Assembly (NCBI GenBank): GCA_973895155.1
Contig: OZ316898.1
Location: forward strand, 5,629,079 to 5,693,078
Length of the DNA stretch: 64,000 bases
Direction: 5' to 3'
Source of the DNA: Marsupella aquatica
Taxonomy: Eukaryota > Plantae > Marchantiophyta
Shown: positions 1-64,000 of the stretch, in pieces
Position numbering within the stretch: position 1 is the stretch's first letter
Layout of the letters: each line of letters opens with the position of its first letter
Translations under genes and position numbers: made by a program
The notes under the pieces: generated by a model
Database searches by the model: none
Seen by the model: the letters and a program-made list of their open reading frames with translations, nothing else
What the model was told of the DNA's origin: nothing

Positions 1-2726
1 GAACGTACTCACTATACAAGCTCGTCCGTGGGGATTTGGGGACCAAGCTCTTGAGCGGAACTGGAACCAAGAGTCCAGGTGAAGATGTTGAAGTTGTATT
101 TGAGGCTATTTCTCAAGGTAAACTTGCAGGGCCGTTGCTCCAATGTCTTACAGGTTGGAACGGAGCACCTGGACCATTCTAATGGGTCGATTCCGAGCGG
201 CAGCTTGGCGACAAAACGATTCCTCGAATTCACACCTAGGAGAAGAAGCCCCTAGCGGACACTTTCTGGGCTAGATTTTTTGTACAATATTTACATCCTC
301 GTCCGCTGAATTCCTTCTGGGTGGGCGTATCAGGCGAAGCTTGATCGAATACAGTATTAGGACTATGGGTTTAATTCTAAAATAATTGGTTACAGATTTT
401 AGAGTAGTTGAGGAGTGTTACTCTTCGCATGAGCAGGTATTCTCCTCTCACACCACAGTTTTCTTCAAAACTCTAGTATCCAGCTTCTAGAATGCACGCA
501 GCGCAATGCAGTCTTAGAGTAGCAGAGAAACGATGTTATTTACTCAATCTTAGAGTGGAGAAGCTGGCGAGTAGAAGTCAAAAGAACTTCTCGATCATGT
601 ACACAGTTGTAATCAAATTCAAGTGATTGTTTGCTCCCATCGAAGACAACGTTGTCCCACTCAAAGATGAGTTGAAGGTGCTTTAGTCTCGAATTTTTAG
701 TTCGGTGTTCTACAACAAGTTTACTGTTTTCTAGATTGGTTTATGCAAGAACGGAGTTTTGTTGGCCTCGTGCTGCCTTGGGTATTTCCGGTCGGGTTGT
801 CCCGAAACCTCTGACCGCCCAAAAGTTTCGGCTGTGTATATGATTCGGTGGACACAGCAAACTCGTTTCATCGTTTTTAGGCTTCCTATACGATGGGGAA
901 CAGACAGAATAAGGAGCACAGGGAAGTGTGGAACGAAGTTCGGGAGCAGAACGATCGGAACTAGATTGACGGGTATCGTTGATAAGGCCGGGGCCATCGT
1001 AAAACTCCAGCATCAAAGCAGCGGATATTGAAAATTCGCTTAGGGAATCTTGCTTAGTTACGTGGAAAGAGGCTGTAGGATGTCGAAGTTCGAAGCTTGG
1101 AGAAGTTTGAGCTAACCCTCGAGGGAAGACACTTGGGAGGTTGGACAGGTGACTGAGTCTAGACCAATTTGAAGGTTGAACACTTCTGGATTAGAGAATC
1201 CAGGGATTGGAGAGTTTACTAAATAAAATTGATGAACGTGGATCGAAGATGTAGATGATTCTCCAGCGGTTTCTTTAACTGAAAAGTGCATTTGTGTAAA
1301 CTAACTGACCCGAGGACGGCATGGTAGGACGTGAAGGCTTGTGTAAAACTTTCGAACTAGTTGCGGTAAATAGACGAGCTGGGAAGGTGAGAAGAATGCT
1401 CTGGGTAGGATCAGGGCATCATGGTCGCTTCCTGACACTAGTGTAAGCTTTCCAGCGGAAGCTATGTCAAGTGTTATATCACGACGGCAGTGGCGCTGTT
1501 CCCTAGGAGGAGCAATTAGCAACCCTGCATGCGCCAGCGTGATAGTAATTATGAAAATGGGCCTGCGAGGGATAATTACTTGACAATGCGAAGGAGGTCG
1601 GATGGAGACCGGGCAGTACAGAGGACCGAGTTCCGTAGCGATCTGCTGGAAAGTGCCAAGAGATGCATCTAGATTCGATTCTGAGTTGTTTTTTGGTCAT
1701 GCAAGTAGCGTATTTCGCGACAGAGGGCGACTAGACATCCGTCATCGGACAGAAAAAGGGTCCTTGGATCAAAGCAGCAGTCGCGTCCCATTTGCATGAT
1801 CTTCTGCTGGAGCTGATTGAGCGGCCAATTGGGAAAGGCTGGTCTCGCAATAATTCAGACCGTGTCTGTGGTGGAGGACGAGGAGGGAGGGGCGATAGCC
1901 AGGGCAATCAGGCGTGAAGGTCGCTCCCATTACTCGGCGCAAGGGCAGGCCAGGCTAGACCACATCCTGCTTTCACCTTTCTGCCTACTGGACCCTCGCA
2001 TCCTCACCCAACAGTATCCATATTTGACGCGTCCCACCGTTAGTCCCGCTTCGCTTTTCCTTTCTTTTCAATGCATACGGCAGTTTTGTTGTGGGGTTTG
2101 ATTGCATTGATCCTCTCTCACCAAGCCACTCCCTACGCCTTTGGCGTCATCCTGGCATTCGAGGACATGTGTCTCGCAGAGTTCTTTCTCCACTGCGGCC
2201 CCAGTGCCCCACCTCACCCACGCCAAGGCATGACCATTATTAATGCGCTGGGGACGGAGGAGAGAGACTCTGCATCTCTCACTACTTGCCCAGATCAGAC
2301 CAGCCCACCACATGTTCTCGCTAGGAAAAGGTGTACTTCCACTGTGCACAACGTTGAACTAATTGCCCAGCCCACAGGTGAGCAGAAGCGTAGTCGTGAC
2401 AAACCTGAGGCAGGAATGGTCAATGGAAGGACGCCTGTCAAATCAGCTCCTGCCATTCCCTTCCTCTCCCTGCTGGCCCCTTCCCTTTCGTTGAACTGCT
2501 CTGCCCCCGGTTATTCGTTGGTACAGTACTCGTTGCTCATCATGCTTGACGTGAAACATCGTTGTAGCTAAACTGTCCATGGGCGTACAGCATACAATGC
2601 AATTTGGGATGGTAGGGGTACGTTACCCTTATCAGCTCCTGATGGATCGGAGAAAGTCCCAAAGGTAACTGTTCTTCGGAAGATTGATAAAACTTCCAGA
2701 CTAGGCCGACGTCTGGAAGAAAAGAA

Positions 2727-2854
2727 TATTGGACTAGGTTTTAGTGTAGCTGTGCATTATTCTAGCAAAGACGGAGCAAAGCAGTTCCGTTATTGGACTA
2801 GGTTTTAGTGTAGCTGTGCATTATTCTAGCAACGACGGAGCAAAGCAGTTCCGT
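2727..2854. repeat. Near-perfect 64-bp tandem duplication
   Basis: tattggactaggttttagtgtagctgtgcattattctagcaa(a/c)gacggagcaaagcagttccgt at 2727-2790 and 2791-2854, one mismatch. Confidence 0.95.
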
Positions 2855-4129
2855 TTTCCTCCTGTGACTAGTGCACACTTCCTGAACGGCAGAGAGAGAG
2901 AGAGAGAGGATACTGATGTGGAATCGTCTGTGTTCGTAGTAAGTTTGAATGGCGATTCATTGTCAGGTGAAATTGTGCATAAAGAAAATATTAGAGAGAG
3001 GAATGCAGCCACCCATCGGCACATATAGCGATTGAACATATGAGAATAGAAACAGTAGGACCGTTGTCATTGCAGGTGGGGATGAGAAGAGTATCACACA
3101 TTTGATTCCATGTCATCGAAGGCAAGAACAGCGATACCAGTATGACATTCGCCAATCAGAGATGGAGGGAAAGACCATAGATTTTGGCAATGGATCTAAT
3201 GGCACTGCCGGTAAGCGGCCATCTGAAATTCTGGCGTATAGTCGCTGGGAAATGCATATGTGCTTGCTTTTCTGCTACGGTCAACTTTGCTCCCAGCAAT
3301 GTGTGGTATCTCTCATCCTGATCCAGCTAAAGCTCTGGTCCAACAGGACAAAGAGATGTGACAAAGTGGTGTGTTGTCTTTCATCTCATCTAACTCAATT
3401 TCTAATCGAAGAGGATAAAGCGATGTTTTGTTTTTCATCCTGATCCAGCTGAAAGCTCTAATCCAAGGAGAGGAATCAATTTGTTGTGTTTCATTGACTC
3501 TACTGAACCTCTAATTAAAGTGTAGAAGGCTGTGTGTTGTGTTTCATCCTGATCCAGCTGAGGCTTTAATCCAAGAAGAGAAAGTGCAGCACAGGCTCTG
3601 ACTCCAGAACGAGCCACTTTAGTAAAGAAGATGCAGAATGAGCAATTTAAGTAAAGAAGATGCAGAAAGAGCTCAAGAATAAAAGAATACCAATTTATTT
3701 ATAAGTGCCAAATAAAGTACAATAGAGTAAAAGCAAAAGAGGTCGGCAGAGGATAAACATGACACACAAAAGAAGAGGGCAAAAGCAAACTCCAAACTGA
3801 GTAAATGATGGGTGGAAAGTCGACCAGTGCAAAAGTATGACTCGGGCAAACACAAAAGATGCAAAAGTGAGATTCTGGAAAACACAAAAGAAGAGGGTAA
3901 AGCAAATTCCAAACTAAATAAATGATGGGTGGGAAAGTATACCAATGCAAAAGTATGATTTGGGAATGGTGCACATCTAGTCTGGTACTCAAATGGAAAG
4001 TAGATGTCCTCTAAGGGGGCAAGCCTCCTCTGAGGTGCACTAAGACCCACAGCCAGAGATCTTCTATGTATTGTATGGGCTTGAGCACACTGTATTGTCA
4101 CTGAAATAGTCTAACTGATAGCACATTGT

Positions 4130-5049
4130 CAACATGGACAGGGAGTGTAAAAGATGAAATTTGGAGTTCTCAAACAAATGGAAGGAAAAGTCCCCAACGC
4201 TAGATTGGAATTACAAAAATTTGCCTCCTTTTGTCCCAAAGTATGCAACACTGTTAAAAACAAATGCACACTTACTCCTACAAATAGTTTCAGGATGCAC
4301 CCTAAATCTCTTGCCCTTTGAAGATTGTACGTCTTGGTCTTTTGTTGCAATAAGTTATCCATATATTTTACTTACCCCCGCAGAGAAGCCATCTGGCCTG
4401 CTCATAATTTCAAAGAGCATTTTTTTCAAAGTGTTATCATTTCAGTTTGGTTTTGTCCAATGAAAGTCTTTTCTTTTCCTTTTCATCCATATGAAGTGGA
4501 GGTAAACCCAGTAATAAGTTTTCAATTTGTTTTTTTATCTTGTGTTTCAAGAAACCTCCTTAAAATATGTGAAGAAGTTTTCCCCTTAATCATTTATTTC
4601 CCAATTGAAATTGGAAGTTCAGTAAAAATAGCTCTATATACAACTCTTGCAAGCTCAGAATCTATTGTGCATCACTTGTTCCCAATGACCATGCAAACCA
4701 TTGTGATATCTGCTAAATATGTACCAATCCCACCTACATACTTCCATAGTACTGGCTAGACTAGGATAGCACTAGTTTGAGTTCTAAGTTCCCATAGTCC
4801 ATGGGAGGGGGTATACCCAAGGGGAACACAAACTTGTGCTCACACTTGAAGGTTCACTCTAGAGTAAAGAGATTGAGAGAGTGAGAGGAGGGGCTTTAGC
4901 AAATTGGCTATAGCAGGTGTAATCATTTTGCATTACTGGATTTCTCTCACAGTTGTGGACGTAGCCCAGATAGGGTGAACTACATACTTTCAGTGTCGGA
5001 GTCTTTGGATAAATGTTCACACATGTTAGATCTAGATCATATCCCAACA
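4130..5049 (-). mobile_element. Degenerate LTR-retrotransposon fragment (LTR-like start plus decayed gag-like sequence)
   Basis: The minus strand begins TGTTGGGATATG at 5049, like an LTR start. Downstream DNA is CpG-depleted and stop-riddled, with a weak gag-like GENFFTY..RRFLE peptide across frameshifts. No TSD or clear PBS seen. Confidence 0.35.
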
Positions 5050-5996
5050 AAATCTCTCAATCCATTTTACAAAAAGTAAAAAATGCGTTGGAACAAATCC
5101 TTGCTGTTTGCCAAAAATGGTACTCCTGGCACCGTTGGATTGCTTCTAAAGCCCTCCTGCCTCACCCGCCAACACACCTTTGCACGGACTACCCCTGTCT
5201 CACCCTAGGTGCACCTGCCCTGGCATCCAACACCTCCCTCACACAGGGAGGGGAGAGAGACAGGAGAGGGAGTCAAAGGAGAATAATGAAATAATCTATC
5301 TAATTCTAAAAAATCTGCCCTCCATTTAGTGTCATGCAACTGCACCTGAACTGTGCCATACAACTGTCACTTTCTGCTGTCTTGTCCTGCCCACCAACAC
5401 CACATTTGTAACAACAACATTGACCATCTATGAATATGACAGTAGTTTTGCAACAAGTACAGCCAAAACAGCAACTTCTCTGCAATAACCACAATAGCAA
5501 ATTGACAACCCAGTTGATCAAAACAACAATTGACTTTCAGAACCACATCACGGTTGCACTGACAACCCAGTCACAAAGATAACATACTTGCAATGATAAT
5601 TGTGCTAGACATGGGCATCGGGTTGAAAGGTTCACTTCCGTGCCTTTGCATCGATTACACTTAAGGTGTCTTGACAACTTCCATGTCTCCACAACAATTC
5701 CTTGCACTATTTTGTCCCGTCTTGACATTTTATGTGCAACAGGGCACTGGGCACAGTATGATTGTGTATTAATACAAAAGAGCATATCATATTTTTCGGA
5801 AATTTTGAGTCTCTTGAGTATTACTAGATCTTGGTTCCACCAAAAGCCTGCATCTACAAACAGGTCATGGTAAGAAATCACCACAAAAACTTAGGGTATT
5901 TTGGTCCTATGATGGGAATGAATGGGAGTGCCTGCACTCTAGGTCTGCCGTTCACCTAGGCAGATAAACACTGATTGGTCTGTTAGGGGCCCTTTT

Positions 5997-6325
5997 ATAG
6001 TGGCAGCACTGATTAAAGAAAGAACCAAAAAAAAACCCTAAAAAGGATATTTGTAGTGCCATCTGTGATTAAAACAGAACCACACAAAAAGAAAATTTAC
6101 AGTGGCAGCTGGGATTGAAAAAAAAAACCCACTCAGAAAACACAGAAAATATTATTTTGTAGTGGCAGTTTACAGTGGCAGCTGGGATTGAAAAAAAAAA
6201 CTTTAGAGTGGCAGTTTTGATCTAAATTACACACAAAAAAGGAAATTTGTAGTGTCAGCTGTGATAATAAAATCACACAAAAAACACACCAAAAACACAC
6301 CAAAAACACACCCAAAAAAAAACCC
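5997..6325. repeat. Degenerate tandem array (tagtggcagctgggattgaaaaaaa-type units) upstream of the small TM gene
   Basis: About 7 recurrences of (t)agtg(g/c/t)ca(g) followed by ct(g/t)gatt and A-rich tracts, spaced roughly 40-55 bp apart; ends in aaaacacacc repeats. Confidence 0.75.
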
Positions 6326-6871
6326 TCCTTGTGCACCAGATAGGGCCAACTATTCCATTTGTCGAGCCTTCTTTTTTTTGCCTCACTGAGTTTAGTACAG
6401 CAAAGAACTTACGAAGCAGGGCCTTCCAGTCCAAGCTTGGTCCTCCAGTGCTCGTCCATTGTTAGTTTCTTCACTCGGAGTTGCCTGAGTGAGTCGAGTC
6501 TTAGTCTGCAGATGATTTGGAGAAGCTGCCATTCTCCCTACTGGAGAGTCCTCGGATCATCATCAGTACAGTAGACAGCCCACATTGCTTTCTTCCACCC
6601 ATTAGAAGCGCTTCTCCTCTTCTCAGTGTCTCTAATTCGGTTTTGGGATTGCAATCGTTTTGGTTTGTTGGTTAGACAGAGGAGAGAGGAGAGGACGATC
6701 ATATTCGAGAGAATCGAATTTCAGCTTGCAGGCACATTCGCTTAAAGCGAGGGAGGGCAAGGAGGAGAGAAGAGTTGCGAGAAAAACAAATCGCGTTAGG
6801 GTAGTCTGGTCAGCGAGGAAGGGAGCTGGACCACGATCAGTGCTGTTGAGGAGCTAAGGAAGGAGGCAAAA

Positions 6872-8120
6872 ATGTTGAGGGTGCGAGCGTCGGCTTTCTT
6901 GGCTGGGTTCGCGGTAGCTTCGGCCGTTGCGATGTATCAACTGCAGAAGGAGGTGTGGGCGAGTCATCGAACGCTCTCTTCGCAGGTCGGCTATGCTCTT
7001 TCTGTCTATGCAACTGGGTTTTTCGCTTGCTCCCCTCTCTCTTTCCCACCGGAGATCATTTCTTTGCAAGCCAATCCTTCTCAGAATTGTCCTCGTCCGG
7101 GGATGAGTGTCGGCTTGCCTGAATTGGGTTTAGGGTTCGTGGACTGAAAGAAAGCAACGAGCTGGTTGCCGATCAGTTTGTCCCAGGAGTGCAGCTTAAT
7201 GACTGTCCAATGTAGCGGCCTCAGTTCATTCCAGAGGCTCCTTGGTCATCTCTACCAGGACTTTAGCAGAACCTTCACGCACTCTATTAGGTGCAGGTAT
7301 TTCGAGTCATAAATGGTCGCTGTCATCATAGATTTGAGAATTCTCGACCTGTAGATGGAGAGCATTAGACCTGGAGGTTGAAAATTCTAGACCTAGAGGC
7401 AGGGAAATGGAGATAGATCTACGGAACGGTGTACAGCATTCTCGAATTGTTCTAGGCACTGATTCTCATGTGCCAAATTAATTTCATATACCAGTATTCA
7501 AGTTAGATCGTAGTTTCCTCAAGTGTTATCGTTCCACATTAAGCTCTAGTTTGGGGACTTTGTGCTGTTCCTGGTTTGGTCTGGGATAGTATACAATTAC
7601 GGACATGACCTAGATCTTCATTGATTTTAGTGCTGATATTAGCTACAATTTGTTTTAGGGTGTCAAAGTTGCTACTCTTTAAGGCCGCAGGTCTTCTGCC
7701 CTACTAACTCTTGCCCTTCGTAGTTGATCGCATTTCAGAGGGAGCTAGTGTCATCAGGAGGTCGAACTGTTGATTTAATGAGAATTATTATAGAAATCGT
7801 TCACTTGTAGTGTCTGGGAATTGAAATGGTATATAGTTATAGGAAAATATCATTCTAAGAAAATGCATGCTATGTAGTTACCCTCGAGAACATTATTCGT
7901 AGCAGCAGCCGCGGATAATTTCATTCATATGATGGTTTTGAAAGTCATTTTCTGTACGAGACATTTGGTGCTTGGCGCCACAATCACATTTTTCTGACAT
8001 CGTTGTTCCCATTGGGATTTGTTTTGGCAGGCGAAGAGTTACCACTCTGATTTGGAGTTGCGTATCAGTAAGCTTGAAAAGTCATCAGGTGTACACCTGC
8101 AGTCCAACGAATCAGACTAG
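6872..8120 (+). CDS. Conserved small plant single-TM protein, 67 aa, uncharacterised (possibly mitochondrial)
   Basis: Exon 1 6872-6985 MLRVRASAFLAGFAVASAVAMYQLQKEVWASHRTLSSQ (cag|gt). Exon 2 8031-8120 AKSYHSDLELRISKLEKSSGVHLQSNESD* after ttttggcag. Resembles plant proteins of the form MLRVRLASFFAG...LD.RIS.LE (recall). Confidence 0.8.
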
Positions 8121-10789
8121 GTAATATTCTTCAATGCTTACTAGTTGACTCAGTTTCTCGACGACTATTGATTTCCGGAGACCCTAAATAATCACCATGC
8201 CGTCAATAATCATGCATTCAGAAGATCTCTCATGGAGATGCAGCAGACTGTGGAATACAATCGGCGCCCGTTTCCACTCTGGGTAGTGAATTGTGACAAG
8301 ATCGAAAGTAACCCAAGGTACATTTGCCAAGAAGGATTACCTCTGGCACGTTTTAGATACAACCTCGCCAAACTCTATTCAATGGAGAGGGGTGCCCTAC
8401 GCGCTTGCAACGCACTCCCAGTCTTCCCTCCCAGTCCGTCAGACTGGTCTGTGGTCCAATGGTCCAAGACCTTCAAACCTCCACCTTTCGTGGTGCTAGA
8501 TCTCACAGAATACACGTGCTTGCATGTCCTTCACTTTGGCTTGCGTCATTCTGGGAGAGCGTTCTCATCCCAGAAAAAAAGGTTCCTTGCGGAGCGCACG
8601 CTTGGTACTCATCACACCCAAGATGCTGAGGCATGAATGTGAATTGGTACTTCTTGAGTCCTCTTTACTTCCTATTTGCCTCCATAGTGACACAGCAGTT
8701 GGGTACTGCTTTCTAACTGCCAATGGTCCCCTGTTGAATGATCCTCTGCAAGACTTGACACGATTATTTCTTGTACTTGAGTCCTGCAAGCCTGCCATCG
8801 CTCCTCAGATACTACTTCAGCTATAATGAACTGCTCCCACAGCCTCCATACAAAGAAATTATTGCATAACCCCTAGCTGAGGAGTTTGATGATTGAAAGT
8901 GGAATGATTTGCTTAGCGCTTTCTTGGTTTAAACAACAAAATGCCTTGCCTGATTGGCGTTCCTGCTTTACGTGAGCTTGTATCTGAAAATGCAGATTCT
9001 TATGCTGGGTGAAATTCATTTCCTAGACTTTAATTGACATGTAAAGATTGGTAAGTACGTTGTGTGAACATGGTTAGAGCGAATTTTGACACCTGTACTC
9101 GTTGCTTTTAGGATATTTACTGCAGAGCTGCTGCGCGGTGACTTCCAAAGCTGGATGCTACTTAATTCCAAGGAAATGTAAGCTAGGATTTTTGAGGACA
9201 AGATGACTACAGCTGTACGTCCCATCGAGTTGACATTTGTCGGCATTCTTTCGTGAATTGTTCATGGCATCAGTGTTGGGGCTTGTCAGCATCTTGCCCT
9301 CAGTATTGAATGGGATTCGCAATTCAATCTCATAATTTCATGTTCTTCCTACCTTCATGATGTTGAAAAGTGAAACACCTCATGAATAGTAGTGATGTTG
9401 GGCGAACATTGTCTTTTTCCTGTTGCACACGCAGTGTAAGTTCGTTCAGAGGTGGACGATGACAACTTGTAGACACTTCACTACTTCAGTGGAGTTCAGC
9501 TTTGTACGTAAGACCCGTCAATTTCCGGGAGAAGTGCTTACGTAAGGACAGAAAAAGCTTTCTTCTGGAACCGCTCGACTTCCCCCACACAAAGAACATG
9601 TTGCAACTACTGTCCATTTAAACACTCTTCTGCAGAACTGTACGCCTTGAGTTGAGATTGGCTGACGGCTGGTGAGATCATTAGGGAGTTTTGGGTTGTC
9701 TAGACATTCGACTCTTAGTTCCAGCCCTTCGACTGAAGAGCAACTTCCCCTGGGGGCTGATAGGTCACCTGTCGTTGGCGCCTCATATCTGTTGATTTGG
9801 CAGAACCTTATAACTTGCAACAAAGTTTAAATATCCATTGTGACTCACATCGTCCTGCATACTAAAGTACGGGGTACACACAACAGCTCTCCCCAGCTCG
9901 AGTGGCGACCATGGGAGTTTCCAAATCAATTGTTCAGAACGAGTGGGTTCACCGTACCAATGACGAAATGATTGTAAAGTGATGAATTGCGACTGAGCAA
10001 TTGCAATCCTCATGTACTCGTCTGTACAAGTTTCATGACGGGATCGCAACTTGTGGTAGCTTAAAAGATTTGAATATTCTTGTGCTCCAAAAGTCTCGTT
10101 AGGTTTGGCATGGATGGCAGCAACTGTTCAACAAGAGAAGGGATTGGGGGAGTGCGGGGTTAATGTTCCCTTGGGCCTCTCGGATGGGTCACAAGTTGCT
10201 ACGAAATTACTCTCAAAATGACGGGACAGTAGCCTGAGTGCCTGAGCTTGGATGTTCATACATGGTACGACTGGTTCCAGTTCCACCCCTAACTAAAGCT
10301 GTGTCCCCAGAGTCAGGGTCTAGAGATTTCAGTTAGTTCCACCCTCAACTGTAGCTGTGTCCCCAGAGGCAGGGTCTGGAGGTTTCACTTGGTTTGGAGG
10401 ACCTTACCCTAGTTTCAGATTGCCCTTCATTAGATAGATATTAAGTATCACTGCCCACATCTTAGACTAACAGATAGGCATGACAGACTTCGTTTTTCAA
10501 AGTTAGCCGACTCAAACTCCCTCTGCAGATTCCTCTTATTGGAGAAAGTACTGGAGAAAATTGAGTTGTAATGTGGAAGTGTACATCATCCCATCTCATC
10601 CCCTCAATGGCCATGAGAGAAATTCTCCAAAATGTGAGTTGCCATGTGGTAGTAACTAGTAAGTTGTCAGCTGGCTGTATTTGTTGTTGAACAGTCCCAT
10701 TACAAGGGATTGATAGGAAGTCGAGGCTTTGAAGGAACATCTGTCTCTCTGTGGCTTCCAACACTGGCAACCACTCTTGCTGGAGAACT

Positions 10790-11530
10790 CCGGCTTGAAA
10801 CTTTGAAACCACCTATATTACTTGCAATCTCGACTTCCATCTTTTGCAGCCCCATGTGTTGGCGCTGTCACTCTTTGGCTTCCAACGTTGACACCCCCAC
10901 TTACCAGCAATCGTTGGCTACCTTCATTGGAGGCCCCAATTATGGACAATCTCTACTTCCAACATTGACAACCCTTATTTCTAATGATCTCTGGCGTCCG
11001 ACTTTGACATCCCTTCTTTTTTGTGTCCAACTCCCAACTTTGACACCCCCTGTCACAGGCAGTCTTTGACTTCCAATTTTGGCACCCCCTACTAGTGGTA
11101 ATCTTGGCTTCCAATTTTACACCACCTACTACCAGTGATTTCTAGCTTCTAACTTTGACAACCCTGTTACAGGATCTCTGCCTTCCAACCATGGCACCTC
11201 CAATTACAGGCGATCTCTGACTTCCAACTTCGGATGACACCCCTAACTAGTTGCAATCTTAGCTTCCAACTTTGACACCCCCTGTTGCAGATTATCTCTG
11301 CCTTCCAACTTCGAAACCCCCTATTACAGGTTATCCCCGACCTCCAATTTTGACAAAACCCCTACTACTGGCAATCTTGCCCACCCCTTGTTACAGACTA
11401 TCTCTGCCTTCCAACTGGAAATCTTGGCTTCCAACTTGGGCACCCCTAGTACCTGTGATTTTCTAGCTTCTAATTTTGACACCCCCTGTTACAGACAACC
11501 TCCGCCGTAAAACTTTGAATCCCCTTATTG
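10790..11530. repeat. ~38-bp minisatellite array, roughly 18 degenerate units
   Basis: Recurring cttccaactttgacacccc(c)t(g/a)ttacagg..atctct(g/t) units. Confidence 0.9.
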
Positions 11531-11974
11531 CCTGAGTTGGCCTTCCTTCCACCTTTACTTATATGGTAGCGGTTGTCCAGGCTGTAATCTTATGACCAGA
11601 AAGTGAATGAAAGTTGGCCCCTAGCAAGAAGCTTTTTTTAGCATTCTGGGTGCAAGCTTTAGGCTACAACCCCTGCCCAGACCTCCTTTACATTACTTAA
11701 TGACAGTCTGGGAAAAGTTTAGTGATCATGAGTTTCTGAGCAAGAAATTATGGAAATAGCAAGTACTTTCAAGTTTACTCATCATGAGTTTTTGGGCAAG
11801 CACCTCCAAGTTTACTGATCATGCTTTTCCGAGCAAGAAATCATGGAAATAACAAGTACTCCATAAATCTTACTTACAAAATGCAAAGAGAAGCTAAAGA
11901 TGGGGTCTAGACTTCTAGAGTGAAGTCTCTAGATGGTAACTCTAGGTAAAGATAAACTAATAAAAACAAAATGG

Positions 11975-12191
11975 AGTGAAGACCAAAACCACGGGTGGGA
12001 GCAAAAGACGAAGAACATAGATTCCCTTGTAATACTTTCTTTATGTTATTTCTATTATCATTCAAAGAATGGGCATTCAAGGCTCCTAATCAAAATGAAG
12101 TGAATACCAAAACCACAGATGGGAGCAAAGATGAAGAACATAGATTCTTTTGTAAGATTTTATTATTATTAATATTCAAAGAATGAGCATT
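11975..12191. repeat. Diverged ~120-bp tandem duplication
   Basis: accaaaaccac..atgggagcaaa(a)gac/tgaagaacatagattc...attcaaagaatg(g/a)gcatt occurs twice. Confidence 0.85.
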
Positions 12192-12619
12192 AGGTTCCAA
12201 ATGATTGCTAGTAATGATTATGAGCAGGGAACATGTATTACTTACACAAATTAAACCCCCTATTAGGGCCTGTCAAAGTTCTCCTATAACACTTTGGTTG
12301 GTTACCGCTTTTTTTCTGATGTACCACCCTTAGGGGGTACATATTTTGGTCACCCATAACAATTCTATCTTGGTCATAAGTACATTTTATGTTCTAAGTG
12401 GTAACTCAGGTACAAGTGTGCTTTGACACACCGTATTACCATTAAACCCCCTATTACCTGAGTTGGCCATTATAAGTGTTTTCACCATGGTCCTTGGTTT
12501 TCCTTTCCGTTCCCCGGTCGTCTGCCTACGTGGTTCGTTCCCGGCGTCCATCGCTCCCTTCGGCTTCGGTTCCTTGCCAGGGTTCTGGGTTTGCCTCCTG
12601 CCTTGCATCCCTCATCCAC

Positions 12620-12647
12620 AACTCAACTCAACTCAACTCAACTCAAT
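12620..12647 (+). repeat. (AACTC)n pentanucleotide microsatellite near the 5' end of the HMA-like gene
   Basis: aactcaactcaactcaactcaactcaa seen directly. Confidence 0.9.
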
Positions 12648-12802
12648 TCTGCGCAGCAGAGTTGCAGTTGCGCAGCTGCCCATCTCATCATTCCCTCCCC
12701 TTTCCCACTTTTCCTCTTCCGCTTCTCAAAAACTGCACTGCATTTGGGCCTCGATCGACTTTTTCAGAGCGCAGAGCAGAGAGATCACACCCAGATCCAT
12801 CT

Positions 12803-15191
12803 ATGGCTATGGCGGCAACAGCAGCGGCCGTGTGTGCCGTGTCTGCGTCGTCGACTTCGTTCTTCGCGGGCGCGTCGTCGTTGGAATGCCGGAGCAGTGG
12901 AGTGCAAATTGCCCAGTCGTTTCTAGTCCGCAACAATCGTGCAGCTGCGCCTTGCTCTGTCAAAGCGGGGTGCACCGGCATCAGCAGCACCAGCAGCAGC
13001 ACCAGCAGTAGAGAGAGTTGCCGGAGCGCGGTCTCAGCGATTACTAAGCTCAGCAGCAGCAGGCCTCGGAGCAGGGAATGGAGATGGCAAGCAGTGGCGG
13101 AGCAGCTGCAAGCGGCCGAGACCGAAGAGACTGCAGAGGAAGGATTCCCGTCCGACATGCTCTCCATTTTCTTCGAGGTCTCGTTTTTATCCCCTTTCTT
13201 CTGAAATTGTCTCTGTGATGAGGGACGGTTCGTTTCTCAGCGCTCGTTCTCCATTCTGTGTCAGGTATGATTCTCTGTCGATGAGAATCTGAATGAAGAA
13301 ACTGATGAGGTACTGTTGCTACTGAGGTTGATTCTTTCCTACAGTCTGCCAATTTTCGTACGAGATTAAGCATGGAGCTGAAGTTTTGGGTGTTTGTATG
13401 TGTGTGTCTGAAGGCGGAAGGTGGCTTGCCGGAGGCTTCAGTTGCCAAATTGACTACTGCTCTCGAGGTATGTCTTGTTTCTCTGTCCCAGTCTTGTCTT
13501 TGGTGGTGTAGAAAGGGACAGGTTTGGTCTTTCGCAGCTGTGGAGCCTCTGAGGGGGGTTTAACGGAACGAGTTGAGCGTCTGGTTGTTCTCGTACTCGG
13601 GAATTAGAGAGATTGACTTCTGATAATAGGGTCGCTTGCTGACGAGAGAACTTTGCATTGCGCTTCCTGCAGGCCGTTGAAGGTGTGAGTAATGTTGACG
13701 TAACTGCTACATCTGACGGCACAGCCACTGTTAGGGTAATGAACGCTTCTTGCAATCTCTCCCGTATTGTATCTGGATGTATCTGGGATTCGTTTCACAG
13801 GTTCAGAAGAGTTTATGTTGTCTGTATACTCCCACGGTAGGGTTCTGTCCAGTGACAAGTTCAAGACTAAGAGATCAATTTTCTCGAAGGTTGTGTGCTT
13901 GGTGGTAAACGCAAATATCGTCCTTGTTGAACAATTTGAAAGTTGCTTTGTAGCGTTGATTGGCGGGCTTGCAGGGTTTAGCTCAGAATTATCAGCCTCT
14001 TGCTGAGCCTTCTTTATGAGTGGATGGGATTTTTAGGTAGTGCAGCAATGGTGTGGAATTCTTGCTCCCACGCACTTGGGCATGGACTTAGATGCAAACC
14101 AAAGGCCAGCTCTCCTCCTCTGCCTCAGTTGTGGACAAGCACTCGTAGTTGGCTTTGAGCAGTAGTTCTTGGGGTAAAGGCCATAAGGATGGCAAGGTTG
14201 AAAAACCCATCGACAGACCATTGAGCACCACCACTCGCTTCAAAATGCGTCCTAAAACCAAACCAAAGCGTGGAATCCGACATGAATCATAAGCAGAGTC
14301 GTCAAGCAAGCATTTTACATATGCCAAGCCCTCTTGACTTAATCTTTATCTTAAGCGCACGAAGGTTACTTGTCCAAGAAATGGATAAATATTTCTTGAA
14401 TTGTCCATCTTATTTGTGGGAATTGTTTGAACCTTAGGTTTTCCTGCCAGGCAAATGATAAGAATGGCCTGCACCTCTAGCAGGGAGTTAGGGAATTCAC
14501 GGATGGTTGTGGGGAAGTCTTAATGTGGGGAATGTCTTCACTGGATTCTGAACTGAGTAGAAGTTTTCTGGGCATCGAACAGTCGCTTCCTGTCAGACGA
14601 AGTTAGTTCAAAAGCGTGGAATAGTTCGAGAATGTCTGTAAATAGCAGACAACAGTTTCTGCAATACACTGCAAGTTTGGTTCTACGAACAGAAATGCTG
14701 TCGCTGGAAACATATAGGGTGCGGAATCTATTTGTTATTACCAAATGGGTCCCGTGTAGTGATTGGCAAATGAATTAGCGGGGTTTCGTGGAGAAAGCAG
14801 AACCGTTTTGAGATTGGCGACTGAGAGCCAGAAATGGAACTCCATGGGATTGTGGCTAGGATTTCATCTGAGCGCGCAGCTCCTACCCTTGGGTCAATAA
14901 GCTCATTACGAATCTTCATGATGCATTTTCTGTATGGTACTAATAATAATATTAAGGTGGATTGGTACCAAGTTTAATTTATTATTCTTGTTTGTATTGC
15001 AGTTGACAAAACAAATGAATGTACAAGCAACGGGAGTGGCGTCAGGCTTGGTCGATGTTCTCCTCAAGGGAGGTTTCAAGCTCCAAGCACTGAATTTGGG
15101 GTTCGACGAAGAAGATGGAGATGATGATGACTTCTACGACTACGACCTTGCATCTTCTACAGAAGAGTCAGAAGTCGCAGAACAGATTTAG
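12803..15191 (+). CDS. Plastid-targeted heavy-metal-associated (HMA)-like domain protein, At5g14910-like, ~226 aa
   Basis: Exons 12803-13177, 13414-13467, 13673-13735, 15003-15191, all GT-AG and phase 0. Ser/Ala-rich transit peptide, then PSDMLSIFFEAEGGLPEASVAKLTTALEAVEGVSNVDV...LTKQMNVQATGVASGLVDVLLKGGFKLQALNLGFDEED, which I recognise from At5g14910. Confidence 0.88.
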
Positions 15192-16045
15192 ATTTTTTGC
15201 TAGCTGATAAACTGAGCTGGGGATTTAGACAGTGCTGGTCTTTTCGGTCGGAGAGGATTTGGTGATCTGAGGAAGGTGAAGGTTCGATTGTTAGAACACT
15301 TTCACATCTAGATGCATTTAGCTTTGGAACGTTTCTCCAAAGTAGCAGGTCTGGAGATTTTGATTCACTTGAAATGGTAAAGGTTCACCTTCTAAATACT
15401 GAGCTGTCTAGTGTTTAGAATAATGTGTTTCCCTATAATGCTCCGAAGGAGTCCTTAAAATGATATCAAACAGCAAATTTGCTAAGCCTATCTCTGTGTC
15501 TCATTTCATTGGTAGTGTAATCAATCTTGGGGGTGACTATCCTTTGCTTTGAATAAAAGGTCTGACTGAGTGAGCATTCTTAACAAACTCTCTGAATTGG
15601 TGTCCTTGGAAATTTCTTCCGGTTTATTAAAAGTCATCTTCTGAAACACACGGCTGCCCGACGTCCGGATATTCTTATTTCAACTTTAAAGGATCATTTT
15701 CATTGTAACGGAGCGTTGAATGTGCTCTCCCTAAACGAGAGGTCTTTGTGAAATTCCTTGCATACCCACGAGGGCTGTCGTTTGAAGCCCCAGTTGTTTC
15801 TGTAAGTGTTAAGTTGTGGGGGCGGGGCCAGTTCAGAGAAGGGGATCAACAACACAACTAAAACTTGAGTACTGTATTGCATATTGGACACTACACAGGT
15901 CTAGTTTGTGACCGGGGAAATCCTATCAGTCAAAAGTTGTTGCAATTGTTGTTGCACGCGAGCAGAACACAATCCCAATACTGACCTCAGTGGCATTCCT
16001 GACAGCCCCAAAGTCGCATTCCTGACAGCCCCAAAGTATGTATAT

Positions 16046-16916
16046 TTGTTGCATATTGGATATCCAAATGAAAATGTTTTTCCCTGTGGGGCCCATCAAG
16101 TCTTTTGTTGCATATCTGCGTTGGAATATCCAAGCTAAAAATGTTTTTTTCCTGGCCGGGGCCACAAGTCTTTTGTTGCATATAAAATTGTAACTTACAA
16201 ATGAAAAAGGGCCATCAAGTCTTTTGTTGCATATCTGCATTGGGACATCCAACTGCAAATTATTTTTGCCGGGGCCACAAGACTTTTTTGTTGCATGTCT
16301 GCATTGTAACATCCAAGTGAACACTGTTTTTCTTCCTGACCGGGGGCATGAGTCTTTTGTTGCATATATACTGTGTAACATACAAATGAAAAAGGGCCAT
16401 CAATTCTTTTGTTGCATATGTGCATTGGAACATCCAAGTGCAAAATGGTTTTTTCCTGGCTGGGGCCACGTGTCGTTTGTTGCATATCTGCAATGTAACA
16501 TACAAGTGAAAAAGGACCATCAAGTCTTTTGTTGCATATCTGCATTGGAACATCCAACTGAAAAATAAAAAATTGCACAAGTCTTTCTTTGCATATCTGC
16601 AATGTACAAGATACAAATGAAAAAGGGCAATTGAGTCTGTGGCTGCATATCTGCATTGTAACATACAAATGAAAAAGGGCCATCAAGTCTTTTGTTGCAT
16701 ATCTGCATTGTAACTCCAAGTGATAAATGTTTTCCCGCTGACCCAGCAGCAAGGGGGGTGGGGGAGTCCTTTGTTGCATTTCTGCATTGTAACATACAAA
16801 TGAAAAAGGGCCATCAAGTCTTTTGCTGCATATCTGCATTGTAACATACAAATGAAAAAGGGCCATCAAGTCTTGTGTGGCACATCTGCATTTGTAACAT
16901 ACAAATGAAAAATCCA
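16046..16916. repeat. Higher-order minisatellite: ~17 copies of a ~32-bp core with two classes of linker
   Basis: Core aagtcttttgttgcatatctgcattg(t/g)aacat, followed by either acaaatgaaaaagggccatc (52-bp unit) or ccaagtg...ttttcctggccggggccac (about 60-75-bp unit). Confidence 0.95.
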
Positions 16917-17672
16917 AGGCAGCTCCAAGGAGGGCATGCTGGCAGTAGCTACAGTACAGTCCAGAAGCAACTGAATGGACATGTGGCACGCTCCAGACCC
17001 TCTCCCCTTTTCATGCTGAAGGTGTCATTGATGGCCCCGAGGGGACATGCAGAATTCAACGAGAATGTGACAAAACTCGATCCACCGCCTTGGAGAAGTC
17101 GTTGCTCTGCCCAAAGCACCTTCTAGCCTTACGATCTTTCTCCGTCCCTTGGGTGGACCCACACCAACGACCACTGAATGGACGGCCCCTAGAGAAAGAA
17201 TCAGTAAATCAATTAAGAAGAAGCCCCTTCAATTGCTCGCTGCCTCCTCAGTCCCGAAGAATAGACATAGGCTGCTTCTCAATTGAATGGGTGGTCTGTT
17301 GTTGTTCGTCATGCTCCACCGTACTGGACACGAGAATTTATGCGAGAACAAGAGAGGATGAGAGGATGATGCAGTCGAGAGCAGCTCGTTTACTGTTGTG
17401 GGCGAGAGAGTGATGATTGGGTGGATAGAATGAGCAGGGAGCTATACACTGTTCGAGAATCGTTGGAAGTCCCGTTAGTCGCGGACCATATTCCCAGCAG
17501 CAGCTGCAGCAGGGGAAGCTTTGTTGTCCCTTGTGAAGCGAATGCTACGGGTTTTTCCCTCTGCTGGGTCTCAAAACAGATTCTTCTTCTTCTGAGTGAG
17601 TGAGTACCTAAGGAGGCTGGTTCGTGGGTGCAGAGTTTTTAGTTCTCTTTTGACCCAGAGAATCACGGTATT

Positions 17673-20600
17673 ATGGCTCTGTGCACTAGCAAGGTCGTTT
17701 CCAGCTCCGGAATTCATTGCAGCCCCTCCACCCAGTCCTCCAGGAATAGGAGGGAAGGAGAGAGCAATGTGAAGAGGGTTGTAGCTGGAGGGTATCAAGG
17801 GGGAAGAGCAATTCAGTGGAAAGTTTTGGGCTACTCCAATATATTTGGCCGTGACCGTGACAATGGCAAGAAGGGCCACAAGGTTGCCGCTGTTCTGAGG
17901 AATGCCGTGGGTTCTGACCGGAGTCAGCAGGCATTAGTGAATTGGAATTTTGATTTGAGTGGGGACACGTCTGTAGCTTTCTCTGGCGCCCGCTTTGCCC
18001 AGAGTGTGAGGAAACGAGATGGCAAGTTGGGGGTGTCTCAGGCTCTCGCAGAGGATGGTGAAACGCCGTCTGATGTGAAATTGGAGGTAATATGCAATGC
18101 GCGTGTTTGATTCATGGAGAAAATTCTTCAGTGGTGTACTAATGGTGCATGACGTGCCTCTTACCTTAACTTTCACTGCCAACTCTGCATTCCCTGCCGT
18201 TATCCTCTTCGAGCATGCATGCATGTTGTGCCCGTGCCTAGTACTTCTCGCATTTGCTGTCCTTTGACGTAATTGTAGAGTTCTTGCGGAGCTCCCTTAT
18301 TTGGTTTGAAAGATTGAGCTTGTAGTTGGACTGGAAGGGTTGGTCAGCTGGACATGGGATTTTGGCGATGCGGGCGTTTTGTACCGAACTGGAGGAAAGT
18401 TTGAAAAGGATGGTCTATGATCTGTGGTAGTATGGAATGGACTAAGAGGCAGGAGATGGTAAACGAACTGGACGGTTGGATAAGCTGAAACTGCTTTGTG
18501 AAATCGTGGGTGGATTGTACTGTCCTACAAAGGGGGAGGGTTGGACAAAGTTGGACCCTAGTCAATCATCTCTAGCGAAACACTATGGGAACCAACAAGA
18601 AGCAAGCCCTAGCCTGCTACTCCTGATTTGAATATTTAAAAGAATTGGAGTAATGCTGTTGTTGATGTGTGGCAGTCTGATTCATTAGCGGACGAATGGC
18701 TGGAGCCGTCAGCTGCATTCTCACAATGGGATGCAACGACTGCTCGTTTAGCCGACTCAGCGACAGCCGCCTTTTTGCTCCTGCAACTTCCTCAAATTAT
18801 CCTCAATACACAAAATTTACTCGCCGGCAACAACACTGCCCTTTTCGCCGTGCCTTGGATGGTAAGTATTTTCTCTTGCAATATCTTATGGTGAAAAGTA
18901 GTCGCAATTTGATTTGGCTATTGTTTGTGGCGGAGCGTTAATTCCTTTTGCACTTCTGGACCTGCCTCTTGAGAAAGCTTTCTGTTTTTTTACGGTTTCT
19001 TTTCATGAGGAAGACATTGCCGAGAGGCATTTTTCTCTTTCTATCTGGAGATTGAGAATGTGGTTATACAAAATCTTCTGCACTTGCTGTCGTTGATCAT
19101 CGCATGACTTGTTGCACATTCCTCCCCATACGTTAACACCATGGGTGCGAGAGGGGACAAGAACGAAATGGAACAGCTATATGCAATGAATAACATTCCA
19201 GATTTCAGATGCTCTGCAGTCTGATTCAAAGTCTCTGCAGTCTGATTCAAAGTCTCAAACTTCAGGAGGCTTCAGTGCCCTTTCAGAACGGCGAACCTTT
19301 GAGAGCTTGTCGTGGCGGATCCTACTTCTACGGGAACAACCTTCGGCCACTCCAAGAAATCCACCAGGAATGTTGAAATGTCAAGAGTAACGAAGCACGG
19401 TTACGTAACTCGCCTTAAGATGTGGCTTCAGCAAACCCTAAATCATTTAACTGAGCCATGAGATCTGACTTGACCTTCGCACTTTATTTTCTTTCAGCCG
19501 TTCCTCTAATAATCACTCACATTATTCTACCGGAAGCGACATACATTTGAGGTAGTATCAGAACTAAATTCTCTATTCCAAGCTCTTCTGGTGTCCTCTC
19601 CCCCACTAATCCTTCTTTTGCTGAATGGTAACAGCACACGTAGAGGGTCGCTTTTGCTCAGCACGTACCATGCGTTCACAGCGCACCTCACGCTGACAGC
19701 ATTTCCGGAAGGATAACTCTACTAAGCAGGCTGCGAGAGTGTATTTGATAGGCATCAGACTTCTCTGGGCGCTCACCTATCGTCAAAGTTACATGTAACT
19801 CTCCGTTTAGCTGAGATGATGTGGGCAAGCAATATTTTTGCATTTCAGGACATTGTGCTGACGAAGGTTCTTTTGCTTTCGGTTGCAGGGTCAACTAACC
19901 GGACTGCTGGGAAATTTGTCTCTGCTGTCCTATTTTGCTAGTAAGAAGGAACGAGGTGCCATGGTTGTTCAAGGAGTAGGTGTGGTTTCGACTTTAGTGG
20001 TTCTCAGTCAGCTGGCAATTGCAGGAGCAATGCCAAGTGCAGCTTTTACAGTGACTGCATCTGTAGTTCTTGTTGGATTAGTTCTCAACTTCCTCAATTA
20101 CAGTAATAAGCTGAGTCCAGAAATATGGAGACTTTGGGGAGAGGCTGTCAGCATTGGAGGAGTAACAGTTTTGCCCCAGGTTAGAGCTTTTGGTTTGAAC
20201 TATTTTCTATTATAAACCATATTTTAAACCAGATTTTTGAATCTATGGGCCAGAAAAGGGAGCTTTTTGAAGTTCCGTAGCATATTTGCTAATTAGTTAG
20301 CCGTTATCGAAATGCAGGTTATGTGGTCTACATTTGAACCCTACATTCCCCACAGTACTTTACCTGGAACCGTGTTCGGAATACTTTCTCTGACCATGAT
20401 CATCTTGGTACGACTCTAAGCTTCAAGCTATTGATCACAATAATGCCTGGTAATGTTGAATAAGTTTGTCACCTACTCTCATTTAAAATTGCATGTAAAT
20501 GTGATATCTCTATGTCACGTTAAACTTGTTGGTCTTCACAATGTATGTGTCTTCAGCAGTTCGAAATGTTTTGAAATCTATTACTTCCATTATACTCCCC

Positions 20601-21833
20601 GCACTTTGTCGCTGTCTGCAGGCCCGCTTGGGAAAACTACCATCAAAAGCCAAAAGCATGATTGGCGCTGTATCTGCGTGGACCGCCACTCTCCTCTTCA
20701 TGTGGGCGCCTGTAGCACAATGGGTAAGCTTAACTTCGATCCCTAAAAGTAATTAGTATCTTGCTTGATTAAATTGAGTATCAGTGGTCTCTTAAAGATT
20801 TTAAGTTTTAGGCATATTCAAGTTTTAAAGTAACGTGGTCATTCTATGATTTCATGACAGTGGCAAAATTATCTTTATCCTGCGAACATCAAAGGGCTTT
20901 CTGTGTTCACTGTTTTGCTGGCTATGGTAGGCAATTGCCTCCTTCTTCCACGTGCCCTGTTCACACGTGATCTCATGTGGTAAGTATTCCATCCACCACA
21001 TTAGTGTGACTCCTTTTAGAGCGACAACTTTCTGACCAAGTCTTCCTGGATTACGCAAGACACGTATTCTGAATTGAGATTAATTCAAGGATTTATCGAA
21101 GGTGAAAATTACGATTGTTTTGATGCTTGAACGCCGACTTTACTGTTCCACCTTGACAGGTTCACTGGGTCGGGTTGGGGAACTATGATTCAAGGCTGGG
21201 GAATCTTGATCAGCATGTACCTGTAAGACATTCCAACTGCCCTATAATGTGTTGCTGACTGATGGCTCGATACTGATGGAGTGAATGCAAAGACATGTGA
21301 TCAGTTGATGTTTTCCTTGGACTAATGCAATTGTTCGAAATACAGTGTTAAGATTATTCCGGACACCACCTTCTGGGGAGTTACTGCTGTCTTGTTTCTT
21401 TGGTTGAGTAAGTCTTCTCTTCACCCATCATTTCTTAAGATGATTGCTTGTAAATATTGGCTTCTGGAGCACACGAGGTTCAGGTCCTCGTCATGCTACT
21501 CTATGGGATCCTTCTTTCAATCGCCACCTAGGATGCATTTATCTACTCTTGTAGGACGGAGGTGGCAGGGAAGGACTTAATCCCAAGGATTCCCATTTTG
21601 TGCCAATTTCTTTTCTGTTTATGCTAGGGTACGTCACGAAAAGAAAAAAGGAAAAAAAATTGTAACAGATCATTAGCAATGCACCAGTAAATTTCCATAC
21701 TTTGTCTTTCTCTACACTAATTGGATTATATCTCAATGCAGGCACGATGCTATGGAAGGATTCCAAGGCTTATGACCTCAGCTCGCCGCTCACACCACTT
21801 ATTGAGCTTGTCACAGGGAAGAGGTTGTCATGA
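17673..21833 (+). CDS. MEX1: Maltose excess protein 1, chloroplast envelope maltose transporter
   Basis: Nine exons: 17673-18086, 18676-18861, 19889-20179, 20318-20407, 20622-20723, 20861-20979, 21160-21222, 21346-21407, 21742-21833. Diagnostic motifs LQLPQIILNTQNLLAGNNTALFAVPW, TGLLGNLSLLSYF, VMWSTF, PANIKGLS, PRALFTRDLMWFTGS. N-terminal transit peptide. Confidence 0.95.
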
Positions 21834-22826
21834 CAAAACAGAGCACGTAAAATCAAAAGATGTTGTAAAAAGAGGATTGAAGCAAGTTTCTGCTGCATCC
21901 CTGTTGAGGTTCCCAGTGTCATGAATCATGAATTCACGAAATCGTAATACAAATTGTGTTGGTGACCTGTTCCATTTTAATTTATTTGGGTTACAAAGCG
22001 AGGCCTGCTATCCATTAAGAACTGGGAAGACATTTCGCGTGGCACCTGCCACAGTGCAGTGTTGACAATGATGAGCCTTATCGAGTACTTTGAACGTTGA
22101 GGAACAGTGCAAATAATCTCGAATGGGTACATAACTACACTCGATAGATATTTCAATGACAAACACACAGTGGAGCGAGAGACTGAAGAACCGAATTTAA
22201 CCACAAATCCATCAGGCCATGAAATCTTACCTTCAACTTAGTTGTGGGAGAATTCAAAAATGGTATTCAGAGAAGTCAGAGAACATGTACAGCTCCCCCA
22301 TTGAAAGTACAATAATGGGAACTCTTAGTCCTCATCCATATGAAGTGTTCGTCTACTATGCACTCAAATCTAACATTATCTTCATCAAAATCAAGGTTGT
22401 ATCTCCTGAAGTGTGGAAGGAAGAAAGTAAGTCTAGTGCACCAAATTACTGGCCGGGCCAGCTTCCTTCCTGCAGAGGAGGACTCAAATGCAGCCAACTT
22501 TTTTTTCCCCAGTTGACCAAAGATTTGGTCCCAATAAGACTGACAATAGAATACTTCCCCTCTGCACATCGGCTTAACAAATAACATGTAAAACACGACA
22601 GTGCATTTTTGCCGAATAGTTTTCTCAGTCTGTTTACTAAAAGTTAGTGTGGCCGGGAACCTCCCTAGCTGTTGGCACCATGATTATGGTGACATTTTTC
22701 CTCAACCAAGAGATGAACTAAATGTGCCATTGCTCCTTTTCCATGTTCCTATCACCCAAGCTTACACACTCTAACATCTAGTTGCTAGGCTAACTTGCCA
22801 ACTCTCCACAGCAGTTGATTGCCTGG

Positions 22827-22898
22827 TCATCTCACTTGCTCAACAAGTACTACTCACAATGTTCATCTCACTTGCTCAACAAGTACTACTCACAATGT
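22827..22898. repeat. Perfect 36-bp tandem duplication
   Basis: tcatctcacttgctcaacaagtactactcacaatgt x2. Confidence 0.95.
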
Positions 22899-23799
22899 TG
22901 TGCAATGGAGTGACATTGGGCTAGTTCAGGTAATAACTGGTTACTTGGTCTTTTAAAAAGAATATGATGCTTGCAAAAAATGTGCCTGGAAGCAGTCGTT
23001 TTTTTCGTTATTTCTGCAAAATATTGCAAAATTCTTACACAAAATATATGGTCGATCTAAAGTCCCAAACTTCTTTCAGCTGTTACCACACTTCGAAGAA
23101 AGGAATTTCTTGTACCCTGCTTTCATTATTTTACTTTTCTTTAAAGCTCACCATGCAAGACAAATCCTTAAAACACTCTCATGTCTTTAATTTATGTGGG
23201 CACCTTGGGGTAATAGACAACATTGAATGACGGGACCCAAAGGCACCAATAATGAGTTTTCCATGAAGGCTCATCCAAAATCACCTTGGTACATGTGCAT
23301 AATTTTATAAAATTAAAATTGGCTTTCTGGACAATCAGTCTCCTGCTATACTACAGTGGAGAGTAGACCCTGGTCCCCCAAGCGTCATGGCCTACATGCA
23401 CCCTTGCCTTGCCTTGCCATTGAAGACTTAGTGCAACGTGCCTTCCATTGGCCTCATTTCTTTGCCAATAATCAAAAGCTTTCCGCTTTCCTTATACTCA
23501 CCCCCAAAACTATTGTACCTGCTCCCTTTAGTGGGCCCATTTTCCTGTCCTGATCTAAACTTCTCTTTGGAGAAATATTCCCCATCCAAAACTCATTGAC
23601 ATGGTGAGAAATATTCCTCATCCAAAACTCACTGCACCTGGTCAGTTCCACTCCCCTATGTCAAACCAAAGTTTTGGCAGAGCAAGATATGTATTTGGAA
23701 TAACTCTTGATGATTTAAACAGAATAATTATGTTTATCATGATATGGAATAACACCCTGCATTGTATATCGTCACATTTTGATGTACCATTAGTGGGAC

Positions 23800-25135
23800 G
23801 CAAATTTTTGCCAGGGTAAAGAAGAATGATATGTGATCCAAAACTCGCAGTTGAATTGATGAATGCCAAACAGAAGTTTACTGATGGGCTGGCCAGTTCC
23901 GCTTTCCTGTCCCAAACCAAAGTTTTGCCAGTGTAGGAGAAGGATGTGCAATCCAAACAGCATGGACGAGTTGATGAATGCCAAACCAAACTTTCCTTTT
24001 TCTGCCCTCTGCCAGGGTAGAGGAGAAAGATGCCTGATCCAATGTCAAGGACAAATGATGTCAAATTCTTTTTTGAGAGTGGGTCAGTTTCACTTTCCTG
24101 TCCCAAACCAAATGTTTCTTGGGGTAGAGGAGGAGGATGCTCGATCCAAACCATGGACGTGTGCCAAACCAAACTTTTATTTTTCCGCCCCCTGCAAGGG
24201 TAGTGAGAAAATATGCCCGATCCAACTATTAAGGATGAATGCCGGCAAACTCTTTCAATCTTGGGGTGGGCCAGTTCCAAATTCCTGTCCCAAAGCAAAC
24301 TTTCCTTTTTCTATCCTCTCCCAGGTAGAGGAGAAAGATGGATAAAGGTGCCAATGCAATAATACCAAACCAAACTTTGCTTTTTCTCTCCAGATGTTGT
24401 GGCCAAAGCAATGAACGCTGACCCAATCTCTTTTTCTTTTTTCTGTCAGCAAGTGTGGAGAAGAAATGCCAATACATTTCTGTTTTTAATTTGGTCTCAG
24501 TCAGGATAGAGGAGAGGGATGCCCAATCCAAACATTGTGGGAATGCCAACCAAACCTTGTTTTTGCCTCGCCAGGGTAAAGGAGACGGATGCCTGATCCA
24601 AATATTGTGGACTGGTAGACATATACCAAACCAAAAATAAATAAATTTCCGCCTCAGCTAGGGTATAGGAGAGGGATGCCTGAATCCAAATATCTTGGTT
24701 AAATGGACAAATGCCAAAACCAAACTTTTATTTCTTTCTGCCTTGGCCAGAGTAGAGAAGAATGTGCCCCATCTAAATATTGTGGGCAAATGGACGAATG
24801 CCAAACTAAATTTTTTCTTTTGTTGCTGTGGGCCAACATACAGGAGAAAGATGCCCAATCCAAGTATCGTGGGCAAATGGACTACTGCCAAACCCAAGTT
24901 TTTCTTTTTTCCAAGTTGGTCCTGTCCCGACCCAAACCTTTTTTTTTCCCCTAAGGGTGGGTCAGTCTCATTTTCCTGTCTCAAACGAAACTTTTATTTT
25001 CCCACCCTCTCCTAGGGTAAAGGAGAAAGACGCCCGAACCAAATATCGAGGGCGAATGGACGCATCCCGAACCATACCTTCTATTATTGTTTTCGTTCGG
25101 CCATAGGCGACGAGAAAGATGCCCGAACCAAAGTT
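23800..25135. repeat. Degenerate tandem array upstream of the TAXIMIN gene (units about 60-120 bp)
   Basis: More than 10 recurrences of (gggtag)aggagaaagatgccc(g/a)atccaaa...(tgg)acgaatgccaaaccaaac...tttt. Confidence 0.85.
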
Positions 25136-25211
25136 CGACGACGGACGGACGGACGGACGGACGGACGAACGGACGGACGGACGAACGGACGGACGGACGA
25201 ACGGACGGACG
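25136..25211. repeat. (GACG/ACGG)n tetranucleotide microsatellite
   Basis: acggacggacggacgg...gaacggacggac, about 18 units with occasional GAAC variants. Confidence 0.95.
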
Positions 25212-26379
25212 AGTTGGATACCGGTTTGACGGCGGCGCTCTCTCATCGTTTCCTTCATTCGCGGGTTTACCTCTCTCGTCATCGTCTCTGTTTTCATCAT
25301 TCTGCACTCGAGTTTTAGTACTCTCCTCGTTCGAAGCAGAGGTGTGGTCTCGAATTGATTTATAATATATTATATTCAATCAAAGGTCGCTCGACTGGTC
25401 GATGTTTGCATGAACCAACAAACGCTGACGCACGGCTGTTGCTTTTCGTTTCGTAAATTCGCGGCAAAGGAAACGGTCAAAGTGGTGGGCGCTGAGCAGA
25501 GAATGAAAGCAGAGAGAAGTGTAGAGGATTAGCATCGAGAACAGAGTCGGCACATCCTGGGCCGGCTGCTGGCTGGGCGCATCGGTGGGAGAGACGGAGA
25601 CAGGAGGAGGAATCAACGCCTGCTTTTGCTTTTGCTTGCGGCAAGGAGTGAGTGACTTTGACGACGGAGCGATTGACGTTTGACGGGCCAACCTTTGATC
25701 GCAATCATTCTGAAATCGCTCAGTGGAGAAATCGCCTGAGTCGGGAAATCGCTTCGGTGAAACGGAGTAGTGTAACCGCTGGTATTTCTAGTCCTCTTCC
25801 ATCAGACGAGGGGAGGGGAGGGGAGGGGAGTCAGCCTATCTCGGATATCTCGGGAGAGTAAGCAGTACCGTACCGTTGTAGTCAAAGTGAGAGAGGAAGC
25901 ACGTGAATCTTACGAGGACTTCGGTTTACTGCGATTCGATTGACCCCCTGCTTGCTGCACGAGACCTCGGACGAAGAGACTGGACTCGAGTTTTGATCGA
26001 AGGATCACGCTGGCATTGAAGCGCCGTGCTCTTTTCTCTTTGGTTTGGTTTGGTTTCCATTCTTCGAGGTTATGAGGAGAGAAGAACCGAGACAGTCCGG
26101 TTGATCATCGATCGGATAGACGTTATTGTTGTTGGGACGGTCTCTGTCCTGTCGGAGGGAGAGCTTGTGCAAAGCGAATTGTAGAGGAGCCCTCATCTCA
26201 GGCGACATTCTGGGCAATTGAGTAGAGATTACAGTCATTGAAGTCAGTTGGTCGTCATTTTCGCTCAACAAACAAACTACAGTGCAGTACAGTACAGTAC
26301 CGGAATTTTGCTGTGGCGTTTTGGAGCTGAGCAGTAGACGAAAGGAGGAGGGAACACAGGAGACGCGTCATTATTCATC

Positions 26380-28163
26380 ATGGCGATCGAAGAAGAGGGA
26401 TGTTTGTGTCGGCCAATCGGATTCCTACTGGGTCTGCCTTTCATGATACTGTCTGCACTTCTCTCTATCGTCGGCATTATTGTCTGGGTCATTGCGTAAG
26501 CTTCTAATCCCTCTTTTGCACGTTTGCACTGCTTGTGTCGTTTTGTTTTGAGAAAGCGCTTTTCAGAAGATCGACAGCCCCCTGTTAATCAATCCATATG
26601 CTGTACTTAGGTTGTTTAAGCCATAACTACCTTCCCCTTTCCTTTCCGGTAATGAGAACGCTCATTTGGACTTCCCCAGAGCACACACATCTCCCGCTGA
26701 TTGCACCGCAGTTCAAGCTTCCTGCACTTTTCTTCAGATATTAGGCAGTTCGATGAGCTCGTTAAGCTATCTGTCGCCTCTTTGGCTGACCACAAACTAT
26801 GGTGAGGGACTTCGAGTACAGTTTTTTTCCCATGACTCAATGGTCACTCGGAACATGAAATTGATCCGTTGATTTCGTTCGTTCATTCTATCAGTGTGTA
26901 AAGTAGAGCACGAGCGCCAGAAAGGATGGAATCCAGCGCTATTCAACTCCTACAGTGAGATTACAAGGGGGGATGAATGAATGGTTTTAAGGTCACGCCT
27001 CTTGTGCTAATACTCTTTTGGGCTAGTGTCCTCCCATTCCCTTGGTTCAATTTTTCCGATTGCATTATGGCGGGCAGCAGATTATTTTATTCCTGCGAGG
27101 ATAGGAACTAGGAACCAAGCTTCTCAGTATACCCACGCTGCCCAAGTTGCGACAATGGGTCACCAGCCTCTAGTGACTGGTAATTTTGTATACGCGGAAA
27201 GAGACAGACAGCGAGAGCACCGAAATCCACTTTTCTCGTAGGTGGAATGCTTGGGACGTCTTGCAGTGTAACAATGATTGCATTACTGCTCTTCCGGTAT
27301 TGTTAATGAGCATCTTCTCGTCTGTTCCGAGGGAGAGTGGTGTCAGTCCGACGCACTTACTTCGTAGCTTGTTAATTCGCTTGGGTACTTCGCGGGAAGA
27401 GGGAAGTCATTAGAACATCTTTTGCCACCGAGAATTTTTTCCCTTGGTACTTGAAGAGTTTCTAAATTGTTCAAGGGAGGGACAGTAAGCAGCCTTCAGA
27501 GATAACCATTGTAGATGACTAAGATTTACTGGGGACTGGGAAGTCAGTAGCCAATGTGGACGCTAAAGCAGAATACTTTAGAATGCAACGCCGTTTGGCT
27601 TTGTACTTCTACAGATCTTTGGAGAGCTACGATCATTGGTACCCGTAACTTCTCGGTGTACCCTTTCACGACTTACCCATCTAGCCAATGCTCTACCCTG
27701 GTCTGCGAACCCGATCAATAAGATCAGAGAAGGAGAAGCAGTAGTCCTCTTCAATGCGCGCTTGACAACGCACCCAATTCATATGTAGCAAACCTGAGGA
27801 CTTTCGAAACCGTCAGTTTGTGGATCCCATGATTTGCTCTTACTTTCTCTCTTAGCTAGAGAGCAGAACTCAGATGAGCTCGGGCATTGCAGGAACACTC
27901 CAAATCTATCGTCTGGGAGAGTTTTAGATGGACAGAAAGTGGACAGGATTATTTTTTCTTGTTGCCTTTCCCGGTTGTTGATGTTATCTGAGCTGTAAGA
28001 AATGTGTCTAACATTGGATGGCGTGGGGAATTTGTTCAGGACGCTGTTAATCTGTATTTTTCCATGTGGGGTATGCCTAGCGGCCGTCATCAGTTTCGCA
28101 ATTTACTTAATCAAGCTACCTATCCGGGTCATTACGTGGTTTACACGGTCTATACCATGTTGA
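26380..28163 (+). CDS. TAXIMIN-family cysteine-rich signalling peptide, 79 aa
   Basis: Exon 1 26380-26495 and exon 2 28040-28163 (phase 2, GT-AG) give [79 protein letters not shown]. The CRPxGFLxGLPF start and KLP..V..WFT..IPC end are TAXIMIN hallmarks. Not shown in the ORF track. Confidence 0.92.
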
Positions 28164-31100
28164 TCAGTCAATAAACTGGCGTTGCGGCAAGTGGTACCCG
28201 ATCAATAAGATCAGTGTCCCCCTGTTAGAGTCAAGTGCCTTTAGTGTGTTGCGTCCGACCTACCTGCCGGCCTGCCTGCAGCAAATCCAACGGGGAGGTT
28301 TCTTAACTTTTTAAAGTACTTTTTTTTTCAGTTTCTCGTTGCAGTTTTTTTTATCACATTATGTCAATGAAGAGCCCCGCAATTCAGCCACTTGAATTGC
28401 TTGTTGACAATCCTCTGGTGTGCCGACTCTGTTGGTTTTCAACTACGTGGGAGTCTCTTGGTAGTCGACCAACCTTCCTGAAAGGCAAGGAGAATGTTTA
28501 TTTTTCAAATTGTTGAAATGATGGGTTTTGGGATGTACTCTTAATCTTTTCGTCCTCTCGGTTCCAATCCTTTGTGGGAGAATCCTCTTCAGACGATGTT
28601 CGATTGTGAATGTCTGTACGAAGTCGTCTATCCGTTCTTGTTTTTCTACTGATTGGGATCGCAAATCGAATTTGAGAAATTGCCGTCCATTCCGAAATCT
28701 CATTTCAGCTCACTTCCTTCACATGTCCTTGATTAGCCCCCAAATCGTTTTAATAGCTCATAGCTGCTTGTGCATTTGGATTGTGTTGATAATTTGGCTA
28801 AGTCCTTCAATCAGAAACAATCTTTCTAAGTTTTCAATCACACTGTCAAAAGTGCCACAATCGCTTCTCAAGTTTGTAACTCATCCCTTCTGAGATGCAA
28901 AATGGTTCACCATGGGGGTATTTGGCCTTGGCCTACTCTCAGCTGGGATCTTCAGTTTCGCCAATGCAATGAACTCAGTTATGAGCCTACAATTGGAGTC
29001 TCGTATGTGCCCTGGAGAGACCCCTTCTCAGTCTTCTTAGTATTGTTGTCCTATGCCAAATCCTGTTCTGGAAATTTTCATCGATTTATGGGTTCTTCCT
29101 CTTCTCCCTCTCAAAATCAGCTGTCGTCTGAGTATCACAATTAATAAGTGATCAGACTGATTAACACGGCACAATCTTCCGTGGACAGTCCCAACAGTTC
29201 ACTCAAAACTTTCGAAAGTTTGACACATGAGATGGGAGAGGATTACCACGTACAAGGGTGTTTGAAAGTTCACTGGGCAATACCTTACATGTCCAAAAGG
29301 CTAATGCGTTCCTCAAAATGCATAATATTCATAACAGTATGTTTACTATACTGAGTCACTAGATTGGACGTCCATCAAGTGTCCTACAACAATGGCGAAT
29401 CTATATTATTAATTGCAAAGCACACCCCTAGACAGTGGACACCATATATGGATCATGATAAATCTGGTTATTTTCATTAAATCAATGGTTATTTTAGTTA
29501 AATCAATGAATGCACACCAGATATTACCACATTTTGATGTGTGAATAGATGGAGGGCAAATAAATGGGTCTTGGTACTTGCACATAAAAATATGACATCT
29601 ATGACGCAAGACATTACTACTCATTATTTTCTTTCAATCAATAAGTGCACATTGTATACTATCACATTTTGATGTGTGATTACCAAGGCTCAAATAAAGG
29701 CAGGTATAATGAAATTTATTGCTTTACATTTGACAAGTCTTAGCTATGGCCTTCCCATGCATGGCTTCAGCAACAATACCAAGTATGACGGAGATCTAAA
29801 CTCTATTGAAATGGACAATCTGCTGAAAACTAAACTCAGAAAGAAAGGGTCGGGATCGCCTGCCAAGTTTTGTCACTCCTGGTGGCACTTTCCTGGGCAC
29901 TGTGGATGAATAGAAGGTAAACCAAGGTTTGCAAAATGATTCGTTCCGGGCTTTATTTTTTTGAGACCAATCAGAGAGGCCTCTTGGGCGGGCCTTTATG
30001 AGCCAAAGAAGTTGGGGAATCCAGGACACTGACAATGGCGAACCTTGTATTGTCTTTGCCTTCACCTTAGGCCAAAGGTTAGGCTACATACCTGCAGCAG
30101 TGGAGGAAGTGGGTGACAGACTGGTCCTTAAAGCTCTCCTTAAAATTCTTTTCTGAAATTTGAAGAGCTTAGTAGCCCATGTTGTGGGAGGCAGAGAGTG
30201 TAGTGTGAAGATGTAATGGGGCACTCACGAGTAAAAGCTCTGGGTCAAATGCTCACTGGTTTAGTATTCACACTATATAAACTTAAACTTAGAAAGCCCG
30301 GCTCAGGGTTAAATGACGGCCATGCCGTTCCACATAGGCATTGCCGCCAATGCCTCAGGCTGACTAGGCTTGGGCTCAGATTCTTCGAGACAATGTCATC
30401 ATAGGAGGGCTTTGTGATGCACAAGGTTCCCTAAGGAATGGACAAGTAAGGGAGGGCTCAATGGTTCAAACTTACTATTCAAATATGGTAGGGGTGTGTC
30501 TATGGTGTTACTACATCATAGTGTGTAAAATAAGACCACCAATTTGCGAGTGAAGACTCAATATCCAAGGATGTACACTAGTAGGGGAAACTCACTCTTT
30601 TGAGGAGAATACCTCATAACTTATGTCAGGTACTATATAACTACATGATCTCTGCTTGTTGGTAACAATGGCATCGCTTTGCTTGGCAACAACAACGGTA
30701 TAAAAGTTATATAAGAACAGTTTGGAAATGTAATAGAATTTATGAGTTTAGAAAAGCACACTCTCAACGGTATTCATTGAGCTATGGGACCAACGTATTT
30801 ATCAGTGATCTTGTAGAGTTAAATAGCTTCTTTTTGCAAGATTACTATTTTACTATTTGAGCATATTATTTATGGTTTTGTGCCTAGATTAGATCTGGGC
30901 CCGTCAGATTTGTATGGTCAAATGCTAAGATAGCTAAGGGAATAGTCAACCAGATTTTATACATTCACAATTGTACAAATGATAGCCCTTGTTGAACCTT
31001 CATGACTTTCCTGTACACTGAAGCTGAGGATCACATGGGTTTTGAATAAAAATCTTGACTTCCACACAAAGAGCAGTTTGGGATCTAATGCAAGCTTTAA

Positions 31101-34100
31101 AGGTTTAGATGGAGATCTCATCCAAGATATAATGTATAATATTCTTGATAAAAAAATCTCAAAATTCTAAATTAAGAAAACACTTAGGATGTGAATGTAA
31201 TTAGTACACTGCTATGTTCATAATTGCCATACAATTTAACCCTAACCTTGGCTTTTTGTCAAGAGGAATGAAGAAATTAAGATAGAAATCCCATTATCAA
31301 ATTTGACTTATGCACTGGTGATATTGTAGTAGGGAAAGCTAAGTTGAATTTGTTGGATGGACTTGACCAGGTCTCTCCTTGCGTGTTGTTGCCCTTGCGG
31401 TATATGCTTGGCTGCAGCTCTGTCAATGGCAAATTGCTTGATCAGAATGCCTGTGTCCCTTGCCTCATGGTTCACACGGAGGATTCCATGTTGACCATAA
31501 CCATTCATGTTGAATATAACAATAATAATTGGTCCACTTTCATGAATGAAGCAGGCATTTGATTTGTTCCAATTGTCAGTATTCAGCAACAAAAGTTTTC
31601 AGGCGTTCCCACTAATTAAACCACATGTGCGTGATACAAGGGGCCTGCCACTAACCTACTACCCTTTATTTGCTTAGGTGGACACTAGACCTACCCTGCA
31701 AGCTCTCCCATTCACTTCCCATCATAGTCCCTTAATATACTAATATGTTTTTCTGACTATTTCTTAAAAACATGAACCTTTTTTAAATGCAATTTTTTGT
31801 GGATCGAGAACTACGTTTTGGGCAGCAGATCACCCCCTAAGGTGAACCAATGAAATGACGCTGAAGCTCAAATTCCTAAAAAAACATGTTCTCATTAGTA
31901 TACACAAATTTACTCTACGCAAAATGAGTACTCTAGGCTACCCCGAGTAATAGATGTAGGAACTGGTGGCCTTATAGGATGTAAAATGTTTACTATATAT
32001 CCCCAGGATCCCCAAATGCTGTGTGTGTAGGCAAAGCTTGTATAGTCCAAGTACCTGCAGGCATAATTAAAACACAAGATTCCCTAGATCCTTTCGAAGC
32101 AAAACGTTTGAGATGGAGAAGCCATCCAAACTTATAGCACAGTTTTGTATTGATACAAGAATGGAAAGGGTAAATGTTGAAATATATATAATATAATATA
32201 GTATGTTATAATATAGACATTTTCTGGTAATTCGTTAAAGCAGCTCCATCCCTACTTCCCCTGAAGATGCAAAAGCAAAAAATTGAGATTGGATCTACAA
32301 CCATGAACTTATGTAAGGCTTGTCATTAAAAGTGGTCCATGGGATCTTTTGACCAAATTCTTGGTCCACGGGAGCTTCAAATTTTTTGTTTATGTTCGTT
32401 AGCAGCTTGACAACTAAAGAGAATCAAGATGAAGAGTATAGGTAGGGACAACAAGAAGTATTGTAGACACGAAGTGACCTCCTTGAAGCTGTAGCGTACG
32501 AAACCCTTGGCCAGCATTTACGAGAACAGGCACCAGGTAGGATCGTGCTTCTCTCATAGTTGATAGGGAGTACAAGTCTAGTTGACTAATTCTTTTGGTT
32601 GATCAATGCTAGTTCCAATACTGCAGATTCCTCGGACTGTCTTGTCTTCCAATTTTCTAGGATGATATAGAAAATTGCCCATTCAGTCCACTACTTCAGC
32701 TACTATCTTGTCTTCCAATTTTCTATGATGACAAGAAAAATTGCCCATTCACTTGAATGGATCCACTAGTTCTCACACTGCAACACTCTGTTTTGACTGG
32801 GGACTATGCAACACTCTGTTTTGACTAGGGACTAGAGAGTGCAGGGACGCTAACTTGTAGTCAACGCAGCAACCGATTCATGAAGTGTTTACATGAATCT
32901 CCCAAACATAGCATTCACAAACACAGGTTCTTGCAGTCTGCATGCTGAAAACTCTCAAACTCTATTCAAACTTTCGTTCACTCCTGCAAAACTCAGTGAA
33001 GGTCAATTCAAACTTTAACCCATCCAAGCCTTTGAAGGTTCTACTCTCGAAATCTCCCAGCCCATAAAAACTTGTGCACGACAAAGCTAGATGGCTTCTT
33101 TCTCAGACCTACAGTAAGTTGGTGAGCAAATGAGAGAGGTGCTTTGAGAAGTTCAACTCTCTCAGAACGCGGGTGCCGAAGTTCTTCAGCTGAGATTCGC
33201 GAAGATTAAGTGGTCAGCGCTACCTGAAAGAGTCTATACTAGTGCATCAAATTATGTCCGAAATTGTACAGTAAGACATCCACTGCAACCTTACCTGAGC
33301 CTCAGAATTCAGTTCTCTTCCGCCGTCAGCTACAGCTGTCTATTAGCCACTTGAGACCCGTTCAACTTAATCAGATAAATGAGGCACAGTCGGCCTAGCT
33401 CTAGTTTGAAGAGCTTGTCGGGGGCAAACTAGAACCTGCAACGAAACCTTACCAAATTTTTCTACGTGTGCAAGCTTCATACTAGTACACTTCCCACAGT
33501 CTCCCCTGCTGGTGGCTGTTGCATGCCAATGCAAATAGCCGGAATATTACAGAAACTTATCGAGACCCACATGGGTCCAATTTAAATAACTTCACTGGAG
33601 GTCTCCTTTCCAATTCTTCCTCACAAATCCGAGCAGTACCAAGTTCGACCTTAGCATCACACCTAGTCAGACGGAACAAAATTTCAAACCCACTTCTTAC
33701 TTATCAATCGCAGCATCCCACAGTGACCGCTGAATAGTTTTGGCAAATGCAGTCAGCTACAATAAACGCAGCTGCCAATGGGGGCTACACGCTTAGATCG
33801 AGAATCAATTTGATGAGCAGCAACTGGAGCCGTCCTCTTCTCTCCTCTCCATTACAAGCTGCAGCATTGCCTCCTCATGCCGTTCATTTTCTTGAGCTGA
33901 TGTAAACAATGTTCCTGTCTCCCCCATTGTGCGTCCATGGGGCAAAGCCATCGACCGGGAGACAAGGACAGTCCTTCCATTCCCTGGCTATACTGACGGG
34001 TCATTGACACCCACCATCTCTGCAGGTGTGCATCATTCTCTCAGCTCGAAAGAGTCTTCTTTATAAAACAAGGGTCACTACAGACCATACTGAGTACTTC

Positions 34101-34315
34101 AAGTTAGTACACCTTCGTATAGAAATGCTCTCGTATAGAAGTGCTCTCGACATCCTTTCATCCATCCATCCATTCAATATGCAGAGTTATTATATTACAC
34201 GTCTAGTGCATACGATACCAGACAGGCGAGGAAGGCTGCAGGTCTAATGGATGCATGGATGGCACAAAGTTAAGCAGCAGCCTGGAGGACATTTTCATCA
34301 TCAATTGGACTCAGA

Positions 34316-35608
34316 CTAAACTGCTGCAAAGGGACTCAAGCCAGGCTGAAAGGAAGAAGCACTCCATTTGTATTTCCTGTCAGAAGCAGTCGTGGCAGCG
34401 ATCCTGTCATTAGCGGCTGGGTAAGGACCGACACTCGCTGCTTGAGGGGCACGGAAACAACTCCACTCCTCGTCATGCACGTTGTAAGCGAGAACTCGAT
34501 CTTGGCTCCCTTCTTCCATACCGAAGAAGATGCAACTCCCATCACTAACGGCTTGAGTACTGATGTGTCCCATATTGAGATGAGCAGGAGGGCCCCTCGC
34601 TATCTCCAGAAACTTCCGCGATTTCAGATCAACCCTCAGCACCAGCTGATTCCGCTGATGGAAACCCTCCGTCACGATCAACAGCAGACTTCCTTTGCAA
34701 ACCACCAGATTGACCGAAATGATCCGCATTGCATTCACGAACAGCATTTTGAGCTCCTCAAATGTCCCAGTATCCACATTGAAAGCCAGCAGATCCCGTG
34801 GATTATCGTCCGCCACCATGTACAGAATTCCATCGAAGTACGCGGCAGTGGTCAGCCGGAAGAAGTCACTCGATATGACGATCTTCTTGCCGCTCCATCC
34901 ATCTGAATTTGAATCATAGATCTGAGCTGAATACCGATCAAACTGGTCATTGCGGTGTTCTCGACAGATAACAACCACCTTATATGAAGAGGACGACTCC
35001 TTCGCGTCATTCACTGAATCCAATGACGACGATTCGGGATGGCTCGGCGTCACCACGAGCTTATTACAGAGGTCAACACTCACTTTTGCGTTGGGGCGTG
35101 GCGGCAGTTGTTTCCAGCTCCGACTGAGAATGTTGGCCACGTAGTACTCCTTTTTGCGGGTCCTGGTTTCTGGGCGAGCGAACCCGTAAAGGAAAGGTCC
35201 TTGAATCTGCAGATTGGACCTGGCCAAGACCAGATTCTCTGGAAGATGAGTGAGGGATGGCATTCTTCGCCAATTGTGTGACTTCCTATCGTAAGCTATG
35301 AAATTCTCCTTGCCGAGGAAGACAGGGCAGAACGTCTCCCAATTAGTCTCGGACCAGTTGCACAGCTGCCTCTGGAATGAGTGCCTCTCGGCGTTTCTTA
35401 CATCCGGTACCGATGACGTCCTTTTCACTGGTGACAACTTAGCTAACCATGATTTCGAGAGCGCGGTAGCTTTGAAAACCTCTGGAAAAGGCATCATTGA
35501 CACAATCCGTTCCACCAAGTCCTCCGGTATCGTCTTGCTCGCCACCACAGCCTCGTCCTCTTTTCTCTCCATCGATTCGGTTGATTCCAAAGAGTGTAAT
35601 GTTTCCAT
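34316..35608 (-). CDS. Intronless F-box protein with a C-terminal beta-propeller (kelch/FBA-like) region, ~430 aa
   Basis: Long uninterrupted ORF, first ATG at 35608. F-box motif IPEDLVERIVSMMPFPEVFKATALSKSW, then YVANILSRSWKQLPP, YKVVVI, AQIYDSNSDGW and VLAYNVHDEEW propeller-type repeats. Confidence 0.9.
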   Translation of the reverse strand: METLHSLESTESMERKEDEAVVASKTIPEDLVERIVSMMPFPEVFKATALSKSWLAKLSPVKRTSSVPDVRNAERHSFQRQLCNWSETNWETFCPVFLGKENFIAYDRKSHNWRRMPSLTHLPENLVLARSNLQIQGPFLYGFARPETRTRKKEYYVANILSRSWKQLPPRPNAKVSVDLCNKLVVTPSHPESSSLDSVNDAKESSSSYKVVVICREHRNDQFDRYSAQIYDSNSDGWSGKKIVISSDFFRLTTAAYFDGILYMVADDNPRDLLAFNVDTGTFEELKMLFVNAMRIISVNLVVCKGSLLLIVTEGFHQRNQLVLRVDLKSRKFLEIARGPPAHLNMGHISTQAVSDGSCIFFGMEEGSQDRVLAYNVHDEEWSCFRAPQAASVGPYPAANDRIAATTASDRKYKWSASSFQPGLSPFAAV

Positions 35609-37620
35609 GACTATGCTGACTTTGTAGCAACCGAACCGCACACCGTAATTAAAGAAGTCCTCTCAACGCCAGGCTAGGCCAGGCCAGAGACGACGAACTT
35701 CCCAACGCATAGCTTCCCCCGAAATTGTAGATCCGCCGATCACGTTTGTGAGAGAGACCTGAGGACTAAATCACTCACCCACCGAAGCCCCCTGGCTGAG
35801 CTGGGCCAGAATACTTGCCATTCAACAAACGCATGTGAGCAAGCTTTGTTCGATTCTACTCGTGGCAGCATGACGCTCGCTCGCCCTTTAAATTATTAAC
35901 TGGTACGGACCTTGAATCCAATCGAATTCCACCCCATCCAGAACAATTCAGTCCTCTCAATTCCTCCTGAGTTGTCATCCGACGCGGACAACTTCAATGG
36001 AATCCAATACACTAAAAAAGTGGACTCCTATATAATCGATCAACAACTCCCAATGTTACGAATGGGCGCGGCAGCAGCCCCCACTCCGCTCCGCTCTCCC
36101 AGGCTCTGCTATGTTCTGAAGTGATCTGTTCTTCACTTCATTCATTTTATTCGAGAAACAAATCGGCCCTGTGCTACTGGAACTCTCCTCCTGCTGATAG
36201 TGACGATGAGAAGTAGTTCGCTGAAATAATTCCTATTATTGTGCCCTGCTGCTGTGCTTGTCCTTGACCCGCTCCTGCTCCTGCCCTGTACAGCCCGTGG
36301 TCATCGTTGTCGCCTTGCGTGCTCGTACAATTGGCGATGGCGAAAGCTGACTCGTGCTTGAAGAGGTGGACTAAAAGTAAGGCCATGGACGCCGCTTCGA
36401 TTCCGATTTGATTTGATTGGATGAAAATTTTGTTCTCGGTGACGACGAGAGCCCGATCCCACCGTTGCGCCGCGCCTAATTGTGGTCACAAACTGATGCA
36501 CGGATTCCAGCGACACCTCTTCAACAAGGCCGGACCCCGAAAAAGCGCTGAACAGCAGCGAGGCAGAGCTAGTCTAGTGACAAAATAGTACCGAGCTGAG
36601 AAACATCAATACTCCTCCTCCTCCTCCTCCTCGTCCGCAAAGCTCCTCATCTGCATAGTCAATCAGTGGAGCAAACGCGCAACCACTAGCGCCCTCTCAC
36701 CACGCCGAACCACTCCTCGTGCATGTCAACAGCGGACAAGAAGCAGACGCATGGCATCAAATCACAGATCAATCAAGCAAAGCAAAACAACGAGCGAACG
36801 CCATTCTATTTCGTTCCAGCGAAGTCATCACAGCTCCTCCAGCATCACCACCATCGTCATCGTCATCGAACCACAACAGCCTGGTACAGTACCACCACTG
36901 CAACTTGATTATCGGACTCCCTAAAGCATCGACAAGTTGCGTAATGGCGGGGACTAACGGAATCTTTTCAATGTCCCGATACTGTAGCGATCTTCTCTAG
37001 AAACTCTATTCAATGGCGGCATTGGAAGTATAGAAACAACATTGGACCCAGCATTGAAATTGTAGAAACAACATTAAACCCAAGATTAAACCGAGCTTTT
37101 GTGCAACGAATGTGCTGAGATTGTGATGAAGAGCAACAACATCACCAGTCAAGACCCATTTTAGAGAAGAAAGAATGTTCCAATTCATAATTGCACAGCA
37201 ACGACAACTGCGCTCTGACCACAGTCCTTGGCGAGGTCGGTATCGACGGGCAGGGCACGGTACGACTACCATAGTAAGATGTTCTGTAGAATCAGGTCCG
37301 GGATTTACCTAGTCCACGAAAATTGAATTTCGTAATATTTCAGGACCAATCAAAATGATGTGTGATGTTTTTATCGGGATCTAAAGAAACCTCTTGACAA
37401 AAGTAATTTTTTGTGTTGTAGTAACAGTACCAGTACGGAACCAAATCTGCAAATTATGGTATATGAGACTTTTATTGATTGGATGTTTTAAGGCCAATCA
37501 AAATTATCTTTGATTTTTTAATTAGCGTGTAAAGAACACTCTGGACACGTGCCTTATAGAGGGTTAGCCAGCTGGTACCCTTGGCAAGGCTCTGGGCTTT
37601 AAATTGTGAGTGTCCCTTGA

Positions 37621-39151
37621 GATATAGCTTAATAGACCCCCAAACAACTATTTCTTGCTTGATCTAACTTTGAAGTTCATTTTTTTACAGGATCCAACCT
37701 CCTCTAACATTTTCTTAAGGCTATGTCATTCTTGTGAGGAGCCCCGATCAACCTCCTGTGACAATTTCTTACAGGCTATGTCATTCTTGTGAGGAGCACT
37801 ATTGGGGGACTTTACCATGGTGAGCTCTAATTTGCTATGATATGAGCCTCTGTTACGCCGCAATTGTGTCGAGATAGCAGTCCCGCCCACAATCTGCGCA
37901 TGATAAGTATGGCATTTGATGCAATCCTGGGTACTTTAGTGTTTGAAGACAAAACTAGTACACTGTCTTCAGTAGTTTAGGGGTTAGGTCTTCACTAGTC
38001 TGAAATTCAGAGGTAGTAAAGCTGAGCTGCTACCTCCATACTGTTCATAGTTGCTTTGTTGAGAATCTTCATCAATGCATTCCATGAGGGATAAATTGTT
38101 CCTGGATCTCCGCCACAGAAAATGCTTTGCTGAATTTCTTTGACACCTATTAGCTAAATCTTCACACTTGTGTTCAGAAATTATTAAAAAATTCAGAGTT
38201 TATATCACAGGACATTAATGATAGCCAAGAATCCAAACATCTGTCAAAATGTCAAATTCTTCAAAATACTTGAAACTTTTGCCCTTTTGAATTTGAGTTG
38301 CCTTTGTCTCCACTGTCAGCAATTATAGACACTTTTGCATTATGGATTTCTCAACAAAGCAAAGGTGAACATAGGCTGATTGGAAGTGGATACACAAGAA
38401 TAAACAATAAAATATCAAGAATGATTGATGATGACGTCAAATTCTTACACACCCTTTGTGGCCTTTCCCATTAATTATCCTAGCCACATCCTAAATCCAT
38501 GTGCAATTGTGTTTCGTGTTTTGGCACTCTCTATCCTGTGGTAGTAACCAGTCACATTCACAACTTCCAGTTCACACAGATCCCTCTACCCCAAAGATGC
38601 ATAATTGCATTGTCCCATCCAAAATCTGATATCCCTAACTGTACCTCACAACACTACAGTGTCATCCAGATTGCATGTGAACATTGACAAAAAGGCACTG
38701 AGTCTCCCAATGACCTCTTGTATGATAGATTCAATTCCCCAAACCTCATGACAGACAAGTTTTTGTGACAGAATGTGAGACAAGATCATCCTACCATATT
38801 TTGTGAGGACAATTCAATAATAAACATCTAAACACATTACAAAGATATATATTGTCTTCAAATTATTTATGAGATCCTTGGTAGTTACCCTCTCAGACCG
38901 CCCTAAACCAATAGGTTGACAATTTGGCCAAGTTGCTTGCACCCATGGACAGGTTCGGGTAGACTGCAGTTGCAATACACGATTATGTCATGAACTGGGT
39001 TCTCATTCTCATATGCCATAGTACACAGAACAATGCCCCATACACGAACATGTCACCATAAATTATCTGACGGGGTCAATTGGGTAACAAATGGACTTTG
39101 GGGGCCAATCAAGCAAGAAATTGTTCTTTGAGGGTCCATTAAGCATATACC
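37621..39151. mobile_element. Non-autonomous TIR DNA transposon (MULE/MITE-like), ~1.5 kb
   Basis: Left end gatatagcttaatagacccccaaacaactatttcttgcttgat matches the reverse complement of the right end, ggtatatgcttaatggaccctcaaagaacaatttcttgcttgat. The imperfect TIR extends about 75 bp. TSD not resolved. Confidence 0.65.
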
Positions 39152-41300
39152 TTGTTTCCTATCCCCCAAGTAAAACCAGGTTCATCCAAGTCACCAAAAC
39201 TAGTCCACAATGTTTCTAAGAATGTTTTAATAAACAGTGCATTCTTTTGTTCTCCTTGGACCTGGTGGTCATTGGGGTTCAAGGCTTCTAGATAACCCCC
39301 CCCCCCCTTTTTCACCATCCTTTACTTAGGGTTGGGATTGTCCAGTGTGCTCTTGTTTATGTAAGAGGTTGTTTTGATGACTAGAGAAAAGTGACTTGTG
39401 GTTTCTAGGCTTGCAGTTGGTTCACTCTAGCCTCCAAAAGGGAGTTGTGACTTTCCAAGTTTTCAGAATAACAGGTCTTTCTCTTCCCCCCTTCCCCTCC
39501 GCAGGGTTTTGATGGCTTTATTAATACATATAGAAAATTACCCCCGGGGAAGGCTTCTAGAACACTTCCTCTTGGGGACCATGCAGTTACCCAAAGCTCT
39601 GCCAGGATTCTTAGTTTGTCTTCAGTAGGGTTTTAGTTATTTTGCTGTTGATGGGGACTCTTGCGAAGGGGTTGTTGGCCCTTTGGTCTTTCGGGGATTT
39701 TCCCTGGTTTTCTCATTCATTGGATTTGCAGCCTTTGGCATCTTGCCTCTTGATTACGTGCTTGTTGTTATTTGGCATCTGATAGACATAGATATATCAT
39801 ATCATGTATATATAATGCAAAGGGATGCTAGTCTATATTCTGCTATCAGAATGTTTGAAAAAGCTTCCTGGCTGCAGTCAGTCAACTGCTTCTCGATCAT
39901 AGTCCTTATGTAGGGTTACAAACTAGTAGTTCCCCACCCAATTATACTACATAGATTTTCAAGGTCAGAAAAAGAGGTGTGACTTTTCACACAGGAATTT
40001 TATAGTGTCATAGGCCTGACATAATCAAATTTGCAATCTGTCTTGTTTAAGAAAGTTAGTTAGTGGACCCTTATTTTTTGTGATTCTCTTGAATTTGATC
40101 TTGATTGGCTTGTTGATCTTGCATGCTGCCGGTTTATCTTTCTTCTGCAAATTAAGAGTGCCAGACAGTGCAAAACCTCATGCGGTCGATGGTTGTCTCA
40201 ATCATCTGCTACCAACAGTTTTTCTTATCGTCCTTGTCTGTTTCTTCTCTTGGTGAATTTTAATCTCATGATCCCCAATTTTCATCTCGTCATCTTCATC
40301 ATTGGCGGCCCTTAGTTGCTTAGTAATGCCCCCATCATCATTGTGCTTCTAGTAAGTGTTTCTCTCACTATCCTGTATTCAATTGAATTAGAATTCAGAA
40401 TGAGGGTGGGTCTACTATGCACAATAGGTTACTCGGGATAAACAAAACGGTTATTTGAAATAATTTTACATCATGTCTTATGGCATGGCATCCTCAATTT
40501 TACCAGAAACTTGCAACAAACATGAAAGATGGAGTAATTTTATTTTGGAAACCAATCCATTCCTGTTTGCAGCGCGCCATGATGATGTGGCGCGCTGTGG
40601 AGTTTCAAATTTTGGAAGGGACCTCTAATGGGGTCCGTAAATAAATATCATGATCTTTCAGGGCCAATTAAAACAAAGCTAGACATTTTATTGCAATGTA
40701 AAGAAAAGTCCCCTTGCATGGACCTCATAATATTTCAAGGCCAAGAAACTAGATTTCAAGGAGTGTTCCAGCTGCTGGTTGGGTGACACATTGGATGTAG
40801 CAAAGGTGCAATAATAGCTTTAGGTCCATTTCACCAAAATATGATCATTGAAAATGAGAGTGATAGAGGAGGCAAGAGAGGAGGATTGCATATTGTAGTG
40901 TTTAGATGGGCACAGGACGAGTATAGAGGTCCGTTATGTACCGAACTTGGGACCAAACCACATCTGCAATTTACTTTATCTAAAAATTACAATTTCATAA
41001 TCTTTCAAGGCCACTAAAAGGAAGGATAATTATGCTGAATGGACCCTTGTCATAAAAAGTTTACTTGATCAACCTCCACCAAATGTTTTCTACCAAGTGG
41101 ACCCCCTCTTAATGAGTCATACACGGAGTTATTATGAAAGCCAAAATTACAGTGCTTTATTGTGTCTGTTGTGCTTGACCATGTTGTGTATCCACGACCA
41201 TTACCAAAATGAAAGTTCTCCAACTCAATTTTTGCTCATCCATACCACTCAGGCAGGGTAAATGGCCAACATTACTAGCTTTGGACAAGAGTGTGGAGAT

Positions 41301-44300
41301 TGTTTTGTAGCAAGGTGATAAAGAAATAAATGACTATTTACTCCTTAACAACTCGATTTCGTTCCCGTTAGGAGTGGATAAGATCGAAAAGACTGAATTA
41401 ACACAATTTGAGAAGTTTACACCAACATTCTTAGGTTGGAGAGATTTCTAATGATCTCCTTAACATAAGTGTTTAACCACAAACTCAAGTGGGTAATCCT
41501 TAGGATTCACAGTGCAATAATAAAGACTAGAATTAATAAAGATTGAAACTAGAGAGAGTAGGTAGGAGGTTTCAAAGCGCAAGGAAATTGAATTCCTGAC
41601 CATCACCACTCCTTCAATAAGGATTATGGCCTAATTTAAGATTCAGAAATCAACATTTTCTATGTTTTTTGATTTCTCGTAGCAACTCTTCTCCATCTCT
41701 TGAATTTAGAAGACAACAATGTAAATCAACCCGGGACACTTTTCTGGTCTTGCTTAAGACTGTACTAGGATACTCGAATTGGTTTACTTCTCCTACAATC
41801 CTTAAGATTGCTTGTTTGAGTTTTGTGCAAATATCAATTTCCTCTTTGGTGAATCTTCCAAATGTATTGATCACAAATCTCATTGATCTTTCAATATCAT
41901 TAAGGCACACTCTAGCATTCATTGAACACTTCACAACAACTCAAGGGTTGCTAAAACTTCTTCCTTTTACTCAACCATGGTAAAAAGAAGGGAAGAAAGA
42001 CATAGATTCCTTCAAAGGCAATGAGGAAATCAAATGTATATTTTCTCTCTCTCCTCTCGTTGACTTTGGGTTCTCCTCCTTTTGTACTAAAAGTGGAGAT
42101 TATGAAAAGACATGCCTTTTCAAAACCCAAGTCTAAAGAAGTATGTAAATAAAAGTGAACTATCCTAGTCAAAAATGGAGTAGAGTCTCCAATGGATACA
42201 TCAACAAAATACTGGAGTCTACTTACTCATATACTAATCTATATAGCTATTTCTAAGTCTAAACTAATGTGGCTCTAACTCTCTAAATATAACTCTATTC
42301 TGGTCCTAGCTTTTGGGAAGGAACCTCCTTAGGGTTAGCCATGGCAAGGGGTTCTGGTCGAAGGAAAACTCCCTGCTGACCAGTGGTAAAAGGGATGGAC
42401 GGGTCAATATCCATGTTCTCCTGATGGGCACTTGGGTCATGAGAATAAGTGTAAGAATGGGAGTGGAAGTGGGTACTGGGAGTAGGGAAACCAGGAGGGT
42501 TGAGGGGTGATGAGGGGCCAGTGGAATAGACTCCTTCATGAGGACTAGGAGAGAAAGATCTGGTAGTAAAGGGAGGAATCTCAGTATCAGCTAATAGCTC
42601 CTCTGTAGTCAAGTCACTCATCTCCCTTAAGGCTTCACAGGTCTTTGAGAGGCCTGTAAGTGCATCATCCACCTTGGTACTCACATCTACCACTAAATGG
42701 TTAATCTTGGAGAAAAGGATGGGTGTGGTGTTCTTGGCCAAATACTCATCATAAATCTGGGCCTTAAGAAGATCCAGAGAAGCTATCTTAGTCAAAGGTT
42801 CAACCAGATCCAAAGATTGAGTGATACTGAGTTGGAGAGTATGCTCAAGCTCATTCTTCTTCTTACTCCTTTCCAACTGTTGTTTGAGTTCAGATACCTT
42901 CTTCTTGAGAAACTCATTCTCCTTCTCCTACTTCCTCTTATCTGTGGCATCACTCATGGTGGAGATCTTCTCAAGAATCTGCCCTGGTTTCACTCCTAAC
43001 TTCTGAGAAATGTCAGTGATGGCCTTCTCCATCACAGTGGTCTTCCTTTTCACCTTCTGGAATGTGTCTGAGATGATCTGGAAATCAGCTAGGGTGTCTT
43101 GGGAGGCATGGTCGGGTGCATCCGGAAATTCAGCCGGGTCGACGAAGGCCGGGTCGAAAAAGTTGGGGTCGAGGTTCCGGGCAGCAGACCGGGTCTTTCG
43201 AGGATTTGTCTCTGCTGGTTCCTCATCCTCATTGTCATCAGAGGTGGCCTGGGTGATATCTGGATCTGTCTCTCCATACTTGATGAAGTTGTACTTGGCC
43301 AATAGTAATTTCTTCTCCTCTCTGAACAAAACTCCTTCAAAGTTATATAGATGTACCAGGTAGCAGGAGAGGGGAGTAGGACTCTTGTTGGACAGGTTCT
43401 GTACCAACTTCCTTATCAAATCAAAGATAAGCTTAGCCCAGTTGACTTTTCTTTCTCCCTTGTAAGCAGCAACAATGGTAGAGCCAACTCCAACAGTAAC
43501 TCTTCTTGGCTTCTCAGGGTACAGCAGGGGTAGCAGAAAGCTGAAGACTTGCTCAGATCAGGATCCAAACACTTAGAAACATTGAACTCGTCCTTACTGT
43601 TGATGGCTCCTTTGAAGTAAGGGAGGATCAGATTGACAGCTCTCCCCACTGGACCTTCTCCTTCATCTTCCAATACAAAAGCTCCTGCAATCATCATCTG
43701 AGTCCATCGCTCAGGTCGGCCTCTGGAGGTATCCTTAAACTCAGCCGGATACTCCTTAGATCGGATCTCTCTGATCATATCTTTGCTCTGATAACTCCAG
43801 GGTAGCTCCATCAGAGACTCACAGCCCATCTTGAGCAAAGACTCCCTCAGTTTGACCTTTTCAGCTTCACTGTCCGGAATAGCTGGCCTCAGAATTTTCA
43901 TGGCAATAGGGACCTCCTTTCTCTTCGATCGTCTCACAGGGGCTTTAACCGGAGTAGGTGCAGGTGATGTTGAGGTTGAATGCCCCTTAGAAATGCGAGA
44001 AGTGGACATTCCAGCTGGATCCGTCCTTTGCTCCATAGGACTTATCAAAGCAGAAAATGGATTCCCAATAAATGGCCTGCCTCCTCGTCGGCGAGCTCTA
44101 CAATGTCGCGACTTCAGAATGTTCAATCTCTTCGATGCCGACCACTGGTAGAAATGTCTGGGTTGACCTGGCCACAACGTTTTTGATCAATTGAAAATTG
44201 TTTCAGAAGAATCGCATCACGATTTTGTCAACTACAATGCAGGGTCATGTAACGTGGGGAAAATCTGGACTCAATCTGGCCTTCAATGGTAATGTCCGGG

Positions 44301-44949
44301 TCGACCTGGCCTCCCTTCTCACAACCGATGTATCCACGATCAGGTCCTCAAACTTCCGGCCTTCACCTCCAGTGGTGGAGTAGGCATTCCCCTCACAACG
44401 AATCAGTCAGTACCCTCATATCCAGGCTCTCATCATGCAATGCAAGATTGGTCCTATAATCCGGACCCAAGATCCTCTACCAAAAGGGTAGAGCCTCCTC
44501 ACTCTACTGCTTAAACAGCCTAATGCACTCGGGAGCTCAAAACCTACTAAGTTCGGCTTTGAGAGGTGTGAGAGGCTGGATCGACTCTCCTTCCTTATAT
44601 CCGGATTCTGCTGTGGTTGCGCCTGTGTTTGACTTATGGTTTTAAAAACTTTGGCAATGCACAACTGTTATTGAGTAGAGTCTCGGTATAAGCTTTATAT
44701 CTCATTCAAGGCTTATAGTAAAAAGTTCCGGGTCGATCCTCCTTCTCTAATATCAATCCGGGTAGACCTCAGCTGGGCTTGAAAGTTTCATAACACTTCA
44801 AAGTAGTCTTCAGGTCCCTCTTCAGCCTCATTTGAGATCTTGAACTTAAAAATTCTAAAATTTATGGTTATTTAACCCTTCTCTCATAAACATCCTTATC
44901 TCACATGTTTTCAAGTCACACTTAACATTTTTTTCAACCAGAGTCAACA
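41301..44949 (-). mobile_element. ~3.65-kb TG..CA-bounded LTR-like element containing an accessory ORF
   Basis: The minus strand starts TGTTGACTCTGG (44949) and ends ...ttatcaccttgctacaaaACA (41301). No gag/pol motifs recognised and no matching TSD, so the boundaries are tentative. Confidence 0.5.
42295..44033 (-). pseudogene. Broken retrotransposon-associated accessory ORF (~580 codons; one frameshift near 43550, one in-frame stop at 42928)
   Basis: Three ORF-track pieces join into one protein: ...LLKMGCESLMELPWSY...RGRPERWT...SKCLDPDL / FSFLLPLLYPEKPRRVTVGVGSTIVAAYKGERKVNWAKLIFDLIRKLV...PLSCYLVHLY... / a coiled-coil and Pro-rich tail. The pattern resembles multicopy TE-linked hypothetical proteins of liverworts (recall). 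Confidence 0.75.
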
Positions 44950-47383
44950 CCCGCTATTCATCCAGAATAACCCCTCTTTGGGTGTAGCCCATACTCCCCC
45001 ACATTCCTATTTGTCATTGGTTGACTGTCGTGCCCCCAAGACATGCTCATGGCCCAAATAACATAGCTTGTCCTAAGACATCGGGACCAAATTGGCCCCA
45101 ACTCAAGCAACCAACTCGCGGTTCTCACTCAACTGATAGCCAAGTGCACTTGGAATTCAACCTCCATATCTACTTGGCTTTGCCTCCCCAATGCAAGCTC
45201 CCTTGGGAAACTGAATGTGGTTTGGCTACTAATTCGACAGGATTTGGCAAGCAGGCAAGATATCCCTCGCAAACCCCAAGCATCCATGGCACCCCAAGAC
45301 CCAACTGAGCTGGGACTTAGATTAGCTTGGGGTTGTTTGGGTCATAGGAAGGGGCCGGGCTCAAGGTGGACCGTCCGGACCCTCAGAAGGACTTAGTCGT
45401 GGAACTCGACTACCTTAACACTTAGCTCCGGCGTTGCTGACTCTGACACCCTTATGGTCCAGGCCCGGATAGGCCATTCGGGGAGGACTTAGCATGGGGA
45501 GACTTATGGGCAACGGGATGTGGCACTAGCGAAGGCAAGGCGCCAAGCTGGTGACACACACTAAGGACTTAGGTTAGTTTAGTGTTGATCGAGTCAAGGG
45601 GAAAGGTGTCGGGCTCAAGGTCGACCATCTGGACCCGCGGACGGACTTTGAGTTCTAAGGGCTTGAGTGAGAGCTCCTCTTGGGCCCAAGGCCAATAGAG
45701 TTGACGCCATGGGCAACGGACGCTTGGGACGCGAGTTATAGCCCGATCTGGGTTTGGCCGATCGAGGGCCTTGAGCAGCGATGAGATCTGAGGGCCTAGG
45801 CATGAGCACTGGGTAGGCCCGATCATAACAGGGGGTCTGTCCGGGGGTGGCAGGTCTCCAGAAGCATATATGAGGGGAGTAGTGTCTCCCTGGGGGCTAA
45901 GAGCGAGCCGAAGTCGTGAGCCACAGCGGTCGTGACACTAAGGGAAAACACCAAACGGAAATGACGATAACTTCCCAACGGGAAGTCCGTTGGAGGACTT
46001 CTTGGGTGTGTTGGAAATCTCTGAAGGAGGGCTACATCCTCCTGAGCTCAGCTGGGTCTGGGGGCACCGTAGCCTCTCAAGGTTTGCGGGTGTTATCACA
46101 TCCGCTTGCGAAATCCTACCAAAACAGCAGCCAAGCCACGTTCAGTCTCTCAAGGGAGCTTGCGTTGGGGAGGCAAGGCCAAGTAGGCATGGAGGTTGAG
46201 TTCCAAGGGCACTTGGCCCCTAGACCATCAGTGGGGCGAGAACCAGGAGTTCGTTGCTAAAGTCAGGGCCGTTCTGGTCCCGACGTGTTGGGACAAGCTA
46301 TGCTAATTTGGGCCACGAGCATGTCCTGGGGGCAGGGCGGTCAGTTGGTGATGGATAGGTAGGAGGGGGAACCCGGGCTGTGCCCAAGGAAGGAGCTATT
46401 TTGGACGAAATGGGTGTGGGTTTTGGTTCCGGCTTATGGCATCGGGAGGACTTATCGCTGACCTACATACCAATGTCTGTTGAGCTTGAGTTAGGATGCT
46501 AGACTTGGGGAGATCTAGATCCTGGAGGGTTACTTACCAAGACACTTGGTTGTTTGTGCAGACAGTGAGGACCGTTGAGTAGTGGTTGTGTTGGAGAGCA
46601 AGTGTGGCTTCGTATGGGAGGGGCCTTTGGTGGTGCAAGGGGCACTAGGTTGCTTGCTCGAGGTATTCCATGGAGGCGTTCGGGCATCAGGGGCACTTAG
46701 GCGTGGGTGTTGGGATTGGTGAGGGCGCTGGGTGGCAAGGTCCACCACTGACTTTGAGTTCTAAGGGCTTGAGTGAGAGCTCCTCTTGGGCCTAAGGCTA
46801 ACAAAGTTTATTTCATGTGCAATGGACTCTTGGGGCATAAGATAGGCTCGGATGACCGAAACACCCAAGTGACGACGGGTTCTGAGGGCCTATGCATGAA
46901 CAGTGGGTCGCCCTGATCACAATGGCTAAGGTACTCTACCTACGTATGTCTAGCTGGAAAGTTATGGGCATAGCAAGTTAGTTGTGTGCCCATGCGTGCG
47001 GGTTGGGGTCCAGGTGGGGAGCCAAAATTTGGGACCAAAGTAGGTCTGAGGGTGGTAGGTATACATAAGCATATATGAGGGGAATGGTGTCTCCTTGGGG
47101 GCCAAGGGCGAGCCCAAGTCGTGAGCCGCGGTGGTCGCGACACTAAGAAGAGATGTCAAACGGAAATGACAATAACTTCTCAATGAAAAGTCCGTTGGGG
47201 GACTTCTTGGTTGCGTTGGAAAGCTCTAGAGGATGACTACCTAAGCACCTTGCCCTCGCTAGTGCAATGCCTTGTTGTCCACTAGTTTCCCCATACTTAG
47301 TCTTTACCAAATGACCGTTCCAGGGCTTGGGCCATAGAGCAGCTCGGCCTTGGAGTCAACGACTACAGAGCTAAGTTGTTAAG
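44950..47383. repeat. GC-rich complex repeat block with direct and inverted duplications
   Basis: Direct copies: 45643-45820 vs 46750-46920 (gactttgagttctaaggg..cttgagtgagagctcctcttgggcc) and 45862-46030 vs 47067-47233 (aagcatatatgagggga...gacttcttgg). Inverted copies: about 45414-45545 vs 47246-47383. Confidence 0.85.
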
Positions 47384-48007
47384 TTTTTCATTGTTCTTTG
47401 TTTTTCCCTTGATTTATAAAATTTGGTGGAAGTTCCCTTTTTTAAGGGTTGTTCTTGCTTTTAGTTTTCCTTGCTTGGTGTTTGTAGTCTTTGGATTTCC
47501 TTTCATTGTTCTTTGTTTATCCCCTGATTTATAAATTGTGGTGGAAGTTGACTTCTATACGGATCTGGTATCCAACTTTTTCATTGTTCTTTGTATTTCC
47601 CCTGATTCGTGCATTTTGGTGGAAGTTCCCTTTTTTTAGGGTTGTACTTGCTTTTAGTTGTCCTTGCTTGTACTCTTGGGATCTCTTTTTATTTCCTTTC
47701 ATTGTTCTTTGTTTTTACCCTGATTTATAAATTGTGGTGGAAGTAGACTTCTATACGAATCTGGTTTCCAAGTTTTCCATTGTTCTTGGTTTTTACCCTG
47801 ATTTATAAATTGTGGTGGAAGTAGACTTCTATACGAATCTGGTTTCCAATTTTTCCATTGTTCTTTGGTTTTCCCCTGATTTATAAATTGTGGTGGAAGT
47901 TGACTTCAAGAAGAATCTGGTTTCCAAGTTTTTCATTGTTCTTTGTTTTTCCCCTGATTTATACATTTTGGTGGAAGTTGACTTCTATACGGATCTGGCC
48001 TCCAAGT
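47384..48007. repeat. Tandem array of 7 units (78-bp and ~115-bp variants) upstream of the CofD-family gene
   Basis: Core tttcattgttctttgtttttcccctgatttataaattgtggtggaagtt, continued either by gacttctatacg(g/a)atctggtttccaa or by ccctttttagggttgt.cttgcttttagtt. Order of variants A-B-A-B-B-B-B. Confidence 0.95.
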
Positions 48008-48344
48008 TCGACACTTTTTGTTCTGGGACCTGAAATCCTCTCGTGTACAATCATTGATACTTTCGAGATTGTACGAGAGGTTAAATCAAAGCAATAGGAA
48101 TCCCGGCAACGAGGGAAAGACCGAACGAACAATCGTGTAGAGGCAATTAGAAAGGTCCCAGAGTTCAACCGCTGAAATCATGAAGAATATGATTGCTAAG
48201 CTACTGAATTGTTCTGCAAGAGCAAGCCAACGACGAACGATCGTTCGTCTCTGTAGCAAAAATGATGAAGCAATGGTTTGAGAATCCCGGTAATCAATTG
48301 AGGAGCGACCACTGATGTAAGGTCCTGGAACAGCGTTAGGTAAC

Positions 48345-51300
48345 ATGCTGGAACTGCTTGCTGCTGGGCCTCCTGGCGTAGTAGCTGGAGCTCGTGCACC
48401 TGCGAGCTCGTCTTGCACATCACAACGATCTCCTTCTTTCTCTCCTGCTGTTGTTTTCTCTTCTCGTACCTTGAATTCGACGTGGGCGATCAATCAGTCC
48501 TGGCGATGCTGCTGGCTCGGCAAGGCCTCTGTTTCTGCGATGCAGCATGATGAAGGTGTTGTTGCAACGCGAGTGAGTTCCTGTTCTACGAATGCCAACG
48601 GCAGTGCTGCTCCGCTGCCAGCTGTGGAGGGGATGGGAGGAGATTTGGGCGTTCGTTCTCAACCCGTCCCTCCTTCTCTGTTGGTCTTCTCAGGTGTGTG
48701 TTGAGTTTCGACGTGAATCCAGGTGCAAATTCTGATTGTGAAATTGATCTATGGGGGCTTCATTGTTGAGGGATTTTTTAAAGAATTTGCTCGATTACTT
48801 GTCTGGTAGCAGAAACGGACGGACTCAAGTCTCGTTTTTTCTCAACTGGTGTAATTAGATCAAATGCGTGGCCTTAAAAAAGGTTTTTTGGAAATGTGTG
48901 CATTCTATCGTGTAGGAGGAACTGCATTTAACGGAGTGGTCGAAGAGCTGAAGAAGTTCACCACTCGAGTGGCGCACGTTCTTCCAGTTTCGGACGATGG
49001 TGGGAGCACATCTGAAATTGTTCGGGTGCTAGGTTTGTCTCTACAATCCCTCCTTTTTTCGGATTATTTGATGTATTAATTTTTTTCCTCTAAAGGCAAT
49101 TTTATTATGCAGAAAACCCAATCACGACAGCCCACATATGTGCCCATTGCGCTTTTGCTGCGTGGGCAAGATTGAAAACCACATCTTAAATGTCTCGTCT
49201 TGGGTCTGTCCTACCATTGTCAACAGAGTAGTGTAGAGGATTTTTGTTTTGTTCATTCATGATGGACTTTGCGGATGGATTGATACACCCAGGAGGGCCT
49301 GCTGTGGGAGATATTCGATCCAGATGTTTGCGACTCTCCGATGAGAGCACTTCAGAAGCCCTCGCTGTGAAAAGCCTCCTCGGGCATCGGCTATCATTGA
49401 ACGAATCCGAAGCAAAGGCAGAGTGGTGTGTACATTCTGCTACTGGCCTATGATGAGTACAGCAGTAAGCTTTCATGTCGCACATCAATTCAGGATTCCT
49501 GTTTGCACGAGTTCTACATCCACCTTGCTATATTGATAGAATCCTTTACTGCAATTGTAGGTTTTACAGATTCTTTCGATGTCAATCCCTAAAGATGATT
49601 CTCGTCCTCCTCTCTGCATGCTTTAGGTATGAAATTGTTGAGGGCGAGCATGGACTTTGGCAAGGAGTATCTGGGCCCTACAGGGAAACAATTCGTGCCT
49701 TCCTTGTACATTTTCAAAATCAGGTTGGATGTCCTCCGTAATACTGGTGAACTGGTGATACCTTGTACTGATTACAGCACTGCAGGTATAGCCTTTTAAA
49801 CAACAGGAAGCCAGTCTCATTTGCCACATTCATTACTGTCGCCCTCGTCTTCTCCTTCTTCCTCTTATGGTCAGGATTTCTCCTCCTGTTTGCTGCGCAG
49901 ATTCTAAGACATTCCAATGCAAGGTTTCAATTTCGCAATGGAAGGTACATTTGGTCGGACTCCCAGCTCAGGTCTCGTGCAGTTTGGATGAAATACCCTA
50001 GTTTTTTTGGTATGGAGATCATTTGAAGGGAAAATTCGCGTCAAAAATATAAGGACTCGCCGCGTTCGCCAGGACTTACCTTCCTCATGATTTTCTACCT
50101 GTGTACAGTATTGGAAATTTTTTCTTTGCGGGAGCTCGTATTTTCTTGCAGTCATTGGAGGCGGCTATATTTCTTTACTCTCGCGTATGCCAATGCCCTA
50201 CTGATAGCCTTGTACTTCCGGTTATATGCACAAATGACCGTCTCACACTGGGTGCAGAGCTACGGGTACATTTCTCTGACCTATACATGACTGGAACAAT
50301 TCAATAGATTACCGTGCACCAGGATACATGCATACTGAAAATAGCCAGAGTACCCAACAAGTGAATTCGCTAGCAAGTTTGGAGGGTTCTGCAAACTCTG
50401 ACAACAGATGATGCCGTTCAGCATCCCCAAGCTGTTAACACTCCGTCTGCTGATCTTGTTTAACAACAGTAAAAATCTCTTTTCCAGGATGGGACAATCA
50501 TAAGGGGACAAAATGAGATTTCACATCCAATAGCGAGAGTCAACCACCAAAGTTCAGACCTTCAGGCAGTGAACAAGGTCAGTTCCGTTGAATTTACCGT
50601 TGAATTTACCGTGAATTTGCAATGCCGTGCGTCTGAATTTTTGGATAAGATTCTTTGCGATGCTGTGATGTAATGTCATTTCTTGGCGCTCTATTTCACA
50701 ACGTCACCAATCGGTGAAAAATGTAAATTACTTTTGCAGATGCAACATGCATCAACAGCACTTCCATCACCTGTCAAGCGTATCTTCTATATGTCATGCG
50801 AGCGCTCAGACCTTCTGCATGAGGTTTATTCTCTCTACCCATTAATTTGGTAAAGGGTTGTATGTGGCAATACTGATATTGCCACCGACACCAATATGAA
50901 TTTAGTGTGTGTATTCTTGACTTAAGCAGAATTTGTGAATATGTAACCATGGTCTCTGGACCTTGCATGTAGATTAGACCTCTTAGGGTTGTTTACGATC
51001 GAGGCATCTCGTTTACGTATCCACTATCTTTGGGCAAGTGTGGCTAATGTGTCTTTCGCCCCTTGTTGCACACTGGCCTCAGTGGCACCTTTCATCTTTT
51101 GTTACCTCTTTCTGTTTGTCATACTAACTCCAGGCATTTCGTTCAGGTATTTCCAATCGTAAACTCAGCTGTGCTAGAACAACTTCACCAGGTTGACACG
51201 ATTGTCTATGGCATGGGATCTTTATACACATCTATTTGCCCCTCACTGGTACATACTTGTCGTGACTCACTTCCCTCATGTTGTCCTTAGCAGTTCCGAC

Positions 51301-52309
51301 TAGTCTAAAATCTGCAAGCATCTGTTCACTGAGAAGCTCGTTTGCGGGTTGTGAAGTAGGTGCTCCGTGGGGTGGGAGAAAGTATCGCTAAGCGGAAATG
51401 TCCTAAGGTATGTACCGGAGTAGACGACAGACAAACCAGAGCCATTAATGAAGAGTAATACATTGACGTAACTGCCAATGAAAGCAGACCGAAAAATCAT
51501 TCGAATTATTTTTCTGCATAAGCAAGGCACGCCATGTACACTCACATTGATATGATGTATGAAGGACTATTCTTCTCAGCTGTATATGCTAAGCATTTCT
51601 TGAAGCGATTCTGTCACCACCATGTCTTCTTTGACGCAAAGTCCTGGATGGGATCTACATTCAAAAACAATTATCGCTTTTATTCACTTTGTGCAGGTCT
51701 TGATTGTCAACGGCTCACATGATAGGGAATCTTCAGGGATGTCTGTCTCAGACTTTGTGTTATCAGTATGCGATGCTCTCAATCGCACGTTTTGTAATGA
51801 TTCTAACAACAGTCTTAAAAACCTGGTAAGGCCCTTCCCAATACTTCTCTTCAGGCCAACAGACGCTGTCAGTAAGATGACGTATATTCTGAATTCGAAG
51901 CTAGCGCTTCAATAGTTATTTGCTCTCTTCGGGCAGTGGCAGATGGCCAAACATACTGAGTATCTTTTTCTGTCGGCCTGTCAACGTTTGCGTTCAGCCT
52001 TGTGATTACATTAATGTGGTGCTGGTGCCGAAAGGAGGTGACATACCTGTAGATCGCCAAAAGCTTGATGCATTACACATCAAGACTGTGGTACGTACTC
52101 AATAACTCACAGGATTGCAACTGGGACTAATATGACGAAGTAGTTATTTTACTGGCATGATCTCAAAGTAGATATTAGTAACATTTCTTATGCACTGATT
52201 TGGTTATCTGCAGATTGACGTGGATTCCGTTGTAGACGCCGATGGGGGGACAACATTCCACCCTAAATCTCTTATCGAAGCCCTCCATGACATTGTACAA
52301 TCGTGTTAA
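48345..52309 (+). CDS. CofD/UPF0052 (YvcK-like) family protein, homolog of Arabidopsis MEE18 and yeast YNL011C
   Basis: Thirteen exons: 48345-48693, 48916-49032, 49293-49425, 49627-49723, 49901-49944, 50109-50265, 50488-50577, 50740-50823, 51147-51248, 51360-51407, 51697-51825, 51998-52090, 52214-52309. Motifs LVFSGGTAFN, LPVSDDGGSTSEIVRVLGGPAVGDIRSR, SIGNFFFAGAR, DGTIIRGQNEISHP, YGMGSLYTSICPSL, NGSHDRE. Confidence 0.93.
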
Positions 52310-53002
52310 GAAGGAATGATTCACGACCCAATATAGTACATGAAACGAGATCACTGGTTGCCATGACTACTCTCTGTACTTGTGGTGTCTTGAAGTTAGA
52401 AAATCAGGTTCGAGAATACTAATGTAAATTGGGGACTATTATTTTGTAGATCTCTCTTCATGAGGAAATGAGCTGAGCCGGCGAGCTTATGATAAGTGCT
52501 AGGTTGCGGGCTCCCATGCCATACTTGTCTCCACGAAGAAAATTTTCGGGTAGAATTTATTCCAATCCTAGCACGATTGCAAAGTGTCTGACCGCAGCGC
52601 TACGCTCCAAATTCGGAATTTGCTGTGATTTCCGAATCTCAATTGTTTTTTGGAATATTGGGGTGCTAAGAGTTTAAGTTCCTAGTAGCTTCCGAAGGAT
52701 GAAACCCAACCCACAAGCATAGTGTCACACATATCGCTGAACGACATCTCACGAACGACATTCTTGTACCCTTGCTCGCGAACGACATCTCGTATCCTTG
52801 CTTGAGAGTCCCAAATTAAAAGAAACGAATTATTTGATCACCCACAAAAATGCATTCCTGTTAACTCTTGTTTCCCGAGTGTGCATGTTCTTGTGCTAAG
52901 CATTGTAAGACACTCACTGAGAGCCGACACATTTGCATATCTGTGGGGTAATTTACAGTAATTTACAATCAAACTTACAAGCACAATTTCTGGGCACCTG
53001 GA

Positions 53003-56000
53003 CTATTTTGCATCGCTAGACTGATGCCGCAACATGGAGAGCCTCTGTTGGAGATCCAAATTTGAAAGACGCTCAGCCTCCAGAGCAATCTCCAGCTTTG
53101 ATCACATCGTGCAACACAATCTCCAACTCAGCCACATTTCGTGGTATAAATTCTTGAGCATGAATCTAGTGCTTGTCCCGTAATTATCACAGAACTTGAG
53201 TTGTCTTAAAAATATACAAATGATAGAAAAACAAATGTGATCACCACCAAACTTAACCGACAATTCTGTATGGGCTTACTCTGATACATCGAAAAAGAAA
53301 CCTAGTTCACTCAAACCCAGTAGATTTGGATGTCATTTTACCTTGGCTGTCCGTGAGCTCCATTCATCCAACATTGCCCGCACACGCTCATTTTCTTCAA
53401 TATACTGTTTCACGAGTCAAGATGTAAGTACTTATCATTTTCTATGCACGAAAACTTCCAATAATTAAGATTCCAGAATCCAGATCAGAGGCATTAGGGA
53501 CCCCTGGTGAGGATTGAATAAGGACATGGGAATACCAGAATTTGACGGTTGTGTAAAATTCTGGGAACGACTACAAGAAAGAAATCCTTGCCAGGTGCAT
53601 GCCAAAATCCAAGCATCAAGCAATGCATATAAAGAGAAAAAATTGTTTTAAACTGAACCTGATGATTGATGGCCTGAACGTGCTTGAACTCCGCGTCACG
53701 TTCTCCAATGACACTTCTTGATAGACGTAAATCAGCTAGTAGCTGATCACGCTGCATTGACAACGTGTTTCTTTCAATTGCACTTCATTCTCCAGTTAGG
53801 TCAATTTCAGTTAAAAGAAATCATTAGTTCCTTCCGCTGCTAGGGAATATCTAGGGCTTATCATCAATTAAAGACACGCATTCTTCGAGGGTGAATTCTT
53901 TCAAACATTATGCTGGGAAGAGAAATATCTTTGTAGTAATATTTAAGGTTTCTTGGTCTGATTCAACTGCACTCACTTCTGTGTAGACATGCTACCAAAT
54001 CGGAAAGCTCTCATTTCAAGTACAGAAACCTCGACGCATCTGAATCTGACCGAATTACCTCTGCGGTCACGGCTCGAAGTTCTTGCTCACGAGCAGACAA
54101 GAGATGCACAACATCCACCTGAAACCCAAGATTACAGATTTAGCTCGAGCCTGAAAGAAGTACATGACATTCAAAAATTTATAACCAACTATTTCATCTC
54201 CTCCCCCTCAAGAAGTTTCTTGGCCAAGACGAAGCCCTCCGCCAGGACGGTTAATTAGTTTACAAAATTGTAGAAGAAATGCAGACATAGGCGAAAGGAT
54301 ATAGAACAGATCCAGAGAATGTAGCTAAGTTTTATCCATAACGGCAAATATAGATTGTAAAACATTCAAAAAAAGGACAAGGACTACTCGCAGAACGTCA
54401 CCTGTGGAGTGTTGGGATTTCCATCGTGGGAGCGATCGAATTTACTAAGGGTTTCTTGAAGCCTCACAATCTGCACATATTTATTCAGTGCTCTGTGTTA
54501 ATAAAGTGCTATCCTCTTCTACTCAGGACCGCTGATCTACAAATAGTCAGCAAACGCAGAACCCAACAGGTAGTCGTGTACCTCAACACTTGGGATCGCC
54601 ATATTTATATAGCTTTCAATTCAGGACGCCGTAACTGATGTTGCACAATTTCAGGTCAAACTAGTGCTAAGAAATGGATCTATTGGATAGTTACTATCAT
54701 TGATTTTCTCTTGAAATGGTGACGTCAAATAGCTGGGAAGCATACTATATAACAGAAAGCGCAGAGGATATCCGTCAATTGAATGCTGTAGTACATTTAG
54801 ATGTTGTGCAATATAACAATTTACTGGATATCGATAACAGTCCAAGGGGGTTTCCAAGTGCCAACTATCAACAAATCGATGTCATATGTTTTTTCAAACA
54901 TGTTTCATTCCTCATTCGATCAGTACCTCCTCACTCAGATAACGTAGGTTATCCTGTTGATAATGTAGGAGCATTGATTGCTGCTCTGCTAGGCCTCCAT
55001 CATTGTACCTATTCAGAGAATTATCGTTTGTAAACATTGCACACGGAAACCATTTTCACAGATAAGACGATAATCTGACCTACATGAAGGTATTTCCACA
55101 TCCCAGATACACTGAATGATAACATCTCCGTTGCACATGACGACCCTTCTGGGAAGGCTAAAAGGTACTTACCTCACACTGGCCAGTGAGTCAGGAGGGT
55201 TTAAAGCAGAATACAGTGAGTCCATCACGTCAGGATGTCTTTCCACAGCATGATGTCGGTACACCTTTTCTGAAGAAAGACACCACAGTAAGTATGCAGT
55301 AGTTTTGCGCACAAGTCCAGCATCCTGCAACTGACTGTTGTCATTGTTCGAAATTGGAGATCTCAGTTCTACACTGCATTACTCAGAAACCTCAATGAAA
55401 AATGTAGAAGGGCGCAAACGGCATTACGAAGGTAAGCTCCAGTCAAGTATATTGTCAACCCTATTTCCAACAGCATAAGAGCCCTGCATTTGTTGCCATG
55501 AGACAAATTAGCAATAGTCCAAGATAGAACCTAGCATTTGGGCAGTCGATAACAACGTACCAGGATATGATTTAAGAGTACAAGACAAGCTTCTCAGAGG
55601 ATCAATAGCTATGGCATCATTTGAAAAAATAAGTAATGTCTCTGTGCCTTAACCATGTCCGCAAGGTCTACCCCAAATCAGCTGTTTTAGAGATAATATT
55701 AAAGGGGCGATATATCCGAATTCACCTTATCAGCAACAAAGGAGGTACATTGTCTTCCCACTCTTTTGGTTGCCAGACAACCACCAAGAGCACCCCTGTT
55801 GTCCCTGCAAGAAGAAAGCAAACCAGAACATCAGGAGGGAAATAGCCTTCAATAGTACATGTACATACAGGCTGAAAATAACTTAAAATGAGAAATAGTG
55901 AAGGAGTAAAACAACTGTTTGAGCAACTGATAGCCAAATAGACTTAAAATTCCAAAGCAGATCCTAATGTCAAGGCTTCCCTTACCAATCGAGAAAATAA

Positions 56001-57637
56001 AGAAAGGAAGATGGATGATCCAATCCAGGTCCTTGCAGAATTTTATGTAACCCTGTGACCAGGAAGACATTTTTTGCTGAGCCGAGCACTATCTCAACCT
56101 AATTTATTTTTATCTTCAGAAATATGCAAACCTCATCTCTGACTTTCAGCCGCCTAAACCATTCAGAACCTAACTATTTGCCGCCACTGGAGCAAAATCA
56201 AAGGAAGCTGATTCGTGAGAATCGCATGTTTTATCAACTTAAAACAGATTCCACAAGCCAAGCACGAGACCCAAGGGACGAAACATACCTGTCGCTGTTC
56301 TTTCTGTTGCTCAGCCACTAAGTGTCTCTGCAGTATACCTGCGCTCCAGAGCAAGTAAGCCTGAGTTGTTGTGAAAGTGTCTTTTGAACCCTTGCTGAAT
56401 TAACAACTTGGGACGTTTCAACATGTAATTTCATCGACGGTACAATCCTTCTCCAGCATACATATGACTACTTCGGAACCATGAAATGCCCAAGACCAAT
56501 CACTGCAAATGAGATATTCACCTACGAGCATGGTCTGCGTACCATGTAATTTCGAAAGAGCTGATTTGTTTTTTCTTTTCGAATAGGAGGAAAGAACTGT
56601 CACCTGTGATTGCCAGAAGAACTGCGTTACAGCTGCATGTAATTGACTTCACAAGATAACTGTGCGGTTGAGGCACCAATATAGCAGACGCTATGATAGA
56701 AGCGGCACAGATTGCCTGCAATACCATCGCAGGAAAGAAGCTCTTCTTAGAAATACCACATCCCACAGAATGTAACACAAACCATCAGGAAACCGAGATT
56801 GAAATCATGTAATTTTATAGAGGTCAGTTCATACCAGTAGAAGTAAGTATATAACAGCTCCAAGTATATTCGCCTTCTGTTTTACTTTGTATACCGGGAG
56901 TTCAGGAACTATATCCATAAACCTGCAATCCATCCATACAACCGGTATTCGGAGCATGAAAAGGAAACCCTAGCACCCTCACCGACCACTTCTTCTACTG
57001 CTATGAGGGCCCACCTCCAAATCCTGATGAAGTAGGTTTAAATTTCCATTAAGGGAAATAAGAGCCTGATGCGTGCATAGAGCTTCATTTACAATGACTG
57101 ATAACACGAATCCAAAAAAAGCCTCTTTCAATAATTTGTCCTAGTACCTCCTCTACCTCATTTTTAAAGAGAAACTTACAAGTCTTCATCAACTAACAAC
57201 AAATCCAAAACAAGTTAATCCAATCCTATCCAATTCAACTCTATCCAACTAAATCGAACCATATCAAATCAAATGCAACACAATTTTAAGATGTGGCTCC
57301 CAAGACTTTCACAACACTGAATGCTAGAGGAGCTCCGACGTTCAGTCCAACTATGTTTCACAGTTTGATTGATCCAAAAAGCATTATGATCGGGCAGACA
57401 AGGAGAGAGAGCAAAATCGAGGGGGGTGTGGCTGGGCAGAAGCTGTCCTCTTACTTACTGGTCATGACTGGGAACATCACTTGGAGCGCGCCGAGGGCCG
57501 GGCCCTGCCCCCGGCTGCTGCTGCCATCTGCCCAAAAGATTGGCCCGCTCCTCGTCCACGTTGCTGCTCTGCTGCCTCTTCAGGGACGGGTTCTTGCTAT
57601 CCCACAATAGAGGAACACTCTCCTCCCCGAATTCCAT
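53003..57637 (-). CDS. FIP1: TMEM192-family membrane/coiled-coil protein, homolog of Arabidopsis FRIGIDA-interacting protein 1
   Basis: At least 13 GT-AG exons, e.g. 57459-57637, 56835-56922, 56604-56715, 56289-56338, 55986-56052, 55726-55804 and last exon 53003-53095. Peptides FMDIVPELP, SCNAVLLAITGILQ, GYIKFCKDL..IIHLPF, PDVMDSLYSAL, LLHYQQDNLRYLSEE, EQELRAVTAE, YIEENERVRAMLDEWS, LEIALEAERLSN match the plant FIP1 pattern. The first exon is the least certain. Confidence 0.88.
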
Positions 57638-58084
57638 GAAGCTACGGCTACAAAATCATCGACGTTCCTTTCTCCCAATGCCAGTCTTCTTCTTCAGCAC
57701 ACCACCTTTCTACAGTAGACAAAAGAACCCACGAGCCTGAACGCCATCATTTCTGGTTTCCCTCCTTCCCAACGCTGATGAGGTGAGCTCTCCTTTCTCT
57801 CAGTGACAGGGGGGAATCGATTCAAGTTCGAAATCTCTGCTTAGACCGAATGGGGCTGTGCTTCTGCATCCATGTGGGCGAGCTTCTCCTTCCCCTACTC
57901 CCAATATACGGTTCCTTGTGCATCTTATTAGTTTAGATTTTCACCCAAGAAAGCCCAATGATGCCGGTTTGTTGCACGGTTAGCGAGGGCGAGGTGCAGA
58001 AGGCAAGGCTGAGGCACGGATGGCGAGACAGAGGGTACCACAGCAAACAAACAAACAGACAGTCCTGCTGCAAACAAACAGATA

Positions 58085-58550
58085 ATACTCAGCAAAAACA
58101 CATTTTTCCAGCAAACAGTTTCTTCCTGCCCACATGGACGTCTTACTACACTGTCCACTCCAATTAGTGTTGAACAATTAGTATGATACCAATATTAGAG
58201 TGAAAATATTAGAGTGACTCAGGCTAATTTCTTCCTGCCCACATGACATCTTACTACACTGTCCAGAGCAATTAGTGTGAGTGAACAATTAGTATGACAC
58301 CAATCAAACAGATAGTGTACTCTGTCAGCAAAAACACATTTTTCCAGTAAACAGTTTCTTCCTGCCCACATGGACGTCTTGGTACACTGTCCACCCCAAT
58401 TAGTGTGAGTGAACAATTAGTATGACACCAATATTACAGTGACTCATGCTAATTTATTCCTGCCCACATGACATCTTACTACACTCACATATTACTACAC
58501 TATCCAGAGCAATTAATGCGAGTGAACAATTAGTATGACACCAATATTAG
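58085..58550. repeat. Four-unit tandem array (~100-125 bp) upstream of the FIP1-like gene
   Basis: ttcctgcccacatg(g)ac(g/a)tcttactacactgtcca...aattagtgtgagtgaacaattagtatgacaccaat at about 58120, 58230, 58357 and 58457. Confidence 0.92.
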
Positions 58551-58734
58551 AGCAAACTAAAGTTTGGATGGACCTAGGGGTTTGCTGTGAAGCCCCCATG
58601 GATTTCCAAAGCTGGGATGACTTAGAACATGAAAATCTGCTCGGAGAGCACTCATTACAGGTTTGACTCATATGTGTCCTATAAACAGGTTCCTGACCGT
58701 GTAACTGGTTTCCATTAATATGTGTTGTAGTAAG

Positions 58735-59027
58735 TGTTAGGCATTGACTCGAGTTCTCGGTTTTTTAGTTAGTTTGGTCTTACTAGGATTAGTTGACCCT
58801 TGGTTAGTTTAGGATAAGATCCACTTATTTAGGCCCACACATCTTAGTCCCCCTTGGGGGGTATAGATTGGAGAGAGAGTATTCTCTCCCTCATTCTTCA
58901 CATGTTCTTTCTCATGAGCTATGGATCATTCAAGAGATTCTCCATCGTTGGTGTCTTGTAGGTGTAGTAAATTGTGTGCATTCTCATGTTCCGCATTGCT
59001 GCCTAGTCTGAGCTAATGGTTCCAACA
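58735..59027. mobile_element. Solo LTR, 293 bp, with a perfect 5-bp TSD
   Basis: GTAAG|TGTTAGG...GGTTCCAACA|GTAAG (TSD at 58730-58734 and 59028-59032). TGTT/AACA termini and an internal TATA-like gtatag followed by GA/CT-rich sequence. Confidence 0.85.
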
Positions 59028-62000
59028 GTAAGTCACAACTGGGCATCCTTCATAAAAGTGAAGTGTCCTTTTCCCAAAGTGGTAAGTTGGTGCTCATGCC
59101 CAATAACTGAGGGTGTTCTTCACAAAAGTGAGACGTCCATTGGAGGTTAGTTTATAATATTTTACCATCTTGGCACTCATTGGCAGTGGACAAAATGGTT
59201 TCAGAAAAATTGAGACTTTGTCAGGTAGTAGATTGGGCATCAGAGAAAATGCTGGAAAATGTGGAGTTGAAACAGACATCCAAAAAGTTGTTTAAATAAA
59301 TGAACAAGTTTGCTGAAAATTAGCATTTCACAGTTGGTCGAGACACCTGGAAAAACTACTTGGGGCGTCCTCCTCGAAAGTGAAGCGTCCTTCTAAAGAT
59401 AGCCCGACAATGTGGATTTGGGGTGTACATTGAAGGAGTGTGTGTTGAAGGATGGGCAAAACAAACCCCTCAGTCCATCCGGGCTTAACTTTCAATATTA
59501 GAGTGACTCATACTAATTTACAGGCTTAACTCTCAATATGAGAGTGACTCATACTAGCTTATGTAAACAAATAAATTCGATCAGGAATCACACTACTTGT
59601 GTATGTTAAGTCACACTATCCACAGGTAAATGAAAGTGATGAAAAATTACCAATTTCAGTCAAAAAGATACCAAAGGAGCATGTCAAATCTCACCCGAGC
59701 ATGTAGAATCAATTTCAGAGCCAGAGTCAGGCTTTATTTATAAAATATAATACACATCCTGACAAAAATGTCTCCCTATTATGCTCCCTACATTGCTAGT
59801 GAATGCCATAGGGTCTCAGTTTTATGCCCTCTCTTGTGTGTTGTGATTCTTCATGTGCACTCAATACTCAACGTGTGACTGACAGGAACACTACAATTAA
59901 TGTGACTGAAGTTTTTGAGGAGCTACTATGAGGAGTAATCTTTGGTAATTTGTACCCTTAGTTCTTCCTGAAAACTAGAGATATTATACAGGCTGGAAAG
60001 ATCTCTCTTAGACACTTCTAACGAGCCCAAGGACAATTATGTTGTATATCACTGATATTGAAGGTCAAAATTTGCTATTTGAATGTTTTTGGAAACGGGA
60101 ACAATGTCAATTAGTGAAGGTGTGAAAGGTGTCACTTGTCCATGTTGTTGGAATGCATGTTTTCTTGGCTCAGCCCATGGGAGCATAAATTCCTCTGAAA
60201 TCCTTCTTTGTGAATCTTACTTTGTAGTTTCATTGAAGATCATGGGCCAGAACCCCTTGCCATGCAGCCCCGCATGCAGCCTGGCCTGGGCATTCACTGA
60301 TTCAAATCCATGTGTAATTGGCTGGGTTAAGGCTGTAATTGCTCCCAAGCATAATCTTTTCAATATTCACTTGTCGGGTTTACACTAATTAAGTCATCCT
60401 CTCAGGGACACCCCCCCCCCTAGGGACACCCCCCCCCCCCCAGCTTGGATAATATCCTGATCTCAAACATTTTGCTTGGATAGGATTGCTAGCTGGAATG
60501 GGATCTATCTGAATGTGTATTAATTTTGTTTTCAAATTTGTACTAAAACTTCCCCAAAATATGATATTCTCTTTCAAGTATGGTAGATTCTGTCCAAGGG
60601 TGATTCTAAGTTAAAACTCCTGATGCAATAGGGTTTTTAACCACCACTCTCAATACAAAGTACTCTGGATAATCTGTAATACTAATTTCACATAGAGTAC
60701 AATTGTCTCCAGCATATCATATTTTTGGAAATTTTTAGTATCAGTATCATCTGGTTACTTTCACTACAATACAAGGGTGATCTATGGCTCAAACGTAGAT
60801 GTTGGTGCAATGTACATTTCAAAAGAACTGTATCCAAAAGTGGTTCATTTTTTAAGATATTACCAAAAAATATTTTTAGAATATGACGGTCCTATGATGG
60901 GAAGTGAGTTTATGAAGCTATTGTTGCTGCCATTCAGGTGCACAAGAGGAAAACCAGGCCCATGGTTTTGATCATGAAGATGTGCTCCATATTTGGAACA
61001 CGAGAAATGGAGCCATGTTTTCTCAATTTTTGAGGCGCCTTCCCGGTTGGGTTGTTTTACATCAAATTGAAACCCATCTCCGAACTATGATTGACATATG
61101 CCATTCTGAGAGGAAAAGGAAACAACTGCAACTTGCGATCAACCAAGTCCATGTTGTTTTTACCCGTGTTTTTAAGCCTTGGGAGAAAATTGAGAGCCCT
61201 CTAACCCTGAATTTTGATGATGCAGATGGTTGACAAACATCCCATCACTATGAAGTGGCATGACCCTAGACAGGACAGAAGTACCACCCACTGCACTAAG
61301 GATGTTAATCATGGGAGTAGCTCTTGTGACCTTAAAAGTTGGGACCAACCTAGTGGTAGCAATAGGAACAAGGCGGATAACAAGAGTAGGATGGTTATGA
61401 TTGATAATTCTAGACAGCCCAAGGATCTTTTGGATTTTCTGCCGCTTGGTAGAAGTAAACATAATACCAATAAGCCTGTTTGGAACACCACTGGGGGCAC
61501 CATTTGGTGGTTTCTTAGGTTCCTTGGCCTGACTAGTGGTTTGGGTGTTTTTCTTGCGGTTCTTTGACCCCAGGGTGCGCGGCTCCCTCTCTGTTTCCTT
61601 TGCTTGGGTGGCTTTCATCCCTTTGCCTGATATTGATGGGTTTTCGTGCCCCTTTTAAAAATAAATTTAAAAAAATAAAAATGATGGGAATTGAATGGAT
61701 GTGCATGCCATTGTGAATTGAGTTTCCTGACTGGTTAAGGGCTGCCTCTGTTTCTAAGCTGAGAAGGTGGCAAGCTAGTATTTTTGCCAAGCAAGGTGAC
61801 AGTAGAGTAATCCCCTGAAGTTTGTTTATCCTTTCCTCAAATTAAAATTCTAAAAGTTTCAGATTTACAATATTGCAATATCCAAACGGCTTTAGGGTTG
61901 AGGTTTATGGCATACCTCCCACTGTCGTAAGTGACTTGCCACCTGATCCTACTTGGCCCCACATGCACCAGAAAAAATACTAACCAGGATATGAAATGTT

Positions 62001-62923
62001 CACGTCAATGTGTAGTGCGTGGTTATTAAGTCACAATGGAATAAAGTATCTACCATGACACCCTTCCTCAAAAGCTATTCTATCATAGTTAAGTAAGTAC
62101 ACACATTGTAATTTTGAGTTTTAAAGCATTTTCTTAGTGATGTCATTTTTGTCTTTTCAGCAGTGAGGTATTCAGTACTCTCTTGCATCTGAGAGAAGTC
62201 GACTTCTGACAACAGAACATGTTGAATGTTCAGACTGGTTCTCTCAGCATTGGATACCGTCCTGCTTTTCAGATTCAACCCTGATTTGTATAAGTGCTCC
62301 TTTCAATACCGTGCTGCTACAGGCTGTGTAACAAAATCTGGGCTGTGGGAATCGTCTCAATAGAGCGTCTCGATCATAGTTTACAGTAGTTAACTAGCGA
62401 GTTATGGATTATGGACACAAATCTAATGTACTTTGAAGTCAGTGTTCCCCAGCTGTTATGGACACAATCCTGATGGACTTTGAAGTCAGTGTTCCACAGC
62501 TGTTTGTTCTTAACCGACATCCAAAAGACATGGCAGTAAGGATGCTTCATAGGCTAGGCACATAGAACTAAAAAACTCTCCTGACTACAAGAATAATTAG
62601 ATATGGTACGACCAGAACCTTTTTGCAGCATTGCTAGAGGAGTGAGACCCCTAATGTACCTCAGAAAAAAGTCCACAGTTATCCAAAATGTCTCTCAAGC
62701 CATTTGTAAATGTTCATCCTAGGTACTCTGCGTGCTCATGCGCTGCCATTTGTCATGGCAGAGCAAGTTTGCAAGTTCCTTAGCGCACAGAATTGGTACA
62801 ATAGCCCTGGTGAGTGGAGAATTACTTAAGCACAATCATCGTGGTTGCTAAGGAATGAGAGCATTGCTATGATTTCATCTCTGTACACATGAATGGTGCG
62901 CAATGATTTCCAGCTGGAGTTAT

Positions 62924-63060
62924 TGTTGGAACTTTCAACAGCATGGACCGGCTAGGAATTGAACTTAGGACCTCCCGTGTACATCGTAGTGCTCTACCAC
63001 TGAGCTACAGGCCCTTTGTGGCTGTATCCATCTTCATTCGAGTGTGGTTCATTTCCAACA
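62924..63060. mobile_element. 137-bp solo LTR containing a tRNA-derived cassette (Helenus-type TRIM LTR)
   Basis: GTTAT|TGTTGGAA...TTCCAACA|GTTAT: 8-bp inverted termini and a perfect 5-bp TSD, with a tRNA-like sequence inside on the minus strand. Confidence 0.88.
62944..63014 (-). ncRNA. tRNA-like (pseudo-tRNA) Pol III cassette inside the solo LTR
   Basis: GGGCCTGTAGCTCAGTGGTAGAGCACTACGATGTACACGGGAGGTCCTAAGTTCAATTCCTAGCCGGTCCA. A box TAGCTCAGTGG, B-box-like GTTCAATTCC, D stem GCTC/GAGC, partial acceptor stem; the anticodon arm does not pair properly. Confidence 0.75.
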
Positions 63061-63772
63061 GTTATTTAGTCAATTAGCATGAAGTTTTTCTCCTTTTGTA
63101 ACTTGACTAATAATTGACTGTCCAACATGTCTAGCATTTTTTTATACTACTGGAAGACCTGACTCACTTCTCATCTTTTGATTTCCAATGGGGACTTAAC
63201 ATGATTTCATATCAATCACACACGTGTTGCGCCATTGTTAGGAACCTGTGGCGATTCTATGTACACCAAGTGGTGTAAGTCAGAGTTTCCTTAGAGGCCA
63301 GCGCTGTAACAACGGTTTGTGCGTCAAGTGCTGTAAGTCAGAGTTTCTTCAAAGGCCCCAAGAGAGGACTAGAAAATGAGATGGGCATACATGGAGCGAC
63401 AAACTAAACCATGCAAAATAATGCTGGAATGCTGAAGTTTATCCTCCCCAATCCTTTGTTATCTAAAGGAGAGCTTTTACTCAGTGCAATATTCAGAGGA
63501 TAAGGCAGACAAAACAAATTTCAGACGACTCTAAAATTAGGTCAGTTGATATTTCTGCTAAGGATTATGTGTGACGTTACTTTACTTTAGTTACTTACTT
63601 CTCTATTTTTGAGTCATTTTGTAGCATTTAAAATAGTCCAATGGTAACTAATACAGTTACAGTGAAAAAATATGTTATCTCTTTCTTTATATTCTTTTTA
63701 TTTTTACGGTTAATAGTTACGGCATAGCGCCCCAAAACTTACCTTGCTTTGGCCACAAACAGGACAGAGTCC

Positions 63773-63935
63773 CTTTGGATTTACAAGAAACCTGCTCTGT
63801 CCTATTTGTCACCATCCTTGATGATGTGGCATGGCACCCCAAAAATTACTTTGCTTTTGTCACAAACAGGACAGAGTCCCTTTGGATTTACAAGAAACTT
63901 GCTCTATCCTATTTGTCACCATCTTGATGATATGG
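63773..63935. repeat. ~88-bp tandem duplication
   Basis: cacaaacaggacagagtccctttggatttacaagaaac.tgctct.tcctatttgtcaccatc.ttgatgat.tgg occurs twice. Confidence 0.9.
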
Positions 63936-64000
63936 TGCATCCTAGTGCCAGAGAATTTGCAAGAGACCTCTAATGGGGTCAGTTATTATTTGAAAACTCC

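Follow-up and report, generated by a model that had tools for sequence, protein, structure and literature searches.

In the window, by which we mean the whole 64-kb stretch of leafy-liverwort DNA analysed here, tandem-repeat arrays lie 5' of five of the seven genes, arguably of six, and each array is decayed and unrelated to the others. The 5'-of-promoter pattern is real within this window. The arrays are depleted in CpG, contain nested duplications of several ages, and mostly abut the switch from CpG-poor to CpG-rich DNA. We tentatively explain them as locus-specific minisatellites that originated locally on the outer margin of the promoter and were then methylated because they are repeated, a reading whose chance we place close to even but below it.

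The arrays and their genes

The original prediction had placed six arrays in the window. All six were present, with positions that were exact or off by a few tens of bp; five of them (A2 to A6) are strong and one (A1) is weak. The strong arrays comprise 4-20 units of 38-125 bp each and span 0.5-1.5 kb in total. A2 to A6 are minisatellites by the usual definition of head-to-tail units of ~10-200 bp in at least four copies. TRF returned 40 rows covering 3710 bp of the window, compared to an average of 0.3 rows for block-shuffled copies (n = 20).

The weak array A1 (5994-6325, plus strand) consists of 6-7 degenerate units of 33-73 bp around the 20-nt motif TTTRNAGTGNCAGNTNNGAT, of which six irregularly spaced copies occur within 270 bp; six hits were found against 0.02 expected for the whole window. 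A1 ends in the 11-bp microsatellite (AAAAACACACC)4.5, and its edge lies 547 bp from the ATG of gene 1 (6872). A2 (10748-11531, plus strand) has ~19 units of 38-39 bp, its long self-alignments show 66-71% identity, and it lies 1274 bp from the ATG of gene 2 (12803). The entire spacer between genes 2 and 3 is occupied by A3 (16045-16913, plus strand), with 15 units of ~52 bp, a higher-order periodicity of 120 and 185 bp, and a distance of 760 bp to the ATG of gene 3 (17673). A4 (plus strand) extends from 23569 or 23638 to 25145, contains ~13-21 units of ~87 bp, and is located 1169 bp from the ATG of a TAXIMIN-like gene, whose first exon begins at 26380. A CpG-rich microsatellite, (GACG)18, lies at the junction of A4 and the promoter CpG island (25140-25211, plus strand). 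A5 (47381-48022, plus strand) is composed of seven 78-bp units, two of which carry a 40-bp insert that creates a 196-bp dimer. Identity among the four proximal units is 88-99%, and a TATA-like TTTATAAAT is present in every unit. Its edge is 337 bp from the ATG of a CofD-like gene. On the minus strand, A6 (58055-58555) consists of 4-5 units of 113-124 bp, including a duplicated 236-bp dimer of ~95% identity, 434 bp from the ATG of a TMEM192-like gene.

The window is syntenic with Calypogeia fissa. The CofD-family gene (48345-52353, plus strand) is the ortholog of C. fissa L001 1292-5570, and the coding alignment of the two opens exactly at 48345. The last exon of the TMEM192-like gene (53002-57637, minus strand), at ~53002-53050, aligns to C. 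fissa L001 1-49, and its first-exon ORF begins at 57637. The 3' ends of genes 1-4 were approximated from the CpG profile. The sole gene of the seven that has no array is an F-box/beta-propeller gene (34319-35641, minus strand), a single long ORF with its 5' CpG switch at ~37340.

Smaller arrays away from promoters were observed at 3300-3964, 10279-10394, 22827-22899, 62409-62504 and 63721-63935. The one at 3300-3964 is a weak degenerate zone without assigned strand (55 bp x 3.9, 29 bp x 2.3 and 32 bp x 2), which begins at the CpG switch bounding an eighth CpG-rich unit (1-3300) on the right.

Self-BLAST detected no similarity of the arrays to one another or to the remainder of the 64-kb window, in agreement with the expectation that the six share no obvious sequence and do not represent one TE family. 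The array units had zero copies in 192 kb of C. fissa, so that "private" here covers 64 kb of the own genome and 192 kb of another species. The arrays contained neither coding remnants nor matches to Rfam or tRNA; the tested CpG-poor ORFs had no Pfam matches. RNA folding of the array units revealed nothing unusual, and there was no consistent base skew across the arrays.

Placement and the CpG switch

All six arrays lie 5' of the start codon. Random intergenic placement reproduced a layout with all arrays within 1.27 kb 5' of an ATG with P ~0.0008-0.0025 (~0.001, post hoc). Arrays were present in 6 of 24 5' flanks and in 0 of 22 3' flanks (P = 0.02), and neither of the 3'-3' spacers contained one. 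The convergent spacer at 52309-53003, where no comparable array had been seen, holds just one repeat (26 bp x 2.1). Because a single window, chosen for looking striking, makes up the sample, all statistics are post hoc. At 337-1274 bp from the ATG, the arrays are direct repeats in the region within ~1 kb upstream that characterizes the promoter repeats targeted by RdDM, and their edges are 0-971 bp away from the CpG-rich promoter block.

The observed-to-expected CpG ratio was 0.0-0.42 in the arrays (0.0 in A1 and 0.36 in A2) compared to about 0.7-1.7 in genes and promoters. The change-points between CpG-poor and CpG-rich DNA were located at 6410, 12500, 16980, 25030, 47990 and 58030 for A1 to A6, at distances of 85, 971, 67, 0, 0 and 41 bp, respectively, from the gene-proximal array edge. 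Thus, five of the six arrays end within ~100 bp of the switch, which none of 200,000 random placements matched, in a test that is partly circular for A3 and A5 because the arrays are the most CpG-poor local DNA and help to set the change-point. The anticipated proximity of the arrays to the CpG switch was borne out in these five cases, and A2 was off by 971 bp. Smaller tandem duplications at 11715-12202 (plus strand; 37 bp x 2.2 and ~124 bp x 2) occupy part of the gap between A2 and the promoter of gene 2. With five arrays abutting the switch and none at a 3' flank, the placement is non-random in the window, as a position-dependent process would have it.

CpG depletion, our sole proxy for methylation, suggests that the arrays are methylated. 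By this proxy, five of six array edges coincide with the gene-proximal edge of silenced DNA, with the same partial circularity for A3 and A5. The final two units of A4 lie inside the CpG island and contain six and four CpGs, compared to 0-2 in every other unit. Since units of one family are found on both sides of the switch, position and not sequence decides their CpG state.

Growth and origin of the arrays

Each array contains nested duplications in several registers and of differing ages (65-99% identity). This anatomy fits satellite growth in place and would not result from a single insertion; it is also what the proposed repeated local duplication would leave behind. The promoter-near units tend to be more alike in A2 to A5, with Spearman coefficients of 0.14-0.61 that reach significance only in A3 (0.61, p 0.02). 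In A3, TRF matches were 91% at the promoter-proximal end and 75-85% farther out, and TRF indicated more similar proximal units in both A3 and A5. Comparison with C. fissa adds to the picture. The CofD promoter, the single orthologous promoter compared, has no array in C. fissa, although the promoter block adjoining A5, which starts at 48115, is conserved. This indicates that arrays are born and lost lineage-specifically. An equivalent layout was found at 1 of 17 genes in 192 kb of C. fissa, and this single case (L007 3966-4433) is an independent occurrence.

According to the explanation that we favour, each minisatellite would originate locally, on the outer margin of a promoter, and would gain units in episodes of tandem duplication caused by slippage, unequal sister-chromatid exchange or break repair. 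Units beyond the protected zone of the promoter would become methylated, since repeated DNA attracts cytosine methylation in plants, and would then lose CpGs through deamination, like the neighbouring transposon-derived DNA. The promoter, and not the repeat sequence, would fix the end of the methylated block. Methylation is recruited by tandem repeats upstream of genes (PMC3613580, citing Henderson and Jacobsen 2008). The upstream bias could have two causes. Promoter edges may be prone to breaks, and the genome may tolerate small-unit expansion just outside the promoter but not a large insertion or a change within the gene. Plant promoters are hotspots of meiotic breaks (PMC5880243). In Arabidopsis, however, such breaks are elevated at terminators too (PMC5880243), which would predict arrays at 3' ends as well. 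None were seen, and this counts against the explanation, as do the occurrence of the layout at just one of the 17 C. fissa genes and the weakness of the identity gradient in three of the four arrays.

It is rather unlikely, in our estimate, that the arrays are instead the internal or subterminal repeats of ancient and degraded non-autonomous transposons (CACTA, Mutator-like, hAT, Helitron) from different families with a preference for promoters, in which case the upstream position would result from target-site preference and not from duplication in place. DNA transposons do reside preferentially in plant promoters (PMC5023962; PMC3613580), and all arrays share the CpG depletion of transposons. 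In addition, A5 directly adjoins a transposon-like block of long inverted and direct repeats (44957-47383), and the A1 motif includes TTTGTAGTG, resembling a CACTA 3' terminus. Yet no significant terminal inverted repeats flank any of the six, and none of the units recurs elsewhere in the window or in the 192 kb of C. fissa. The CACTA-like 9-mer has no inverted partner in the window and occurs only within A1, with all copies on the same strand. For a solo LTR with a repeated U3, the expected TG...CA ends with a 4-6-bp target-site duplication would turn up by chance ~1.5 times per array at this degree of decay, too often to be telling. Translated array ORFs had no relatives in 1.8 billion representative proteins or in a 5.8-billion set, which is weak evidence against a transposon origin. 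It would also be unparsimonious for six families each to leave only an array, each stopping at a promoter edge. Arrays whose oldest units are ~65-70% alike also contain duplications of 95-99% identity, which shows continued growth in place.

A local or sampling effect appears quite improbable to us. The region may be rich in tandem duplications, most of its spacers are short and head-to-tail, which would make any array in them appear upstream, and the window was flagged for looking regular. TRF coverage is 58 bp/kb here, compared to a mean of 31 bp/kb (range 5-67) at nine C. fissa loci; three of the six arrays take up most of a spacer of 1-3 kb, and the smaller arrays of the window are not promoter-proximal. 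With thousands of windows scanned, a per-gene rate of just 6-10%, the C. fissa value, would allow one window of this kind per genome. In the two long CpG-poor regions (10.7 kb; at least 6 kb), however, the strong arrays are nevertheless found directly at the promoter edge, and a 3.5-kb 3'-3' spacer is free of arrays. Slightly less probable still is maintenance by selection, with the arrays acting as methylated buffers against the spread of heterochromatin (cf. maize mCHH islands) or as epigenetic or enhancer switches of the FWA/SDC/b1 type. Such a role would agree with the confinement of the arrays to the 5' side, with five of six lying exactly at the presumed methylated/unmethylated border, and with an age sufficient for units to diverge to 65-75% identity; PMC3613580, with references cited there, and PMC11142347 offer precedents of upstream tandem repeats that control genes via RNA-directed methylation. 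But decay of the units is unconstrained, they preserve no core other than what shared ancestry accounts for, and the F-box gene of the window and 16 of the 17 C. fissa genes do without an array. Moreover, the arrays have no motif in common, the A4 units straddle the switch, which argues against a border defined by sequence, and no array is conserved at the orthologous CofD promoter. These last three observations speak against a sequence-specific boundary or insulator element and weaken the earlier suggestion that the arrays act as boundary elements.

A broader form of the minisatellite explanation is also conceivable, although we regard it as unlikely. In this leafy-liverwort lineage, a promoter-anchored, polar duplication process would routinely build private minisatellites genome-wide, with new units added on the promoter side and older ones methylated and decaying outward. 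If so, at many genes an individual repeat buffer would separate the promoter from transposon heterochromatin, a genome-wide architecture not yet described for plants. Should the pattern extend to the whole genome, promoter edges would be preferred birthplaces of minisatellites in a compact, haploid-dominant plant genome, and the methylated/unmethylated border would routinely consist of private repeats and not of transposon ends. This would provide a simple, sequence-level system for the setting of methylation borders and the origin of upstream repeats, and would permit a direct test of repeats as gene buffers versus epigenetic switches. If the pattern fails elsewhere, the window is a local curiosity of ordinary minisatellites.

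Relation to known systems

The arrays resemble the repeats at FWA and SDC of Arabidopsis and the b1 hepta-repeat of maize in that they are direct repeats upstream of a gene, apparently private to that gene, probably methylated, and located beside an active promoter. Those are single loci, however, with demonstrated siRNAs and effects on expression, whereas here five or six neighbouring genes have arrays and the units are old and decayed.

Human-type minisatellites (VNTRs) reportedly adjoin recombination hotspots and mutate with polarity, as described by Jeffreys and colleagues. The arrays share with them units of tens of bp, an apparent locus specificity, probable growth in place, and some indication that duplication was more recent at one end (here the promoter-proximal one). 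They differ in that the polarity is weak (significant in one array) and the arrays are degenerate instead of highly homogeneous. Internal or subterminal arrays of DNA transposons (CACTA, Mutator-like) likewise have units of tens of bp in methylated DNA near genes, if the arrays here are indeed methylated, but the sequence examined contained no terminal inverted repeats, partner end, transposase remnant or second copy.

Like the mCHH islands of maize and other grasses (PMC3613580, PMC8374106), the arrays take up the terminal few hundred bp of presumably silenced DNA that face the promoter, chiefly 5' of the gene. The grass islands are a methylation-defined feature, usually found at the edges of transposons, in contrast to apparently private minisatellites read from the DNA sequence. 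They have been reported to be non-conserved, which fits the arrays described here.

Land plants, and eukaryotes more broadly, have an excess of short tandem repeats in 5'-UTRs and within 200 nt upstream (PMC3887541; PMC11686069). Repeats are likewise denser just upstream in the window, where two array-promoter junctions carry microsatellites of this class, (GACG)18 and the 11-bp repeat. The main arrays are of another kind: their 38-125-bp units, in arrays of 0.3-1.5 kb, lie distal to the CpG-rich promoter, while promoter and UTR repeats are largely mono- to hexanucleotide.

Structure and sequence of the six arrays

The window carries six tandem-repeat arrays (A1–A6), each located 5′ of one gene start. 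All six arrays listed in the original prediction are real; A2–A6 are strong and A1 is weaker. TRF returned essentially no arrays on shuffled sequence. A1 (5994–6325), upstream of gene 1 (ATG 6872), contains one 20-nt motif in six copies, against 0.02 expected. A2 (10748–11531; gene 2, ATG 12803) comprises ~19 units of 38–39 bp each, and A3 (16045–16913; gene 3, ATG 17673) is composed of 15 units of ~52 bp with higher-order periods of 120 and 185 bp. The array upstream of a TAXIMIN-like gene (ATG 26380), A4 (23569–25145), has ~13–21 units of ~87 bp and is followed by (GACG)18. A5 (47381–48022) precedes a CofD family gene (ATG 48345) with 7 units of 78 bp each, and A6 (58055–58555) precedes a TMEM192-like gene on the minus strand (ATG 57637) with 4–5 units of 113–124 bp.

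As had been proposed, the arrays lack a common sequence. We observed no similarity between them, nor between any of them and the remaining window, and within the available sequence each array is private. Ten ORFs of the window had no exact counterpart in the protein collection, and the core motifs of A3 and A2 had no match in metagenome scans. The translated A4 ORF gave no match in a word-indexed protein search, and the translated A3 ORF gave none among 1.84 billion representatives, both being weak negatives with respect to the copy number of the units. Relative to the gene, no consistent strand-linked composition bias was observed. An RNA-gene or hairpin reading was rejected, as no Rfam or tRNA match lies inside the arrays and the fold z-scores range from −1.9 to +0.7.

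Inside each array, several registers and several ages of duplication are superimposed. Long self-alignments show 66–78% identity, the four proximal units of A5 are 88–99% identical, and a 236-bp dimer of A6 has been duplicated with 95% identity. Nested duplications of several ages mark these arrays as having grown stepwise in place rather than having been inserted as a single block. In A2–A5, the similarity of neighboring units tends to rise toward the promoter (Spearman 0.14–0.61), significantly so in A3 only, and TRF agrees with this trend for A3 and A5. A nucleosome-sized higher-order period (152–236 bp) was too variable to claim. Smaller two-copy repeats occur throughout the window, including the 3′ ends. 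Every 78-bp unit of A5 contains the TATA-like sequence TTTATAAAT, which is replaced by TTTATACAT in the last unit. On this basis, A5 may represent an amplified segment resembling a core promoter.

Position of the arrays at promoters and CpG switches

The window is plant nuclear DNA in which CpG-depleted spacers alternate with CpG-rich gene blocks. The one gene without an array encodes an F-box/beta-propeller protein (34319–35641, minus strand). Genes 1–3 matched no family when their exons, unspliced, were searched individually against Pfam and in one protein search. The same two approaches named no family for the CpG-rich unit at 1–3300, which has no recognisable coding gene. Degenerate arrays at 3300–3964 begin precisely at the CpG switch at the right edge of this unit, and they would add a seventh example if the unit were a minus-strand gene. 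A tRNA-Tyr(GTA) gene (62944–63014, minus strand; Rfam 40.7 bits; ARAGORN) lies in CpG-poor DNA. Three successive CpG-depleted ORFs of 210, 209, and 256 aa (42298–44186, minus strand), which have no Pfam match, are probably a decayed transposon gene. Directly distal to A5, a GC-rich block (44957–47383; 0.52–0.57 GC) contains long decayed inverted repeats (arms 44972–45311 and 46045–46393, 72–79% complementary) as well as direct duplicates (45641–46035 and 46747–47240, 82–86% identical); the block may represent a hairpin locus or, alternatively, a transposon bearing long terminal repeats.

The array edges are 337–1274 bp away from the start codons, in agreement with the predicted distance of 0.3–1.3 kb, and all six arrays are CpG-depleted (observed/expected ratios of 0.0–0.42). 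A change-point analysis of CpG density placed the switch from CpG-poor intergenic to CpG-rich promoter DNA 85, 971, 67, 0, 0, and 41 bp from the edge that faces the gene in A1–A6, respectively, an estimate with some circularity in the case of A3 and A5 because the arrays are themselves the most CpG-poor local DNA. The claim that the arrays sit near this switch thus holds for five of them and fails for A2, whose gap of 971 bp is occupied along part of its length by smaller tandem duplications (11715–12202). The two promoter-nearest units of A4 lie inside the CpG island and have kept 6 and 4 CpGs, compared to 0–2 in the other units. As units of one family occur on both sides of the border, it is the distance from the promoter, rather than the repeat sequence, that sets the border. 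The (GACG)18 microsatellite (25140–25211), located straight after the last A4 unit and inside the CpG island of the TAXIMIN promoter, has a very high CpG content.

When the six arrays were placed at random, uniformly in intergenic space, 0.08% of the trials had every array no more than 1.27 kb 5′ of an ATG (0.25% for the five strong arrays only), and none of 200,000 trials put five of six at 100 bp or less from a 5′ switch; these values apply to a window picked for its regular look, in which the 3′ ends of genes 1–4 are approximate. The informative cases are two long CpG-poor regions (37.3–48.0 kb and 58.0–64.0 kb), where a strong array is nevertheless situated at the very promoter edge, and the two 3′–3′ spacers (3.5 and 0.7 kb). 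Neither spacer contains an array, which for the 0.7-kb spacer confirms the reported lack of a comparable array between convergent 3′ ends.

Comparison with Calypogeia fissa

The related leafy liverwort C. fissa served as control, with nine loci covering 192 kb, 17 gene starts, and 19 gene ends. Both data sets were analyzed for a self-similarity depth of at least 3 in the 1.5 kb flanking the coding sequence. In the window, five of seven gene starts reached this depth, compared to one of 17 for C. fissa (P = 0.003); no 3′ flank reached it in either data set. The single C. fissa array (locus L007, CBCUJL010000019.1, 3966–4433) has an 87-bp unit and the same anatomy as the window arrays; it ends where CpG-poor DNA gives way to CpG-rich DNA, ~180 bp ahead of the start (4616) of a gene annotated with 91 aa. 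Thus, the layout is not unique to the genome of the window, yet it is rare in the C. fissa sample. At another locus (L009), a bHLH_SAC51-family gene on the minus strand has its annotated start (17146) inside a 162-bp × 2.0 tandem repeat (16847–17178).

The window is syntenic with the C. fissa locus L001; the gene order shared by the two is TMEM192, CofD, F-box gene, and part of the TAXIMIN gene, with ~75% identity in aligned exons and introns. A C. fissa protein is 79% identical to the long F-box ORF. CofD provided the one orthologous promoter that was compared, and no array is present there in C. fissa; therefore, A5 was either gained or lost after the lineages split. A weakly conserved CofD promoter block (48115–48276 in the window and 5843–5997 in L001, 64% identity) is located just gene-ward of the A5 end, and A5 is outside the conserved promoter. 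Between the conserved promoter blocks, the divergent CofD/F-box spacer measures 2.2 kb in C. fissa versus 10.75 kb in the window (compared regions, L001 5843–8998 and window 36703–48276), the extra DNA consisting of CpG-poor DNA, the GC-rich duplicated block, and A5.

Possible origin of the arrays and relation to known repeats

The arrays could plausibly be remnants of DNA transposons that carried arrays, inserted preferentially at promoters, and have since decayed. DNA transposons do favor promoters (PMC5023962, PMC3613580), but the hallmarks of such elements were not found at the arrays: no terminal inverted repeats flank them, the CACTA-like 9-mer of A1 has no partner terminus, and Pfam revealed no coding remnants. 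We consider this origin somewhat unlikely. A regional or sampling effect appears distinctly improbable to us; in its favor, TRF coverage of the window is about twice that of the C. fissa loci, and a per-gene rate of 6–10% makes one such window per genome conceivable. Very unlikely, in our view, are modules kept by selection as buffers or epigenetic switches, of the mCHH-island or FWA/SDC/b1 type, whose expected position the arrays match; however, they have no motif in common, the A4 units straddle the border, and conservation is lacking.

We tentatively favor the possibility that the arrays are private minisatellites that arise at the outer edge of promoters and expand in episodes, through slippage, unequal exchange, or break repair. 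As repetitive DNA is a target of methylation in plants, they would then become methylated and subsequently lose CpGs, with the border being fixed by the protected zone of the promoter. The 5′ bias would result from two factors together, namely break-prone promoter edges and a tolerance for small expansions just outside the promoter. Arabidopsis promoters show elevated levels of SPO11-1 oligonucleotides, and breaks are elevated at terminators too (PMC5880243). The terminator breaks, as opposed to the missing 3′ arrays in the window, remain a difficulty for a break-based account.

Methylation-recruiting tandem repeats upstream of genes are known from individual loci. In land plants, and in eukaryotes more broadly, short tandem repeats are enriched in 5′-UTRs and within 200 nt upstream (PMC3887541, PMC11686069), and mCHH islands represent gene-proximal edges of heterochromatin (PMC3613580, PMC8374106). 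In the literature, we found no description of arrays like those in the window as a regular arrangement in bryophytes. In contrast to the known repeats and borders, the window arrays combine minisatellite-sized units with an own sequence for each gene, and they lie outside the promoter, at the presumed methylation border, and recur at neighboring genes. What differs from the known systems is the combination of these four features: unit size, per-gene sequence, border position, and recurrence.
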